Assembly (NCBI GenBank): GCA_963736005.1
Contig: CAVTNB010000001.1
Coordinates: 1,024,001 to 1,088,000, forward strand
Length of the DNA stretch: 64,000 nucleotides
Direction of reading: 5' to 3'
Source: an uncultured Pseudomonadota bacterium
Lineage (GTDB): Bacteria; Vulcanimicrobiota; Vulcanimicrobiia; Eremiobacterales; Eremiobacteraceae
The notes under the pieces are model-generated. The model ran no database searches. It saw only the letters and a program-made list of their open reading frames with translations, and was not told the DNA's origin. This document shows positions 1-64,000 of the stretch, piece by piece (the stretch's first letter is position 1; the number at the start of each line of letters is the position of its first letter). Made by a program: the position numbers and the translations under genes.

Positions 1-1599
1 GTGGACACGGCAGAGCCGTCTCTGTTCTCACATGAGATAGTGAATGCGAATCCATTTGCGTTTCTTGACGACGCGCCGCTTGAAGAACGACGCGCTCGGG
101 CGGTGCAACTGCGTTCGACGCTGCGAGCGGATGTGTCGCACGGCGTTGGCGTACTCGACCCCGAGGCCATCGCTTGGGTCGCCGCAGAGTCGTGGCCCGT
201 CGTGCGTGACGCCGACGAACTTCATGACGCCCTTGTCACATTGGTAGCGCTTCCACCCATCCCCCAGTGGCAAGCATTCTTTGAGGAGCTCGTCGCCGCG
301 CGCCGCGCCACCACGGCCGTTGGAGTAGGCGATGGGAAAATCGCCCTGTGGGTGGCAGCCGAAAAGCTTGATGTCGTGCGCCAGATCCACCCAAACGCAG
401 AGCTGCGTCCGACGATCGCTGCGGTTCCTCCGCAAGTGCTCGGGTTGGATCCCGGGGCCGCTGTGACTGAGGTAGTGCGAGGCTGGCTCGAATCAAGCGG
501 TCCGCTCACGTCGCAGAGCCTTGCGGAGCTTTTTGGGGTGACGCACGATTCTATCATGTCGGCTCTGCTACAACTGGAAAACGAAGGTCAAGTCCTGCGA
601 GGCCATTTTACATCCAAGAACGCAGGCGAGCTCGAATGGTGCAACCGTCGTGTCCTCGCCCGCATCCACCGCCTCACGCTCGGGCGGCTGCGCCGCGAAA
701 TCGAACCGGTCTCGACCGCACACTATCTGGAATTCTTGGAGCGTTGGCAACATAGTGCTCAAGGCACGCAACTGCACGGGGTCGCAGGCACACTTGAGAT
801 CATCAAGCAACTGCAGGGTTATGAATTTCCAGCGGAAGCTTGGGAGCGAGAAGTCTTGCCCAAGCGAATCGTGCGCTATCGTGCGGAATTTTTAGACAAA
901 CTCTGCGCGTCGGGCGAGGTCATGTGGGGTCGGTTATCTCCGCATCCTGCGTTTGAAGAAAGCGACGTCGTGCGAACTCGACGCGTCCGTCCGACGCGAA
1001 TCGCGCCTGTTTCGCTTTTTGTGCGCGAGAGCGCCGAATGGCTCGTCAGAAAACGACACGAGCCGACAGAGACTCTCAGTGGCGCCGCCCGCGACGTGTT
1101 TCGTGCGCTTGGAACCAACGGCGCGTCGTTTTTCCTCGAACTCGTTCAGTCGACTCAACGGCTGCCAAGCGAAGTTGAAGATGGCTTATGGGAATTGGTC
1201 GCCGCCGGACTCGTGACAGCCGATGGCTTCGATAACTTGCGCGCACTCATCGATCCCAAACGTCGTTTGGCCCTTGGGCGCAAAAACAGGTCGCGCCCGC
1301 GTCATGCCTCTGGGCGCTGGGCTCTGCTGGCGTCGAAATCACACGCTCCCAATCTTGAGGCGTTCGCGCGTCAGCTCTTATCGCGCCTTGGTGTGGTCTT
1401 TCGCGATGTTGCGAAGCGAGAAAGTGCTGCACCGCCATGGCGCGATCTCCTGATCGTCTTCCGTCGCATGGAGGCTCAGGGTGAGCTGCGCGGAGGGCGC
1501 TTTATTGCAAGCGTGGTCGGCGAGCAGTTTGCTCTTGCAGATGCAATAGACTTGCTTCGCAAGGTGAGAAGGTTGGGGGAAGCGCCTTTGGCGTCGTAA
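1..1599 (+). CDS. lhr: Lhr-family ATP-dependent helicase, C-terminal portion (5' truncated by window edge)
   Basis: Motifs FLDDAPLEERRARAV, WCNRRVLARIHRLTL..LRREIEPVS and RGGRFIASVVGEQFAL are typical of the long Lhr C-terminal region. Confidence 0.85.
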   Translation: MDTAEPSLFSHEIVNANPFAFLDDAPLEERRARAVQLRSTLRADVSHGVGVLDPEAIAWVAAESWPVVRDADELHDALVTLVALPPIPQWQAFFEELVAARRATTAVGVGDGKIALWVAAEKLDVVRQIHPNAELRPTIAAVPPQVLGLDPGAAVTEVVRGWLESSGPLTSQSLAELFGVTHDSIMSALLQLENEGQVLRGHFTSKNAGELEWCNRRVLARIHRLTLGRLRREIEPVSTAHYLEFLERWQHSAQGTQLHGVAGTLEIIKQLQGYEFPAEAWEREVLPKRIVRYRAEFLDKLCASGEVMWGRLSPHPAFEESDVVRTRRVRPTRIAPVSLFVRESAEWLVRKRHEPTETLSGAARDVFRALGTNGASFFLELVQSTQRLPSEVEDGLWELVAAGLVTADGFDNLRALIDPKRRLALGRKNRSRPRHASGRWALLASKSHAPNLEAFARQLLSRLGVVFRDVAKRESAAPPWRDLLIVFRRMEAQGELRGGRFIASVVGEQFALADAIDLLRKVRRLGEAPLAS

Positions 1600-1643
1600 C
1601 TCACGGGAAACGACCTTCCCTTGTTTGAAAGCGCCAACTTGGT

Positions 1644-2060
1644 ATGACCGCCATCTATGCTTTGGCACTGTTGCTCGGGTTTGTGGCTGGTTTGCGATCT
1701 TTCACGGCCCCAGCTGCGGTGTTCTTGCAGCGCGGTGGCGTTGCGGGCTACCTTTTCGGCGTTGGCGCGATTCTCGAAATGATCATGGACGCCATGCCGC
1801 GGACTGCAGCCCGTACGAGCGTCCAGGGGCTCACCGCTCGGATCGTGAGCGGAATTGTTGTCGGTTGGTTTTTTTGCAGCTTTCACGGCGCGAATGCATT
1901 ACTCGGTGCGCTGCTCTCTGTCGTCGGCGCGCTCGCAGGGACGTTCTTGGGATTGCGCGCTCGTCTGGCTGCGATTGCCAGGCTCGGCGCGCGGTCTGCG
2001 GCGCTCCTCGAGGATTTTATGGCAATTGGGCTAGCTATCTTTGCGGTAGCCCGCGGGTAA
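1644..2060 (+). CDS. DUF4126-like small membrane protein
   Basis: GFVAGLRSFTAPA N-terminus, EMIMDAMPRTAART and AALLEDFMAIG; several hydrophobic helices. Confidence 0.65.
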   Translation: MTAIYALALLLGFVAGLRSFTAPAAVFLQRGGVAGYLFGVGAILEMIMDAMPRTAARTSVQGLTARIVSGIVVGWFFCSFHGANALLGALLSVVGALAGTFLGLRARLAAIARLGARSAALLEDFMAIGLAIFAVARG

Positions 2061-2084
2061 CTTCGGTACATAGGAGGCAAGACG

Positions 2085-2981
2085 GTGCGTATTGGCGTCG
2101 ACCTTGGGGGCACGAAGATTGAAGTCATTGCCCTGGCCGACGACGGCGCAACGTTGATGCGGGAACGTGTGCCGACACCCACCGGCCAGTATGGTGAAGT
2201 ACTCGACACCATAAAATCGCTCGTTGATCTCGTCGAGCACAAAAAGGGCAAGGGCACGGTGGGCATCGGCCTGCCCGGCGCCCTCTCCGCCAAGACTGGG
2301 CGCATCAAGAACTCGAATAGCGCCTATCTCATTGGTACGGATTTTGTTGCCGACATCCGGAAAAAACTCGGGCGGGAAGTCAGAATTGGAAACGACGCAA
2401 ATTGTTTCGCGCTGTCCGAGGCGACAGACGGCGCCGGTGCTCGTGCCCACGTCGTTTTCGGAGTGATCCTCGGTACCGGGGTGGGGGCTGGCATTGTCAT
2501 CGATGGGAACATCATCGAAGGTGCCAACGCCGTCGCCGGCGAGTGGGGGCATAACCCGCTTCCCTGGTCCAGCGACGAAGAATCCGGTCGCGTGCGATGT
2601 TATTGCGGCAAGACCGGCTGCATCGAAGCATTTCTCTCGGGAGCTGGCTTGCAGCGAGCCTACAAGAATCGCTCCGGACGATACGTTGACACCTATGAGA
2701 TAGCCCGGGCTGCGGCTTCGCGAGATGAGCACGCCATGTTGTGTCTCGCCGAATACGAGGATCGCCTCGCTCGATCGCTTGCTACCGTGGTCAACCTCCT
2801 CGACCCGGATGCGATCGTCCTTGGCGGCGGCCTTTCGAAAATCGAGCGGAACTACCGCGCTCTGCACGAGGCCGTCGCGCGATATGCTCTCACTGATAGG
2901 CTTGACACAAGCATTGTGCCAGCGGTTCACGGCGATTCGAGCGGTGTTCGCGGTGCCGCAATGTTGTGGGCGCGAAAGTAA
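2085..2981 (+). CDS. mak: ROK-family sugar kinase (fructokinase/Mak-like)
   Basis: MRIGVDLGGTKIE, NDANCFALSEATDGAG, GEWGHNPLP, CYCGKTGCIE zinc motif, HGDSSGVRGAA; GGAGG RBS upstream. Confidence 0.88.
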   Translation: MRIGVDLGGTKIEVIALADDGATLMRERVPTPTGQYGEVLDTIKSLVDLVEHKKGKGTVGIGLPGALSAKTGRIKNSNSAYLIGTDFVADIRKKLGREVRIGNDANCFALSEATDGAGARAHVVFGVILGTGVGAGIVIDGNIIEGANAVAGEWGHNPLPWSSDEESGRVRCYCGKTGCIEAFLSGAGLQRAYKNRSGRYVDTYEIARAAASRDEHAMLCLAEYEDRLARSLATVVNLLDPDAIVLGGGLSKIERNYRALHEAVARYALTDRLDTSIVPAVHGDSSGVRGAAMLWARK

Positions 2982-2991
2982 CGTTAGAGAC

Positions 2992-3138
2992 GTGGACCAC
3001 CTCCCGCTCGCGATCGGTTTGCTGTACGTCATAGGACTTCGTTTACCCGCGTATCCACTTTGGATTGCCTGGGCGATCAATCTGCTCCCCTGCGCATTCC
3101 TTATCTCTATGGTGTGTTGTTTCAGGATCCAGTTCTAA
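2992..3138 (+). CDS. possible 48-aa hydrophobic small protein
   Basis: GTG 10 nt after the ROK stop; strongly hydrophobic (DHLPLAIGLLYVIGLRLPAYPLWIAWAINLLPCAFLISMVCCF); fills the gap between convergent genes. Confidence 0.3.
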   Translation: MDHLPLAIGLLYVIGLRLPAYPLWIAWAINLLPCAFLISMVCCFRIQF

Positions 3139-4333
3139 CCGCTCGCGCAAGTTGGAGCGACATCGGGAACAGCTGCGGGATAATATAGTACGGATCGAGT
3201 GCTGCGAATGAATTCGTCAAAATGATGATATCGATGCCGTCGTTGGGGAAAGTTGCATTCATCGTCGCGAAACCCCCAATGAGACCGTCGTGCCAAATAT
3301 ACAGATGGCCATCGAGCTGACTTATGAACCAGCCGTCTGCATACGCACCGTAGGGCAAGACGATCGGACTGGGCGTGAACATTTGCGCCAGCGAGGCCTG
3401 CGTGAAGATGCCAGGTTGGCGCACTGCCTCATCCCATTTTTCGATGTCGCTGACGGTCGAGGTCAGACCCCCAGGGCCGGCCAGCCACTGGAGGTTCCAC
3501 TGCCAAGAACGGTACACGGCGCCGTTATCGACTTCATACCCCAAGGCCAGATCGGTGACCGGCGCTGAAGGATCACCCTGCTGCGTGTGGGTCATGCCAA
3601 GCGGCCCGAAGATGCGCTGTTGCAAGAAGGCGCCCAACGGTTCGCCGCTTACCTGCGCAACGATTTGCCCAAGCAAGAGGTAGTTGGAGTTGCTATACAT
3701 GTACTCGCTGCCCGGCGAAAAGGCTAAGGGAAATGTCCCCAGCAGATTGACAATCGGCTGGTAGTTTGTTTGGCCGCTGGCCATGAACGCGGTATAGGCG
3801 CTGCTAAAGTCCGGATAGACGCCGAAGTTGTTATAGTCGACAAGGCCGCTGCGGTGCTGCAGTAAGTAGAGCAGCGTGATCTCATTTCCATTTGGGAAAC
3901 CTGGAAAGTACTTTGACAAGGGATCGTTGACCGAAAGCTTACCATCTTGTTGCAACAAGAGGATTGCCCCCGCGGTGAATTCCTTGCTGACCGACGCGAG
4001 GTCAAAGTCCGTGCTCTCGTCGGGCACAAACTTGCCGCGGGGTAAATTCAAGATCTTATCGGGTTGTAGGATGGTCCAGAAGTTTGGGCCGAAGAAAGAT
4101 TCTGGTTTGCCGCGATCGCGCAGGCCGTATCCCTTACCGTACACGAGGGTCCCGTTCTTGTAGATCGCAAGCTCGACTCCAATTGCACCGGGGTAATTTT
4201 GAGCAACGATGCCATCGATCGTCGAGGGCGCAGGGGCTGGACTTTGATGCGACACTCCGGGAAGCACAGCGCCTCCGCTGCCCTGGCACGCCCACAGTGC
4301 GAGGCACAGTGCACCCAGCGCCGCTGCTTTCAA
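3122..4333 (-). CDS. serine hydrolase, beta-lactamase/AmpC-like family, probable lipoprotein
   Basis: SVSK (SxxK), YSNSNY and HDG motifs; LWAC lipobox. Confidence 0.85.
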   Translation of the reverse strand: MKAAALGALCLALWACQGSGGAVLPGVSHQSPAPAPSTIDGIVAQNYPGAIGVELAIYKNGTLVYGKGYGLRDRGKPESFFGPNFWTILQPDKILNLPRGKFVPDESTDFDLASVSKEFTAGAILLLQQDGKLSVNDPLSKYFPGFPNGNEITLLYLLQHRSGLVDYNNFGVYPDFSSAYTAFMASGQTNYQPIVNLLGTFPLAFSPGSEYMYSNSNYLLLGQIVAQVSGEPLGAFLQQRIFGPLGMTHTQQGDPSAPVTDLALGYEVDNGAVYRSWQWNLQWLAGPGGLTSTVSDIEKWDEAVRQPGIFTQASLAQMFTPSPIVLPYGAYADGWFISQLDGHLYIWHDGLIGGFATMNATFPNDGIDIIILTNSFAALDPYYIIPQLFPMSLQLARAVRTGS

Positions 4334-5931
4334 GGTGTAACCTTTCCGACGTAGCTTCGAGCGCGGTGACCATTAGGTAAACCAAAGGCGGCGCAGCCCG
4401 CGCCGATGAGCGCCAGCAACGCTGCGAGTACCATTGCCAATCGAAAGCCACTGACGTATGACGCTGCTATTGCGTGGTCGATCTGCTGCTGGACTTCCTT
4501 TGACGCAGTTTGCGGCGCCTGTGCAGCCGCGAGCTTCGGTCGCTGGGCATCGACTGCGGCGGCAATCTGCGGCGACGGCGCTATGCTCGCTAATTGTTGG
4601 CTTAGGCGTTCATTAAACGTGCCTGCCACCACAAGACTCAGCGTAGCCACAGCTAGGAGCGATGCGGTTCTCGAGACCGCATTGTTAATACCCGAGGCAA
4701 CGCCGAAGTGGTCTTTATCGACTGAATCCATGACGGCCGTCGTCAAGGGCGCGACCACGAGTGCCATGCCCAATCCAAGCACGACCGTTGGCGCAAAAAA
4801 AGTCGTCCAATACGTACCACCAATTGAAGGCAAGGCGAATCCGGCGAGCGCGAGCGCGGTCATGGTCGATCCCACGACTAAAGGGATCTTGGCACCGATC
4901 GACGTGCAAAGACTTCCCGCCCAGGGCGAGAGCAGCGTGAGGAGCACGACGAACGGTAGAAATGCTGCGCCGGCGGCCGTTGGGCTATAGTGTTGGATGA
5001 GTATCAAATCGAACGGAAGCAGGAACAGCGCACCACCGAGCGCGGCATACAGCATGAGCGTCTGCAGATTGATAACGCTAAAGGTGCGCGAGCTGAACAA
5101 CGAGGGTGGCATCATCGGCGCGGGTACCTTTGCTTCTACGATCGCGAACCCGACGAGCAAAATCACTCCCCCCAGCAGCCACGCCGTAATCGTCGGGCTC
5201 CATCCGACCCCGCCAGCCGAGATGAGCGCATAGACGACGGCGCCGAGACCAAGGGTTGCAAGCAAGGCACCGGGCCAGTCAACGCCGCGAACTTGGTGAT
5301 CGTCTCGGCTTTCTGGCACCCAGCGGACGGTTGCCACGATGGCGCCGATAGCCAAGGGAACGTTAATGAGAAAAATCCAGCGCCACGAGGCGTGCTGTAC
5401 GATCACTCCGCCGACCAGCGGACCAATGACTGCCGTCAGCGCGCTAAAGCTAGACCAGGTTCCGATTGCCTTCCCGCGCTGGCGTTCGTCGAACGACGCC
5501 CCAAGGATCGAGAGACTGCCTGGGGTGAGCAGCGCGCTTGCCATACCTTGAACAGCGCGCGCGACGATGAGCTGCGTGGCAGTCTGCACCGAAGCGCACA
5601 GCGCCGAGGCAGCAGCAAAGCCGATTACGCCCCAGAGAAAAACGCGCTTGCGCCCGAGGCGATCACCAAGCGAGCCTCCGACCAACATCAAAGATGCTAA
5701 GAAAAGTGCGTAGGCTTCTATGATCCACTGCGCGTCAACATTCGTCGCGTGAAGCTCGGTCTGTAATACCGGGAGCGCCAGATTGACGGCGCTGCCATCG
5801 ATGAAAACCATACTGGAAGCCAGGATAGTCGCGCTGAGTATCCAGGGATAGGCATTGGGCGAGCACGTGGCCCCCGCGGGAAAGCTCTTGATAAGAGCAA
5901 CATCGTGCGGTTGTTTGAGGCCGACAGGCAT
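4330..5931 (-). CDS. MFS transporter, DHA2 (EmrB/QacA) family
   Basis: ILASSMVFIDGSAVNLALP, GSLGDRLGRKR (motif A), SWRWIFLINVP; ATG 5931 preferred because the 5948-5972 REP lies in the longer ORF's 5' extension. Confidence 0.9.
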   Translation of the reverse strand: MPVGLKQPHDVALIKSFPAGATCSPNAYPWILSATILASSMVFIDGSAVNLALPVLQTELHATNVDAQWIIEAYALFLASLMLVGGSLGDRLGRKRVFLWGVIGFAAASALCASVQTATQLIVARAVQGMASALLTPGSLSILGASFDERQRGKAIGTWSSFSALTAVIGPLVGGVIVQHASWRWIFLINVPLAIGAIVATVRWVPESRDDHQVRGVDWPGALLATLGLGAVVYALISAGGVGWSPTITAWLLGGVILLVGFAIVEAKVPAPMMPPSLFSSRTFSVINLQTLMLYAALGGALFLLPFDLILIQHYSPTAAGAAFLPFVVLLTLLSPWAGSLCTSIGAKIPLVVGSTMTALALAGFALPSIGGTYWTTFFAPTVVLGLGMALVVAPLTTAVMDSVDKDHFGVASGINNAVSRTASLLAVATLSLVVAGTFNERLSQQLASIAPSPQIAAAVDAQRPKLAAAQAPQTASKEVQQQIDHAIAASYVSGFRLAMVLAALLALIGAGCAAFGLPNGHRARSYVGKVTP

Positions 5932-5947
5932 GCGCGGTCGTTCCAGG

Positions 5948-5972
5948 AGCGGACCTGAAGGTCCGCTGCTTC
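5948..5972. repeat. REP-like palindrome class C (AGCGGACCTGAAGGTCCGCTGCTTC)
   Basis: Hairpin related to the copies at 18405, 37137 and 54862. Confidence 0.75.
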
Positions 5973-6015
5973 CGACCAGGATGAATTCAGGCTTGTGAGA
6001 GCGCATTGCTCTGCT

Positions 6016-9000
6016 ATGCGTACGTCATCTTTCGTGGCACGCTTCGCGCTCGCCACCATTTTTATCGTAGCGTTCTGTGGCGCAGCAACGCCGGGCACCA
6101 AACCTCATCCGGCGGCTAGTCCAACCCCGAATCCCGTGTACGGGCGCCTGCGGTGGCGCGAGGTTGGACCTGCAGCTGGCGGCGGTCGTGTGAGCTCGGT
6201 CGCAGGCATCGCCAGCGATCCGTTTCTTTATTACCTCGGCGCTGCGGGCGGCGGCGTTTGGAAGAGCGACGACGGCGGAGCCAGCTGGAACCCCGTTTTC
6301 GACAAGCAAGACACGCAAGCAATCGGCGCCGTCGCCATCGATCCCCAAAACGAGAAAGTCGTGTGGGTCGGCACCGGCGAGGCCAATCCTCGCAACGATG
6401 TCATGTACGGCGATGGCCTTTACAAGTCAACGGATGGCGGCGATACCTGGCAAAAAGTTGGCCTGCAGAATACACGGTATATTTCGCGCATTGCGATCAA
6501 TCCAAAGAACCCAAACATTGTGGTGGTCGCCGCCTTTGGTGACTTCTTTGCCGATAGCCAGTACGGCGGCATCTACCGAACCGATGATGGTGGCAAAACG
6601 TGGAAGCAGACGCTGTACGTCGGTCCGCAAACCGGCGGCTCCGATCTCGCCATGGACCCGAACAACCCAAACATCGTCTTTGCCGGGTTGTGGCAGTTTC
6701 GGCGCGTGCCCTGGAGTTTTGCCAGCGGCGGACCGGACGATGGGCTGTATCGTTCGAGCGACGGGGGAAAGACGTGGGCGAAACTGACGGGTCACGGCTT
6801 GCCGGATGGCTTGATGGGTCGCATTGGTCTTGCGATCGCGCCCAGCAACTCGAAGCGCGTGTATGCCTTGATCCAATCGAAGTCAGGCATCTTGTGGCGC
6901 TCGGATGATGGCGGCACGACGTGGCATCTGATGACGGGTGACACCCTTGTCGATCAGCGGCCGTTTTATTTCACACACATTGCCGTCGACTCGTCGAATC
7001 CGGATCGTGTCTGGGCTGTATCAGAGCTGCTTTCGCAGAGCAAGAACGGCGGTAAGACGTTCGCGAAGGTTGCAGAAGACAGCGTGCACGTGGACTATCA
7101 CGCCATTTGGATCGCACCCAATAATCCAAAACGCATCATGGTCGGCGAAGACGGTGGCTACGCGCTCAGCGTCAATGGGGGCGACACCTGGTCGTTTTCT
7201 CGTAATCTTGCGATCGGAGAAGTTTACCACGTCGGGTTCGACGACCGCAATCCGTATCACGTGTGCGCGCCGTTGCAAGACAACAACGCGTACTGTGGGC
7301 CTTCCAATAGTCTGGACGGGAACGGCATTCTCAACTCGATGTGGGACCGGGTTGTCGGGGGCGACGGCATGTGGGCTGTTCCCGACCCATCAGACTGGCA
7401 GCGCGTCTGGACAGACCTGCAAACTGGCAACATTGGGATTTGGGACGAGCGCACGCGCTACACGCTCTACGTGAATCCTTATTTCGAGTCGAGCGCGGCG
7501 GACTTCGCCATCGATGCGCAGCCGTATCGCTTCAACTGGGATTCGCCCATTGGCATTGCCCCGTGGGACGCTCACACCGTGTGGGTTGGGGGCAATGTCA
7601 TTTTCCAGACCAAAGACGATGGCATGCATTGGAGTGCGATCAGCCCCGATCTGACCCGCAATGTCAAGTCGCACCAGCAGCCGGCCGGCGGTCCGATCAG
7701 CCTCGACGTGTCGAGTGCGGAGTATTCCGATACGCTGCTCGACATCGAAGGTTCGACGTTCGCAACCGGCGAGATATGGGTTGGCACAGACGATGGCCTC
7801 GTGCAACTCACGCGCGACGGCGGACAGCATTGGACCAATGTGACCCCCGCAGGGACGCCCGAATTTGCCCGCGTGGAAACCGTTGCTCCGTCGGCCATCA
7901 ATGACGGCACGGCGTATGCGATCTTCGACGACCACCGCGATGGCAACTATAAGCCATACGTTTACGCAACGACTGACTTCGGGAAGACTTGGAACAAAAT
8001 CGTCAATGGACTCCCGCCCAACGACTACGTGCGCACGGTGCGCCCTGACACTCACAATGCACACCTGTTGTATGCGGGAACCGAGCATGGCATCTGGGTA
8101 TCGTACGACGCCGGCGCCTCGTGGCAAAGCCTCGAGCTCAATCTCCCGGCGACGTCGGTGCGCGACATTCGGATCCAGCCCACGTGGGATGACTTGCTGA
8201 TCGCCACGCACGGTCGCGCACTGTACATTCTCGATAACGTGACGGCGCTCCAGGGATTGGAACAAGCCAAGGCGCAGGGCGCGGAACTTTTCCCCATTCG
8301 AACGGCGTATGAATATCGTTTCCATAGCAACTTGGAGGAGCTCTACACGGAGTATGCAGCGCCGAATCCGCCCAATGGCGCGATCGTCGACTTTTACCAA
8401 GCGAAGCCACAGACGGCCACACCGCAGGTCGACATCCTCGACGCATCGGGCACCGTCATCCGCACGATCTCTGGCACGCACAAAGTGAATGGGCATGACG
8501 TACCGTATGTGAGCAACAATCCAAGTTTAAATCGTGTCGTGTGGGACTTTCACGAAAACGGCCCCGTTCTTTGGATGGGAGCGCCAAACGAGGATGCTCG
8601 AGGGCCGCTGGTTGGTGCGCTCGGGCCGCCTGGCCTGTACACCGTGCGCATCAGCCTTAATGGGAAAGCCCAGACTCAAACGGCAACGGTCAAGCCAGAT
8701 CCGCGATTCGCCTGGACGCAGGCCGACTATCAAGCGGCTTACGATTTCCAACATTCTCATTTTGCCGAGTACTCGAACGTCGATGCAGCGTTGAACGCGC
8801 TTGATGCCGTAAAAAAAGGGCTGGACGCCGCGCGCTTGGCGTTGCAAAAGAGCGGGAAGGCCGCGCCAGTCACGCAGTTGGACAGCGTGGCGTCGGCCAG
8901 GGAGACGCTCTTTAGCAAATTGACAGCCAATTTCCACAACGACGAGGATTCGATCACTCGGCCGGGGGCGCTGCGCGAAGATCTTGAGGGATTTTTGGAC

Positions 9001-9180
9001 TTCCGTGGTGGGGATCCGCCCACGCCGGCGCTGTTGCACATTGCGGCCACCATCGACGAGCACTACCGCAACGTCATGGCCGAGTATAACGACTTTGCGA
9101 AATCGGTGAGTGCGCTCAATGCGGCGCTTCGGTCTGCAGGAGTAAAGGAAATATCGGTTCCACCAACCATCACGCCCTAG
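6016..9180 (+). CDS. secreted BNR/Asp-box (VPS10/sortilin-like) beta-propeller protein, putative glycosyl hydrolase
   Basis: Signal peptide; WREVGPAAGGGRV; many S/TxDGGxTW Asp-boxes; RFNWDSP; DLLIATHGR. Confidence 0.85.
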   Translation: MRTSSFVARFALATIFIVAFCGAATPGTKPHPAASPTPNPVYGRLRWREVGPAAGGGRVSSVAGIASDPFLYYLGAAGGGVWKSDDGGASWNPVFDKQDTQAIGAVAIDPQNEKVVWVGTGEANPRNDVMYGDGLYKSTDGGDTWQKVGLQNTRYISRIAINPKNPNIVVVAAFGDFFADSQYGGIYRTDDGGKTWKQTLYVGPQTGGSDLAMDPNNPNIVFAGLWQFRRVPWSFASGGPDDGLYRSSDGGKTWAKLTGHGLPDGLMGRIGLAIAPSNSKRVYALIQSKSGILWRSDDGGTTWHLMTGDTLVDQRPFYFTHIAVDSSNPDRVWAVSELLSQSKNGGKTFAKVAEDSVHVDYHAIWIAPNNPKRIMVGEDGGYALSVNGGDTWSFSRNLAIGEVYHVGFDDRNPYHVCAPLQDNNAYCGPSNSLDGNGILNSMWDRVVGGDGMWAVPDPSDWQRVWTDLQTGNIGIWDERTRYTLYVNPYFESSAADFAIDAQPYRFNWDSPIGIAPWDAHTVWVGGNVIFQTKDDGMHWSAISPDLTRNVKSHQQPAGGPISLDVSSAEYSDTLLDIEGSTFATGEIWVGTDDGLVQLTRDGGQHWTNVTPAGTPEFARVETVAPSAINDGTAYAIFDDHRDGNYKPYVYATTDFGKTWNKIVNGLPPNDYVRTVRPDTHNAHLLYAGTEHGIWVSYDAGASWQSLELNLPATSVRDIRIQPTWDDLLIATHGRALYILDNVTALQGLEQAKAQGAELFPIRTAYEYRFHSNLEELYTEYAAPNPPNGAIVDFYQAKPQTATPQVDILDASGTVIRTISGTHKVNGHDVPYVSNNPSLNRVVWDFHENGPVLWMGAPNEDARGPLVGALGPPGLYTVRISLNGKAQTQTATVKPDPRFAWTQADYQAAYDFQHSHFAEYSNVDAALNALDAVKKGLDAARLALQKSGKAAPVTQLDSVASARETLFSKLTANFHNDEDSITRPGALREDLEGFLDFRGGDPPTPALLHIAATIDEHYRNVMAEYNDFAKSVSALNAALRSAGVKEISVPPTITP

Positions 9181-9184
9181 GTTA

Positions 9185-9204
9185 GGGCGACTTTACCGTT
9201 GCCC
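9185..9204. repeat. REP-like palindrome class D (GGGCGACTTTACCGTTGCCC)
   Basis: Related to the copies at 58447 and 61381. Confidence 0.6.
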
Positions 9205-9216
9205 ACTCCGTACACG

Positions 9217-9873
9217 ATGAACAATCAAATTCGGATTTCCAAGGGCCGGTTTGAGGCATTCAGCGATGGGGTGTTCGCCATTGCGATCACCTTGCTCGTC
9301 CTCGAACTGCCGATTCCAAAGCTCGTTGTCGTCAACGAGGCGACCATGAGTCACGCGCTGTTGGCGCTGTGGCCCCAGTTCCTCGTGTATGTCGCCAGCT
9401 TCGCGACGATCGGCATCATGTGGTTCAACCACTATGCACTCTTCCATTATGCGAAGGATATTTCGTACGCGAGCTTGATCGCAAATCTCGGATTGCTGCT
9501 GTGCATCGCGTTTCTTCCGTATCCGACGTGGTTGTTGGGACAATACGCCCTCGTGCCGGCCGCCGTTTCTTTCTACGGCTCAACGCTTCTTGCAATCTCT
9601 GTCTTGTATGGCATCTTGTGGTACGTCTCGTGCTTGCCGGCCGGAGCGCAAAGCAGCATCGTGGGCTTCCTTCGAACGCGCACCGCGTGGAACACTCTGG
9701 GTCTAGTGGCGTATGCGCTTGGGACTGCTTTTGCTTTTGTCAGTCCGCTGGCGAGCATCGTCCTCTTCGCCGCGATTGCTCTCTTCTATATCTCGCCGGG
9801 GAACGTTCGATGGGCTCTGGCCACGAGTGCCGCGGCTCATGCCGAGACGGCTTCCAAGACCTTGGATCGATAG
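9217..9873 (+). CDS. TMEM175-family (DUF1211) potassium channel
   Basis: RFEAFSDGVFAIAITLLVLEL signature, WFNH, ~6 TM helices. Confidence 0.88.
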   Translation: MNNQIRISKGRFEAFSDGVFAIAITLLVLELPIPKLVVVNEATMSHALLALWPQFLVYVASFATIGIMWFNHYALFHYAKDISYASLIANLGLLLCIAFLPYPTWLLGQYALVPAAVSFYGSTLLAISVLYGILWYVSCLPAGAQSSIVGFLRTRTAWNTLGLVAYALGTAFAFVSPLASIVLFAAIALFYISPGNVRWALATSAAAHAETASKTLDR

Positions 9874-9990
9874 CGATCAAGCCCAGAAAAGGAAAGAGCG
9901 CGAAACTTCCATCCTGGTCCGCGCTCCCCATATTACCAATCGACGAATGAGCCTGCGGCTAGACCGGTTTTGCTCGAAAGGTGAGCGATC

Positions 9991-10608
9991 TCACAGGTGC
10001 GCGAGCTGTTGCAGGCCATCGATGACGAGCTGCACGGAAATCGCTGCCACAATAATGCCCGTGAGGCGTCCCACCGCGTCGACGCCCGTAGGGCCAAGCC
10101 GCTTGGTGAGCCACTGCGATGCGCGCATGGTTACGTACGTAAGAGCAAATACGGCAAGGACGATTGCGAGGAGTACGAGGATCCGCATCGGCTCATCGTG
10201 CGTCTTAGCCCAGGTCGTGACTATTGCGGTCAAGGCTCCAGGACCGCTGATAACAGGTATCGCGAGAGGAAAGACCGATGGGTCTTCGCGAGCTGCGTGC
10301 TTTTGCGCCGACGCATCTTGCGTGTCTGTGTCTTTTGCGAACACCATGTTGAATCCGACTTTGAGCAAGAGCAGGCCGCCTGCGATCTGGAACGCCGGAA
10401 TACCAACTCCGAGCGCTCGCAACACTGCCTCTCCCGCGAAACCGAAAACGATGAGGATGATAGCGGCAACGATCGTCGCGCGTAGCGCGATGGATGCCCT
10501 CGTCGCTTCCGCATCGCTCGCCGTCAGGGTATCGAAGGCTGCAGCGGCTTCCACGGGATTGACCATAACGAGTAGCGTCACGAAACTATAGAACGCGAAA
10601 CCCAGCAT
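9991..10608 (-). CDS. marC: MarC-family membrane protein
   Basis: LLVMVNP, FQIAGGLLL, VFPLAIPVISGPGA, RLTGIIVAAISVQ. Confidence 0.9.
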   Translation of the reverse strand: MLGFAFYSFVTLLVMVNPVEAAAAFDTLTASDAEATRASIALRATIVAAIILIVFGFAGEAVLRALGVGIPAFQIAGGLLLLKVGFNMVFAKDTDTQDASAQKHAAREDPSVFPLAIPVISGPGALTAIVTTWAKTHDEPMRILVLLAIVLAVFALTYVTMRASQWLTKRLGPTGVDAVGRLTGIIVAAISVQLVIDGLQQLAHL

Positions 10609-10703
10609 GGAATTTGGCGTTGGACGAGCACGCCGACAGGTCCGCTGCCGCAGGCTCTAAAAGGTCCATCCCCCCTAGCCCTGCCTCTGTCTGGAGGTCC
10701 GTC

Positions 10704-11585
10704 GTGTTCCCAGCAGCATTCGAGTATCGCCGGGCGCAATCGGTTGAAGAAGCGCTCGCCGCGCTCGCACAATATGGTTCGGATGCCCGCATACTGGCCG
10801 GCGGGCAGAGTCTTATTCCTGCCATGCGCTACCGGCTTGCGCGGCCCGCGCTGCTCGTTGACATCAATCCGATTGTGGCTCTCTCGTACCTAAAGAACGA
10901 CGGCGACAACGCGCTCATTGCCGGCGCCATTGCCCGCGATGCCGAACTTGAAGTCTCGCCGATCGTACAAAAACTTCCACTGCTCGCAGATGTGTCCATC
11001 GTGGTTGCCGATCCCGTCGTTCGCCAGAGCGGCACCGTTGTCGGCAGCCTCTGCCACAACGATCCTGCCGGGGACTGGCCTGTGGCAGCGATCGCGGGGC
11101 GTGCAAGCATCCTCATTCGCGGACCGAAGGGCCAGCGCGTTGTGTCGAGTGACGATTTTCTTGTTGATTCGTACACGACTGCAGTTGGCGAGGGAGAGAT
11201 GGCCGTTGAAGTTCGCTTCCCAAAGCCTCCCGCGCGCACATCAGCCTCATATCAAAAGATCGAGCGCAAGGTGGGCGACTTCGCGACAGCGTGCGCCGGC
11301 GTGCGAATCTCGCTTGCACCCGACGGTACGATAGCCGACGCAAGCGTCGCTATTGGCGCGGTTGGTCCCAAAGCGATGCGTGTTACGGACGCCGAGAAGC
11401 TGCTCCAGGGAGCGAAGCCGTCCAAGGAGCTCATACGCGCGGCGGCTGACGCGGCGCGAAAGCTCGCCGATCCGACGCCTGACAATCGTGGTTCGAAAGA
11501 ATTCAAGAAAGATATGGCAGGCGTGCTTGTGGGGCGCGCGCTCGCGACGACGTTCGAGCGTCTTGGCTTGGGGGGTCTGACATGA
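10704..11585 (+). CDS. coxM: aerobic CO dehydrogenase medium (FAD) subunit
   Basis: [55 protein letters not shown] before GTG 10704. Confidence 0.9.
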
Positions 11586-12070
11586 AAATCACACTAACGG
11601 TCAACGGCAGGACGTACGAACGAGATGTTGAGCCACGGACGCTCCTTGTGTACTTCCTGCGCGAACATCTTGGCTTGACCGGCACGCATGTCGGATGCGA
11701 TTCGTCGAGTTGCGGTGTTTGTACGGTTGTGCTCGACGGTACCCGCGCGGTGAAGTCATGCACGATGTTTGCGGTGCAGGCAGACGGCCATGAGGTCACG
11801 ACGATCGAGGGGCTCGCGCAAGGGGGCAAGCTCCATCCCCTCCAGCAGGGTTTCTGGGATCAGCATGGATTGCAATGCGGTTATTGCACCCCGGGCATGA
11901 TGATGACGGCGTACGCGCTGCTCAAACGCAATCCGGCGCCGACCGAGCCGCAAATCCGAGAGGCAATCTCGGGCAATCTGTGCCGGTGCACGGGTTATCA
12001 GAATATTGTCAAGGCGATCGATCAGGCTGCGAAAGAGGCGGCGAAGCCAAAGGAAGCGGTCAAGGCCTAA
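11582..12070 (+). CDS. coxS: aerobic CO dehydrogenase small (2x[2Fe-2S]) subunit
   Basis: [30 protein letters not shown]; 4-nt overlap with coxM. Confidence 0.93.
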
Positions 12071-12082
12071 AGAGGGAGTTTC

Positions 12083-14452
12083 ATGAGCACAACAACCGAC
12101 GGTAGCCCGCAGCGACACTCGATGGGCGTGTCGATGAAGCGCAAAGAAGATTCGCGATTCATCGAGGGCCAGGGCCGCTATGTGGACGACATCAGCATGC
12201 CCAACATGCTTCACCTTGCGCTCGTGCACAGCCCCTACCCCCACGCGCTCATCAAGAACATCGACTCAAGTGCGGCCCTCAAAGTGCCGGGCGTCAAGGC
12301 TGTGCTCACCGGCAAAGATCTCGAGGGTGCGAAGCTCGCATGGATCCCGACCTTCCACGGATATGACAAGCAAATGGTTCTTGCCGTGGGTAAGGTTTTG
12401 TATCAATATCAGGAAGTTGCGGGCGTGGTTGCGGAAACGCGCGAGGCCGCGCACGACGGCGCGGAACTCGTCGACGTGGACTACGAACCGCTCGAACCTG
12501 TGGCTGACCCGTTTACCGCCAAGGCTGACAAAACGATCTTGCGCAACGATCGCGAAAATAAAACCAATCACATCTATCACTGGGAAGTCGGTGATAGATC
12601 CAAGACAGATGCTGCTCTCGCGAAATCCGAGGTGACCATCAAGGAGCGGCTGTGGTTCCAACGCTGCCATCCCGCTCCGTTGGAACCATGCGGCATCATC
12701 GCCGACATGAACAAAGCCACCGGCCGGCTGACGATCTACTTAACGTCGCAGGCGCCGCACGCGCACCGCACGGTCGTGTCGCTCGTCACGGGCATCCCCG
12801 AAGACAAGATTCACATCATCTCGCCTGACATAGGCGGAGGCTTTGGGAACAAGGTGCCGGTGTATCCCGGATACGTGGTAGCCACCGTCGCGTCGGTCGT
12901 CCTCGGCGTGCCGGTGAAGTGGATAGAGACGCGAACGGAAAACCTCACGACCACCGGGTTTGCTCGCGATTACCACATGGACGTCGAGATCGGCGCGAGC
13001 AAGGACGGCAAGCTCGACGCTCTGCGGATTGCGACGACAGCAGACCACGGCGCGTTCGACGCGGCGGCGGATCCCACCAAGTACCCAGCGGGCATGTTCG
13101 GCATCTGCACCGGTTCCTATCATTTCCCAAATGCATTCACCGAGCTCGATGCCTACTTCACGAACAAGGCACCCGGCGGCATCGCATATCGCTGCTCGTT
13201 TCGCGTGACTGAGGCGTCGTACGCCATCGAGCGCTCGATGGACATTCTCGCGAACAAACTCAAGATGGACCCGGCGCAACTGCGTTTGAAGAACTTCATT
13301 CCCAAGGATCAATTCCCATATCAGTCACCGCTTGGGTTCGTGTACGACAGCGGCGACTATCAAGGGACGTTGGATAAAGCGCTCAAGAAGATCGGCTACG
13401 AAGACCTGCGCAAGGAGCAAGCGGAAAAGCGAAAGCGCGGCGAGCTCATGGGCATTGGCATTTCGACCTTCACTGAAGTCGTTGGTGCCGGGCCGAGCAA
13501 GCATTTTGACATCATGGGCATCAAGATGTTCGACAGTGCGGAGATTCGCATCCACCCAACCGGCTCGGGCATCGTTCGCGCGGGCACGAAAAGCCAGGGT
13601 CAAGGTCACGAGACGACGTGGGCGCAGATCGTGGCCGAAGAGCTTGGTCTGGATCCACAAAACCTCATGGTCGAGGAGGGCGATACGGACACCGCGCCCT
13701 ATGGCTTGGGCACGTACGCCAGCCGGAGCACACCGGTCGCCGGCGCGGCCATCGCCATGGCCTCGCGCAAGATTCGCGAGAAGGCCAAAAAGATCGCAGC
13801 CCATATGCTCGAGGTCTCCGAAAACGACATTGATTGGAAAAACTATAAATTCGAGGTCAAGGGTGCACCAGACAAGGCTGTCACGATGCAGCAAGTGGCC
13901 TTCGCCGCATATACCAATCCCGTGCCGGGCAGCGAGCCGGGCCTCGAGGCAACCTATTACTACGATCCTCCGAACCTGACATTTCCCTATGGCGCATACA
14001 TTGCCGTGGTAGACATCGACAAAGAGACGGGCTACGTGAAGGTAAGGCGTTTTCTCGCCATCGACGACTGTGGCACGATCATTAACCCAATGATTGTTGA
14101 AGGGCAGATCCACGGCGGCCTCACCGAAGGCTTTGCCATGGCCTTCATCCAGGAGATCCAATACGACAAAGATGGCAATCACCTCAATCCTAACTTTACC
14201 GAGTACCTAGTACCAACTGCGGTTGAGACGCCACACTGGGAGACAGACAAGACCGTGACGCCGAGTCCGCATCATCCGATTGGCGCCAAGGGGGTGGGCG
14301 AGAGTCCAAACGTTGGATCACCGGCGGCATTCGTCAATGCTGTGATGGATGCGCTTGCGCCGCTCGGTGTCACCCACATCGATATGCCCTTGACTCGCGA
14401 AAAAGTCTGGCGGGCGATCCGTGATTTTGAGTCGCGAACGGCGAAGGTTTAG
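12083..14452 (+). CDS. coxL: aerobic CO dehydrogenase large subunit, form I (Mo-Cu)
   Basis: Active-site motif AYRCSFR (AYxCSFR marks form I); GGGFGNK, QGQGHET, HHPIGAKGVGES. Confidence 0.95.
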   Translation: MSTTTDGSPQRHSMGVSMKRKEDSRFIEGQGRYVDDISMPNMLHLALVHSPYPHALIKNIDSSAALKVPGVKAVLTGKDLEGAKLAWIPTFHGYDKQMVLAVGKVLYQYQEVAGVVAETREAAHDGAELVDVDYEPLEPVADPFTAKADKTILRNDRENKTNHIYHWEVGDRSKTDAALAKSEVTIKERLWFQRCHPAPLEPCGIIADMNKATGRLTIYLTSQAPHAHRTVVSLVTGIPEDKIHIISPDIGGGFGNKVPVYPGYVVATVASVVLGVPVKWIETRTENLTTTGFARDYHMDVEIGASKDGKLDALRIATTADHGAFDAAADPTKYPAGMFGICTGSYHFPNAFTELDAYFTNKAPGGIAYRCSFRVTEASYAIERSMDILANKLKMDPAQLRLKNFIPKDQFPYQSPLGFVYDSGDYQGTLDKALKKIGYEDLRKEQAEKRKRGELMGIGISTFTEVVGAGPSKHFDIMGIKMFDSAEIRIHPTGSGIVRAGTKSQGQGHETTWAQIVAEELGLDPQNLMVEEGDTDTAPYGLGTYASRSTPVAGAAIAMASRKIREKAKKIAAHMLEVSENDIDWKNYKFEVKGAPDKAVTMQQVAFAAYTNPVPGSEPGLEATYYYDPPNLTFPYGAYIAVVDIDKETGYVKVRRFLAIDDCGTIINPMIVEGQIHGGLTEGFAMAFIQEIQYDKDGNHLNPNFTEYLVPTAVETPHWETDKTVTPSPHHPIGAKGVGESPNVGSPAAFVNAVMDALAPLGVTHIDMPLTREKVWRAIRDFESRTAKV

Positions 14453-14468
14453 GGCGAGGCACCGAGGC

Positions 14469-14918
14469 GTGGATCTTCAGTACAAGGGGCAAGAGCAAAT
14501 CCCAGTTAGCAAAGACAAAGTGTGGGCATTCATCAACGATCCGAGTAAGGTTGCCTCATGCCTGCCCGACCTGATCGACGCGCAAGTTCACGACGAGCAC
14601 AATGTGGACGCCACCGTGAAGGTGTCGGTCGGTCCGGTAAGTGGGAAATTCAAATTCAAAATCTCGCTGCTGCCGCGGACTGACGGCAATCACATGGATC
14701 TAAAGATCAGCGGCGGCGGGTTTGGGAGCGTCGTGGACTTGATCGCCGGCGCCGATTTGACAGATAACGGCACGAGCACGACGCTGGATTGGAGCGGCAG
14801 CGCCTCAATGCGCGGTCCGGTGGCAACGGTCGGTGGCCGCGTGCTGGACGCGCAGGCACAGCGCGTCATCAGCACGACTTTTGCCAACGTGAAGGCCAAA
14901 TTGACCGCGGCGGCCTAA
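14469..14918 (+). CDS. coxG: CoxG (SRPBCC/START-like) accessory protein
   Basis: VWAFINDPSKVASCLP, VSVGPVSG, GPVATVGGRVLD; directly after coxL. Confidence 0.85.
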   Translation: MDLQYKGQEQIPVSKDKVWAFINDPSKVASCLPDLIDAQVHDEHNVDATVKVSVGPVSGKFKFKISLLPRTDGNHMDLKISGGGFGSVVDLIAGADLTDNGTSTTLDWSGSASMRGPVATVGGRVLDAQAQRVISTTFANVKAKLTAAA

Positions 14919-14937
14919 CGGTTGCGCTGGAGCACGG

Positions 14938-15927
14938 ATGCAGTTCTTCGAACAAGTAGCCCAACTCGAGAGGGCACGAGCGACCTTCGCAGTGGCGATT
15001 GTCGTTTCGCGGCGCTCGCCGGTCAGTTCCCATCTCGGCGATCGCGCCATCGTGTATGCCGACGGGCGCATGGAAGGGTTTGTCGGCGGTTCGTGCTCGC
15101 GCGATCTGGTCCGGCGCCATGCGTTACTTGCGCTGCGGACCGGCAAGCCACGCTTGTTGCAAATACGCCCGGACGATGCAGGCGCTCGTGAAACGACGGC
15201 GGCCGATGCCGAGCGCATCGTCGTTCCGATGGGGTGCGCGTCAAACGGGGCGGCCGACGTCTATATCGAACCCCATCTGCCGATGCGTGTGCTCGTCGTG
15301 GTAGGATTTACCCCGGTCGCCCAGGGGCTAGCGCGCTTGGCGGCTGCAACGCAAGATTTTGATGTCGTGCGCGTCGTGAATAATGAAGAGCTGCGTGACG
15401 TCGAACCGGTATCCGGCGTTCGCACGGTTGCGCTTGAGGCGCTTCCCACGTTTCTCGACGAGATGGATCCCGCGGCTCGCGCTCGCCTTGCAGCCATCGT
15501 GGCGTCGCAAGGGCATTATGACGAAATTGCGCTGGAGGCGTTGCTACCATCGCATAGTGGGGCATTCGTCGGACTGCTTGCCAGCCGCAAGCGGGCCGCA
15601 GACGTGCTGGGCATTCTCGCGCAGGCGGGCGTCGCCGCGGATCGACTAGCCCGCGTTCGCAATCCTGTCGGTCTCGACATCGGGGCGCGCAGCGCGTCCG
15701 AGGTCGCTGTGTCCATCCTTGCCGAACTCATTGCGAATGCGCCCGCCATCGCTGACGAGATTCCGGAGCTTGCGACGGATCCCGTGTGCGGCATGGACGT
15801 CGAGGTTGCGACCGCTCGCTGTCGGACCGAGCACGAAGGCCAAGCCTTCTTCTTTTGCGGCGCGGGTTGCCAAGCGACGTTCAATCGGGAGCCCGAACGA
15901 CACGCGAACGCGGCACGGAACTTGTGA
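14938..15927 (+). CDS. XdhC/CoxF-type Moco maturation protein with C-terminal YHS/TRASH domain
   Basis: GFVGGSC, MGCASNG, ASQGHYD, VGLLASRKR, NPVGLDIGA..EVAVSILAE; C-terminal DPVCGM...FFFCGAGC. Confidence 0.85.
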   Translation: MQFFEQVAQLERARATFAVAIVVSRRSPVSSHLGDRAIVYADGRMEGFVGGSCSRDLVRRHALLALRTGKPRLLQIRPDDAGARETTAADAERIVVPMGCASNGAADVYIEPHLPMRVLVVVGFTPVAQGLARLAAATQDFDVVRVVNNEELRDVEPVSGVRTVALEALPTFLDEMDPAARARLAAIVASQGHYDEIALEALLPSHSGAFVGLLASRKRAADVLGILAQAGVAADRLARVRNPVGLDIGARSASEVAVSILAELIANAPAIADEIPELATDPVCGMDVEVATARCRTEHEGQAFFFCGAGCQATFNREPERHANAARNL

Positions 15928-16859
15928 TCGCCGACCGCATTCGCGAGCGGTTCGCGCGCCACGGATACATTGTCAACTCGGAGCTTGCCACCGCGCTCGA
16001 ACTCGCGCTCGCACTCGAGAAACCGTTGCTCGTGGAAGGGCCTGCTGGTGTCGGCAAGACCGACAGCGCCAAGGTGCTAGCCGAAGTTTTGGAAACGCGT
16101 CTTATCCGTCTGCAATGCTACGAGGGGCTCGATGCGGCAACCTCGCTCTATGAATGGAACTATCCGAAGCAACTCTTGCGAATCCGGCTCACCGAGAATG
16201 ACGAAGCATCGGTAGAAGCACGAGAAGCGCAAATTTTCAGCGAGTCGTTTCTCTTGCGTCGACCGTTGTTAGAAGCTATTACGCAGGATCGAGCACCTGT
16301 GTTGCTCATCGACGAAGTAGATCGCGCCGACGAGGCATTCGAGGCATTCTTGCTCGAGGTGCTGGGCGAGTTTCAGGTGACGATTCCTGAGGTGGGAACC
16401 ATTCGCGCGCGAGAGCGCCCGGCTGTCGTCTTAACGTCGAACCGCTCGCGTGAGCTCTCCGATGCTTTGCGGCGGCGCTGTTTGTATTTGTGGCTCAACT
16501 ATCCGAGCCGCGCTGAGGAAGTGACGATACTGCGGGCTCGGCTGCCTGGAATCGGCGAGCGTTTGGCCGAGCAAATCGCCCGCTTTATGGAATTCTTGCG
16601 CGAGCAACCCTTTCAAAAAGTGCCCGGCATTGCCGAGAGTTTGGATTGGGCGCGGGCATTGATGCAGCTCCATCGCGAAGCGCTCGACGAAGCAACAATC
16701 CAGCAGACCCTCGGCTGCTTTTTGAAGCTGCAGGAAGATTGGGAGCTGCTCCGTGCGGAGCGCGAGCAATACGGCGCAGCACTCGGGCTAGACAGCGCGA
16801 AGACTGCGGTAGCTGAGAGTGACTATGGTGTTGGGACCGTCCGAGCGCGACGCGGGTAA
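15924..16859 (+). CDS. coxD: MoxR-family AAA+ ATPase CoxD
   Basis: EGPAGVGKT, RLQCYEGLD, LYEWNYPKQLL, LLIDEVDRAD, LSDALRRRC; GTG overlaps the upstream TGA. Confidence 0.9.
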   Translation: MIADRIRERFARHGYIVNSELATALELALALEKPLLVEGPAGVGKTDSAKVLAEVLETRLIRLQCYEGLDAATSLYEWNYPKQLLRIRLTENDEASVEAREAQIFSESFLLRRPLLEAITQDRAPVLLIDEVDRADEAFEAFLLEVLGEFQVTIPEVGTIRARERPAVVLTSNRSRELSDALRRRCLYLWLNYPSRAEEVTILRARLPGIGERLAEQIARFMEFLREQPFQKVPGIAESLDWARALMQLHREALDEATIQQTLGCFLKLQEDWELLRAEREQYGAALGLDSAKTAVAESDYGVGTVRARRG

Positions 16860-18006
16860 GCTGCGAGCCGGCGATCTTCTTTCCAATCTCGTTGACTTCG
16901 CTGCTACGCTGCGCAGCGATCTTCACTTTTCTGTAGGCCAGGCGCAAGCGCGCGAGGCGCTGCGGGCAATTGAGATCGTCGGCGTGTCACATCTCGGTCG
17001 GGTGCGCGATGCGATTCGACTCATCTTTTGCGCCAAGCGTTCGGAGAGTGAAGTTTTCGATGAGGCGTTTGACGCATTTTTCTTGCGACCGGAGCATGGA
17101 GTCCGCCAGAAAAAATACTCGCCTCGACATTCGCGGCGCAAAGACGATCGGGCGACTTTCCAGTCGCCCGATACAGAGAATCGAGAAGGCGGGGAGCGAA
17201 AAGACGAACGGCCGATTTCCCAATCGCCTGCGACGCGAGAATGGGAAACATTACTGGCGCGGTATAGTCCGACCGCCGGAGCAACGCTGGCACCCACGGT
17301 GACGGCGACGCACATTCGAGAACTTCTCCCAGCGGCGGATCGATTGGTGGCAGCTGTGCGTCTTGGCAACGTACGTCGTTGGCGGCCTCAAAAGGTTGGG
17401 CCGCGTTTTGACATGCGGCGCACGCTGCGATCGAGTCTCCATACTGGTGGCGACCCCGTGTCGCTTCGGCTGCTTGGTCATCCGCGGCGGAATCCTCGCT
17501 TTATCCTGCTGATTGATGGCAGCCGTTCTATGAACGCTCATGGCGCGCTGATGCTAGAATTTGCTTATGCGCTGTGCCGGCGGTCCCGACGAACCCGCGT
17601 CTTTGTCTTCAGCACGCAATTGCGCGAGGTGACTCGCGAGCTTCGCACCGCCGCTAAGCTCCTTGAGCATCGACTCTCCGACACCGGTGAGTCATGGGGT
17701 GGCGGCACCCGCATTGGTTCCAATCTCGAGCATATTGTTCGTAAGTTCGGAAGTGGACTTGACGACCAGACGGTGGCGATCATCTATAGCGACGGACTTG
17801 ATGTGGGTGACGTGCGGCAGCTCGAGCGTGCCATGCGCGAACTTCAGCGGCGCTGTGCATACGTTGTTTGGGTCAACCCGCTCGCCGGGTCGCCGCAGTA
17901 CCGACCAGAGGCTGTTGGGATGCGAAGGGCGCTTCCATTCGTTGATGCGCTGATTGCTCTCAGAGATGTCGACGGGTTGAAAGAGCTTGCGAGAGTAGTG
18001 GGTTAA
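16825..18006 (+). CDS. coxE: VWA-domain protein CoxE
   Basis: FDMRRTLRSSL, DGSRSM (MIDAS), WGGGTRIG, SDGLDVG, WVNPL. Confidence 0.88.
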   Translation: MVLGPSERDAGKLRAGDLLSNLVDFAATLRSDLHFSVGQAQAREALRAIEIVGVSHLGRVRDAIRLIFCAKRSESEVFDEAFDAFFLRPEHGVRQKKYSPRHSRRKDDRATFQSPDTENREGGERKDERPISQSPATREWETLLARYSPTAGATLAPTVTATHIRELLPAADRLVAAVRLGNVRRWRPQKVGPRFDMRRTLRSSLHTGGDPVSLRLLGHPRRNPRFILLIDGSRSMNAHGALMLEFAYALCRRSRRTRVFVFSTQLREVTRELRTAAKLLEHRLSDTGESWGGGTRIGSNLEHIVRKFGSGLDDQTVAIIYSDGLDVGDVRQLERAMRELQRRCAYVVWVNPLAGSPQYRPEAVGMRRALPFVDALIALRDVDGLKELARVVG

Positions 18007-18356
18007 CGGTCGGGGCGCGCTTGATAACCCTGACCGTAGACATTGCGAATTTCCAGCCCAGCATCATACCGCTTGAGCAGTTTGCGTAAGTGAAACATCT
18101 GCACTTTGAGCAGATTTTGCTCGGTTTGAATCAGCTGGCGGCCGTCGACGTGCATAATGCGGGCGTAAGGCACTGTCTTACAGAAGTCTGCGAGCAGCGC
18201 GGCCAGGAACCGAAAGTGCGTCCGGCTGACGTGCACGTTTCGGCCGGAAACGAAGACTTCGTGCGACTCCGGGTACAGCGTGACGCTGCCTCCCGAAAGG
18301 CACGGGAATTTCGAAGTTGCGGCGTACTCGAGCCAAGTCTCGCTTTTCATCGCCAT
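18003..18356 (-). CDS. stand-alone OmpR/PhoB-type winged-helix DNA-binding protein (no receiver domain)
   Basis: VHVSRTHFRFLAAL...LKVQMFHLRKLL...IRNVYGQGY resembles Trans_reg_C. Confidence 0.7.
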   Translation of the reverse strand: MAMKSETWLEYAATSKFPCLSGGSVTLYPESHEVFVSGRNVHVSRTHFRFLAALLADFCKTVPYARIMHVDGRQLIQTEQNLLKVQMFHLRKLLKRYDAGLEIRNVYGQGYQARPDR

Positions 18357-18374
18357 TTGGGGATACTAGGGTTC

Positions 18375-18391
18375 CCTCGGGTTAGTTTCAG
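18375..18391 (+). promoter_or_regulatory. degenerate TCTCAG-type direct repeat (CCTCGG-N5-TTTCAG) upstream of the first MFP/RND operon
   Basis: Same spacing as the boxes at 28205, 31651, 31723, 32921 and 61358; N10 downstream is only TAGGGC, overlapping a REP. Confidence 0.35.
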
Positions 18392-18404
18392 CCTGCGATA
18401 TTAG

Positions 18405-18430
18405 GGCGGACCTAAGAGGTCCGCCGCTAC
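18405..18430. repeat. REP-like palindrome class C (GGCGGACCTAAGAGGTCCGCCGCTAC)
   Basis: Hairpin plus CTAC tail. Confidence 0.8.
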
Positions 18431-18453
18431 ATTTGCGCCTAAGAGAGGCGGTC

Positions 18454-19719
18454 ATGAAAATCGGTGCTGGTATTGTTTTGGCGGTGTCCGTGGGGACGTT
18501 GCTTTCGGCATGCGGACATCGGGCAGGCGGCCCTCCAGGTGGTGGTTTCGGCGCAATGGGCGGCTTCGCGATGCCGGTTTCAGCCGAACCTGTTAAGTTG
18601 GGCGCCATCGCGACCACGTTCAACGTCACGAGCACGGTAACGCCATTGCAACAAGCGTCGCTCTCTTCTGTCGTTTCTGGCAACGTTCTCTACGTCGCGC
18701 ATCAGATCGGCGAGCCCGTCCACAAAGGCGAACTGTTGGTGAAGATCGACGACAGCACGCTGCGCGCCCAAGCAGCGCAGGCACAGGCACACCTAGCCAA
18801 CCTGCAAGCGACGTATAACGGCGGTACCAAATCGGCGCAAGCGGCGCTCGAATCTGCCAAAGTTGCCTACAACACGGACGAATTGAATTATCAGCGTGAT
18901 GTGTCGCTGTACTCCCAAGGCTTCGTTTCCAAGGCTGATCTGGATGCCGCACGAAGTCAAGCCGCTTCGGCGCAATCCGCGTATCAAGCCGCGCAAGTCG
19001 CAAATCAAAATGCAAGCCTTACCTCTAGCGACAGCGCAGCCTTGGCCGATCTCCGAAACGCCCAGGCAGCGGTGCAACAAATCGACGCGCAGATCGCGCA
19101 GACCAATGTGACCGCACCGTTTGATGGCGTGGTCACCGCGCGCAACGTCGATCCAGGGACCCTTGCGTCGCCGGGCACCGCGCTCGCTCAAGTTTCGCAG
19201 CTGGATCCAGTCTTTGTCGATGCTGGAATTTCCGGCGACGACCTCAAGTACGTCCATGTGGGAACGCCGGTCGACGTGACTGTTGACAGCGTTCCGGGGC
19301 GCGTCTGGCATGCGAGCGTCGCGTATCTCAACTTAGCTGCAGAGCCCGGCACTCTCACCTATCAAACCCGCATCCGGGTGGCCAACCCAGACCTTACGCT
19401 GAGGGGCGGCATGATCGCCACGGTTGCCATCGTGCAATCGCGCAAGAGCAACGTCCTTCTGGCGCCGCGAGCTGCCGTGTATCAGACAGATGCGGGCTAT
19501 GCAATGTTCATTATCCAAAACGGCAAGGCCGCGTCGATTCCTGTTGAGGTTGGTCTTTCGAACGATCAGCAGGCGGAAGTAAGCGGCGCTGGCCTTCGGC
19601 CTGGCGTCATGGCCATTCTCAACCATTCGGTGACGCTGCAGCCCGGGATGCCGGTGCAAGTGCTCCCCGCCGGCGGTCCTCCGCAGGCAAAATCTCCGCA
19701 AACGAAGAGGTCGACGTAA
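18454..19719 (+). CDS. RND efflux periplasmic adaptor (MFP), lipoprotein
   Basis: LSAC lipobox, GEPVHKGELLVKID, coiled coil, APFDGVV..RNVDPG, LRGGM. Confidence 0.92.
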   Translation: MKIGAGIVLAVSVGTLLSACGHRAGGPPGGGFGAMGGFAMPVSAEPVKLGAIATTFNVTSTVTPLQQASLSSVVSGNVLYVAHQIGEPVHKGELLVKIDDSTLRAQAAQAQAHLANLQATYNGGTKSAQAALESAKVAYNTDELNYQRDVSLYSQGFVSKADLDAARSQAASAQSAYQAAQVANQNASLTSSDSAALADLRNAQAAVQQIDAQIAQTNVTAPFDGVVTARNVDPGTLASPGTALAQVSQLDPVFVDAGISGDDLKYVHVGTPVDVTVDSVPGRVWHASVAYLNLAAEPGTLTYQTRIRVANPDLTLRGGMIATVAIVQSRKSNVLLAPRAAVYQTDAGYAMFIIQNGKAASIPVEVGLSNDQQAEVSGAGLRPGVMAILNHSVTLQPGMPVQVLPAGGPPQAKSPQTKRST

Positions 19720-19745
19720 CGGACGGTTTTCCGATCGCCCGCTAC
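19716..19745. repeat. degenerate REP-like palindrome class A (GTAACGGACGGTTTTCCGATCGCCCGCTAC)
   Basis: Variant of GGGCGATTTTCCAATCGCCC with CTAC tail, between the MFP and RND genes. Confidence 0.6.
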
Positions 19746-19755
19746 ATGAAGGGTA

Positions 19756-22700
19756 ATGTTTACTAAGTTCTTCATCACGAGACCGATCTTCGCTTCTGTT
19801 TTATCAGCGGTCGTGCTGCTGGCTGGGCTGATATCGCTTCCGACGCTGCCCGTCGCGCACTACCCGAACATCTCACCGCCGCAAGTTTCCGTCAGTGCGG
19901 AGTACATCGGCGCGAACGCCGAAGCGGTCGAAGCTTCTGTCACCAATCCACTGGAACAGGCCATCAACGGCGCCGAGGGATTGCGCTACATCTCGTCGAG
20001 CAGCGGCGACGACGGCTCGAGCAACATCGTCGCGACGTTCAACCTCGGCCGCGACCCAGACCGAGCGCTGTCGGACGTGCAAAACCGCGTCAGTACGGCT
20101 GCGGGCGTCCTCCCAGCGCAGGTGAACCAGACGGGCGTCTCCGTGACAAAAAACTCGAGCACCTTTATCATGGCGCTCGCCTTGACCTCAGACAATCCCA
20201 AGTACGACAGCATCTTTTTGAGCAACTACGCCGACCGGTACATCACCGGAGCGCTCAAGCGCGTCAAAGGCGTTGCCAACGTCATCATCTTCGGCGAACG
20301 CAAATATGCCATGCGCCTATGGCTAGATCCAAACAAGCTGCAAGCGTATGGACTGACTGCCAACGATGTGACGTCAGCCTTGGCCGCGCAGAACGTGCAG
20401 GTGGCTGCCGGCGCGATCGGCCAGCCCCCCGCTCCGCCAGGACAAGCCTACGAGTACAAGGTTCGCGTCGCCGGCCAGCTGACGACGCCAGCCGAGTTTG
20501 CGAACATCATTATCAAGTCCGGCAACGGCTATCTCGTGCGCGTTGGTGATGTGGGTCGCGTCGAACTGGGTGCGGAAAATTACGCTACTGATCTCAACTT
20601 TGATGGCAAGCTGTCTGTCGGTATGGGCGTCCTGCAGCTGCAAGATGCAAACTCGCTGAGTGTCTCCCAAGGCGTGCACCAGGCCATGGACCAGCTCGCC
20701 AAACAGTTCCCGCCGGGCGTTCGATACAAAATAGCCTTCGATTCCACCGTGTTTGTGAACGAATCAATCAACGAAGTTCTCAAAACGCTGATCATCGCGA
20801 TCTCGCTCGTCATTTTGACGATCTTCTTCTTCCTACAAGACTGGCGCACGACGATGATCCCGGCGATTACCATACCGGTATCGCTGCTCGGCACGTTCGC
20901 CTTGCTGAAGGTCTTCGGATTTTCGATCAACACCCTGACCCTTTTTGGGCTTACCCTCGCGACGGCGCTGGTTGTCGACGACGCAATCGTCGTCATCGAA
21001 AACATCGTGCGCTACATTCAGGAACATAAGAAAGATCCAAAGGAGGCGGCGCCGCTGGCGATGCAGGAAATCGCGAGCGCTGTCATTGCGACCTCACTGG
21101 TCCTGCTCGCGGTCTTTATCCCGGTTGCCTTCTTTCCGGGCGAAACGGGCGAGCTGTACAAACAATTTGCGCTGACGATCGCGTCGACAATCTCGATCTC
21201 GGCATTTACGGCGCTCACCCTGGCCCCTGCGCTTGCAGCCATCATGCTCGAGAGCGGTGAGACAAAACATGGTTGGTTCATGCAAAGAGTCGGGGCGTTT
21301 ATCCAACGCATCCGCACCGGTTACGCTCGCCGTCTGCCAGTTATCATGCGACGGCCGGTTCTTGTCCTCGGGGTTTTTGCGGTCTTGCTGTGCCTGACGG
21401 TGGTCATGCTCAAGATCGTTCCAACCGCGTTCGTTCCAGACGAGGATCAAGGTTACTTTATCATCATCGAGCAGGGCCCACCCGGCGTTTCGCTGCAGTA
21501 CACCGACCGCATCATGGCGCGGATGCGCCAAGTGTTGAGCGGTCAACCGGACATTTTGGACACCTTCAGCGTCTCTGGGTTCAGTTTTACCGGCGTGGGG
21601 TCGAACAACGGCATCGCCTTTTGCCTGCTCAAACCTTGGGCCGAGCGCAAGGCGAAGGGTCAGTCTGCGCAGGCGATAGAAAACGCGTTGAACGGACAGT
21701 TCATCGGCATCACCGGAGCTTTAATCTACGCGTTCAACCCACCGGCGTTTACGGTTGGGAACATCAGTGGTTTCGATTTCGAACTCGAAGACAAGACCAA
21801 TCTCGGTTTGCCGGCCATGTCGCAGACATCGCAACTGATCGAATACAAGGCGAACACAAATCCAGTGCTGACGTCAGTCTTCACGACCTTCCGCACGGAC
21901 AGCCCGCAGATTCAACTGAATATTGACCGTAACGCGGTGCTTGCGGCGCACGTCAATCTCAGCGACGTCTTTGATACTTTGCAGACGATGCTTGGTTCGG
22001 ACTACGTTAATAATTTCACCTACCAGAATAATTCCTATAAAGTGTTCGTGCAAGCAGATGCGCCGTTCCGAGCGCACATCGATGATTTACGGTTGATGTA
22101 CGTGCGATCGAGCGACGGCAATCTCGTGCCGCTGACCTCAGTGATGACCGTGCAGCATATCCTCGGACCCCCGGAGATCGATCACTACAACTTGTTCCGT
22201 TCCGTCGAGTTCAGCGGCAATCCCAAACCAGGCTATTCGTCCGGACAGGCCATCACGGCCATGCAGGATGTCGCTAAGGAAGTGCTGCCGCCTGGCATGG
22301 GGTATGAGTGGACGGGCGTTTCCTTGGATCAGATCGAGGCGGGCAGCGTGACGCTCTTGATCTTTGGCCTCGCGGTCGTGTTCGTGTTCTTAGTGCTGGC
22401 GGCGCAGTACGAGAGCTTGGTCGATCCGCTCATCATCATCATGGCGGTGCCACTTGCAATCTTGGGCGCGCTCACCGCGGTGTGGCTGCGGCATATGGAA
22501 AACGACATCTTCACGCAAATTGGACTCGTGATGCTTGTCGGCTTGGCGAGCAAGAATGCCATCTTGATCGTTCAGTTTGGTAATTTACTGCGCAAACAAG
22601 GCGTGCCGGTGGCGGAAGCGGCCGTGCTGGCGGCGCGCACCAGGCTGCGCCCGATTCTCATGACGTCGTTTGCCTTTATCTTCGGCATCATGCCGCTCGT

Positions 22701-22896
22701 GTTCGCGACAGGGGCGGGTGCCGCAGGCCGGCGCTCGATTGGCACGGCAGTGGTTGGAGGTATGCTCCTTTCGACGCTGCTTAACTTGTTCCTCATTCCG
22801 CTACTTTACGCACTCATCGCGGGAGCTGAAGAACGCTGGCGCGAGCGCCGCTCTAAGCAAACCGCCAGCGCGCAGCACGAAGCCGCTTCTCGCTAG
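19756..22896 (+). CDS. RND efflux permease, HAE1/AcrB family
   Basis: FFITRPIFASV, YAMRLWLDP, VVDDAIVVIEN, LASKNAILIV, RLRPILMTS. Confidence 0.95.
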   Translation: MFTKFFITRPIFASVLSAVVLLAGLISLPTLPVAHYPNISPPQVSVSAEYIGANAEAVEASVTNPLEQAINGAEGLRYISSSSGDDGSSNIVATFNLGRDPDRALSDVQNRVSTAAGVLPAQVNQTGVSVTKNSSTFIMALALTSDNPKYDSIFLSNYADRYITGALKRVKGVANVIIFGERKYAMRLWLDPNKLQAYGLTANDVTSALAAQNVQVAAGAIGQPPAPPGQAYEYKVRVAGQLTTPAEFANIIIKSGNGYLVRVGDVGRVELGAENYATDLNFDGKLSVGMGVLQLQDANSLSVSQGVHQAMDQLAKQFPPGVRYKIAFDSTVFVNESINEVLKTLIIAISLVILTIFFFLQDWRTTMIPAITIPVSLLGTFALLKVFGFSINTLTLFGLTLATALVVDDAIVVIENIVRYIQEHKKDPKEAAPLAMQEIASAVIATSLVLLAVFIPVAFFPGETGELYKQFALTIASTISISAFTALTLAPALAAIMLESGETKHGWFMQRVGAFIQRIRTGYARRLPVIMRRPVLVLGVFAVLLCLTVVMLKIVPTAFVPDEDQGYFIIIEQGPPGVSLQYTDRIMARMRQVLSGQPDILDTFSVSGFSFTGVGSNNGIAFCLLKPWAERKAKGQSAQAIENALNGQFIGITGALIYAFNPPAFTVGNISGFDFELEDKTNLGLPAMSQTSQLIEYKANTNPVLTSVFTTFRTDSPQIQLNIDRNAVLAAHVNLSDVFDTLQTMLGSDYVNNFTYQNNSYKVFVQADAPFRAHIDDLRLMYVRSSDGNLVPLTSVMTVQHILGPPEIDHYNLFRSVEFSGNPKPGYSSGQAITAMQDVAKEVLPPGMGYEWTGVSLDQIEAGSVTLLIFGLAVVFVFLVLAAQYESLVDPLIIIMAVPLAILGALTAVWLRHMENDIFTQIGLVMLVGLASKNAILIVQFGNLLRKQGVPVAEAAVLAARTRLRPILMTSFAFIFGIMPLVFATGAGAAGRRSIGTAVVGGMLLSTLLNLFLIPLLYALIAGAEERWRERRSKQTASAQHEAASR

Positions 22897-23216
22897 AACA
22901 CGCGCTCGCCCGGCGCCACTTCGCGTTCGACGCTGAGCAACACGACGTTGCCGTCGACGTCCTTGACGCCCATAACCAGTACTTCGGATGGGAAGCCGGC
23001 GATGGTGCGCGTTCCCAGGTTGACAGCGCAGACGACAAGTCTGCCGATGAGATCGGCGGGCGAGTAGAGCGCGGTCAGTTGGCCGCTTGAAGTCCTCGTG
23101 CCAAGCGATCCAAAATCAATCCACATTTTGAAGGCGGACTTGCGCGCGGCTTCATTCAGTTCAGCGCGCGTGATTTTTCCCACCCGCAGGTCAACCGATT
23201 CAAAAGCATGCATCAT
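22893..23216 (-). CDS. csaA: CsaA-like tRNA-binding/export chaperone (OB fold)
   Basis: FESVDLRVGKI, IDFGSLG.RTSSGQLT..Y, VNLG...IAGFPSEVLVMG. Confidence 0.85.
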   Translation of the reverse strand: MMHAFESVDLRVGKITRAELNEAARKSAFKMWIDFGSLGTRTSSGQLTALYSPADLIGRLVVCAVNLGTRTIAGFPSEVLVMGVKDVDGNVVLLSVEREVAPGERVF

Positions 23217-23246
23217 AGCGGTGCGCGTTCACCGCTAGGGTGGGTA

Positions 23247-23291
23247 GGTCCTTAAGAGGACCATCGGGGCGATTTTCCAATCGCCCCCTAC
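23247..23291. repeat. composite REP: class C-like GGTCCTTAAGAGGACC + class A GGGGCGATTTTCCAATCGCCCCCTAC
   Basis: The class A copy is identical to 60142-60167. Confidence 0.8.
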
Positions 23292-23306
23292 AGAGGGGCC
23301 ACGAAA

Positions 23307-23726
23307 ATGAGTCCGCAGACCGCGCTGGAACTAGCACAAGTCGTTTTGGCCGCGCACATTGTTGCAGCAGCTTTCATTGTCTTCGGAATTATCGCGATCC
23401 CGATCGGCGCGCGCCTCGGGTGGTCTTTTGTGTACGTCCTCTGGTGGCGGCTCCTGCACGTTGCGGCAATGGGGATCGTTGCCATCCAAAAGCTTCTTGG
23501 CAACTCGTGCTTTCTCTCGGTTTGGGAATTTCGTCTGGTCGACATCGCGAGTCGGGTGCCGCATGCGACGCCAGCGTTCCAGTCCCTTGGAGAGCACGTG
23601 CTCTACTGGAACCTACCGCTGTGGTTCTTTGCTTGGCTGTACGCCGCGCTTTTCGTCTTTGTGATCTTCCTGTGGTTTCGCGTGCCGCCGCGGCGGAGTG
23701 GGATGGCAACGCGTACGCGGGAGTAA
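23307..23726 (+). CDS. DUF2784-like membrane protein
   Basis: AHIVAAAFIVFG, WRLLHVAAM, CFLSVWE.RL, AFQSLGEHVLYW. Confidence 0.7.
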   Translation: MSPQTALELAQVVLAAHIVAAAFIVFGIIAIPIGARLGWSFVYVLWWRLLHVAAMGIVAIQKLLGNSCFLSVWEFRLVDIASRVPHATPAFQSLGEHVLYWNLPLWFFAWLYAALFVFVIFLWFRVPPRRSGMATRTRE

Positions 23727-23741
23727 AATTCGCGCGACTGC
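23716..23741. repeat. degenerate REP-like palindrome class B
   Basis: CGCGGGAGTAAAATTCGCGCGACTGC versus consensus CGCGCGAATAAATTCGCGCGACTAC. Confidence 0.6.
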
Positions 23742-23743
23742 AG

Positions 23744-26700
23744 TTACTTGAGGCGGGCGTATTCGGGTTCTTCCAGTCGCGACGGCAGGGGCGGCGGCGG
23801 GAGCGGAGTCTCGTCCTTCTCGCTCACAAATCGCTCTGGCGCGAGGCGCATGTAGACGACAGGCACGAGCACGAGGGTGAGCAAAAGCGAGCTGCTTAGG
23901 CCGCCAATGACCACGATCCCCAAGGCTTGCCGCACTTGGGACCCGTTGACCAGCCCGAGGGCGAGCGGCGTCATGCCGGCGATCATAGCACACGTCGTCA
24001 TCAGAATTGGGCGAAACCGAATGCGCGCGCTCTGGCGGATGGCGTCGAGCTTGGCATTACCGCGCGCACGCAGCGTATTCGCATAATCGACGAGCAGAAT
24101 ACCGTTCTTCGAGACAAGCCCAATGAGCATGATCACGCCGATGAGTGAAAATAAGTTCAAAGTCTGACGAGTGACCGCGAGGAAGGTGAACGCGCCCACC
24201 GACGCCATCGGCACCGAGAACATAATGATGAACGGCGTGAGGTAGCCATTGTACAGCGCTACCATGAGCAGGTACACCATGATCATCGAAAGGACCAGCG
24301 CCGCACCCATGCCGGTCATAAGATCCTGCAGGTTGCGCTGGTTCCCATTCGGATTGGCGTGCACGTCAACCCAGACAGGCAACTTTGCTGCTCGCAAGTT
24401 CTTCATAAAGGCATTCTGCACGATCGAGAGTGGGGCTCCGGGCGCGGTGTTGGCCGTCACGTGAATGACGGTTTGCCGATTGACCCGCGTGAGAATCGGT
24501 GGCGCGGGCGCGTATTGCAGCGTTGCAATCTGCCCAACGGCAACGGTAGATCCATTGTTCGCGCGCACCTGCACGTTACGAATCTCATCCAGGCTTGTCT
24601 GCGCCGACAACGGAAAGATTACATAGACATCCTTGAGACCGTTAACGGCCTCAAATTGGGTGGCCACCACGCCACCCATCGCTGCTCGAATGGCCGTTGA
24701 GGCTGCTCCAATGCTTACGTCGAGCGCCTGGGCGGTCTGGCGGTTGAACTCAACGTCAACTTGAGGCGCGAGGTTGAGCGCAGAGCTCGTGACGTTGGTT
24801 GTGCCTTTCGTATCCCTGAGAATCTGAGCCACCTGCTGCGCGTATTGCGTGGGGTCGCCATGCAAACTCGTGACGATGTAGTCGATGGGCTGGGCGTTTC
24901 CGCCACCCGTGCTCGTGGCCGGGATGACGCTGACGTCGGCTCCCTGGGCAAGCGGACGCAGGGTGTTCTTGAGATATCCTACCCAGTAATCCGTCGAGTG
25001 CTTGCGGTCATCTTTAAGCCAGAGATGAATCTGCCCGACGTTCCCCTCGGTCAGGCCTCCCCCAAAGGGAGATGAATATGCGCCTGCGAGCGCAACATCC
25101 GCGTTAAGGTCGGGTAGCTTGATGACGACCGCTTCAACGCGGCGCACTGCTGCATCTACCTTCTTGAGGGGCGTCCCAGTTGGATAGGTAATCTGAACGA
25201 AGATTTCGCCGCGATCGACGGTCGGAATAAACGTAAAACCGATGGCTCCCAGCGGCAGCAAAGTAAGCGAGAGCAGGAACGAGCCGCCAGCTATGGCAGC
25301 GACGAGTAAGGGCCTTTTCAGGGCACTGGGCAGCAACCGGTCCGCATACCACGCGCGTAGGCGTTCGAATGCCTTCTCGAACGCGTTGATGGGGCTCCAA
25401 GGCTTCCACTTGCTCTTGAGTGACCAGCGCCCCGCAAGCGTTGGCGTCACGGTGAACGACGTCCATAGCGAGGTGAGTGTGGCTACCACGACCACAACAC
25501 CAAATTCGCTCATGAACCTGCCAACCACGCCTGGCAAAAACGCCAGCGGCAGAAACACCACGACATCGACCAGCGTAATGACGATGGCCGCAAAGCCGAT
25601 TTCCGAGCGGCCCGTGATCGCGGCGGAGAGCGGCGGCTCGCCTTCTTTATGATGCCGTTCGATGTTCTCGAGGACAACAATGGAGTCGTCCACCAAAATC
25701 CCAACCACCAGGGTCATCGCGAGCAGTGACACCGTGTCGATGGTAAAGTTCGCCAACTTCATGACCACGAGCGTGATGAGCAATGAGAACGGTATGGCGA
25801 TGAGGACCACAAGCGAGCTTCGCCACGAACCGAGAAAAAACAGCATCACGATTGCGGTGAGAGCGATGCCTTCTTCTAGCGTGCGCATGACGCCGTCGAT
25901 TTGTTGTCTTGTGAACCGGGCCTGGACGTTGACTACGGAAAAAGTTATGCCGGGAAATTGCTGTTGGAGGCGAGGCAGCGCCTGGAGAACATTATCGGAG
26001 GTGGAGACTTCGTTCGCTTCGGTTGTTTTTTGAACGCTGATGCTCAGGCGCGGCACGCCACCTTGATAGGCAAAGGTACGCCGGGGTTCGTACCCGTCGA
26101 CCACCGTCGCGACGTCGCCGACGCGAGGAATGTTCGACGCGCTGCTCCACGAATTCAGTGGACCGGCAGGTTGGCTCGATGGCTCAAACGACTGCGGGGC
26201 GCCTGCGCCGCTCACCAACAGTGGCAGGTTGGCGACGTTTTGCGCCGATTGCACGTCCCCGCGAATATCGACAAGCGTCTCGCGGTTCGGCTGATAGACA
26301 ATGCCGCCGGGTAATCGCATGTTGTTGGATGCAATCGAATTGACGACGTCGTTAACGGTAAAGCCGCCGCCTTGTAGTTGGACTGGGTCAACCGTTACCT
26401 CAAGCGAAGGCGTCACCGTGCCACCAACGTCGACGAACCCGACACCATCCACTTGCTCGAGCGCGGGGACGACTTGATTCGTGACAATGTCCGACAGCCC
26501 GGCGAGGGAGTAGGCCTGCGACGAAGCCGCAAGCTGAACAACGGTGGATTGCCCTGGATCCCGCGTTGATATCTCCGGAGCGCGCAGGTCCGTCGGCAGC
26601 TGGGAGGACGCCGCTTGTACCCGGTGTTGAACTTCCACTAGCGCATCGGTCGGGTTCGCACTGAGATTGAAGACTGCAGAGATGGTCGCTCGACCCTGCA

Positions 26701-26953
26701 GGACGGTTGAATTGAGCACGTTGAGATCCGGAGCGCCTGCGATCTGATCTTCGATCGGCCGGACGATGTTGTCGCGCATTTCGGTAGGCGATGCGCCCGT
26801 GTAGTTGACTTGGACCGTGATGGTTGGCAAGTCGATATTTGGAAATTGCTGTTGGGTGAGGTTGCGATACGCGATGGCTCCGACGACCAACACAAAAGCA
26901 ATCATCACGAAGACGAGTGCCGGCCGGTGAACGAAAGTTCTCGTTAGCCACAT
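23744..26953 (-). CDS. RND efflux permease (AcrB/MdtB-C-like)
   Basis: FPNIDLP, VGILVDDSIVVLENI, GLVSKNGILLVD, RFRPILMTT. Confidence 0.93.
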   Translation of the reverse strand: MWLTRTFVHRPALVFVMIAFVLVVGAIAYRNLTQQQFPNIDLPTITVQVNYTGASPTEMRDNIVRPIEDQIAGAPDLNVLNSTVLQGRATISAVFNLSANPTDALVEVQHRVQAASSQLPTDLRAPEISTRDPGQSTVVQLAASSQAYSLAGLSDIVTNQVVPALEQVDGVGFVDVGGTVTPSLEVTVDPVQLQGGGFTVNDVVNSIASNNMRLPGGIVYQPNRETLVDIRGDVQSAQNVANLPLLVSGAGAPQSFEPSSQPAGPLNSWSSASNIPRVGDVATVVDGYEPRRTFAYQGGVPRLSISVQKTTEANEVSTSDNVLQALPRLQQQFPGITFSVVNVQARFTRQQIDGVMRTLEEGIALTAIVMLFFLGSWRSSLVVLIAIPFSLLITLVVMKLANFTIDTVSLLAMTLVVGILVDDSIVVLENIERHHKEGEPPLSAAITGRSEIGFAAIVITLVDVVVFLPLAFLPGVVGRFMSEFGVVVVVATLTSLWTSFTVTPTLAGRWSLKSKWKPWSPINAFEKAFERLRAWYADRLLPSALKRPLLVAAIAGGSFLLSLTLLPLGAIGFTFIPTVDRGEIFVQITYPTGTPLKKVDAAVRRVEAVVIKLPDLNADVALAGAYSSPFGGGLTEGNVGQIHLWLKDDRKHSTDYWVGYLKNTLRPLAQGADVSVIPATSTGGGNAQPIDYIVTSLHGDPTQYAQQVAQILRDTKGTTNVTSSALNLAPQVDVEFNRQTAQALDVSIGAASTAIRAAMGGVVATQFEAVNGLKDVYVIFPLSAQTSLDEIRNVQVRANNGSTVAVGQIATLQYAPAPPILTRVNRQTVIHVTANTAPGAPLSIVQNAFMKNLRAAKLPVWVDVHANPNGNQRNLQDLMTGMGAALVLSMIMVYLLMVALYNGYLTPFIIMFSVPMASVGAFTFLAVTRQTLNLFSLIGVIMLIGLVSKNGILLVDYANTLRARGNAKLDAIRQSARIRFRPILMTTCAMIAGMTPLALGLVNGSQVRQALGIVVIGGLSSSLLLTLVLVPVVYMRLAPERFVSEKDETPLPPPPLPSRLEEPEYARLK

Positions 26954-26956
26954 GGT

Positions 26957-28176
26957 TTAGCGCACGGCGACCTTCTCACCATCGGTGACGTTCGTTTGCC
27001 CGTTGGCAAGAACTTGGGTTCCCTGGGCGACTCCAGTCACAACGGCCCATGTTGGATCTTCGGCAACCTCGACAACGTTGGAGACGTGGGCCGTGCCGTC
27101 GGTCACCGTGATGATCGTTTGGTGCGTGTCGTCGAGAAAGGCGTTGACGGGGACGGTGATTCCGTGGAGCGCGGGCGCTTTGACGTTCGCAGTCACGGTC
27201 ATGCCTGGACGGAGCGTTTGATCCTTATTCGGGGCCTTCACCTTGATGATGAATCCACTTGACGACGGCGACGTGGGAGAAAGTATTGCGACGACCTTGC
27301 CATCGAAAATGCGCTTCGGGATGGCTGGTGACGTCATGGTCACGGCGGCACCTTGCGTGACGCTCGCCACCTGCGAACCGAATGCGTTCAGTTCCGCATA
27401 GACGTTGTCGACCTCTTGCAAGGTAAAAATCTGGCGGGTGCCTGGATATTCTCCGGGATTCAGATTTCGGTTGACGACGATGCCGTTGACTGGCGAGACG
27501 ATCTGCGCTCTGCCAATTTGGGCCTGCACTTGCTGGAGCGCGGCCGATGCTTGGTCCACGTTGGCCCTCTGCAGACCTTGGCTTTGCGTGCCGTTGGCTT
27601 GCTCGTTTTCTACGGCTTGGGCAAGCGCCGCCTGCGCTGCGACGACGCCCTTTTGATACACCTCGACTTGGGTGCGTTGCGTGTCGACGTCTTGCTGGGA
27701 GATGAAGCCTTGTCCAAGCAATTGCTCGTCGCGCGAAAGAGTGATCTGCGCCAGCGAGAGATTTTGGTTTGCCTGATCCAAGGCGGCTCGCGCAGAGCGA
27801 ACCTGCTGGCCGCCTTGACCGAGTGCGAGAGTCGCTTGGTATTGCGACTGCTCGAGGTGTGCTGCCGCTTGATTTGCACTGGCGCTCAAATCGGCTGTGT
27901 TGAGACGCGCGAGAACTTCACCCACATACACTCTATCGCCCTCGTTCACGAAGACGGCATCGGTAGGTTCTTGCAGGGACGTTGTCATGGCGACATTTTG
28001 GCAGCGGCGCGATGATCCCAGAAAGCGCGACGAACGGATGAATCGTCCGTGGCGTTGCACCTACCACTTTCACCGTCGGCGGCGGCGCGCTTTGGGTCGC
28101 CTTATGGGCGCAGCCGGACGCCACAAAAAAGGCACGCCACAACAAGACACCGGATGGACAGCCTTCGATTCATCAT
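26957..28176 (-). CDS. RND periplasmic adaptor (MFP) lipoprotein, with two apparent +1 frameshifts near the 5' end
   Basis: Removing one base at 28125-28130 (A6) and one at about 28000 joins MMNRRLSIRCLVVACLFVASGC-AHK...SGIIAPL-QNVAMTTSLQEP to the 26957..28060 ORF; VNEGDRV, SPVNGIV, LRPGM. Confidence 0.8.
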
Positions 28177-28188
28177 AACGGATATTTT

Positions 28189-28221
28189 ACTATAGCATTC
28201 CTACCTGGGAAAACCTTGAGA
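28189..28221 (-). promoter_or_regulatory. promoter TCTCAA-N5-TCCCAG-N10-TATAGT for MFP/RND
   Basis: Direct repeat plus extended -10 (TGcTATAGT), 12 nt before ATG 28176. Confidence 0.6.
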
Positions 28222-28229
28222 GAGGGGGG

Positions 28230-31200
28230 TTATGGCGATGGGAGTGGCTGATTTCTCAGGATGTACAGCCCCAGTGCCGGCGCAAAATTAACGGCTGGTA
28301 AGCGAGCACCGCCAAGTCCGGCTGAGGTAACATCCTGTTCCGTCCCAGCCGAAATTTTTGCGCAGTTGAGCAATGCAGGAATGGCAATGGGCGCCTGGGG
28401 CTGCAACTCGAGCCACCAGCCTTTGGCGGCCGTATGCGGCGTCACTGTCCAGCCGCTTGGTGGGGCAGGTGTCGCAGTGCCCGCGCTCTTGGCGGCGATA
28501 TATTGCGTGAGCGACGCGAGCAGTTGTTGCGCTACCGGCTTGAGGTCTGCCGAGCAGCGATCCGAGTTCACGATATCGAGCGGCTGCGCTGGCGGTGCGG
28601 ATGGCAGGCGATAGACGCGGAATTGTTCTTGTCCTGCCACGGGTGGTTGGCGCACGATGTACAATCCGGCAGCCGGCATGTAGGCGAGTGGACTGCGAAA
28701 GAACGAGCTCGATGTGGGCACGTAGAGGTGGAGCGCGGTCGCCTGATCTTTGGTGCCGATGTGGAGCGTTGCGCATCCGAAGAATCCGCGCATCACGTCA
28801 AAACTCTGCGGCTCAAAGGTCAGCGCGTAGGTCGATCCTTCGGGATGGTAACCGATCGCAAAGCCTGGAACGTTTGGCATTTGCGCCGAGAGCGTTGCCG
28901 GATAGCCTTGCGCGGTCTTCGCTGCTTCGATGGCTGCGACGTAGGCTTTGATCGCAGCCAGCGTTTGGGTTGCAGTGCTCGCCGCTTGGGTCGTGCAGCT
29001 TTGCCGGCTCGTGTCGACGGCGAATGGGTCTGCCGGTGGCGTTTGTGGCAAACCCGCTGCCCCGCTTGCAAAGAAACCACCTCCGCCGCCCTGGCGACCT
29101 GGTCCACCTTCACCTGGACCGAAGAAGCCGTTTTGTCGCTGCGGCGTCGATGCGGTGTGCCATTGCTTTGCCTGCGCCGCTGTCTGCCCGGATCCGACCG
29201 TCACCGAGTAGGTCACTTGCAGCGTGCGTGGTGCAAGTGGACGAGCGATCACCGGAAGCGCCCCGGCGCCGACGGTTGGCGGCCCGACCGCGTACGACGA
29301 AGAGGCAAACTCATAACCAAACTTGTTGAAGATGTTGCTCTCGGAGATCGAGAGCGTCCCGTGGGTGAAATCATACCCGAGTCCTGCATCTGCGGTAACG
29401 TACCCGGGAAGGTACTGGCGATTATCCGGGCTCGTGAAGCGGCCATCTGCTAAAATCTCAAGCGGGGAGTTAAAAGCGCGGTAGTCCAGGGTGATCCCAC
29501 CCTGATGCAATGGCACGCCCGGCATTTGGGATCCGGAAATAAGTGAAGAGAAAGCGTCGGAAAGGCGCGGGTCGCTCGTGATAGGCTTGACGACTTGCGT
29601 ACTGTAAAAAGGCTCCGCGGCGAGCGTTTTCGTCACGTTGAAATCGCCTTGGAGCGAGACACCTTCAAAGATCTCTTGCACGCCGCTGACCGGCACGTTC
29701 AAATAAAGATCGCTCGGCGTAAAGAGTGCTGTTGGCTCGTCGCAGCCGCCCGCCGACCCAAAAATCTGTCCGATAGTCTGGAAGTAGCCCGGTGGAAAGT
29801 AGCCCGGAGGAAATGCCGAGCCGTTGACTTGCGCGTTGAGCAACACGTCATTTTGCACTTGCCGATACAAGGATGCCGAAAGATCGCCAAGGTGGGGCCA
29901 ATCATGCTGCCAGGTCGCGCGAGCACTGAACGCCGTTTGCGTTCCGGGATTATCGCCCGGTCCGAAGCCGTATGCGGTTCCGCTCGCGCAATCGAATTGT
30001 AACTGCGTTGGATCGCTCAACACTCCGAAGCGCGGCGGGCCCGCGCCGTTGTTCCCGAAATCGACGTTTCCGGCAAAGGCATCGTATTGGGTGGGATCCC
30101 ATTGCGCGTTCACGCCCGCCAACAACGATGCACCCATGTGGTTGGCGCTCGAGAGACCGACGTGTTCGCCAAGCGTGAGCCTGTCATTCGAACGGATTGT
30201 ATCGACCAGTGAAAACGACGAGTAGGAACTGTTCCCCTGCCCGTTCCCGAACAAGGCTTCCGTTGGCACGAGCGCGACCGATTGCTGGTTCGACGATGAC
30301 GTGGTTGCCTGAAACGAGATGGTGTGGCGCTCTTTGGCAGGCAACTGGGCAGTCAGCGAGGCGCCTCGGGTCGTCCCCTTCGTGTTCGTGCCGAATGGGC
30401 TATACGTTCCATCGATGTATTGATGGAGCAAGTCGCGAGTCTGGTTTGTCTGGGTGCCAAAGAGCGACAGTTGCACGGACGTGAGACCAACAAATGCTTG
30501 GTCGCTGAGCGACTCCAATGCGAGATGGCGATAGTTTGAGTTTCCCGGTCCATATCCGCACGGAATTGGACCTGTCTGAACAGTGCAAAGAGCGTCGTTG
30601 TAGCCGTTGGATGAGATGAACATGCCGCTGAGGGATTGCGTGCCGCCGATGTTCGCTCGCAATTTTAAGAGATCGCCACCGGTTTGATTGGCCCCCTGGT
30701 GGACATAATCGAAACCGCTGGTGTCCAAGAATTGCTGGCCCGCAAGGAGATTGTCGCTGCCACGGATGGCGTGCACGTACGCAACTCCAACGTTACCCGA
30801 ACTTCCTTGCAATGAGAGGATTGTCGAGGCGCCGCTTAGGCCGCCGAACATTTGAGTGATTCCGCTTTGCCAGGCGCGAGTTGGCTCGAGCGTCCGATAA
30901 TTTACTGAACCTCCCAGCGCGCCCGCAACTGGGTTGAAGCTGACGGATGCGCCCCCGAAGAGATCCGAACTGATCATGCGCAAGTCGCCTGCGGTTCCGG
31001 GCCCGTTCAGGGGAATGCCGTCGAGCATCACCTGTGTCTGCGAAGGATCGTGGCCTTCGAGTGAAATGGTTTGCGGCGCGTCATCGCTCGACGAATCGGT
31101 GTTGACCGAAACGCCGGCAAGTTTGTTGAGCGCGTCGTTCAGACTGGTCGAGAGCTTGCGGATGGGGCTGTCTTGGGAGATGCTGGCGCTGGAAATGTTC

Positions 31201-31592
31201 GCTGAGGAGCGGACGACTACGGTGCCGAGGACTTTGGGTCCGGCCTGCACCGCAAGCGCGACACTCACGTCGACTGCCTGACCGGCAACTACTTCGAACG
31301 ACGAGGTTGTCACTGGGGCATACCCGCTTTTGGCGATGCGAGCCGTGTAGATGCCCGCGGGGGTGTCCACGAAGGTCACTTTGCCATTGGTGGTCGTGAG
31401 TTCGCTTGACATCACCGGGCCTTCGAGCAGGACGCGCGCATAGGCGAGCGGTGCATTGGTGGAGGCGTCGGTTACCGTTATGTTGATCTGGCCGTCTTGC
31501 GATTGTGCAAAGCTCGCTGTCGGCGCAAAAGCCATACCGATGCAAGCCGCCAACAATGAGCCAACGAGTTTGAGTGCTATGAGCCGTCGCAT
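28230..31592 (-). CDS. TonB-dependent receptor-like outer membrane protein with ~320-aa C-terminal extension
   Basis: Signal peptide, carboxypeptidase-regulatory-like domain, plug (LNKLAGV..ISLEG..TQVMLDGIP..GGSVN), barrel end NIFNK...PRTLQVTYSV, then Gly-rich linker and a duplicated domain; start ATG 31592 or 31625. Confidence 0.8.
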   Translation of the reverse strand: MRRLIALKLVGSLLAACIGMAFAPTASFAQSQDGQINITVTDASTNAPLAYARVLLEGPVMSSELTTTNGKVTFVDTPAGIYTARIAKSGYAPVTTSSFEVVAGQAVDVSVALAVQAGPKVLGTVVVRSSANISSASISQDSPIRKLSTSLNDALNKLAGVSVNTDSSSDDAPQTISLEGHDPSQTQVMLDGIPLNGPGTAGDLRMISSDLFGGASVSFNPVAGALGGSVNYRTLEPTRAWQSGITQMFGGLSGASTILSLQGSSGNVGVAYVHAIRGSDNLLAGQQFLDTSGFDYVHQGANQTGGDLLKLRANIGGTQSLSGMFISSNGYNDALCTVQTGPIPCGYGPGNSNYRHLALESLSDQAFVGLTSVQLSLFGTQTNQTRDLLHQYIDGTYSPFGTNTKGTTRGASLTAQLPAKERHTISFQATTSSSNQQSVALVPTEALFGNGQGNSSYSSFSLVDTIRSNDRLTLGEHVGLSSANHMGASLLAGVNAQWDPTQYDAFAGNVDFGNNGAGPPRFGVLSDPTQLQFDCASGTAYGFGPGDNPGTQTAFSARATWQHDWPHLGDLSASLYRQVQNDVLLNAQVNGSAFPPGYFPPGYFQTIGQIFGSAGGCDEPTALFTPSDLYLNVPVSGVQEIFEGVSLQGDFNVTKTLAAEPFYSTQVVKPITSDPRLSDAFSSLISGSQMPGVPLHQGGITLDYRAFNSPLEILADGRFTSPDNRQYLPGYVTADAGLGYDFTHGTLSISESNIFNKFGYEFASSSYAVGPPTVGAGALPVIARPLAPRTLQVTYSVTVGSGQTAAQAKQWHTASTPQRQNGFFGPGEGGPGRQGGGGGFFASGAAGLPQTPPADPFAVDTSRQSCTTQAASTATQTLAAIKAYVAAIEAAKTAQGYPATLSAQMPNVPGFAIGYHPEGSTYALTFEPQSFDVMRGFFGCATLHIGTKDQATALHLYVPTSSSFFRSPLAYMPAAGLYIVRQPPVAGQEQFRVYRLPSAPPAQPLDIVNSDRCSADLKPVAQQLLASLTQYIAAKSAGTATPAPPSGWTVTPHTAAKGWWLELQPQAPIAIPALLNCAKISAGTEQDVTSAGLGGARLPAVNFAPALGLYILRNQPLPSP

Positions 31593-31634
31593 GAGCTGCG
31601 ACCGCTGTATCCACGCCACTTTCATGTCTTGTCT

Positions 31635-31667
31635 AGTGTATCCGAGACGCCTTGGATGCAACTGAGA
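31635..31667 (-). promoter_or_regulatory. promoter TCTCAG-N5-TCCAAG-N10-TACACT for the TBDR
   Basis: Same architecture as 28189-28221 and 32905-32937. Confidence 0.6.
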
Positions 31668-31722
31668 AATGGCTCATTTTTGGGCCGAGCAGGGGTGAAC
31701 AAAGCGGGGGAAAAGCGTGCAT

Positions 31723-31755
31723 TCTGAGGCTATATTAAGCCTTCCGTCATACAAT
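31723..31755 (+). promoter_or_regulatory. promoter TCTGAG-N5-ATTAAG-N10-TACAAT for the response regulator (putative autoregulation)
   Basis: Same spacing; the -10 lies 9 nt before ATG 31765. Confidence 0.5.
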
Positions 31756-31764
31756 GAGTCCGAA

Positions 31765-32448
31765 ATGCCGAAAGAATCCAAGATTCTTGTGGTTGACGAC
31801 GAGCGCTCCATGCGGGATATGCTTTGTTTGGGTCTCCAACAACAAGGCTATGCGGTGAGGGACTTGCCCGACGGTCGGGGGATCGAAACGTTCATTGGAG
31901 AGTGGCAGCCGGATGCGATTATCTTGGACGTCATGATGCCGTTTGCCGATGGCTTCACGCTGCTCCCCATCATCCGGCGGCGTACGCAGGCGCCGGTCAT
32001 CATGTTGACTGCTAAGTCGGATATCAAGGACCGGGTCACCGGACTCGAACTTGGCGCGGACGACTACGTCCCCAAACCTTTTGCGTTTCCCGAACTCGTC
32101 AGCCGTTTGGAAGCCGCGCTGCGCCGGCCGCATATTTCAGTACCGGAGTTTCTTCGGTTCGAGGATCTCAGCGTGAATCTCAAAACGCGCGAGGTGACGC
32201 GAGACGGCAAGTCGATTTCGTTGACGAACAAAGAATTTACTCTCCTCACCACACTCATGCGCGAACCTCGCCGGATTTTCAGCAAAGACGAGCTGCTAGG
32301 GCTTGTGTGGGGCGAAGACTTCGAAGGCGAAGTGGGCAACGTGGAAACGTATATCTCATATCTTCGCGCGAAGATCGACGCAGATGCGCCGACGAAGCTC
32401 ATCCATACCGTCCGGGGCGCTGGCTATTCATTGCGAAGCGCTAAGTAA
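31765..32448 (+). CDS. OmpR-family response regulator, MprA-like
   Basis: ILVVDD, ILDVMMP, PVIMLTA, GADDYVPKPF, VETYISYLRAKI, LIHTVRGAGY. Confidence 0.93.
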   Translation: MPKESKILVVDDERSMRDMLCLGLQQQGYAVRDLPDGRGIETFIGEWQPDAIILDVMMPFADGFTLLPIIRRRTQAPVIMLTAKSDIKDRVTGLELGADDYVPKPFAFPELVSRLEAALRRPHISVPEFLRFEDLSVNLKTREVTRDGKSISLTNKEFTLLTTLMREPRRIFSKDELLGLVWGEDFEGEVGNVETYISYLRAKIDADAPTKLIHTVRGAGYSLRSAK

Positions 32449-32456
32449 AATCGAGA

Positions 32457-32526
32457 GGGGCGATTTTCCAATCACCCCGTACACGCGCGGATAAATTCGC
32501 GCGACTACATGCGCCAAATTCGCGCG
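32457..32526. repeat. composite REP cluster: class A (32457-32482), class B (32484-32508) and a partial class B
   Basis: GGGGCGATTTTCCAATCACCCCGTAC followed by CGCGCGGATAAATTCGCGCGACTAC, between convergent genes. Confidence 0.8.
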
Positions 32527-32856
32527 CTAGACGATAACGATATCCGCGAAGCGCATCAAGTCTGAAACTTGCAACAGACCCTGAAGGCGCTCGCCCGCGA
32601 TCACAGTGACTTTGTGACCGTTTCGGCTCAGGTCCCTGACCGCTTTGACGAACGTTCCCCAAGCGTTCGAGGCGACGGACTGTGTTCGACGAAGGTCGAG
32701 CGCGGCATCTGCATGCGATACGCGCTGGGCGTGTCGTTGGAAGCGACGCATCGCCTTACAGGCATCGGGGCCGAGCACTTCGTCGAACACGAGCGTTGCG
32801 GGCACAGCTAATGGGACGTTCGGTTTGTTTGTTGCGTGCATGAAGAGGTTTGACAA
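32527..32856 (-). CDS. STAS-domain (anti-sigma antagonist-like) protein
   Basis: ALDLRRTQSVASNAWGTFVKAVRDLSRNGHKVTVI..RLQGLLQVSDL follows the STAS pattern; start may be ATG 32841. Confidence 0.6.
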   Translation of the reverse strand: MSNLFMHATNKPNVPLAVPATLVFDEVLGPDACKAMRRFQRHAQRVSHADAALDLRRTQSVASNAWGTFVKAVRDLSRNGHKVTVIAGERLQGLLQVSDLMRFADIVIV

Positions 32857-32904
32857 TCCTTAATGGGCGGGCGGCGAATCGGTGTCATTCGCCGCCACAC
32901 AACA

Positions 32905-32937
32905 AGTGTATCGCGGGATTCTCAAATTTCGCTGAGA
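32905..32937 (-). promoter_or_regulatory. promoter TCTCAG-N5-TTTGAG-N10-TACACT for the STAS gene
   Basis: Same architecture; a 10-bp-stem hairpin (32870-32896) starts right after the predicted start site. Confidence 0.6.
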
Positions 32938-32963
32938 AAAAGAATTAAGTTTTCCTGAAGAGA

Positions 32964-34451
32964 CTAATTTCGGGCCGCGTGCTGCCAGGCGGGAAATCGA
33001 AGCTCGACTGTTGTGCCCTTACCGAGAGACGATTCGAGCGACACCGAACCGCCTGCTCGCTCGACTGCGCGCTCTACGATGGCAAGGCCTAGGCCGGAGC
33101 CGGAGATCGAACCACCCATTTCACCGCGGGAGAATCGTTCGAAGGCTCGCGCGCGAATTTCGGGGGTCATGCCTGGTCCGTCATCGCTCACAGCAATGAA
33201 AACGGAGTCGCCTCGCGCTTTCACGTTTGCTTGGATGTGCGAGCGGGGGGCGTACTTGAGGGCATTGTCGATAAGATTGCCTATGGCTTCGTGCAATTCA
33301 GACTCGGAAACCTGAACGAACGAATCATGCTGCGCCTGCAAGCTAAGCGTTGCGCCATTCGCGAGGGGACGAAACGACTCGACGACGTTTTGGGCAATAT
33401 CAGCGGCGTCGAGAATCTTGACGTCGTGCGGTTCCTGGCTCTCAAGCCGTGTTAGTAAGAGCAGCTTTTGGATGAGTACGCTCATGCGTTTGCCTTGTTC
33501 GTCGATTTCCGAGAAGACGCGAGCGGACATTTCGGCGTCCGTCCGCACGCCTTGGCGCAGCAGCTGCACATAGCCCATGATCACGGCGAGCGGCGTGCGC
33601 AGCTCGTGGCCGGCGTCCGCCACGAACTGGGTAATCTTGCCTTCCACTTCGGTACGCTGCTTCGAGGCTGATTGCATCTCACTCGCGACTTCGTTATAAG
33701 CCTCAACGAGTTCGGACGCATCTTCGTCTTGCGGATCGAATGTTTCAAGACGCGCATAGTCACCATGCGCAAGCCGGAGCAGGCCGGTTCGCAGCCGTTC
33801 CATAGGCCGCAGTGCGCCTGCAAACATCCGGCGCCCAAGCAGCAAGACTAAAACGAAGGTCACTGCTACAAGCGCAAGCGCGACGAGACGCTCGAGGTTT
33901 TGAATTGAGTCGATCGCATCTTGGGTCGGCTGAAAGAGGACCATGCCTCCGCTGATCGGCACAAAGGATATTGGCTCGGTCATCGTCGCGAACGGCCAGC
34001 GAATGAAGGTTATCCCGTGCGCCGTCGGTGGGTGCATGACGTACAGCGTGCCGCGAAAACCAATATCGGGTATCCCGCCGGAGCCGGATGGCAAACCAAC
34101 CGGTGGCCCAGGAGGACTCGCTGGGAAACGTAATGGCCGATCGGCTGCAAGCTCGGCGCTGCCGGCGAGCAGTTTCCCCGAGTTGTCGACAACTGCCGCC
34201 GTGTACCCAGAAGCTGAGGTGATGAGGGCAACGATCTCTTGGGCGATTTGGGTTGGCGTCTTATTTTGGCTTTGCAGATACTGCGCTGTGTGCTGAACGT
34301 CGTCTGCAATCCGGGCGCGGGCGTTGGCATCAAACCATAAGTTGGGAGCTACCAGGCTCAGCCCCCAGGACATGATCGCGAAAACCAGCAGCGAGCAGAC
34401 AGCCGCGATCGCAGCGAGCCCAAGACTAGAGGTCCAGCTTCGTCGAGTCAC
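32964..34451 (-). CDS. membrane sensor histidine kinase (HAMP-HisKA-HATPase)
   Basis: Two TM helices, FVADAGHELRTPL, NLIDNALKY, VSDDGPG, GSGLGLAIV. Confidence 0.93.
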   Translation of the reverse strand: MTRRSWTSSLGLAAIAAVCSLLVFAIMSWGLSLVAPNLWFDANARARIADDVQHTAQYLQSQNKTPTQIAQEIVALITSASGYTAAVVDNSGKLLAGSAELAADRPLRFPASPPGPPVGLPSGSGGIPDIGFRGTLYVMHPPTAHGITFIRWPFATMTEPISFVPISGGMVLFQPTQDAIDSIQNLERLVALALVAVTFVLVLLLGRRMFAGALRPMERLRTGLLRLAHGDYARLETFDPQDEDASELVEAYNEVASEMQSASKQRTEVEGKITQFVADAGHELRTPLAVIMGYVQLLRQGVRTDAEMSARVFSEIDEQGKRMSVLIQKLLLLTRLESQEPHDVKILDAADIAQNVVESFRPLANGATLSLQAQHDSFVQVSESELHEAIGNLIDNALKYAPRSHIQANVKARGDSVFIAVSDDGPGMTPEIRARAFERFSRGEMGGSISGSGLGLAIVERAVERAGGSVSLESSLGKGTTVELRFPAWQHAARN

Positions 34452-34516
34452 GTTTTCTTATTCTACCCTTTGCGTTCCATTCTTGCGCATGAGTCTGGGA
34501 CCCGGCTGGGAATGGC

Positions 34517-35953
34517 CTAATCTTCGCGCGAAAAGCTCACGTCTTGCACGTCGCCGTTCGAGCCCAGTTGCACCCAGTAACTGACGACGGCTGAGGGGTA
34601 GAACAAACGGTAGATCTCGGACACACCCTCAGTATGGGCATCTCGACCGAGAAAAATCATTCGCTTTAGTCTTCCGTACCCCGCGAGCATGCGTTGCAGG
34701 GCGGCAACGTGCAGTGGCGTCATTTGCTTGTTCAAATCCGGCGTCAATTTCGTCGAATCCAGGCGTCCAGCGGTCAATTCCGCCAAGACGATTTGGGCCA
34801 GCCTGGTCGCTCTTGGATTCTCTCCGGCGACCGATGTCAATTCGACCGCGTGTTCTGCCAGACTCGGATGTTCGAAAATTGCGAAGATCTCGCGCGCGAG
34901 GAACTCCTCATTGAATCCATCGGTATTGCTGAGCAAGATGACGACAAAGCGGTCATCGGGGAACGTGACGTTCTCACCCGAGTATCCCGTCCACTCGCCT
35001 TGATGCGCGATCTCGCGATGCCCGTATGCCGAGTCGATCCCCAACCCGAACCCATAGTTGTACGTCGTTTCGGCGCCGTGTGGACCCGGGGTCATCATCA
35101 TCTTAAGCAATTTCTCGTTGACGACCCGTCCGGAATCGAGCGCGTCGTCCCACTTCACTAAGTCGAGGGCCGTTGTGTTGACACCGCCATCCGGGTAGTC
35201 GAGAATCGACACGCCCTGTGGCGGCGTCAACGTAGTCCGACCGTTGACGACCGTGTAGCCGAGAGCGCCATCTGGCATGTTGATGGGGGTCGTCCCTATG
35301 CTGGTTGCACGCAGCTGCAGCGGCATGATGATGCGCTTGGTTAGAAAGGTATCGAACGGCATGCCGCTTGCTTTGCTGACGATAATTCCCGCCAAGACAT
35401 AGTTGCTGTTGGAGTACTCATACCTCGCGCCAGGCGGGAAGCGTAGCGGTGCTTTTTCAACCGCGGCGAGAATCTTCGGCAGCGAAAGAGAATTGGCGTC
35501 GAGGAGGTCGAGATAGTCGGCCAAGCCTGACGTGTGATTGAGCAGATTGCGAATCGTGATCCGCTCGCCGTTTGGGAAACCGGGGAGAAAGCGAGAAATG
35601 GGATCATCCACGTTGAGCTTACCGTCTTGTTGGAGAAGCATCACACACGCGGCCGTGAACTGCTTGGTCATCGACGCGATGTTGTAGATGGTCTGTGGCG
35701 TGGCAGGCAAGCGTTTTGCGAGATTGCGGTATCCGTAGGCTTGGGCGTAGAGCACCACCCCGTTGCGAGCTACTGCCAGCGACAAGCTGGCGAGGTGCTG
35801 GTGCTGGAGCGCCCCGTTTGCGAGGGCGTCAACTTGCGGCCTCCAAGCAGGTGTTGGCGTTGCAGCCGTTGTGGCCAATGCGCCGTGACGGCATGCGCTG
35901 ATCAAGAGCGCAAGCCCGCAGATGACAAGGAGAGCGATGTTCTGTCGCTTCAT
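34517..35953 (-). CDS. serine hydrolase, beta-lactamase/AmpC-like family, lipoprotein
   Basis: ISAC lipobox, SMTK, YSNSNY, HQG; paralog of 3122..4333. Confidence 0.85.
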   Translation of the reverse strand: MKRQNIALLVICGLALLISACRHGALATTAATPTPAWRPQVDALANGALQHQHLASLSLAVARNGVVLYAQAYGYRNLAKRLPATPQTIYNIASMTKQFTAACVMLLQQDGKLNVDDPISRFLPGFPNGERITIRNLLNHTSGLADYLDLLDANSLSLPKILAAVEKAPLRFPPGARYEYSNSNYVLAGIIVSKASGMPFDTFLTKRIIMPLQLRATSIGTTPINMPDGALGYTVVNGRTTLTPPQGVSILDYPDGGVNTTALDLVKWDDALDSGRVVNEKLLKMMMTPGPHGAETTYNYGFGLGIDSAYGHREIAHQGEWTGYSGENVTFPDDRFVVILLSNTDGFNEEFLAREIFAIFEHPSLAEHAVELTSVAGENPRATRLAQIVLAELTAGRLDSTKLTPDLNKQMTPLHVAALQRMLAGYGRLKRMIFLGRDAHTEGVSEIYRLFYPSAVVSYWVQLGSNGDVQDVSFSRED

Positions 35954-36000
35954 GCGCGGTCATTTTTCCACGCAGCGTCGAAGTTCCGGCCCTTTGGCTT

Positions 36001-37050
36001 CTATGGGACCCGGTTCGCGGGCGGAGTCGCATGCAACCCCGGCAGCACGCTATCGATACTACTGGGCGATCGGGTATTGGTGCGCGCGAGCATGTCGTGC
36101 CAGGCGCGTCCAAAAGCATCCTTGATCGTGCCTATAGAGTGCAAGCCGCCGGGTTGTTCATAATAATGCGCGTCGATACCGCTCGCAAGAAGCATGTCGT
36201 AGTTTTTCTTCATGTAGCCCTGCGGTACGATAGGGTCGTTCGAGCCGACGACCAAAAAGACCGGAACGCGTTGCAGTCCGTGCAGAGCGGCGGTAATATC
36301 CTCAGTCACCATGCCGCCTGAGGCGGCTAAGACCGCGGCCCAGACATCCGGGTGCTTCGGACCGACGATGAAAACGCCGTAGCCGCCCATCGAGTGACCC
36401 GCAAGATAGATGCGATGCGGATCGACGTTGAACGCTTGGCGTCCGACGTCTACGGCGGCATACACGTCGGTTGAAGCAGGATCGACATACTGGCTATCCC
36501 CGCGGGCATACGGCGCGATGACAATCGTCCCGCCGGCGTCCGCGGCGGCGCGCACCCACGGCGAAGCGATCATATCGTTCTCAGAGTCGCCTCGTCCGTG
36601 TAAAAGCACGACAAGCGGGGTTGGCTTTTTCGGGTCGTACGAGTGTGGCACATAGGCAGCAAGCGGCTGCATGGTGCCGTCCGCGGGCGTTTTGTAGACA
36701 GTGTCATCGGCGCCACGCACGGCGGCGAGTGGATGAAAGCGGCCGGTGGCAAGCTGGTCGACCAGACTTGCGTCGAGCCTCGCCAAGTAGGTGTTGTACT
36801 CGAGAAAATCGGCGGCGCTCATCCAAGGCGGTTTTGCTGCAGGCTCGATGCCCGAAGAATCGGAGTCGATTCGCGCCTCGAGGTCGACCGCGATGCCTGA
36901 GCGCGCATTAATCTGGGAAAAAGATTGGATGAGTTCGGTGTGGGCCGCGGTCATTTGATCTCGTAGCCCTTGCGTTGCGTCAGGTGCGGCGAGCGCAACT
37001 GAAGCGGTGACGGCGAGCGTGCAAACTGCGGCGAGAGTACGAGCACCCAT
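36001..37050 (-). CDS. secreted alpha/beta hydrolase (esterase/peptidase)
   Basis: Signal peptide, PLVVLLHG, IYLAGHSMGGYG, GSNDPIV, GGLH. Confidence 0.8.
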   Translation of the reverse strand: MGARTLAAVCTLAVTASVALAAPDATQGLRDQMTAAHTELIQSFSQINARSGIAVDLEARIDSDSSGIEPAAKPPWMSAADFLEYNTYLARLDASLVDQLATGRFHPLAAVRGADDTVYKTPADGTMQPLAAYVPHSYDPKKPTPLVVLLHGRGDSENDMIASPWVRAAADAGGTIVIAPYARGDSQYVDPASTDVYAAVDVGRQAFNVDPHRIYLAGHSMGGYGVFIVGPKHPDVWAAVLAASGGMVTEDITAALHGLQRVPVFLVVGSNDPIVPQGYMKKNYDMLLASGIDAHYYEQPGGLHSIGTIKDAFGRAWHDMLARTNTRSPSSIDSVLPGLHATPPANRVP

Positions 37051-37093
37051 GGTTTACTTGATTATACCACGCGTGCCAATGAGAATGGGCTTA

Positions 37094-37161
37094 CGCGCGA
37101 ATAAATCCGCGCGATGATGTGGGGAATTTGCCAAAAAGCGGACCTAAAGGTCAGCTGCTAC
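37094..37161. repeat. REP class B (37094-37114) and class C (37137-37161)
   Basis: CGCGCGAATAAATCCGCGCGA and AGCGGACCTAAAGGTCAGCTGCTAC. Confidence 0.75.
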
Positions 37162-40158
37162 ATTAACGAGTGGAAGGTCTGGGCCGCTCGTGCGTAAGCA
37201 GTTTTGAGCGATGCCGCGATTTGGGCTTGGGTCTGTGTTGGTGCTTGGTAGGAACTGCTGGAGATGCGGCCGATAAGATCCAGCAAACGATCGCGCAGGC
37301 CGGCCGGGACGCCGAGATCTTCAACGTTTTTCGCATCGTACGTCAACTGCGCCCGAAACGCGACGAGCGAAGCGCGCTTTATGCCCCAGGTTGGGTGCCC
37401 GCAACTGCTTGTCGATCTGGTTGAGCATCGCATCGACCCCTCCCAGTTCACCAAAAAGCTCGGCTAGGGTCGCGTGGCGCTGTTGCAGTTGATCGAGCGT
37501 GCTCGGGTCGCGCGGATCCGCCTTGACCACGACTTGCTGTTGCTGGGTAATGCCATCCACCTGCAGACGCACTGTGTACGTCCCCGGCAACACTTCTGCT
37601 CCGGTTCCGGGTCCCTGATTGTCTTTGAACGTGCCAAGCCACTTCGTTGGTCCATCTTCGGTGAGGTCCCATGCGGTGCGGTTGAATCCCGCAACGCGTG
37701 GCACGCTCTTGCCGCTTAAATGGCGAACGACATGTCCCTGTGCGTCCAAGATTTGAATGCTGGCCGCGCGGTGCGTGCTCGAAGCCAGCGCATAGGTGAT
37801 GAGCGCTCCATATTTTACGTTAGGGCCGTGGAAAATGTTACTCGGCAATGTGTTATCTGTGAACGAGTTGATTGGACTCCACTGCCACCAGCGATACGCA
37901 TCGCGCGGTGCAAAGAGCGTCACCGTGCTGCTCGTGGTCGAACTCAATTGTTGCAGTGGCCGCAGATCGTCAAACACCCACACCCCACGGCCATGCGTCG
38001 CCACCAACAGATCGTTGCGCTGCGGTTGGATTTCGAGGTCGTACACGGCGCTGGCTGGCATATTCAGCCGCAGCGAGCGCCAGTGCCCACCGCCGTCCCA
38101 TGATGCCCACACGCCACGTCGCGTACCTGCGTACAAGAGGTTGGCATTTTGCGGATCTTGGCGGATGCTTCGGACGAAGAGGTCGTTCGGGAGATCGCTT
38201 GAGATCGACCGCCACGTCGCGCCGTAGTCGTGCGTTGCGAAAAGATGGGGACTATCATCGCCAAGCATATGGTTGTCGACCGCGATGAAGGCGGTGGCTG
38301 CGTTCTGGCGGCTCGCCTCGACCGTCGCCACGCGTCCCCAATACGGTGCCGCATGCGGCGTGACGTTAGCCCAATGGATGCCGCCGTCGCGGGTCAACTG
38401 CACGAGGCCGTCGTCCGTTCCCACCCAGAGCGTCGCGTTATCAACCGGCGATGGAGCGATCGTGAGAATCGTATCTGAGGTTTCTGCTCCCGACGTGTCC
38501 GCGTCGATCGGACCGCCCGGGGTCTGCTGGTGCGCTCTCACGTTGCGGGTGAGGTCCGGGCTGATCATGGTCCAGGATTGGCCGCGATCGGAACTTTCGA
38601 ACACGGTATTGCCGCCGACCAACGCTTTTCCATCTGCCGTAAACGCGATGGGTGAGTCCCAGTTGAAGCGGTGCGCGAGCGTGCTCGCGGCAAGGCCGCC
38701 ATTCAGTTCGGCATCGGGCGAGACCTCATACGCTTGCTGCGTCCGCGAGTCCCAAAGATACACTTGGCCAGAACCGCTCGCGGTTGAGGTGGACCAGATG
38801 AGATGCTGATCTAGGGGATCGTACACTGCCCACATGCCGTCCCCAGGTCCGATTGTCCACCAGTCGCGATTCAACACCCCGAGACCGCTGTCGCTATTGG
38901 AAGGCCCGCACCACGAGCTGTCATCTTGCAGACCGACACACACGTGGTAATTCGGCAGCGCGTTGTCGAAACCAACGTGATACGTTTGCGAGAAAGGCAA
39001 GTCATACGGTTGACGCCAGGTCGAGCCGCTGTCTGATGAGAGGATGGCGCCTTCGTCGGTTCCCACAGCGACGCGTCGGCCGTCGGCCGACCACCACACG
39101 GCGTGATAGTCCCAGCCTGCGTTTGCGGAAATCACGTGAAAGCTGCGGCCGCCGTTGATCGACATTGAAAGTTCGAGCCCCACGCTGATGAGACGGTCAG
39201 GATTCGCCGGATCCAAGGTGATGCGACTGAAGTAAAAAGGCCGCGCGCCCACCAGATAACTGTGTGGCATCAGGCGCCATGATGCGCCTCCATTATCTGA
39301 GCGCCACACATCACCAGCCTTTGATTGGATGATCGCATACACGCGACCATTTGAGCCAGCAGAGATACCAATGCGGCCCATCGGACCATCGGGCAAGCCA
39401 TGACCGCTAAGCTTGCGCCAGCTGTTGCCGCCGTCGTCGGACCGAAACAGGCCGTCTTGCAAACCGCCGCTGATCATCGTCCAGGGTTTGCGGCGAAGTT
39501 GATAGAGGCCGGCGAAAATTGTGTCGGGCGAATTCGGTACGCGCGCGAGATCCGAAACACCCGTCGAAGGGCCGACGAAGAGAGCCCGCCGCCAGTTCAC
39601 GCCGCCGTCTGAGGTAACGTAGACTCCCCGCATTTGACTATCGCGAAAGATTTGTCCGAGGACGCCGACGACAACTCGGCGCGAATCGCGCGGGTCGATG
39701 GAGATGCTCGAGATGGATCCCGCATCGTCAAGTCCCAGGTGCTTCCAGGTCTTGCCGCCGTCTGTGGAGTGCCAGATGCCGTCGCCCGTCGCGACGGTGT
39801 TACGCGGGTTCGATTCGCCTGTGCCGACCCAGATATCATTCGCGTTGTTCGGCGCTATCGCGATGGCGCCGATGGCAGCCGCGCTCGCTTGGTCGAAGAT
39901 TGGCGTCCACGTCGAACCACCGTCGCTGCTTTTGAACACGCCACCGTCGGCGCCACCAGCGAAATAGAGCTGATCGTCCAGATTCGTCCCGATGACGGCC
40001 GTCGTTCGGCCGACCCCAATGGCTGGACCAATGCCGCGATAGGAAAGCCCGGTCAAGCTTGGTGTCGCGGCGGCAGCTGCGCGCCACATTCCAAGGAAGA
40101 GTGCAAGCACGAAAACCAAGAGCACAGATAGGTTAAGGCGTCTCGTCATAGTCACCAT
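37158..40158 (-). CDS. secreted BNR/VPS10-like beta-propeller protein with an apparent +1 frameshift near 37385
   Basis: Paralog of 6016..9180 (Asp-boxes, RFNWDSP, DLLVATHGRG); its C-terminus LTYDAKNVED..GLRDRL, matching LTANFHNDED..GALREDL, lies in the 37158..37454 frame. Confidence 0.8.
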
Positions 40159-40203
40159 AAATAATTCGCGTCGCTTTGAAAAACCTTTGAACGCTTCATC
40201 AGG

Positions 40204-42075
40204 TTAGACGTAGTTGGCAAGAACGAGCGTGACTGCTCTTTGCACACCGGCCCGCTCGAGCGTGAGCTGCACGAGCGTGCCTGGTGCATCGTGCAAGATC
40301 GTGCGCAGCAAAAGTAGACCGACGCTTGCGGCTGGAGCCTTATTGACCTCTACGATCAGATCGCCGGCTTTGATCCCAACACGTGCGGCCGGCGTGCCAG
40401 GGAGCGCGTCGATCACCCGAATCCCGGCCTTAGTCTGCACGAGCACGAGACCGGAGCGATCGTAGGTGTCCGGCCGATCGTAGGACTCATTCGGTTTGAG
40501 ATACATGATTTGGGGACGGTAGGCAAAAGTTACGGTGAATCGCTTGAGCATGCCGCTGCCGATGTTGCCTGCGGTCCCCGGTTCGGTGGTCGCGCCGGCA
40601 GTGTCTTGGGAGAGGGTCGCGACGACACTCTTGACGGGCACTGGGCCAATGTTGAAAAGGGGCAACCGGATCAGCGCTCCATACGATGGCCCACCTAAGC
40701 CGTAGCCCGTAATCCCTCGCACGCTTGCGAGCGGGAGGTTGTGCGCGACGACAAACGGCGTGTAGACGACCAGGGAGTTGCGATCGCCCGTATCGATAAT
40801 GAAGCTGCCAGCAAGCTCCCCAGAGCTTGCTGCAAGCGATGCAAAACTGCCCTGCACCTGGGGAATCGTTTGGTCGTACACAAACGAAAGAGCGGATCCG
40901 AGATTGCCCGGGCTCATCGCTCGTGCCAACGTGAGCCGGCTACTTTGGTAATCGACCGTCGTGATGAAGCGTCGCAACACCTCGAAGCCGACGATGCCTT
41001 GGATTTTGACACCTTCAATAGCTTGCATGACGTGGTCGATGGCAAGCACGGCACACGATTGATGCTTAAGCGTCGCACCGCCAAGCTGCAAGGTGTCAAC
41101 CCAGGTGAAACCCGCCGTGACTCGATTCGCACCGGCACCCATTCCTTGCAATGAACCAGCTCCAACTCTCCCGACGCGTGCAGCGACCTGCGGCGTGATG
41201 ACGCATTGACCGCCGGTATCAAAAACCACGAGGAAAGGACCCTGGCCGTTGATTTTGACGTGGACGTAAATGTGATTGTTGATAAGCTTAAAGGGAACCG
41301 TTGTTGCATTCCCACCTGCAATCGAGGCATCGGTTATCGTCGTCACCGGGATCGTAAACCCGCCCGCTACGTTTTCGTTAAGTTCGACACGCGTCACCGT
41401 CGTATGAATCTCGTTGCCTTGGGAGGCCAGCGTTATTGCAAAAGGCAGGGCTGTGCCGCCGACGGCTCGGTAATCGGAAAACGTCGCGGTGGAATTGCGA
41501 CCGTTCGGTATGTGAACGACTTCGTTTGCAATGAGGTACGTCTTCCGGTTGAACGAAATGTCCACAGGGAACCCATTTTTGGGTTCGGCATGGATCACGT
41601 AGTAGGATCCATTCGCATCTGCGGAGAGTCCGACGTAGGAGAGACTGCCCGGCCAGCGGTTCGGATACAAAAACGAGTACGAGGTGAGGTACGCCTGGGT
41701 TGCTGCAGCGTGCAGCGAGGTGTAGTCGCCGACCGGCCACGAATCGCCCGTAGCGTCCTGCGCCCACAACGTCTTACCGTCGAATCCACCCGCGTTCGAG
41801 ATCGGCCCTAGCGATTGCCGCTGGAGCGAATTGCCGTTTTGCAGATCGTCGTACTGCTGGCCGGTACCCGAGATGCCTCCCACGACCAAACGCTGGGTCC
41901 AGTGGATGGAGCGTACGCCATCAAGCGCATCGCCCCCCAGGGCAGCTTTGGCACCGGCTAGGACGCGGGCAACCGCCCCATTCGGCATTGCGTTCGCTGC
42001 TGCGAAATGAGGTGCGAGAAAGAATCCGACAAGTGCGAGGCAGAGAATGCCTGCCGTTGATCGATGTCTCATCAC
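40204..42075 (-). CDS. secreted protein with two retropepsin-like aspartyl protease domains and a C-terminal PDZ domain
   Basis: Signal peptide, VFDTGG and IIDTGD, GIVGFEVLRRF, GNIGSGMLKRF, PGTPAARVGIKAGDLI. Confidence 0.85.
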   Translation of the reverse strand: MMRHRSTAGILCLALVGFFLAPHFAAANAMPNGAVARVLAGAKAALGGDALDGVRSIHWTQRLVVGGISGTGQQYDDLQNGNSLQRQSLGPISNAGGFDGKTLWAQDATGDSWPVGDYTSLHAAATQAYLTSYSFLYPNRWPGSLSYVGLSADANGSYYVIHAEPKNGFPVDISFNRKTYLIANEVVHIPNGRNSTATFSDYRAVGGTALPFAITLASQGNEIHTTVTRVELNENVAGGFTIPVTTITDASIAGGNATTVPFKLINNHIYVHVKINGQGPFLVVFDTGGQCVITPQVAARVGRVGAGSLQGMGAGANRVTAGFTWVDTLQLGGATLKHQSCAVLAIDHVMQAIEGVKIQGIVGFEVLRRFITTVDYQSSRLTLARAMSPGNLGSALSFVYDQTIPQVQGSFASLAASSGELAGSFIIDTGDRNSLVVYTPFVVAHNLPLASVRGITGYGLGGPSYGALIRLPLFNIGPVPVKSVVATLSQDTAGATTEPGTAGNIGSGMLKRFTVTFAYRPQIMYLKPNESYDRPDTYDRSGLVLVQTKAGIRVIDALPGTPAARVGIKAGDLIVEVNKAPAASVGLLLLRTILHDAPGTLVQLTLERAGVQRAVTLVLANYV

Positions 42076-42101
42076 GTTCTCCTACAAAATGGCAACGTGG
42101 T

Positions 42102-42162
42102 GGGCGATTTTCCAATCGCCCCCTACATCCATGGTACCGTGGTGGGCGGTTTCCAATCGCCC
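42102..42162. repeat. tandem pair of REP class A palindromes
   Basis: GGGCGATTTTCCAATCGCCCCCTAC and GGGCGGTTTCCAATCGCCC, both preceded by CGTGGT. Confidence 0.8.
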
Positions 42163-42170
42163 GTTATCGT

Positions 42171-43043
42171 TTAAGCGTAGGCGTCCTGGAGCGAAGCCAA
42201 GCTGGGATCGATCGTCTCGATCGGCAGCAGCGCAATGGGAGGGCTCTCCTGACGCAGAGTCAGGTCTTCGAGCGTGGGGCGCGTTTCGCGGTAAAAAATG
42301 CCAAGCGGAATTTTGCCGGGCTGCATGAGGGTTGCGAACGCTTTCGCCCGATCGCGGACGTCGTAATCGGCAATGTCTTCCACGTGGTAGACGTTTTCTT
42401 TGAACCACTTATATGTGTTAACTTTGTTGAAAGTCACGCACGGCGACATTACTTCTACGAGCCCAAAGCCTGGATGGCGGACAGCCTCTTTGATCATCTC
42501 CGTCATCTGCTTTGGTTCCGAAGAGAAGCCGCGCGCAATGAACGTGCCTCCTGCTGCGAGCGCGATGGCCAGTCCATTGATCGGCGCATCGGGATTGCCT
42601 TGCGGGTGCGGACCAGCCACGAAGCCGAGCATGCTGGTGGGAGACGATTGTCCCTTCGTCAACCCGTAGGTCTGATTATCCATGACGATGTACGTCATGT
42701 TCGGGTTACGCCTGACCGCGTGGAGAAAATGCCCGGCCCCGATCGCGTAGCCATCGCCGTCGCCCCCTGCGACGATGACGGTGAGATCCTTGTTCGCAAG
42801 CTTGACGGCAGTTGCCGTGGGCAATGCACGACCGTGGACCCCATGAAAGGCGTATGAATGCAGGTAGCCTGAAATCTTTCCGGAGCAGCCAATGCCAGAG
42901 ATGAAGGCGACATTGCGAGGTTCGAGGGCGAGATCGGCGCACGCTTGCTTCAATGCGGCCAACACGCCAAAATCACCGCAGCCGGCACACCACCAGGATG
43001 GGGTAGCGGTCGCGAAGTCTTTCGGACTCAGAACGGTTGCCAT
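42171..43043 (-). CDS. korB: 2-oxoacid:ferredoxin oxidoreductase beta subunit (TPP-binding)
   Basis: WCAGCGD, SGIGCS, HGRALP, GDGD, YGLTKGQ.SPT, SPCVTF. Confidence 0.9.
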   Translation of the reverse strand: MATVLSPKDFATATPSWWCAGCGDFGVLAALKQACADLALEPRNVAFISGIGCSGKISGYLHSYAFHGVHGRALPTATAVKLANKDLTVIVAGGDGDGYAIGAGHFLHAVRRNPNMTYIVMDNQTYGLTKGQSSPTSMLGFVAGPHPQGNPDAPINGLAIALAAGGTFIARGFSSEPKQMTEMIKEAVRHPGFGLVEVMSPCVTFNKVNTYKWFKENVYHVEDIADYDVRDRAKAFATLMQPGKIPLGIFYRETRPTLEDLTLRQESPPIALLPIETIDPSLASLQDAYA

Positions 43044-43056
43044 TTATTTTTCCTTT

Positions 43057-43078
43057 TGTCGCGAATGAATTCGCGACA
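43057..43078. repeat. REP class B variant (TGTCGCGAATGAATTCGCGACA)
   Basis: Palindrome between korA and korB. Confidence 0.7.
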
Positions 43079-43083
43079 CGATC

Positions 43084-44910
43084 TTATCTAGCGGCTATGC
43101 CGGCGGGCAATCTCATCTCGCGGTTGACGGCGTCGATGATCTCGATCGGACGGAACGGGCGACCATTGTACTTGCGCACGGAATGCATGTGGGGCAGTGG
43201 ACCCGTGACGTAGCGAATCAACCGCTCGAGCTGACCGCTGATATTGTTCTCGATGATAAAGATGTGCGCTGCGCCGGCGATAAAATTACGCACTTCGTCT
43301 TCGGGGAACGGCCACAGTGTACGGAGTTGCAGGAACCTCGTGGGCATGCCTGAGGCGGCCAGTCGTTCCTGTGCTTCTGAGATGGGACCTCGGTTCGCAC
43401 CAAATCCGATGAAGGCGATGGCGGCTTTCGGATCACCGAAGCTATTGGCTTTGGGGAGATCTGGGCGCATGGAGACGAGCTTATGCATACGCTTTTCCAT
43501 CATGCGCGCGCGATTGGTCGCATCTTCTGTGATCACGCCCTCTTCGTTGTGCTCGGAGCCCGGAGAGAGATGCATGCCGCCTTCGACACCTGGAACGACG
43601 CGCGGCGAGACGCCGTCATCGGTGAACGCGAAGCGCTTGTATTCGCCAAAAGTCACGCCCCCGTTGCGCACGAGTTTGCCCCTATCTACGGCAAGACCGT
43701 CCAACTCCAAGCGCGGAATCGACTCTTTGCTTTGGCACAGCGCTTGCTCGGTCAGCACAAAGACGGGCAACTGATACTTTTCAGCGATATTGAACGCCGT
43801 GACCGTGAGGTAAAACGATTCTTCAACCGTACCTGGTACGATGACGACCTTGGGGATCTCGCCATGGCCCGAGAAGATAATATGGTTGAGGTTGCTCTGC
43901 TCGGTTTTCGTGGGCATGCCCGTTGAGGGGCCCGCTCGCGCGCACTCGATGACGACGATTGGGGTCTCGACCACACCTGCCAGGCCGATCCCCTCCGTCA
44001 TCAATGCTTGACCAGGACCAGAGGTTGCCGTCATTGCCCTCACGCCGGCATAAGCCGCGCCGATGGTCATGTTGATGGCGGCCAGCTCGTCTTCTGCTTG
44101 CACGACGATTCCGCCGTAACGAGGCGCATGCTTGGCCATCCACTCCAAAACGTCCGTGGCGGGGGTAATCGGGTAGCCTGCCATAAAGCGGCAGCCAGCG
44201 ACGAGGGCGCCGTAACCGATGGCGTCGTTGCCCATCATGAGAAGCCGGTCGCCGTCTTTGCGTGCATGCAGCCCATAGCCCGATGGCCGGTTGAAATTAT
44301 CTTTGACGAAGCGCTCGCCGGCTTCGATCGCACCAATATTTTGTCCGACGACTTTTTCGCCTTTGCGCTCGTACTGCTTCGTGACCACTTCCCGCACGAT
44401 TGCCGGGTCCATGCCGATGAGCTGGGCCAGCACGCCGAGCGAGATGGTGTTGCGCACGAGCTCTAGACCCAGCTGCTGCTTGGCGATGTTCGCGAGCGGT
44501 ACTTCATAGAAGTAGATGTCGTCTCGCCGGACTGCATCGGTGAGCTTCTCGGACGAGTTGTCGAAGACGACAAAGCCGCCGGGGCGCATTTCACTAATGT
44601 GTTTTTCAACGCACTCGAGATCAAACGCGACGATGGCATCGACCATATCGGCCAGGCCCCAGTGGCGGTGCTCGGTGGCTCGAATCACGTAGTTCGTGTG
44701 GCCGCCTCGGATCCGCGACGGGAAATCCTTGAACGTGTACAGCTCAAGCCCCATGCGCTTGAAGACGGTCGCTATGAGATCGCCCGTGGTCAAACTGCCG
44801 TCCCCGGCTTGGCCGCCGAAGAGAACCTCGATGTTGTTTGTGATCACTATAACTGGGTTATCGGCCTTTTGTGTCAGATTGGCGGCTGGGAGCGCGCGAA
44901 CTCTTGACAT
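43084..44910 (-). CDS. korA: 2-oxoacid:ferredoxin oxidoreductase alpha subunit (gamma-alpha fusion)
   Basis: GGQAGDG, SRIRGG, GYPITPA, QAEDELAA, TATSGPG, RAGPSTGMPTKTEQ; exact start uncertain. Confidence 0.9.
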   Translation of the reverse strand: MSRVRALPAANLTQKADNPVIVITNNIEVLFGGQAGDGSLTTGDLIATVFKRMGLELYTFKDFPSRIRGGHTNYVIRATEHRHWGLADMVDAIVAFDLECVEKHISEMRPGGFVVFDNSSEKLTDAVRRDDIYFYEVPLANIAKQQLGLELVRNTISLGVLAQLIGMDPAIVREVVTKQYERKGEKVVGQNIGAIEAGERFVKDNFNRPSGYGLHARKDGDRLLMMGNDAIGYGALVAGCRFMAGYPITPATDVLEWMAKHAPRYGGIVVQAEDELAAINMTIGAAYAGVRAMTATSGPGQALMTEGIGLAGVVETPIVVIECARAGPSTGMPTKTEQSNLNHIIFSGHGEIPKVVIVPGTVEESFYLTVTAFNIAEKYQLPVFVLTEQALCQSKESIPRLELDGLAVDRGKLVRNGGVTFGEYKRFAFTDDGVSPRVVPGVEGGMHLSPGSEHNEEGVITEDATNRARMMEKRMHKLVSMRPDLPKANSFGDPKAAIAFIGFGANRGPISEAQERLAASGMPTRFLQLRTLWPFPEDEVRNFIAGAAHIFIIENNISGQLERLIRYVTGPLPHMHSVRKYNGRPFRPIEIIDAVNREMRLPAGIAAR

Positions 44911-45047
44911 GTGTCCATTGCGCGCTCGCCGACATATTAGGTTTCCAAGCCGCGCAGCGGCTTCCTGCGGGCGTTTGCGGCGGCCAGCTACAACGGACGC
45001 TGCTTGCGAAGGCGCGCGTGGAGCAATCAACGTAGAGGACTAGGGCA

Positions 45048-45869
45048 ATGAGTCAAAACCGCCAAGAACCTGACTTTAACACCCTCGCTGTCGACTATGC
45101 GAAGTTTCGCACATCGTACTCCGAAGAATTGTTCGACACCATTCTTGAGTATGCGCGCGTGCCGCTCGGGGGACGCGTCTTGGACCTCGCTTGCGGCACC
45201 GGTTTGGGAATGCTTGCGTACCTGCGTCGCGGATTCTCGGTCTGCGGCGTCGATGTTGCCGAAGGTATGATCGAAGAAGCACGCAAGAGCTTGCCAAGCG
45301 ACGCCGGCGTCGAATTTCGCATCGGACCGGCTGAGGAACTGCCGCTCCAGGACGCCTCCTTCGATCTCGTGTCATGCGCACAAGCGTTTCACTGGTTTGA
45401 GCCGCATCGCGCGTTCGCAGAGTGCGCCCGCGTGCTAAAGCCAGGCGGCGCACTCGCCATTTTTTGGAAGCATGCCGCCCGAGGTGATGTGCTGACCGAG
45501 GCATGCGAGCGCATCGTCTGTGATTGGCTGGGCGAGGAGGCGATGCGCCAGACTCGCGATCATGCAGACGAACACGAATCGGGCTGGAGCGTATTTTGGC
45601 AATACGTTGCGCCTCGTACAGACCCAACGGGTGAGCGGTTGTTGTGCGATGGTGAAAAGAGAGTGGTCGAGTTCTTTTTCCCCCGCACTCCAGACGAGTT
45701 TGTTGGATACCAACGCTCGCGCGAAAAGATTCGCAAGGTCCTTGGGGTGAGACGGGAAGAGTTTCTAGAGGAGCTCGATCGCCGTTTGCGTGCCCGTGGA
45801 GACATGAACGAGCCAGTTCAGCAGCGGCAGATTCAGTACGTTTTTCTCGCGCGCAAACCTAAAAAGTAG
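45048..45869 (+). CDS. class I SAM-dependent methyltransferase
   Basis: VLDLACGTG, GPAEELP, FDLVSCAQAFHWF, RVLKPGG. Confidence 0.9.
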   Translation: MSQNRQEPDFNTLAVDYAKFRTSYSEELFDTILEYARVPLGGRVLDLACGTGLGMLAYLRRGFSVCGVDVAEGMIEEARKSLPSDAGVEFRIGPAEELPLQDASFDLVSCAQAFHWFEPHRAFAECARVLKPGGALAIFWKHAARGDVLTEACERIVCDWLGEEAMRQTRDHADEHESGWSVFWQYVAPRTDPTGERLLCDGEKRVVEFFFPRTPDEFVGYQRSREKIRKVLGVRREEFLEELDRRLRARGDMNEPVQQRQIQYVFLARKPKK

Positions 45870-45890
45870 TCTCGCAAATTTATTCGCGAG
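45866..45890. repeat. REP class B (GTAGTCTCGCAAATTTATTCGCGAG)
   Basis: The GTAG tag overlaps the methyltransferase TAG stop. Confidence 0.75.
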
Positions 45891-45895
45891 TCAAA

Positions 45896-46297
45896 CTACG
45901 CGCGGGGCATTGCGAAACCGATTTGCCGACGATGCTGCTCTTCTTCTATGAATTCGGCAATCCGTTTCTCGCCCTTTGGCTCGACGTCAAGGAAGCTCAA
46001 ACCGCAGAGCCACTGAAAGCCACGCTCGTCCTTCATTGCGTGCACGACGATGGCTGTTAAGTGGTAATGGTCAGCGACGCCGATGCTAAACTCCAGGGTG
46101 ACCATGTCCCCGGGCCGCAGGCGCTGCGCGAGCGTGATGCGCGCGCCTCCGCCGCTCAACTGGTTGAGCATGACCGAGCGAACCTCGCCTTTGGCAAGCA
46201 TGATTCTTGCCGGCTCGCTCATCAAAATGCGCTGCCAGCGCCGGACATAGTTCCGAGGCTGACTGGTGGAGAACATTTTCCGCAAGGAATTCAACAT
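45896..46297 (-). CDS. single-domain PilZ protein
   Basis: RRWQR and QLSGGGA motifs, beta-barrel pattern, CGLSF. Confidence 0.75.
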   Translation of the reverse strand: MLNSLRKMFSTSQPRNYVRRWQRILMSEPARIMLAKGEVRSVMLNQLSGGGARITLAQRLRPGDMVTLEFSIGVADHYHLTAIVVHAMKDERGFQWLCGLSFLDVEPKGEKRIAEFIEEEQHRRQIGFAMPRA

Positions 46298-46362
46298 CCT
46301 GAATTCTCTCTGCCGGCGATCACGCTTTGCCTACCTTCGTTGACAGTGGGACCAGCGGCAAA

Positions 46363-46378
46363 CGTGATTTGTGTCACG
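46363..46378. promoter_or_regulatory. CRP/FNR-like site (CGTGA-N6-TCACG)
   Basis: Palindrome close to TGTGA-N6-TCACA, upstream of the 45896..46297 PilZ gene; minus-strand TATAAT at 46439-46444. Confidence 0.45.
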
Positions 46379-46493
46379 CGCTGACTGTGATGGGCGGTGT
46401 GCATGTGCGCGCGTTTCATATGCAAAGTCATGGAAATAATTATACTCGATCGCGGTCGAGCGTGCTTGAGGACCCAATGAGAAAATCTGGGTT

Positions 46494-46913
46494 TTAGGAC
46501 CCGGCCTCGTGCGACGCCTGGTCGGCGGTTTGAGTCGCCCTGCGGCGGGATTGCTCGGCAGCGATGTAGGTGGCGATCCATTGGGTCTCGTGCGCGCGCA
46601 GCCCGAGAAAACAAAGACCGCACGCGAAATAGTAGCCCGAGTTTTCCTTTAACGAATAGACGATGCGGGCGATGATGCTTTGGCGCCCGCCTGCGCCATG
46701 ATCGAATTCCAGCTCGATGTTGTCGCCGGCCCGCAGAGGCATGGTTGTTTGAACTCGTGCGCCCCCGACCGAAAGCTGATTGACGATGACGGGCTGATCG
46801 CTGCCATCTGGCAGCCTGACCTGCGCTGGTTCAGCGATGGCGATGCGCGGCCAGCGCCGAGAATAGCGATCGGGCGGCCTCTTGAGGAGTAATCGTTTCA
46901 ACGTGTCAAGCAA
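46494..46913 (-). CDS. single-domain PilZ protein (paralog of 45896..46297)
   Basis: RRWPR and QLSVGGA motifs, CGLCF. Confidence 0.75.
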   Translation of the reverse strand: MLDTLKRLLLKRPPDRYSRRWPRIAIAEPAQVRLPDGSDQPVIVNQLSVGGARVQTTMPLRAGDNIELEFDHGAGGRQSIIARIVYSLKENSGYYFACGLCFLGLRAHETQWIATYIAAEQSRRRATQTADQASHEAGS

Positions 46914-47096
46914 TGCGCAATAGCCCCGTTGACGAAAAGACCCGTTGGCGAAGCGCTTTGTGTCATGACGGACGTCATATGAGCGAAGGCGCTAGCGCCT
47001 ATGGTCGCCTTGCAAGGCGCAGACAGGGCGACGAGCCTTGTAATGGAAGCGGCCAGACGTACGTCTTATCGGCGTGAGTAGCTGGTTTGCATCCAC

Positions 47097-47687
47097 ATGA
47101 CAAAGCCGGAAAGAGTCCTGGCTCTCGCCGGTATCGGCGTCATCGCAAGTGCGGTTCTGTTGGTCACCTACGTGACCCACTCGAACGCCGATTCCCAGCC
47201 GAGCGGCTGCGGCGCGCAGCGAGCGAAGCTCGAGCAGACGCTCGATCAAGTCCGATTCGCCATGTCTGCCCAACATGCGGTCTCGAGCGCGCTCGAGTAT
47301 TCGGATCAATCACGGCTGGCTTACTATAATGACATTGCCGCGATGCGCCGACAGCTCGCCGGTTCGAACCATAGCTCAGTTCAGCACGATCTCGTGCAGG
47401 CTTCGGTTCTTCTGAGCGACCAAGAAGCACCCATCTCACAGGCGCACGCGATCACCGCGCAAGCCAAGCATGAATTGCAGGGCGCTTTGCCGCTGGTCAA
47501 CGAAGCCGCGCAGGATCTGCAAGAAGGCGATTGCAGCGCGTTAACCCTCACCATGGAGCGCTCGGGCTGGCCCAAGGACCATCTCCTCGGTCAGTTGGCG
47601 TCCGCCGCGCGCCTCAACAGCGTCGTGAGCGAGCAACTCGACTCAGCGCTCGCACTGATCACGCACGCGCAGCATTTCGTTCGCTAA
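47097..47687 (+). CDS. hypothetical membrane-anchored or secreted helical protein
   Basis: N-terminal hydrophobic segment, Ala/Gln/Leu-rich helical body, two Cys; fills the gap before a REP. Confidence 0.6.
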   Translation: MTKPERVLALAGIGVIASAVLLVTYVTHSNADSQPSGCGAQRAKLEQTLDQVRFAMSAQHAVSSALEYSDQSRLAYYNDIAAMRRQLAGSNHSSVQHDLVQASVLLSDQEAPISQAHAITAQAKHELQGALPLVNEAAQDLQEGDCSALTLTMERSGWPKDHLLGQLASAARLNSVVSEQLDSALALITHAQHFVR

Positions 47688-47699
47688 ACGGATACCGAA

Positions 47700-47753
47700 C
47701 GCGCGAATAAATTCGCGCGACTACAGTCGATGGCGGCGCGCCATCGCCCCTAC
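47700..47753. repeat. REP class B (47700-47724) plus a second GTAG-tagged hairpin (47728-47753)
   Basis: CGCGCGAATAAATTCGCGCGACTAC and CGATGGCGGCGCGCCATCGCCCCTAC. Confidence 0.8.
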
Positions 47754-48679
47754 GTGATGCGATGGGCGGCCGCGGTTTGCGCGATACCGTCCGCGTAGCT
47801 TGTCTTGCGGATCGGTCCGAGAACCAAGGCGAGCTTGCTATCGTCGAGGATGACTGGGTCGCTCTGCAGATACTGCATTTCAACGAGTTCGCGCATCACG
47901 GGGTTGAAGAGGCCGACGACCCGCAACATCGTCGTCGTGACGACACGCAACTTGAGCTGCTGTCCGAATTGCTTGTAGATACGCGTGGCAAACTCGCGCG
48001 TCGTGGTCGTTCCTGGCCCTGCCACGTTGTACGCCGTTCCGTAGACATCATCTCTTGCAGACAAGTCGAGGACCACAGGACCGACATCGTGCGTATACAG
48101 CCATTCGTGAGGCCGGTCGATGGGCGCAAAAACGGGTGCGGGCTTGCCGTCGCGCGCGGCTTTGAAGATCTCATTCGCGACGCTGTTTTCCGCGTCGGCC
48201 GAGTAAAAGTCGGGAAGGCGCAGAACGAGCGTTCCAAGTGCGGAGGAATTGGCAGCCAGCGCAAGGTCCTCTTGCTGCTTGCGCATGCGTCCTTTATAGG
48301 TTTGCGGATTGCGAGAGTGCGTCTCATTAACCAGCGTTGCGGTCGGCTTGCCGTAGCTGTAGACGTTTGAGATCACAATGAGTTTGCGGACGTTTTGCGC
48401 GCGCGCAGCGTCAACGGTCCGCTGCATGAGGAGTGGATGCAGCTCGAAGTGGTTATAGGGAACTCCGACAGCATGGACGATCGTATCCAACCCAGCAGCC
48501 GCGCGACTCGCGTCAGCTGGGTCGGTGAGGTCGGCGGCGACCTGCTCGTGAGCAGAACCAAAAGCCGATTGCAGCGCTGCTGCGCGCCTCCCCACGACTC
48601 GTACAGGCACGCCCCGTCGTTGTGCTTGCGCTGCGACTGCCTTTCCAATGGCGCCAGCAGCTCCGAATATTCCGAGCAT
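47750..48679 (-). CDS. NAD-dependent epimerase/dehydratase (atypical SDR)
   Basis: IFGAAGAIG, SNVYSYG, KGRMR, RLPDFY. Confidence 0.85.
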   Translation of the reverse strand: MLGIFGAAGAIGKAVAAQAQRRGVPVRVVGRRAAALQSAFGSAHEQVAADLTDPADASRAAAGLDTIVHAVGVPYNHFELHPLLMQRTVDAARAQNVRKLIVISNVYSYGKPTATLVNETHSRNPQTYKGRMRKQQEDLALAANSSALGTLVLRLPDFYSADAENSVANEIFKAARDGKPAPVFAPIDRPHEWLYTHDVGPVVLDLSARDDVYGTAYNVAGPGTTTTREFATRIYKQFGQQLKLRVVTTTMLRVVGLFNPVMRELVEMQYLQSDPVILDDSKLALVLGPIRKTSYADGIAQTAAAHRIT

Positions 48680-48705
48680 CGCCCGCTACGCTTTGGGTGG
48701 TGGGA

Positions 48706-50256
48706 TTAGTCGGGTTTGGAGAACCAACCCGAAGGCTCCACAGCCAAGTTCACGTTGATCTGCTTGACTTCAGTATACGCCTCGAAACCGTACGTACCGA
48801 GTTCCCGGCCGATGCCCGACTGTTTGTAGCCGCCCCATGGCGCTTCATTATATGTGGGGTGATAGGTGTTGATCCAGGTTATGCCGGCTCGCAGTTTGCG
48901 GATGACACGATGAGCCTTTGCGATGTCGTTCGTGAAGACGCCGCCGGCCAATCCGTAGATGGTATCGTTGGCGAGTTTGATCGCCTCTTTCTCATCCTTA
49001 AAAGTTTGCACGACGAGCACCGGGCCAAAGATCTCTTCTTGAACGATCCTCATGTCCGGCTTGGTATGCGTGAAGATCGTTGGCTCGATAAAGTTGCCCT
49101 TGCGCCCCAGCTCTCCTGGCAGACGGCCCCCACCGCACTCAAGCTTGGCGCCTTCTTCTATGCCTGTCTTAATGTAGGCTTCGATCTTTTCCTCATGCGC
49201 GCGACTGACAATCGGCCCCATTTCGGTTTGGGGATCGAAACCATCTCCCACACGGATTTGTTTTGCTCGATCGACGACCGCCTTCACGAATTTGTCGGCA
49301 ATCGACTGTTCCACGAGCAGCCTCGATCCTGCCGAACAGACTTGACCGGCGTTGGCGAAGATGCCAAACAGCGCGTAATCAACTGCGGTGTCGAAGTCGG
49401 CGTCAGCGAACACGATGTTTGGTGATTTGCCGCCCAACTCGAGCGAAATCTTCTTGAGATTGCCGACGGCGGCTTGCATGATCGCACGGCCCGTCTTCGT
49501 GCCGCCAGTGAACGCAACTTTGTCAACCAGCTCGCTGGCTGCAATCGCATGGCCGACGACTGGGCCCGACCCGAGGACAATATTGACGACGCCCTTGGGG
49601 AAGTCCAACTCCTCGATCCAGGTCGCGAGGCGAAGAGCGGTCAGGGGCGTCAGTTCCGATGGCTTGAGCACGCAGGTATTGCCAGCCGCAAGCGCAGGTG
49701 CGAGCTTCCATGATGCCATCAACAAGGGATAGTTCCAGGGAATAATCTGTCCGCACACACCGATTGGTTCGCGCACCACCATTGTCTGAGATGCCGCAGG
49801 GACATCGAAAGTCTGGCCGCTTGGTTTGGTCGCAAGCCCGGCATAGTAGCGGAAACAGTTAGCGGCATCCGCCATGTCGTATTCCGTCTCGCGCAGGGGC
49901 TTGCCGTTATTGAGCGTCTCGATGCGCGAAAGCTCGGTCGCGTTTTCATCGATGCGTTCGGCGAGACGAAAGAGCAATTTCGCGCGATCTTGCGCGAGTG
50001 AATCACCCCACGGTCCTTCGTAGAACGCTTTGTGAGCGGCCCGGATGGCGCGCTCGGCATCTTCTTTCGTTCCCTCTGCGACCTTTGCAATTACCTCGCC
50101 GTTCGCCGGGTTCACGAGATCGCGGGTTCCACCATCGGAGGCAGCGGTCCATTCGCCGCCGATCCACATGAGAAATGCGTCGCCCTTGCGTTTGAGATTC
50201 TTGAACAGCTCCGCGGCACGAGGCGCGGAACTCGGCTTGGCTTCAGCGGTTGCCAT
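48706..50256 (-). CDS. aldehyde dehydrogenase (aminoaldehyde/betaine-aldehyde type; probable 4-aminobutyraldehyde dehydrogenase)
   Basis: IIPWNYP, KPSELTP, LELGGKSP, GQVCSAGSR, EEIFGPV; follows patA. Confidence 0.88.
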   Translation of the reverse strand: MATAEAKPSSAPRAAELFKNLKRKGDAFLMWIGGEWTAASDGGTRDLVNPANGEVIAKVAEGTKEDAERAIRAAHKAFYEGPWGDSLAQDRAKLLFRLAERIDENATELSRIETLNNGKPLRETEYDMADAANCFRYYAGLATKPSGQTFDVPAASQTMVVREPIGVCGQIIPWNYPLLMASWKLAPALAAGNTCVLKPSELTPLTALRLATWIEELDFPKGVVNIVLGSGPVVGHAIAASELVDKVAFTGGTKTGRAIMQAAVGNLKKISLELGGKSPNIVFADADFDTAVDYALFGIFANAGQVCSAGSRLLVEQSIADKFVKAVVDRAKQIRVGDGFDPQTEMGPIVSRAHEEKIEAYIKTGIEEGAKLECGGGRLPGELGRKGNFIEPTIFTHTKPDMRIVQEEIFGPVLVVQTFKDEKEAIKLANDTIYGLAGGVFTNDIAKAHRVIRKLRAGITWINTYHPTYNEAPWGGYKQSGIGRELGTYGFEAYTEVKQINVNLAVEPSGWFSKPD

Positions 50257-50316
50257 TTTCTTGATTCCTTTTCGACTTGGTTGAAATCGGTTAAGGCGTT
50301 TGCCAGCCAATCACCG

Positions 50317-51735
50317 CTACATTGCGGCGAGGCACTCCGCCAACGCCTTGCAGACGTAATCCGCCTGGTCCTCTGTCAGTGTCAGCGGCGGCTCGACCCG
50401 AATGACGCGGGCGTTGACGAGCGTGCCCGAGACAAGCACGCCGCGGTCGAGCATGGCTTTGCTGAGTTTGAAGCCTAGCTGGTCGTTGGGGAACTCCATT
50501 GCCATGAGCATGCCCTTGCCACGAAGATCGATGATGATATTGCTGTACCCTCGTGCCGCCTCGCGCAGGCCCGCAAGCATGCGATCGCCCATGCGCGCGG
50601 CTCGTTCGGGCAGCCGCTCCTCGATGAGGACATTGATTGTCGCAAGTGCCGCCGCACACGCGAGCGGGTTGCCCCCGAACGTCGTCGTGTGCAAGAACGG
50701 GTTGCCAAATAAGCGCGAGAAAACAGCTTTGGTGCCCACCACTGCGCCGGCCGGCATAACTCCGCCGCCAAATGCTTTGGCCAGACACATGAGATCAGGA
50801 GCGACACCCCAATGCTCGCAGCAGAACATCTTGCCGGTGCGGCCCATCCCGGTCTGCACTTCGTCCAAAATAAGCAGCGCCCCGAACTCATCGCAGAGTG
50901 CGCGCACACCGGGGAGGTAGTCGTCGCTCGGAATATTGACGCCGCCCTCACCTTGAATCGGCTCTAAGATCACGGCGCCAACTTCTTCTCCGACCGTCTT
51001 GAGCGTCTGCATGCGCCACCGTAACGCGGCGAGATCGTTGAAGGGCACGTGCTCGATGTTGGGCAGCATAGCCCCGAACGGACGGCGAAACTCGCCCTTT
51101 GCGCTGACGGAGAGCGCGCCCATGCTCTTACCGTGAAAGCCTTTCGTCGCCGCAACAATTGTTTGCTTCGCCGGATCGAAAGCGCGCGCGAGCTTGAGTG
51201 CGGCTTCGATCGTCTCGGTTCCGCTATTGCAGAAAAACGCGTATTCAAGGTTGCCCGGCGTGAGCATGGCAAGTGCCTTCGCGAGCATCGCGCGCAGTGG
51301 ATCGAGCAAGTCTTGGCTGTGCAAGGCCTGCCGTTTGAGCTGGTCCGTGACGGCCTTGACGACCTTGGGGTGGCGATGACCGACATTGTAAATTCCAAAA
51401 CCGCCGAGGCAATCGATATATTCCTTGCCGGCGACATCTCGATATGCATTCGCTCCGGCGTCGCCCCATTCGACGACCGCTGCGGCGTGCTCAACAGCCG
51501 TGGCCTTACGGTATTCGAGAAACCCCGGATTGACATGGTCGCGGAAGCCCTTGACCGTTTCCGCGATGACCCACTCCGCGTCGTCCGCGTCGATCTCCGG
51601 CTTCGCGATAAGATCGAGCACGCGCTGCGTGTAGGCAAAGACCTCTGCATCCGGGCGCTTGCCGTGCGTGTTGCGGTCGGAGTCGATCTGAAGATCAGCT
51701 GCTTTATTTTTCTTTTGACTATCGATAATTTGCAT
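50317..51735 (-). CDS. patA: putrescine aminotransferase (class III PLP)
   Basis: FRDHVNPGFLEYRK, DCLGGFGIYNVGHRHP, LHSQDLLDPLRAMLAK, LAKAFGGGVMP closely recall E. coli YgjG/PatA. Confidence 0.88.
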   Translation of the reverse strand: MQIIDSQKKNKAADLQIDSDRNTHGKRPDAEVFAYTQRVLDLIAKPEIDADDAEWVIAETVKGFRDHVNPGFLEYRKATAVEHAAAVVEWGDAGANAYRDVAGKEYIDCLGGFGIYNVGHRHPKVVKAVTDQLKRQALHSQDLLDPLRAMLAKALAMLTPGNLEYAFFCNSGTETIEAALKLARAFDPAKQTIVAATKGFHGKSMGALSVSAKGEFRRPFGAMLPNIEHVPFNDLAALRWRMQTLKTVGEEVGAVILEPIQGEGGVNIPSDDYLPGVRALCDEFGALLILDEVQTGMGRTGKMFCCEHWGVAPDLMCLAKAFGGGVMPAGAVVGTKAVFSRLFGNPFLHTTTFGGNPLACAAALATINVLIEERLPERAARMGDRMLAGLREAARGYSNIIIDLRGKGMLMAMEFPNDQLGFKLSKAMLDRGVLVSGTLVNARVIRVEPPLTLTEDQADYVCKALAECLAAM

Positions 51736-51752
51736 GATGCCTTTTCGTTGTT

Positions 51753-53039
51753 TTAGGTTAGGACGGCGGAGACCGCCTCGTCGAGGCGATCCAACGCGCT
51801 CTCGAGATCTTCTTTGTCGATGATGAGCGGCACGAGCACTCGAATGATGTTGCGTTTCACACCGGCGGCCATGAGCAGCAATCCTCGACCGCGCGCTTCT
51901 TCGCCAATGCGCTGCACGATTGCAGACCCGGTCATCTTGCCATGGTCTTGGAATTCGAGCGCTCTCATTGCGCCGAGGCCGCGCACGTCCCCGATGGCGC
52001 GATGCTGCCGCTTGAGCTCGTTGAACCTGTGTTCGAGCCGCTTGCCGATTTCCACGGCGCGCTCGAGAAGATGGTCTTCCTCAATGATATCGAGGACAGC
52101 CAGCGCTGCTGCACATGCTAGCGGATTCCCCCCAAATGTTCCACCAAGTCCACCAGCGGTGGGAGCGTCCATGATCTCAGCCTTACCTATGACGCCCGCA
52201 ATGGGAAGCCCGTTGGCGATGCTCTTGGCTACTGTGATCAGGTCGGGCTCGACCTCCGCGTGCTCGATCGCGAACATCTTCCCGGTGCGCCCATAGCCTG
52301 ACTGAATCTCATCCGCAACCAGCACGATGCCGTGCTCCAGCGTGATCGCCCGCAGCGCCTTGAGGAACTCGATCGGAGCAGGCACAAACCCGCCTTCGCC
52401 AAGCACTGGCTCGATGACCATCGCAGCGATGCGATTGGGCGCGACTTCTGATTCGAACAGCTCGTTGAGCGCCTCGAGCGCCCTGCGAGCGCTCCAGCCA
52501 TGGAATTCGTAGGGATAAGGTACGTGGTAAACCTCGTTGGCGAAGGGCCCAAAATTTTGCTTGTATGGATTGTTCTCGCCCGTCATCGTGAGCGCCAACA
52601 ACGTTCGCCCGTGAAAACTATGATGAAACGCAACCACGGCCGGGCGCCCAGTGTGCATGCGGGCGATCTTGATCGCGTTCTCAACGGCCTCCGCGCCTGT
52701 GGTCACAAAGAATGTCTTCTTCTTCGACGGACCAGGCGCGAGCTTGTTCAAACGCTCCGCCAACTCCACATAGCCTTCGTACATTGCAACTTGGAAGCAC
52801 GTGTGCGTAAAGCGCTCGAGCTGTTCGGCCACGGCCTTGCGCACTTTGGGATGAGAGTGGCCGACATTGACCACCCCGATCCCGCCAACAAAATCGATGT
52901 ATTCCTTGCCGTCGACATCCCAAAGCTTCTCACCGAGCGCGCGGGCAGCAAAAATTGGATGCGTGTTCCCTACGCCTCGTGGAATTTCAGACGCGCGTAA
53001 ATCGAGCAGTGCCTTTGTTTGCGACGCCGCGAGGGCCAT
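51753..53039 (-). CDS. gabT: 4-aminobutyrate aminotransferase
   Basis: IPRGVG, DFVGGIGV, FTHTCFQV, TGAEAVENAIKIAR, EPVLGEGGF, DEIQSGYGRTG. Confidence 0.9.
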   Translation of the reverse strand: MALAASQTKALLDLRASEIPRGVGNTHPIFAARALGEKLWDVDGKEYIDFVGGIGVVNVGHSHPKVRKAVAEQLERFTHTCFQVAMYEGYVELAERLNKLAPGPSKKKTFFVTTGAEAVENAIKIARMHTGRPAVVAFHHSFHGRTLLALTMTGENNPYKQNFGPFANEVYHVPYPYEFHGWSARRALEALNELFESEVAPNRIAAMVIEPVLGEGGFVPAPIEFLKALRAITLEHGIVLVADEIQSGYGRTGKMFAIEHAEVEPDLITVAKSIANGLPIAGVIGKAEIMDAPTAGGLGGTFGGNPLACAAALAVLDIIEEDHLLERAVEIGKRLEHRFNELKRQHRAIGDVRGLGAMRALEFQDHGKMTGSAIVQRIGEEARGRGLLLMAAGVKRNIIRVLVPLIIDKEDLESALDRLDEAVSAVLT

Positions 53040-53056
53040 GGTCTACCTTTCGAACC

Positions 53057-53081
53057 GTCGCGAATAAATTCGCGACACTAC
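53057..53081. repeat. REP class B (GTCGCGAATAAATTCGCGACACTAC)
   Basis: Hairpin plus CTAC, in the gabT leader. Confidence 0.78.
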
Positions 53082-53111
53082 ATTTTGGGCGTTAAATGGG
53101 GGTTCAATTAA

Positions 53112-53156
53112 AGTGTACCTGGTTGCGGGGGCAAAAACTATGTAAGTAGAATACAA
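53112..53156 (-). promoter_or_regulatory. gabT promoter: TTGT-N8-TACATAGT-N19-TACACT (putative PucR-family activator site + -10)
   Basis: Architecture identical to 54800-54844. Confidence 0.7.
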
Positions 53157-53189
53157 AAATAGCACCGATATTCATATGGGATTACAAGA

Positions 53190-54791
53190 ATGACCGTTCG
53201 CGAGGCTCTAACCCTGAATTCCCTCGCTTCAGCCAAGGTTGTAGCTGGGCAAGATGGCTTGGGGCGGGACGTCCAGTGGGCTCACGTGGTCGACATGCCG
53301 GATCCTGCGCCTTGGGTGAGGCCTGGTCAGTTGTTGCTCACGACTGGATTTGCATGGCCAACGCAAGAGCGCGAGGTAACGTCGCTGGTTCGGCTTTTGT
53401 GCAATCGAGGACTCGCAGCCGTGGGCCTCGCGGTGCCGGGCTATCTCAAGAAATTTCCCGACACGGCCCGTGAGGAAGCTGACAAACTTAGTCTTCCCTT
53501 GATCGAGATTCCCTTTGAAGTACCCTTCGCGCAGATCACCGAGGAACTGCACCGCACGATTCTAGCCGAACAATACAAGATTATCGAGCGTTCGGAGCAG
53601 ATCCACCGGACGTTGACCCGCGCTGCGGCAGAGGGTAGCAATCTGAGCGATCTCGCGCGCACGCTTGGGGAATTGCTCGATCGTTCCGTTACTCTTGAAG
53701 ATCCCGAAGGCAAGCTGTTGGCGTCCTACTCGACCGAGGACGATGCAAAAGATGCAATCCGTCGCCAAACCCTAGACGATAAACAAACTCCGGCTCATCT
53801 CACCCAGGCATTAGAGGCGGCAGGGATGATGGACGACATCCGCGCGAGCACCGGTCCCTTGCGCATTGCGGCGATGCCCGATCTTGGTTTGGGAGCTCGT
53901 GTGGTCTGCCCCATCAGGCTGGGCTCCGAACTTATCGGTCTCGTGTGGATCATCGAGGGCGAGAAGAAACTCTCCGAACTTGACTTTCGCGCAGCCGAGC
54001 ACGCGGCGCTTGTGGCCGCCGTCCACGTGGCGCACCAGCGCGAACTGGCGATGACGGAAGCCCGCTTGGGCTATGCATCCTTTCTGTCACTGCTCGAGGC
54101 TGAAGATGACGACCCTCAAGCCATTGAACGGGCAAGGCTCGTCGGGTTTGACCCAGATGGGAGCCACCGCGTGGGCATCTGTGTGATCGCCGAGCCGCTC
54201 CCCCTCACCCGCGATGGATTTCTGCACCGAGAACGTGTGGCAAACCAGCTTGCCCGCATGTTGCGCAGCACGGGTACGAAACCGCTCCTCACCGCGTCAC
54301 TCAACCATGTTACCTTCCTGTTGCCCGAAGGGGTGGACGAAGGTTCCCTGTGGTCCGGCCTGGGCGATCCCTCAGTGCGCATGGTGCTTGGCCGCTCCCA
54401 CCCGGGGACCGCCGGGGCCAGGCGCAGCTATCGCGAAGCACGGTCTCTTTTAAGTTACACGGATGGCTCCACCGTTCGCATGTTTGAAGACGCGCTGGTT
54501 CCTCGGGTTTTGATGGGAGACGCAAGCGCCCACGAGGCGTTCATCGATCATATTTTTGGGCCGCTGCAGAAACGCAAAGATGGTGCCATGCTGCAGTCTG
54601 TCTTGCTGGCGCTCGCGAAGCACGGCTTCGCTTTAAAGACGACGTCTGAGGCGCTTGGCATCCACCAAAATACGCTACGCTACCGACTCGGCAAGGCACT
54701 GGAGGTTTTGCGCGTCGACCTTGACGACCCAGAGGCTCGTTTTCAGCTTCAATTGGCCGCCAGAATTTTGGATTTTTCGAATAAGAAATAA
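53190..54791 (+). CDS. PucR/CdaR-family transcriptional regulator
   Basis: MTVREAL..VVAG..GL.RDV.WAHVVD, GQLLLTTG, C-terminal HTH LGIHQNTLRYRL. Confidence 0.92.
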   Translation: MTVREALTLNSLASAKVVAGQDGLGRDVQWAHVVDMPDPAPWVRPGQLLLTTGFAWPTQEREVTSLVRLLCNRGLAAVGLAVPGYLKKFPDTAREEADKLSLPLIEIPFEVPFAQITEELHRTILAEQYKIIERSEQIHRTLTRAAAEGSNLSDLARTLGELLDRSVTLEDPEGKLLASYSTEDDAKDAIRRQTLDDKQTPAHLTQALEAAGMMDDIRASTGPLRIAAMPDLGLGARVVCPIRLGSELIGLVWIIEGEKKLSELDFRAAEHAALVAAVHVAHQRELAMTEARLGYASFLSLLEAEDDDPQAIERARLVGFDPDGSHRVGICVIAEPLPLTRDGFLHRERVANQLARMLRSTGTKPLLTASLNHVTFLLPEGVDEGSLWSGLGDPSVRMVLGRSHPGTAGARRSYREARSLLSYTDGSTVRMFEDALVPRVLMGDASAHEAFIDHIFGPLQKRKDGAMLQSVLLALAKHGFALKTTSEALGIHQNTLRYRLGKALEVLRVDLDDPEARFQLQLAARILDFSNKK

Positions 54792-54799
54792 CAGGTAAA

Positions 54800-54844
54800 T
54801 TGTCCGGCAGATACATAGTCTTAACGACCTGTTAAGAGTACACT
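54800..54844 (+). promoter_or_regulatory. TBDR promoter: TTGT-N8-TACATAGT-N19-TACACT, with internal palindrome TCTTAAC-N5-GTTAAGA
   Basis: Architecture identical to the gabT promoter. Confidence 0.7.
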
Positions 54845-54861
54845 GGTTGGGGCGGTAGAGG

Positions 54862-54886
54862 AGCGGATCTAAAGGTCCGCTGCTAC
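54862..54886. repeat. REP class C (AGCGGATCTAAAGGTCCGCTGCTAC)
   Basis: Hairpin plus CTAC. Confidence 0.78.
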
Positions 54887-54930
54887 ACTAGATTTCTTAG
54901 CGTTCGTTGCGTTCTAAGGGAGATGAGCCT

Positions 54931-57900
54931 GTGTCGCTTCGCAAGCTAGCGGTTGTCGCATTTGCCATCGCGTTGTTCGGATTGTCGGCGCTTCCCGGCT
55001 CCGCTGGAACCACCGGTGGTATTCACGGAAGGGTGGCTGACATTACTAGCGGGCAACCCATTGCCGGGGCAGATGTCACCGCAGCGTCTCCGTCGCAAAC
55101 TGAAACGCGGTCGACCGACAGCTTGGGGTACTACGCGTTCATTTCGCTGGCGCCCGACACGTATACCGTCACCGCGAAAAAGGATGGCTACACGCTCGAG
55201 CAAGTTCCCGGCGTCACGGTCATCTCCGACCAGAACCGCGCGGTTGATATCAAGATGCAGTCAGCGCTCAAGACGATTGCACGCGTCGCAATTCGGGCGA
55301 CCGGAGGCCTCGTTCGCTCAGGCGTCGTGAGCGACGTTTATTCCATCAACGCAGCCCAGCAAAAAGTGGCTGCTCCCCTCGGTGGGGCTGGAGCGTTGAA
55401 CCAATCCTACGGGGCCATCGCGAGCGCGCCGGGCGTCAACTACGATCAAGGCCAGCAGGGCTGGTACCAAAATGTTTATATCCGCGGTGGAGACATCGAT
55501 CAAGTTGCCTATGAGTTCGATGGCGTTCCGGTCATTCGCGAATCTGACCAAGGCGCGGTCACGACACTGACGAGCTTGGGGCAAGCGGAGGTACAGGTGT
55601 ACACAGGCGGCACTCCCGCCTCTGCCGATGCACCGGGCCTCGCAGGCTACATCAACCAAGTTGTCAAGAGCGGCTCCTACCCAGGGTATGCAAGTTTCAC
55701 TGGCGGCATCGGTGGGCCGACGCTCTACAATAAGGGCACCTTGGAAGTAGGAGGCGCAACCCCAGATCGGCGTTTCTCATACTACGTGGGCACGCAACTC
55801 GTCGCGCAGGATTACCGCTTTGGCGACCAGTTCAACGGCGCGAGCAACCCGCTTTTTTTCTATCCGATCGGGATCGGGAATCAGTTTCCGCCTCCCGCAG
55901 GCCCGTTTGCAGCAATCCCAACTCCGTTAAACACCGCCGTCTGGGACGGGTCCTCCCAGTGGTTGTTCGGGCCGGGCACTGCAAACGCGATCGCGAGTGT
56001 CGGCGATCAGGAAACGATTGCTAACTTCCATTTTGGGCTGCCACACCGTCACGACTCGAGCACAGACGACATCCAGCTGCTCTACGATAACAGCCTGATC
56101 GTCCAAAAGTTCTATGGATCGGCGTTCGATCAGGGCCTTCCCGCAATTGTGGCTGAGAACGGAGCGCCACTAGGTTACTTTGATGGCTATGCCTACAACG
56201 GGCAAGTGTTCGCGCCGCCCGTGGCTGGACTCGTGGGGCCAGACTTATTCCCGAATTCGCCGCAAAATCGTGCGCAGTTTTCGCAACTGCCAATCCTAGA
56301 GCGTGAGGGCTCCCAAAATGGTGTTGCGCTCAGCAAGTTTCAGTACCAACGCAATATTAATGAGAGATCTTATCTGCGCTTTGACGCATATACGGACTAT
56401 GCAACCTGGTTCATCAGCGGGCCGGTGAGCGCCAATTTGCCTTTCGGGGGCCAGCTCCCGGACTACGAGGTGAACGAGCATAAATATGGCGGCAAGCTCG
56501 ACTACTCGAATCAGCTCAACGACAAGAATCTCCTCGAGCTTACCGCTTCGTATCTTACCGCACATCTCGAGACGTTCTCGGGTCAGTTCGGCACATTCTT
56601 GGATTACGCGGAGCCTACATCAAATCTCGTCGATGCACGTGGCAATTGCTACGATTTCACAACAGGGAATTTTGCGGATTGTTTTCCACAGTTGGCGCCC
56701 GCTGGCTATCCGAACCCGACATCGCAGGGCTGCTTCAATCCTGTGCTTGGATGCACGGGGCTTGTTCCGGGGATGCCGCCGCCGGGCAGCCCGGCAGCAA
56801 ACAACAGCGCACGCTGGCTCGTCACCGAACCTGGGCCCAAAGCGCAGATCGACACAGTCAAGCCGTATTTCTCAGGCTTCTCCGCCAACGATCAGTGGCG
56901 ACCGAACGACAAGCTGACGATGAATATCGGTGCGCGAGTCGATCTTTTCGACTACCGGCTCGACGACTTGGTCGACGGCTATCCTGCGCGCGCCTTCTGG
57001 TACGCCGCGTACAACCGCGAGAATTGTTTTGGCCCCGGCTTCAACGCGCCGTACCTGGGTGCGCTGAACGCAGCAACCGGCGCTTTTGCGTGCAATCTCG
57101 GTGGCACGCACACGAACCTGCAAAATTTCGGCGGAGGTACGATCTCGGAACGAATCTGGCAGCCCCGCTTCGGCGCAACGTATTCGGTCAATCCCGACCT
57201 GGTCTTGCGCGCGACCTACGGACGGTACGCACGACCAGCTGCCACCTCGTATCAAGAGTACAACGTCATTCAGCAAGACTCGCCACAGTTTATCAGTACT
57301 TTCCTCAACATGGGTTACAATACGCCCATCCACTACCTGCACGCAGATACGGCGAACAACTTCGATTTCTCAGTCGAAAAGCGTCTGCATGGTACCGATA
57401 TGTCGTTCAAGTTGACGCCATATTATCGCACCACGCAGGGGCAAATTCAGTTCTTGTCTTTGAACGCGCAAGGCGTGTTAGCCGGTGTGAATGCGGGGCA
57501 GCAAAACTCGTACGGAGTAGAGTTCGCGTTCGACAAAGGCAACTTTTCGACTGACGGATTTGCGATGCAGGCCTCGCTCACGTATCTCAACAGCACGATC
57601 AAGTACGGCCCCCAACCGAACGGCCAAAATGTCATCGACCTCTTGAACAACTTCATCGAACAATACAATTCGTTCACGTCCGCATGCGTGACGCCAAACC
57701 CGACAATTTGCGGCGCCTTTGGCGCGAACAACGCACACCCAACCTTTACCAACGGGACGACTGGCGTGGTGACAACCAATCCGTACTACAACCTAGCACC
57801 GCAGCCACTATTCGATCGCAACGCGCGCTACACGACCTACAGCACGATCCCGGCACCTTTCAATAATGCCAACAGTTTTGCGACCCCATTCGCGACCTCG

Positions 57901-58437
57901 CTGATCCTCAACTACAAGCATCAAAAGTGGTCGGTGACACCAAGCTTTACCTACAGCATTGGGGCATCGTATGGGTCGCCGCTCGTGTGGCCCGGGTACG
58001 ATCCAAGCTCGTGTGGCAACGTTTCCGCCGTCTCGCAACCAGCTCCAGACCTAACGCCAATGGGTTGCGCGAGCTCTATCTTCATACCAGATAAGTATAC
58101 AGGTCACTTTGATGCTCTCGGCGCCTTCCAACAGCCGTCACGGCTAACAGCAAACCTTGCCATTGGTCTGCACGTAAGCGATCGCATTGATGCGACGCTC
58201 ACCGGTTCGAGCTTGATCGATCGCTGCTGGCAGCGTGGCTTCCCATGGGATTCTCAAACGACGTGCGTCTATGGCCAACTCGCGTCGAACTTGCTTGCAC
58301 CGGCGGGCAACTTCGTGGCCAATCCGCCAATCCAGCTGGCTTACCCGTATGGCAGTTGGTACAATAATACAGAAATCGGCCAAGAGGGGCAGAAGTCGCC
58401 CACTACTTGGTCGCTGGAAACGACGTTTAAGCTCTAG
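54931..58437 (+). CDS. TonB-dependent receptor (Oar-like, large Cys-containing loops)
   Basis: Signal peptide, carboxypeptidase-regulatory-like domain, plug IRGG..YEFDGVP, WQPRFGATY, barrel C-terminus WSLETTFKL. Confidence 0.88.
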   Translation: MSLRKLAVVAFAIALFGLSALPGSAGTTGGIHGRVADITSGQPIAGADVTAASPSQTETRSTDSLGYYAFISLAPDTYTVTAKKDGYTLEQVPGVTVISDQNRAVDIKMQSALKTIARVAIRATGGLVRSGVVSDVYSINAAQQKVAAPLGGAGALNQSYGAIASAPGVNYDQGQQGWYQNVYIRGGDIDQVAYEFDGVPVIRESDQGAVTTLTSLGQAEVQVYTGGTPASADAPGLAGYINQVVKSGSYPGYASFTGGIGGPTLYNKGTLEVGGATPDRRFSYYVGTQLVAQDYRFGDQFNGASNPLFFYPIGIGNQFPPPAGPFAAIPTPLNTAVWDGSSQWLFGPGTANAIASVGDQETIANFHFGLPHRHDSSTDDIQLLYDNSLIVQKFYGSAFDQGLPAIVAENGAPLGYFDGYAYNGQVFAPPVAGLVGPDLFPNSPQNRAQFSQLPILEREGSQNGVALSKFQYQRNINERSYLRFDAYTDYATWFISGPVSANLPFGGQLPDYEVNEHKYGGKLDYSNQLNDKNLLELTASYLTAHLETFSGQFGTFLDYAEPTSNLVDARGNCYDFTTGNFADCFPQLAPAGYPNPTSQGCFNPVLGCTGLVPGMPPPGSPAANNSARWLVTEPGPKAQIDTVKPYFSGFSANDQWRPNDKLTMNIGARVDLFDYRLDDLVDGYPARAFWYAAYNRENCFGPGFNAPYLGALNAATGAFACNLGGTHTNLQNFGGGTISERIWQPRFGATYSVNPDLVLRATYGRYARPAATSYQEYNVIQQDSPQFISTFLNMGYNTPIHYLHADTANNFDFSVEKRLHGTDMSFKLTPYYRTTQGQIQFLSLNAQGVLAGVNAGQQNSYGVEFAFDKGNFSTDGFAMQASLTYLNSTIKYGPQPNGQNVIDLLNNFIEQYNSFTSACVTPNPTICGAFGANNAHPTFTNGTTGVVTTNPYYNLAPQPLFDRNARYTTYSTIPAPFNNANSFATPFATSLILNYKHQKWSVTPSFTYSIGASYGSPLVWPGYDPSSCGNVSAVSQPAPDLTPMGCASSIFIPDKYTGHFDALGAFQQPSRLTANLAIGLHVSDRIDATLTGSSLIDRCWQRGFPWDSQTTCVYGQLASNLLAPAGNFVANPPIQLAYPYGSWYNNTEIGQEGQKSPTTWSLETTFKL

Positions 58438-58446
58438 TCGCGCTAC

Positions 58447-58498
58447 GTAGCGGGCGACTGTAAAGTCGCCCTCGTCGTTGCGCGAATTTGTTCGCGCA
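58447..58498. repeat. REP class D (58447-58471) plus class B variant (58479-58498)
   Basis: GTAGCGGGCGACTGTAAAGTCGCCC and TGCGCGAATTTGTTCGCGCA. Confidence 0.78.
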
Positions 58499-58512
58499 CG
58501 TGAGGAGGCTCC

Positions 58513-60138
58513 ATGGCGCGCACCGCCTTGACGAATTTGTTCCAACGCCTGCACGCCGTGCACGCAGAGGCAGCGCATTCTGGTTTAGCGGTGGACGCGG
58601 TCGACGAGCTCCAGCGCACCCGGCGGCTGCGGCGTGCCGAGTTTCTTGCGGGCGCGGCGAGCGCCGGGGCCACACTTCTGGCTGCCTGCTCGTCGAAGCC
58701 CGCGCAGACTGTCATGAAGTCGGCGGGTGCACCACGAATTCTCATCATCGGAGGCGGTCTCGCCGGTGCGTCCTGCGCATATCGGTTGTGGAAAGCCGGC
58801 GTGCCCTTTACGCTGTGCGAAGCCAACTCAGCGTTTGGCGGACGCACGTGGACGTTGCGCAATTTCTTTGACGCCGGGCAGCTGGTCGAGCACGGCGGTG
58901 AGTTCGTATCGAGCGAGCACACCGCTTTGCGCGACTTGTGCGCCGAGCTTGACCTTCCGCTTGAGGATCTGCGCGCCGCGCAGCCACGGGATACCGAAGA
59001 AATTTACTATGTACGCGGCGAGAAGTATACGTGGTCGGAGATGCTGCGCGACTACGCGCCGATCTATCCCTCCATTGCAAATGCGGCCAAAGCGGCCCCG
59101 TTTCCCACGCTCTATAACCACTACACGCCGGCTGGTCTTCGCTACGATCGCATGTCGGCGCGCGAATTCATCGTCTCGACGATTCCCGGTGGTCTTAACT
59201 CGAGAATCGGTTGGTTGATGGACCTCAACGTCACAACCGAGAACGGCGGAGACTCAACCGACCAGAGCTCGCTCGAATACATCTACATGCTCGGGTACAT
59301 GCAAGCCCTGACCGGCCACAAACATCAGGCATTCTATTTGGTTGGCACCGACGAGCGCTATCACGTGATCGGAGGCAACGATCAAGTGGTCGGCACGATG
59401 ATCAAGCGCTTACCCCAGGCTAGCCTGTTTCCCAATCATGCTCTCGTCTCGCTCGTCCGGCGATCCGACGGCTCGTACACTGCCACGTTCAAATCTGCAC
59501 TGCAAACGACCGAGTTGCACGCAGATCATGTAGTGCTGGCGTTGCCCTTCACAACGCTGCGCAACTGTGATGTTGCGCGAGCAGGCTTTGAGCCCCGCAA
59601 GATCATGTCGATCGACAAACTGGGCATGGGGACGAACACAAAGATGCACGTGCAATTTCGCAATCGCCTCTGGTACACGCTCGGCTACAACGGCTACACC
59701 TATGCCGATAAGGATTTCCAACAGACATGGGAGGCTTCACGCCACCAAGCGGGTGAGGCGGGCATTCTGACGAGCTATTACGGAGGGTCGTGGGGAGCAA
59801 GCTTCAAAGCGCCGTCGTTTGGGCCGGCCTCTCCCCCATACGTCAACGAATTTCTCACCGGTCTCGAACCGATTTATCCGGGGAGCAGCAAAGCCCAAAA
59901 TGGCAAAGCGTACATGGACTACTGGACCGGCGATCCATGGCATCATGGATCGTACTCGTACGGGCGGGTTGGACAATATACAACGTTCATCGGCATCGAA
60001 CCGGTGCGCCAAGGCAACGTGCACTTCTGCGGCGAGCACTGCTCGATTAATTTTGGCGGCTTTATGAACGGTGCGGTGGAAACAGGTCAACGCGTTGCAG
60101 CGGTCATCGCCAAGGAAGTCGGCGCGCAAGCTGCGTGA
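58513..60138 (+). CDS. flavin monoamine oxidase family protein with a Tat-like/lipoprotein leader
   Basis: IIGGGLAG, EA....GGR, EHGGEF, HFCGEH...GFMNGAVETG; RRAEFL...LLAAC; GGAGG RBS. Confidence 0.85.
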   Translation: MARTALTNLFQRLHAVHAEAAHSGLAVDAVDELQRTRRLRRAEFLAGAASAGATLLAACSSKPAQTVMKSAGAPRILIIGGGLAGASCAYRLWKAGVPFTLCEANSAFGGRTWTLRNFFDAGQLVEHGGEFVSSEHTALRDLCAELDLPLEDLRAAQPRDTEEIYYVRGEKYTWSEMLRDYAPIYPSIANAAKAAPFPTLYNHYTPAGLRYDRMSAREFIVSTIPGGLNSRIGWLMDLNVTTENGGDSTDQSSLEYIYMLGYMQALTGHKHQAFYLVGTDERYHVIGGNDQVVGTMIKRLPQASLFPNHALVSLVRRSDGSYTATFKSALQTTELHADHVVLALPFTTLRNCDVARAGFEPRKIMSIDKLGMGTNTKMHVQFRNRLWYTLGYNGYTYADKDFQQTWEASRHQAGEAGILTSYYGGSWGASFKAPSFGPASPPYVNEFLTGLEPIYPGSSKAQNGKAYMDYWTGDPWHHGSYSYGRVGQYTTFIGIEPVRQGNVHFCGEHCSINFGGFMNGAVETGQRVAAVIAKEVGAQAA

Positions 60139-60141
60139 CGA

Positions 60142-60167
60142 GGGGCGATTTTCCAATCGCCCCCTAC
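60142..60167. repeat. REP class A (GGGGCGATTTTCCAATCGCCCCCTAC)
   Basis: Between convergent genes; its CTA is the peptidase stop codon. Confidence 0.8.
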
Positions 60168-60868
60168 AAGAGGATCTCTGGCTTGATCGATTCTTCTATG
60201 AGTTTGCCGGTGTGCAGGCGCAAACGGTACGCTCGCGCGCGCTGACGTGAGGTAACGATCCGTTCCAAGCGGTCATCGCGGTAGACAAGGGCAACGTTGT
60301 CGTCGGCAGCATAACCTCCAGGCAATCTACCTGACCTCACAAGCTGCCGGTACACCGGACGGCGCTTTGGCTCGCTGTCGTAATGCGGACAGAAACTCCC
60401 TCGTAAAAAGCCAAGACATCGCAGTGGCGCGTAACGACCAGGATACGAATCAGTCACCCCGCCTGAAAACCAGCACAACCCACCCGCGCTTTGACCCGCA
60501 AGCACAATGCCTCGCTCGTAGGCGGTGCGCATCGCCACGTCCAGACCCCACGCTTTCCAGAGGATCAACAAATTGCGTGTGTTACCCCCGCCGACATAGA
60601 TGACATCGTGCTTGAGAACAAATGAATGCAACGGCTCGAGTGGCTGCGCGTACAGGGAGAGGTGAGAAGGTTTTGCTCCGAGCTTCTTGGCCATTTTGTA
60701 GAACGTCGCGATGACGGTTTCCGAGTCTCCGACGGCGGTAGCGACACAGCACACGCGGGGTGACTCGCGCCCGGATTGCTCGAGCACGTATGCACACAAT
60801 GTTGGGTCAGGCTTCGTCGTGGAGAAGCCCCCGCCACCAATCGCGATAATGGTTCTTGCACGGCGCAT
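60164..60868 (-). CDS. peptidase E / S51 family (class I glutamine amidotransferase-like fold)
   Basis: IIAIGGG, IYVGGGNT, GQSAG (Ser nucleophile), SFCPHYD. Confidence 0.85.
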   Translation of the reverse strand: MRRARTIIAIGGGGFSTTKPDPTLCAYVLEQSGRESPRVCCVATAVGDSETVIATFYKMAKKLGAKPSHLSLYAQPLEPLHSFVLKHDVIYVGGGNTRNLLILWKAWGLDVAMRTAYERGIVLAGQSAGGLCWFSGGVTDSYPGRYAPLRCLGFLRGSFCPHYDSEPKRRPVYRQLVRSGRLPGGYAADDNVALVYRDDRLERIVTSRQRARAYRLRLHTGKLIEESIKPEILL

Positions 60869-60905
60869 GGAATTCGATACGATAGGCGAATTCCAAGCTC
60901 CGCTT

Positions 60906-61367
60906 ATGTCGTACCTCATTCGTGAACTTTCCATCGCCGAGCTGCCCGTGGTCACGGATCTCCGGCACGCAATGATTCGAGAGATCGAGGGAGAGGATTT
61001 GGATCTTGAGATTCCAGGGTGGCGCGAACGCTACGTCGCTTTTTTTGAAGGACATGCCCGCAAGTCTCGGGGGGCAGTCTGGGCAGCCGAGCAGGACGGG
61101 CATATCATTGGAATCGCCGCGGCTTATATGCCGACCAATCATCGGTCCGCAATCGTTGGCAGCGAGCAACTGTATATCTGCAACGTGTACGTCGTGCCCG
61201 CGCGGCGCCGTCAAGGGATTGGCAAAGCCTTGACGCTGCACGCGGTAGAATGGGCGCGCACGAAGCATTGCGACGTGGTGCGCCTGCGGACTTCGCGGAT
61301 GGGACGCCCGTTGTATGAGTCGGCAGGGTTCGAGCCATCCGACGAGATGGAGCTTTTTCTCAGGTAG
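60906..61367 (+). CDS. GNAT-family N-acetyltransferase
   Basis: YICNVYVVPARRRQGIGKAL, LYESAGF. Confidence 0.85.
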   Translation: MSYLIRELSIAELPVVTDLRHAMIREIEGEDLDLEIPGWRERYVAFFEGHARKSRGAVWAAEQDGHIIGIAAAYMPTNHRSAIVGSEQLYICNVYVVPARRRQGIGKALTLHAVEWARTKHCDVVRLRTSRMGRPLYESAGFEPSDEMELFLR

Positions 61368-61374
61368 TTCTCAG
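61358..61374 (+). promoter_or_regulatory. perfect TCTCAG-N5-TCTCAG direct repeat upstream of the small membrane protein
   Basis: TCTCAG-GTAGT-TCTCAG, 68 nt before ATG 61443; it overlaps the GNAT stop. Confidence 0.55.
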
Positions 61375-61380
61375 ATTGGT

Positions 61381-61405
61381 GGGCGACTTGACAGTCGACC
61401 GCTAC
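61381..61405. repeat. REP class D (GGGCGACTTGACAGTCGACCGCTAC)
   Basis: Hairpin plus CTAC. Confidence 0.7.
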
Positions 61406-61442
61406 ATGAGCTTATGGCTCGCAGCGCGAAGATGCTGTTATT

Positions 61443-61757
61443 ATGGAAAATCCTTCGTCTTCTCCAGCAGCGGTGCTCTACATGCGCCTGCACGTGTGGA
61501 GCTTCGCACTCGCTTGCGCGATCACTGCGTTACTTCTCGGCCTCATCGCGTGGCCCATTCACGCTATGATGATGGCACGTGCGGCCGTCAAATATGGGGT
61601 GTACCGCGGACCTTGGCACAACATGGCAGGACCGCACGCTCCGATGATGATGCATCACGGCTTTGGCGCTTGGCATCTGCTGATTTTTATGGTGGCGGCT
61701 GGCGTCGGGGGTGCGATTCTCGCCGCACTGTACAACGCGTTTGCGGTGCGGCGCTAA
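61443..61757 (+). CDS. small 2-TM membrane protein with a His/Met-rich loop
   Basis: Two hydrophobic helices flank HAMMM...WHNMAGPHAPMMMHHG..WH. Confidence 0.65.
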   Translation: MENPSSSPAAVLYMRLHVWSFALACAITALLLGLIAWPIHAMMMARAAVKYGVYRGPWHNMAGPHAPMMMHHGFGAWHLLIFMVAAGVGGAILAALYNAFAVRR

Positions 61758-63187
61758 GCGCTTAGCTCCTCAACTTCGCTCACCAGGTCCGCCTGAATTG
61801 CCTTGATCGTGTCGGGCTGGCGCATGCAGACGTACGCGAATCGCGCGAGCCCAATCGCAAGCAACGCTAAAAACACATACGGCAAGACGTTGTAGGGCGG
61901 CGCGGGCACCGGATAGACGCTGCCAATGGTTGCGATCGCCAGCATCGCGATGGACAAAATCGCCATGACGATGGGCGTCGCGCTCATTTCTCCCCGTCGA
62001 CGCAAGTAGAGCGGCGAGCCGATCGACACTAAGATGTAAGCGAACAAAAAGCCGAACGTCGCAACGGACCCCAGGTAGCCAAACGCGTCGAGCAGTGCCG
62101 CGTGCGAGATGATCAGGCCCAGCGGCGCCAGCAGGACGACGGCCGCCGCAATGGTCACCGCGACGTGGGGTGTTGCATGCACCTCGTGCGTGCCGGCCGC
62201 AGACGCATGCACGAGTCCATGTTTCGACATTGCGAAGATCACTCGCGCGCCGGCGTTGATGCATGCCAACGCACAGGCGAAAAAGCCGACGGTCGCGCCG
62301 GCCGCAAACAGGGTACCCAGGAGAGGAAGTCCAGCGATGTGCGAGAGCACGTTGAGCGGCGCATTTGACTGGCCAAGCGAGGTCGACTGGCCTTGGAAAG
62401 CATCGACGAGTGTGTACGACATGAAGGTGAAGAACGCACCGACGGCTATCACGGTCACGAGCACGGATCGGGGAATGGTACGCAACGGATTGCGCGCCTC
62501 ATGCCCGAGCGCGGTGGCACTCTCAAATCCGACGAAGCTAAAAAACGCAAGCACAAGCCCCTGGAGCATGGCTTTGGGTGACGCTCCCACAAGCGAGAAC
62601 TGCGCAGTGTCATACAACCGGCCGGTCTTGACGTAAAAAGCAAACGCGAGCAGCAGCACGACGCCGACCGAAAAAAACTCCAGACCTAACATGAATTTCG
62701 TCGAGAGTTCGATATCTCTGTACGCCAGGTACCATGCCCCGACGGCCACCGCGATCATGACGACCACCGTCACCACAAGACCCGCATTGTATCCAGAGAG
62801 GGCGTGCATGAGGACGGCAACGTAGTTGGCGGCTCCGCACAACGTCGCTCCACCGGTGATCAGATAGGCGATCACGAGCGACCAACCCGATATGACGCCC
62901 CAGGTTGGTCCCATCCCCTGCGCAACGAAGGTGTAGAGCGCGCCTGGCGAGGCCGACCGTTTTGCGAACTGGTTGATATGGTAGGTGACCAAGAGCAGGG
63001 CAACCGTTGAGAATGCATAGGTCAGCCATAACCCGCCGCCCGTAATAGCGAAGACCGCTGGAATGATGAGGGCCGGTGTCGCGGATGGCGCGATGTTGGC
63101 AACGGACTGGGCCACCACTTCAATGAAGGACAGGCAGTTGCGGCGCAGACCCGCTTGGGGAATGGGCAACAGTCCTTCTTTGATCAT
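61754..63187 (-). CDS. APC-family amino acid/polyamine permease
   Basis: AQSVANIAPS, SPGALYTFV, SFVGFESATALGHEARNP, ~12 TM helices. Confidence 0.9.
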   Translation of the reverse strand: MIKEGLLPIPQAGLRRNCLSFIEVVAQSVANIAPSATPALIIPAVFAITGGGLWLTYAFSTVALLLVTYHINQFAKRSASPGALYTFVAQGMGPTWGVISGWSLVIAYLITGGATLCGAANYVAVLMHALSGYNAGLVVTVVVMIAVAVGAWYLAYRDIELSTKFMLGLEFFSVGVVLLLAFAFYVKTGRLYDTAQFSLVGASPKAMLQGLVLAFFSFVGFESATALGHEARNPLRTIPRSVLVTVIAVGAFFTFMSYTLVDAFQGQSTSLGQSNAPLNVLSHIAGLPLLGTLFAAGATVGFFACALACINAGARVIFAMSKHGLVHASAAGTHEVHATPHVAVTIAAAVVLLAPLGLIISHAALLDAFGYLGSVATFGFLFAYILVSIGSPLYLRRRGEMSATPIVMAILSIAMLAIATIGSVYPVPAPPYNVLPYVFLALLAIGLARFAYVCMRQPDTIKAIQADLVSEVEELSA

Positions 63188-63220
63188 GCTCTCCCTCGTT
63201 TGGGTGCAGTGATGAACGAA

Positions 63221-63245
63221 CGCGCGAATAAATTCGCGCGACTAC
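63221..63245. repeat. REP class B (CGCGCGAATAAATTCGCGCGACTAC)
   Basis: Identical to 47700-47724. Confidence 0.82.
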
Positions 63246-63264
63246 CCGACATACCTGGCCCGTT

Positions 63265-63999
63265 CTAGTTCAACGAGCCCGTGCGATACCCGCGCGTATC
63301 GATTTCCACTCGTTTGTAGCCGACACTGCGCAATGCCTGACCAATGTGGCGGTGCGCGCTTTGAAGCTGTTCGATTCGATCGGCCGGCACTTCAATACGT
63401 GCGGTCGAGCCATAGTGGCGCACGCGCACGACGTCGTAGCCAAGTGCGCGCAGATAGCGCTCGGCGAGATCGATCCTTCGCAAGTCTTCTGCGTTGATGG
63501 CGGTCCCATGTGGCACGCGAGACGACAGGCACGGCGTCGCAGGCTTGTCGTGCACGACCAAGCCAAGTCGCTTCGCAAGGTCGCGAATGGCAGCCTTGCC
63601 TAGGCCTGCTTGCGCGAGCGGGCTGCGAACGCCGAGCCTTCGGCCAGCTTCTTGACCGGGGCGGTAGTCTTGCGGGGTGCGCCCGTCGTCTGCGTTCGAG
63701 CCATCGAGGACGTAGGCGTATCCACGCTCGCGTGCGATGGCGACGAGCCGCGAAAATAATTCGTCCTTACAATAGAAGCAGCGGTTCTTCGGGTTCGAGA
63801 TATAGTTTGGATTGTCAAACTCATGCGTCTCGATGATCTCGTGGGAGACGCCTATCTGCTTGGCGAGCTCCGCCGCCGCTTCGATTTCCCCTTGGGCGAT
63901 CGAGGACGAGCTGCCCGTAATGGCGAGAACGTTGTCGTGCAGCTCCTCATGTGCGACGGCGAGCAGCGTTGCGCTATCTACGCCACCGGAATACGCGAC
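63265..63999 (-). CDS. larE: LarE-family ATP-dependent sulfur transferase (5' truncated by window edge)
   Basis: Manual translation gives one open frame: VAYSGGVDS (PP-loop), NRCFYCK, DGSNADD..DYRPG, RSPL, DKPATPCLSSR, GYRTGSLN. Confidence 0.88.
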   Translation of the reverse strand, partial: VAYSGGVDSATLLAVAHEELHDNVLAITGSSSSIAQGEIEAAAELAKQIGVSHEIIETHEFDNPNYISNPKNRCFYCKDELFSRLVAIARERGYAYVLDGSNADDGRTPQDYRPGQEAGRRLGVRSPLAQAGLGKAAIRDLAKRLGLVVHDKPATPCLSSRVPHGTAINAEDLRRIDLAERYLRALGYDVVRVRHYGSTARIEVPADRIEQLQSAHRHIGQALRSVGYKRVEIDTRGYRTGSLN

Positions 64000-64000
64000 C

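Follow-up and report, generated by a model that had tools for sequence, protein, structure and literature searches.

What would a TonB-dependent receptor (TBDR) and an exported flavin amine oxidase be doing side by side with genes for putrescine and GABA breakdown? The question is raised by a 64-kb stretch of DNA (the window, to which all coordinates refer) from the 2.84-Mb assembly of an uncultured member of the soil phylum Eremiobacterota, where domain and NCBIfam profile searches recovered, each in its place, all the genes named in the original prediction. Our findings make it probable, to our minds, that the locus forms a regulon under PucR control by which di- or polyamines are scavenged and burned, driven by two promoters that share one operator sequence, and functional coupling of the TBDR-oxidase pair with the catabolic arm is well supported.

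The leftward operon (minus strand) starts with gabT (51753-53039), coding for a 4-aminobutyrate aminotransferase (TIGR00700, 563.2 bits; cut-off 506.65), and continues with patA (50317-51735) for putrescine aminotransferase (NF008570, 685.8 bits; cut-off 612) and an aminoaldehyde-type aldehyde dehydrogenase (ALDH) gene (48706-50310; PF00171, 615 bits), the last of the conserved gabT-patA-ALDH set. For this ALDH, the best NCBIfam models both score below cut-off (BADH TIGR01804, 644.6 vs 668.6 bits; aminobutyraldehyde dehydrogenase NF010000, 509.8 vs 615). An SDR/NAD-dependent epimerase-type gene (47750-48679; PF01370, PF13460) ends the operon, and a succinate-semialdehyde dehydrogenase gene is absent from the window's locus. 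Divergent from gabT (plus strand) lies the gene for a PucR-family transcription regulator (53190-54791; PF07905 PucR, PF17853 GGDEF_2, PF13556 HTH_30), followed by the TBDR (ORF 54907-58437) and the flavin amine oxidase (58513-60138; PF01593, 150.7 bits), which begins 75 nt past the TBDR stop, is preceded by GAGGAGG and is separated from the TBDR by no terminator that our scan could find. Further on come two accessory genes without signal peptides, a peptidase S51 (60164-60955, minus strand; PF03575) and a GNAT acetyltransferase (ORF 60711-61367, plus strand; PF00583) whose true start must lie later because its first 55 residues fall into a different frame in the sister genome, and finally an APC-superfamily permease (61754-63187, minus strand; PF00324, PF13520).

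The expectation that TBDR, oxidase, PucR and patA/gabT stay together in relatives was clearly borne out among 41 genomes of the class, which are related to one another so that counts do not equal independent events. In 28 of them the TBDR gene immediately precedes that of the oxidase, with three not judgeable at contig ends, and all 16 loci that reach far enough have the divergent gabT-patA-ALDH genes with orthologues of PatA (70-97% identity) and, in the same position, ALDH (66-97%), while outer flanks vary between genera. Gaps between TBDR and oxidase are tight (about 0 to 150 nt), and presence of the two is coupled: 31 genomes have both (including G004, which holds a TBDR fragment only), one has the oxidase alone (G017, where PucR-oxidase is kept), none has the TBDR alone and nine have neither orthologue. 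An APC orthologue adjoins the oxidase in L018-L022, L033, L035, L026, L086, L089 and L114. The core consists of two divergent arms, ALDH-patA-gabT and PucR-TBDR-oxidase, which the APC permease usually accompanies. Membership of the SDR, S51 and GNAT genes, which had also been proposed, did not hold: the SDR has no tblastn match in any of 20 related loci, including that of sister genome G002 (L016), and the S51-GNAT pair follows the oxidase in genera g1, g2 and g10 only and is missing from other loci, which puts all three outside the conserved core.

The suggestion of a shared promoter turned out to be real. A 44-bp operator/promoter motif (TTGT-N9-ACATAG-N19-GTACAC) has exactly two matches in the 2.84-Mb assembly, one for each operon, facing gabT (53113-53156, minus strand) and the TBDR (54800-54843, plus strand), and none in 100 shuffles of the window. 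In relaxed form, for which 77 unlinked loci (1.3 Mb) gave 1 match, it is found upstream of the TBDR in the window, L016-L019, L021, L022, L027, L033-L035 and L037, and on the gabT side in L016, L019, L020 and L038. Upstream of the TBDR, most loci of family f1 keep it, as does G030. Every f1 locus that extends to its position has the PucR gene, as do L026 and L114; G030 retains the motif with a PucR copy 30 kb distant. A search of four g13 genomes yielded no PucR orthologue (E<=1e-20), and the motif is absent from the five g13 loci. PucR presumably is the activator of both operons and binds the motif.

As for the receptor itself, its likely start is a GTG at 54931 behind AAGGGAG, and its N-terminus, MSLRKLAVVAFAIALFGLSALPGSAG, resembles a Sec signal. 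Carboxypeptidase-regulatory-like (PF13620, 63.4 bits), Plug (PF07715, 27.4 bits; cut-off 23.9) and barrel domains (PF00593, 61.8 bits) were assigned, and the Foldseek matches listed for the structure model (mean pLDDT 68) are all TonB-dependent transporters (E 1e-19 to 2e-15). A TonB box could not be assigned with confidence, and comparison with its paralogues revealed no special charge signature. The genome encodes energy coupling (7 TonB_C matches, 2 ExbD and 1 ExbB, partly clustered) next to 24 Plug matches, and the outer membrane of the phylum's only cultured member is covered with LPS (PMC9758169). In our tree, 17 oxidase-linked TBDRs form one clade against 8 paralogues (SH-aLRT 99). Seven paralogous TBDRs of this genome whose surroundings we examined, and the best TBDR matches of two genomes without the oxidase, have no amine-catabolic neighbours.

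That the oxidase is exported, as originally predicted, is supported by its N-terminus (...RRLRRAEFLAGAASAGATLLAAC), which combines a twin-arginine-type motif (RRAEFL, which exceeds the consensus by one residue) with a hydrophobic stretch and a lipobox-like LAAC. In each of 62 full-length family members examined, a twin-arginine motif (39 canonical, the rest relaxed) is followed by a hydrophobic stretch, some genomes, the window's included with its lipobox-like cysteine, have a lipobox, and TatC is encoded in the genome. Among the matches listed for the structure model (pLDDT 89.1), the nearest folds are cyclohexylamine oxidase, MAO-A, a putrescine-bound bacterial MAO and putrescine oxidase (Z 39-41, Foldseek E ~1e-33). 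In the alignment, K377, Y481 and F517 correspond to K, Y and Y of a bacterial MAO, and the carboxylate-binding arginine of L-amino-acid oxidases is lacking, its position being taken by L/F; the sequence profile has its best matches among solved proteins at roughly equal distances (L-amino-acid oxidases 3e-50, MAO-A 3e-46, putrescine oxidase 8e-44). Where MAO-type enzymes have their covalent cysteine there is a Ser, and by comparison with putrescine oxidase (PuO) and MAO we take FAD to be bound non-covalently. As modelled, the oxidase is structurally of the MAO/PuO type rather than of the plant/yeast polyamine oxidase or PAO/SMOX type. Because this is a primary-amine fold, attack on secondary amines, i.e. 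the periplasmic trimming of polyamines originally envisaged, is not the favoured chemistry. Neither a cytochrome c gene near the oxidase nor a haem motif was found and, in the enzymes tested in PMC12224317, a Tat signal without adjacent cytochrome c accompanied fast reaction with O2, which may also be the electron acceptor here.

Monophyly of 20 TBDR-linked oxidases was rejected (dlnL 129.7, p-AU 0.00023): the oxidases fall in different clades in the two families, where the pairing with the TBDR is nonetheless retained. Since the linked TBDRs form a single clade, the pairing therefore survived an oxidase replacement. Further afield, 20 of 49 homologue loci in Actinomycetota have at least one polyamine-type neighbour within 6 kb, namely a GabT-like transaminase (13 loci), a PotA-type ATPase (14), a YdcS-like binding protein (13) or an ALDH from the cluster represented by an aminobutyraldehyde dehydrogenase (12); representative neighbours exceed their cut-offs (TIGR01187, 378 vs 355.6; NF010000, 727 vs 615). 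Neighbours of those kinds are lacking in 29/49 Actinomycetota and 8/8 Verrucomicrobiota loci, and unlinked oxidase paralogues of Eremiobacterota sit in unrelated gene contexts. Downstream of the oxidase, genus g4 has genes for an omega-transaminase, the APC permease and a (methyl)malonate-semialdehyde dehydrogenase of the CoA-acylating kind (TIGR01722, 568.8 vs 448.5), a module one would expect for beta-alanine from spermidine or spermine and hence a hint at aminopropyl groups.

How might these parts work together? The TBDR would bring an amine, by our reading of the polyamine type, into the periplasm, where the Tat-exported oxidase would attack a C-N bond, most likely at a primary amino group, to yield aminoaldehyde, NH4+ and H2O2. 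The APC permease, single-copy in the genome (tblastn) and with cationic amino-acid transporters as its closest, if weak, solved structures (E 3e-8), presumably is the inner-membrane importer that moves the amine or its product to the cytoplasm; tblastn found no YdcS/PotD-like binding protein in the genome, nor did we find a Pot/YdcS-type ABC importer. PatA, the aminoaldehyde dehydrogenase and GabT would then convert putrescine or 4-aminobutanal via GABA to succinate semialdehyde. In this form, the scheme of import, oxidation, permease and transaminases proposed at the outset stands in part: synteny, shared operator, export signal and the Actinomycetota neighbours fit, while trimming is not favoured and the S51, GNAT and SDR genes fall outside the core. 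With a conserved TBDR and exported oxidase adjoining putrescine/GABA genes under a common control site, the locus points to an undescribed, energised uptake of polyamine-type amines.

Polyamines are, however, small (about 88-202 Da) and elsewhere porins let them through the outer membrane, which makes the need for a TBDR less than obvious, and with PatA present a putrescine-deaminating oxidase would be partly redundant. The same architecture could serve a larger amine-bearing cargo, such as plant or moss phenolamides or other polyamine conjugates, or long-chain or acylated polyamines, from which the exported oxidase, perhaps with other enzymes, would free a diamine or aminoaldehyde for the PatA/GabT route. 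We see this as unlikely, albeit worth serious thought, since most TBDRs characterised to date take up compounds that are too big or too rare to enter by porins and since the oxidase of monoderm relatives is also exported despite a Pot/YdcS-type importer, which suggests extracellular processing before import. The S51 peptidase and GNAT genes that three genera have after the oxidase would fit in, yet the conserved core contains neither a hydrolase nor an esterase or amidase. Nor does the unusually large barrel (about 1170 aa) help, as the paralogous TBDRs of this genome are all equally large and barrel size is thus uninformative on cargo, and the MAO/PuO-type enzymes closest in fold use small free amines.

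That cyclohexylamine and monoamine oxidases are among the closest folds (Z 40.6-41.2), that many family members occur outside polyamine contexts and that the oxidase lineage proved exchangeable would also suit a general nitrogen scavenger, in which the TBDR-oxidase pair frees NH4+ in the periplasm from primary amines (alkylamines, aromatic monoamines) and gabT-patA, a separate pathway, adjoins merely through a common nitrogen or amine regulon. We give this little credence, as the PatA/ALDH/GabT neighbourhood stays constant in 16/16 loci where other flanks change, both operons are under the same operator, the pair is accompanied by an APC permease weakly related to cationic amino-acid transporters, and distant Actinomycetota homologues have independently come to lie with Pot/YdcS-type importers, aminobutyraldehyde dehydrogenase and GabT. 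Could the adjacency simply be inherited gene order without common function, the TBDR importing, e.g., a metal chelate or cofactor? All genomes are related, which makes conserved order alone weak evidence, TBDR substrates are unreadable from sequence and one genome keeps the oxidase without the TBDR; against this, the operator common to the TBDR and gabT operons is unique in the genome, presence and absence of the two genes are coupled, their spacing is tight, the pairing is kept across different oxidase clades in two families and the core persisted while flanks rearranged, so that coincidental order strikes us as very improbable.

In its layout, the proposed regulon recalls catabolic loci built around TonB-dependent transporters, i.e. 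the SusC/SusD polysaccharide utilisation loci of Bacteroidota and the sugar loci of Xanthomonas and Caulobacter, where the transporter is likewise encoded and regulated with an envelope enzyme, an inner-membrane transporter, cytoplasmic catabolic enzymes and a dedicated regulator. As in SusC, the N-terminal domain of our TBDR is carboxypeptidase-regulatory-like; no SusD-like gene was found among the neighbours scanned. Differences are that the substrates would be amines instead of glycans, that the envelope enzyme is a predicted Tat-exported flavin oxidase and not a hydrolase, and that the locus is in Eremiobacterota. The cytoplasmic arm resembles the aminotransferase route for putrescine of E. 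coli, which uses PatA, PatD/YdcW and then GabT/PuuE and is adjoined by the ydcSTUV transporter: PatA and GabT here score above the thresholds of their NCBIfam equivalogs, with an aminoaldehyde-type ALDH placed between the two and the end of the operon. It differs in being coupled to a TBDR and a putative periplasmic oxidase, and in having an APC permease where no Pot/YdcS-type ABC importer was found. The route is termed 'AMTP' in review PMC9397018.

The oxidase has the same fold (Z 39.3-40.0; rmsd 2.5-2.6 Å over about 430 residues) as PuO from Rhodococcus erythropolis (2yg3) and Arthrobacter (3rha) and as a Thermoanaerobacterales MAO with putrescine (9h5p), and keeps their aligned Lys and aromatic residues. 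Those three enzymes are cytoplasmic, whereas ours, only 20-21% identical, has a twin-arginine signal, joined by a lipobox in some genomes. The SpdH pathway of Pseudomonas aeruginosa ('SPDP'), in which a flavoprotein cleaves spermidine or spermine ahead of aminoaldehyde dehydrogenase, beta-alanine and GABA catabolism, is described without a TBDR in the part of PMC9397018 available. Its logic is shared by the g4 loci with their omega-transaminase and malonate-semialdehyde dehydrogenase; SpdH itself is not among the 60 sequence matches or 50 fold entries listed for the oxidase. It is reportedly a haem-binding enzyme, going by the title of its structure paper, in contrast to our oxidase, for which we found neither haem motif nor cytochrome. 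Another comparison is with NicA2 and Pnao, flavoprotein amine oxidoreductases that are exported by Tat and pass electrons to cytochrome c (PMC12224317); with them our oxidase shares an MAO-type fold (Z about 36.5), the Tat signal and, as predicted from sequence, the periplasmic location. These two act on amines of the nicotine pathway and have an adjacent gene for Sec-exported cytochrome c; by the criteria given in PMC12224317, a Tat signal with no such neighbour, as here, mostly marks periplasmic O2-using oxidases. Finally, the regulator invites comparison with Corynebacterium glutamicum GabR, a PucR-type activator that is divergent from gabTDP and, according to PMC7652997, activates in a GABA-dependent manner. 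Both are PucR-family genes divergent from gabT with repeat-containing (here putative) sites in the shared intergenic region; ours differs by a GGDEF-like middle domain, which GabR lacks according to that paper, and by a motif that precedes the TBDR-oxidase operon, too.

An ORF map and two family scans bear out the gene list of the original prediction for this stretch. On the minus strand are gabT (51753-53039; TIGR00700, 563 bits) and patA (50317-51735; NF008570, 686 bits), both above their equivalog cut-offs of 507 (506.65) and 612, an aminoaldehyde-type aldehyde dehydrogenase (ALDH) gene (48706-50310), whose best models, betaine-aldehyde (BADH) and aminobutyraldehyde dehydrogenase (ABALDH), both score below cut-off, and an NAD-epimerase/SDR-type gene (47750-48679). 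Divergent from these, on the plus strand, a PucR-family regulator (53190-54791), for which a Pfam scan reports both the N-terminal PucR domain and the C-terminal PucR-type HTH (PF07905, PF17853 and PF13556 with 112.9, 57.4 and 57.9 bits), is followed by a TonB-dependent receptor (TBDR) of 1168-1176 residues (54907/54931-58437) with CarboxypepD_reg, Plug and barrel domains and by a flavin amine oxidase (58513-60138), whose start lies 75 nt past the receptor stop. GAGGAGG is the ribosome-binding site of the oxidase, and a terminator scan detects no terminator-like site in the spacer between the two. Downstream of the oxidase come a peptidase S51 gene (minus strand), a GNAT gene (plus strand) and an APC permease gene (61754-63187, minus strand), together with orf129 (61376-61765), which we took as non-coding on account of an Arg/Cys/Trp-rich translation with no family match. 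Between 46000 and 64000 no Rfam family reaches its gathering score. GC-rich hairpins occur at 58452-58471 in the receptor-oxidase spacer (GGGCGACT...AGTCGCCC) and at 54861-54884 in the presumed 5' leader of the receptor gene, where the sister genome has a different hairpin. Two genes without an evident tie to the locus flank it (63265-63999 and 43084-45030), one coding for a sulfur transferase of the LarE type (TIGR00268, 297.5 bits; cut-off 150), the other for a protein of the 2-oxoacid:ferredoxin oxidoreductase type.

Oxidase and receptor were searched in 40 related genomes of the class and in the window's own genome (G000), and synteny was taken from 20 long loci fetched and 11 short ones read. 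The receptor gene sits directly upstream of the oxidase gene, on the same strand, in 28 of 41 genomes; nine have neither an oxidase orthologue nor a receptor match above paralogue level, three (G004, G008, G024) are unjudgeable with contigs that end inside or beside the oxidase, and one (G017) runs from PucR straight into the oxidase with a receptor match at paralogue level only. When G008, G011 and G013 - flagged unpublished - are left out, 26 of 38 are adjacent, with two unjudgeable, one exception and nine with neither. Adjacency holds in 20 of the 25 genomes of family f1 and in 8 of the 16 of f2 and f3, all these counts coming from relatives of shared ancestry rather than from independent events. 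In the exceptional locus (L011, G017:C152, 1231-3325) no receptor gene lies between PucR and oxidase, the best receptor match of that genome scores 689 bits, and the assembly, 79% complete, is broken into 380 contigs.

The oxidase adjoins the receptor in every fetched locus, and all 16 that extend past the receptor's upstream side (L016, L017, L019-L022, L033-L035, L026-L032) carry the divergent gabT-patA-ALDH cluster. As to the remaining genes, the SDR is found in none of the 20 related loci; S51 and GNAT come after the oxidase in no genera other than g1, g2 and g10; and the APC permease, a direct neighbour in most loci of f1, lies 8 kb off in one. With flanks that vary between genera, the core has therefore persisted while its surroundings rearranged. 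Individual loci show irregularities of their own: L086 has a 3.2-kb insert without Ns between PucR and receptor (3292-6463), the oxidase of L033 (G022) is read in three overlapping frames, and PucR and receptor of L089 are each split into several pieces. The broken frames in the latter two may be assembly frameshift errors or decaying genes.

The receptor tree separates the 17 oxidase-linked receptors, as a single group, from eight paralogues (SH-aLRT 99), the latter including the best receptor matches of two oxidase-less genomes. For the oxidases, whose receptor-linked group was defined by synteny before any tree was built, a 79-row tree places the f1 copies with unlinked paralogues and some Actinomycetota and Acidobacteriota sequences, and the f2 copies across a branch of support 100, with a Bryobacteraceae sequence. 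Constraining the 20 receptor-linked oxidases to one clade costs 129.7 log-likelihood units (p-AU 0.00023). Since the receptors are one clade and their linked oxidases are not, a vertically inherited receptor has retained an oxidase beside it through at least one change of oxidase lineage; the oxidase tree, unrooted and from a quick search, does not tell which family did the replacing. To our minds, a pairing that outlasts such a change would be hard to explain without functional dependence. The clade of unlinked oxidase paralogues (L023-L025, L092, L110, L112 and others) was set aside as having no TBDR or amine genes nearby; its members adjoin SpoIIE/PAS proteins, helicases, multicopper oxidases and a catalase-peroxidase.

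The two arms of the locus also share a composite element, TTGT-N9-ACATAG-N19-GTACAC(T), which lies in the gabT-PucR spacer facing gabT (53113-53156, minus strand) and in the PucR-receptor spacer facing the receptor gene (54800-54843, plus strand). These two copies in the window compare with none in 100 shuffles and none elsewhere in the assembly (2.84 Mb in 6 contigs, estimated 84% complete). Within GTACACT lies TAcAcT, a -10-like hexamer whose -35 is poor, and TGT-N9-ACA overlaps the -35 position, so the element would fit an activator-dependent promoter. The half-site TTGT-N9-ACATAG alone, with four occurrences in the genome and hence at about the chance level we estimate, was dropped as a guide to more regulon members. 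Most f1 loci, as well as L027, have a relaxed form of the full element ahead of the receptor gene, gabT or both; this form is not found in L026, L036, L086, L089 and L114, and occurs once in 77 control loci (1.3 Mb). By these comparisons the motif goes with the PucR regulator: G030 has lost the adjacent PucR gene, retains a 50%-identical copy 30 kb away and keeps the motif, and in genus g13 the operator is missing from five loci (L028-L032) and no PucR orthologue is found at E<=1e-20 in the four genomes searched. The gabT-receptor spacers of these five loci share other conserved sequence (...CTCGTACTCTCATAG...CTATTCGGCGAGTTTAAAG...), which suggests that in g13 the regulator may have changed over an unchanged gene cluster.

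The oxidase N-terminus, RRAEFLAGAASAGATLLAAC (RRLRRAEFLAGAASAGATLLAAC), has a twin-arginine motif of relaxed spacing. A canonical or relaxed motif followed by a hydrophobic stretch is present in 62 of 62 full-length members of the oxidase family, drawn from several phyla, the canonical form RRx[FLIV] in 39 of them, and a lipobox-like cysteine in 11. With motif, hydrophobic stretch and Tat machinery (TatC at C2:946-1578 of the window's genome), the oxidase is predicted to be a Tat-exported protein. Ahead of the motif, 48 of the 62 open with a conserved 'MARTPL...'-like segment, seen in Actinomycetota, Verrucomicrobiota, Chloroflexota, Bacillota and Eremiobacterota (in the window 58513-58620, oxidase residues 1-36; homologues in L036-L115), and residues 11-40 are helical in the oxidase model with a block pLDDT of 80-88. 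Conservation ahead of a Tat motif is unusual; the segment might bind a chaperone or act as an anchor.

Beyond the class, a genome scan with the oxidase gave 523 relatives, of which 80 were taken into a neighbour census; this set partly overlaps the class genomes and its counts are kept apart. Picking genes by third-position GC recovered the oxidase in 77 loci, as opposed to 55 with longest-ORF picking, which loses real genes to antisense ORFs in GC-rich DNA. Within 6 kb of the oxidase, 20 of 49 Actinomycetota loci, mostly from Gaiellales and Solirubrobacterales, have at least one of four polyamine-type neighbours - a GabT-like transaminase (13 loci), a PotA-type ATPase (14), a solute-binding protein (13) or an ALDH from a cluster with aminobutyraldehyde dehydrogenase as representative (12) - and 29 have none, as do all 8 Verrucomicrobiota loci. 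Among the Actinomycetota representatives, the PotA subfamily (378 bits, cut-off 355.6) and aminobutyraldehyde dehydrogenase (727, cut-off 615) score above, and GabT (497.7, cut-off 506.65) and the YdcS-like binding protein (360, cut-off 725) below threshold. This defines a widespread, presumably Tat-exported flavin amine oxidase family, whose members lie near GABA-route and polyamine-type import genes again in a second phylum - one without an outer membrane - albeit not in every lineage. This suggests that part of bacterial polyamine catabolism takes place outside the cytoplasm.

What the oxidase acts on is suggested by its fold and active site. It matches PF01593 (150.7 bits) and PF13450, its GGGLAG and GGR motifs are visible, and its model is confident (pLDDT 89.1). 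The fold comes closest to cyclohexylamine oxidases, MAO-A, the putrescine-bound structure of a Thermoanaerobacterales MAO and the Rhodococcus putrescine oxidase (PuO), with Z scores of 39-41 and Foldseek E values of about 1e-33, and these scores differ too little to name a substrate. K377, Y481 and F517 align with Lys, Tyr and Tyr of the Thermoanaerobacterales MAO, K377 and Y481 being invariant across 56 family members; from the MAO literature we take K377 to be the active-site lysine and Y481/F517 the aromatic 'cage' before the flavin. By family profile, L-amino-acid oxidases (LAAOs), MAO-A, 4-methylaminobutanoate oxidase and putrescine oxidase are about equidistant (E 3e-50 to 8e-44, with MAO-A and PuO at 3e-46 to 8e-44), and the five best alignments are all to LAAOs. 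The carboxylate-binding arginine of LAAOs is presumably Arg90 of the snake-venom enzyme, in a G-x-M-R-I/L-P stretch, and in the profile alignment that stretch (AELGAMRIP) lies over the family consensus aEhgGelid, so that L of the consensus, and F131 of the window protein, stand opposite the arginine. Because of this replacement we set the amino-acid oxidase reading aside. Polyamine oxidases of the PAO type appear more distant: the family profile reaches maize PAO at E 5e-29 over the C-terminal part only, LSD1 is likewise farther than MAO-A and PuO, and neither PAO nor SMOX is among the best 50 fold entries listed; a PAO-type activity is possible all the same. The MAO/PuO-type fold would favour attack at a primary amino group. 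As for the electron acceptor, passages of a 2025 superfamily study (PMC12224317) describe a Tat signal plus an adjacent cytochrome c as the mark of dehydrogenases, and a fast reaction with O2 for most tested enzymes with the signal and no such neighbour. Near our oxidase, C-x-x-C-H is confined to three spurious frames, each as short as 37-67 aa, and this lack of an adjacent cytochrome c gene is the sole, indirect pointer to O2 as a possible acceptor.

PatA, ALDH and GabT would point to a route from putrescine or cadaverine through an aminoaldehyde to an omega-amino acid. Acting on putrescine, the oxidase would yield 4-aminobutanal, which could enter at the ALDH directly. On spermidine, attack at a primary amine would give an aminoaldehyde that can decay to putrescine. 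The window's locus has no SSADH gene; some orthologous loci have a second ALDH, below every equivalog cut-off, and the window's genome has further ALDH genes elsewhere. In genus g4 (L019, L020, L038, L040), the oxidase is followed by an extra omega-transaminase, an APC permease and a CoA-acylating (methyl)malonate-semialdehyde dehydrogenase (MMSDH; TIGR01722, 568.8 bits against 448.5). Transaminase and dehydrogenase look like a beta-alanine module, a reading we base on a Pseudomonas route, summarised in a 2022 review (PMC9397018), in which the aminopropyl portion of spermidine or spermine ends up as beta-alanine. Away from the locus, the window's genome carries a comparable pair (G000:C2:56922-59738; L126, 4922-7738), made up of an omega-transaminase (NF004718, 561 bits against 472) and then an MMSDH-type gene, with an ammonium transporter upstream. 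Of the 477 positions of the profile, its MMSDH ORF aligns to 1-335 only, but a full-length query is covered to 97% by tblastn; a frameshift or an assembly error may be the cause. A tblastn search of the same genome finds no Pot/YdcS-type binding protein; the APC permease is single-copy there and nearest, weakly, to cationic amino-acid transporters.

Turning to the receptor, its plug domain (PF07715, 27.4 bits, cut-off 23.9) is one of 22 above cut-off among 24 Plug-domain matches in the 2.8 Mb of its genome, and a C-terminal beta-barrel follows (PF00593, 61.8 bits). Its model is of moderate confidence (mean pLDDT 68.1), and the Foldseek matches listed are all TonB-dependent transporters (TBDTs), namely Fiu, PiuA, YncD, FpvA, FoxA, PqqU, OprC, FecA and FhuA (E 1e-19 to 2e-15, TM to target 0.52-0.67). 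A candidate TonB box, LKTIARVAIRA, was picked by eye between CarboxypepD_reg and plug, residues 112-138 being modelled at pLDDT <50. For energising, the genome has 7 TonB_C, 2 ExbD and 1 ExbB matches above cut-off, several of them clustered at C1:1.171-1.176 Mb. Hence, the parts required by the proposed mechanism - Plug receptors, TonB/ExbB/ExbD and TatC - are present, and the one cultured member of the phylum is described, in part of a report (PMC9758169), as having an LPS-covered outer membrane. Two possible clues to the cargo were discarded: global charge as a sign of polycation binding, as the pI ranges of orthologues (4.7-5.5) and paralogues (4.6-6.0) overlap, and orthologue-specific acidic residues, as a single acidic position, D649, is invariant among orthologues and altered in paralogues.

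Seven receptor paralogues of the window's genome, inspected for their neighbours, adjoin unrelated genes, among them those for creatininase, M48 peptidase and IclR, S9 peptidase, Dyp peroxidase and efflux pumps. The closest (45% identity; L117, G000:C1:2022263-2025706) lies between a creatininase-family amidohydrolase gene and genes for an M48 peptidase, an IclR regulator and GGDEF proteins, and its G009 orthologue groups with it in the tree. One receptor paralogue (L120, G000:C1:59525-62947) is split by one in-frame TGA into ORFs of 741 and 470 aa and may be a pseudogene or a sequencing error. A second Plug match within the window, at about 30942-31199 on the minus strand (G000:C1:1054942-1055199), falls in a 1147-aa open frame and is another large TonB-dependent receptor.

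Taken together, the locus is as the original prediction had described it, and a functional coupling of receptor, putative exported oxidase and PatA/GabT route is well supported by conserved gene order, by the phyletic pattern, by the disagreement between receptor and oxidase trees and by an operator that both arms share and that is unique in the genome. That the receptor's cargo would be a free polyamine, close variants included, is a reasonable inference to which we incline. More tentatively, and here we stop somewhat short of calling it probable, the TBDR may be a dedicated TonB-energised importer of free polyamines (small polycations) and the obligate partner of a Tat-exported flavin oxidase, by which the cargo would be converted on its arrival in the periplasm, the two forming an 'import-and-oxidise' module kept in two Eremiobacterota families despite replacement of the oxidase from another branch. 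If true, the receptor would be the first of its kind with polyamines as assigned cargo, and the locus an amine counterpart of polysaccharide utilisation loci (PULs). To our knowledge, soil phyla such as Eremiobacterota, Acidobacteriota and Gemmatimonadota have many large TonB-dependent receptors with substrates unknown, and for one of these the locus proposes a definite class of cargo that can be tested. In soil and litter, polyamines commonly serve as a nitrogen source, and their high-affinity capture would fit the oligotrophic habitats that are reported for the phylum (PMC9758169). In titles and abstract openings of the papers found on TonB-dependent uptake with polyamines, amine oxidases and Eremiobacterota, no TBDR for polyamines is named. 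The 2022 review of bacterial polyamine metabolism (PMC9397018) sets out four routes besides acetylation, and nowhere does its text contain the phrase 'outer membrane'.

Known systems offer two comparisons. In Corynebacterium glutamicum, going by part of the published account (PMC7652997), a GABA-dependent PucR-type activator binds inverted repeats in the spacer next to gabT, from which, like the PucR regulator of the window, it is encoded divergently. The second is with PULs: the PUL-like design once proposed holds insofar as the locus would work like a PUL, but it is not one of the SusC/SusD type, as Pfam scans detect no SusD-family domain in any gene of 47750-63999. Where a SusC/SusD-type PUL has a SusD-like lipoprotein by its TBDT, the locus described here has the oxidase. 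A design made of receptor, envelope enzyme, permease and regulator would thereby extend from glycans and metal chelates to nitrogen-rich amines. We rate the TBDT-centred catabolic locus as known in kind, and what would be new here is the substrate class, as inferred, and the type of envelope enzyme.
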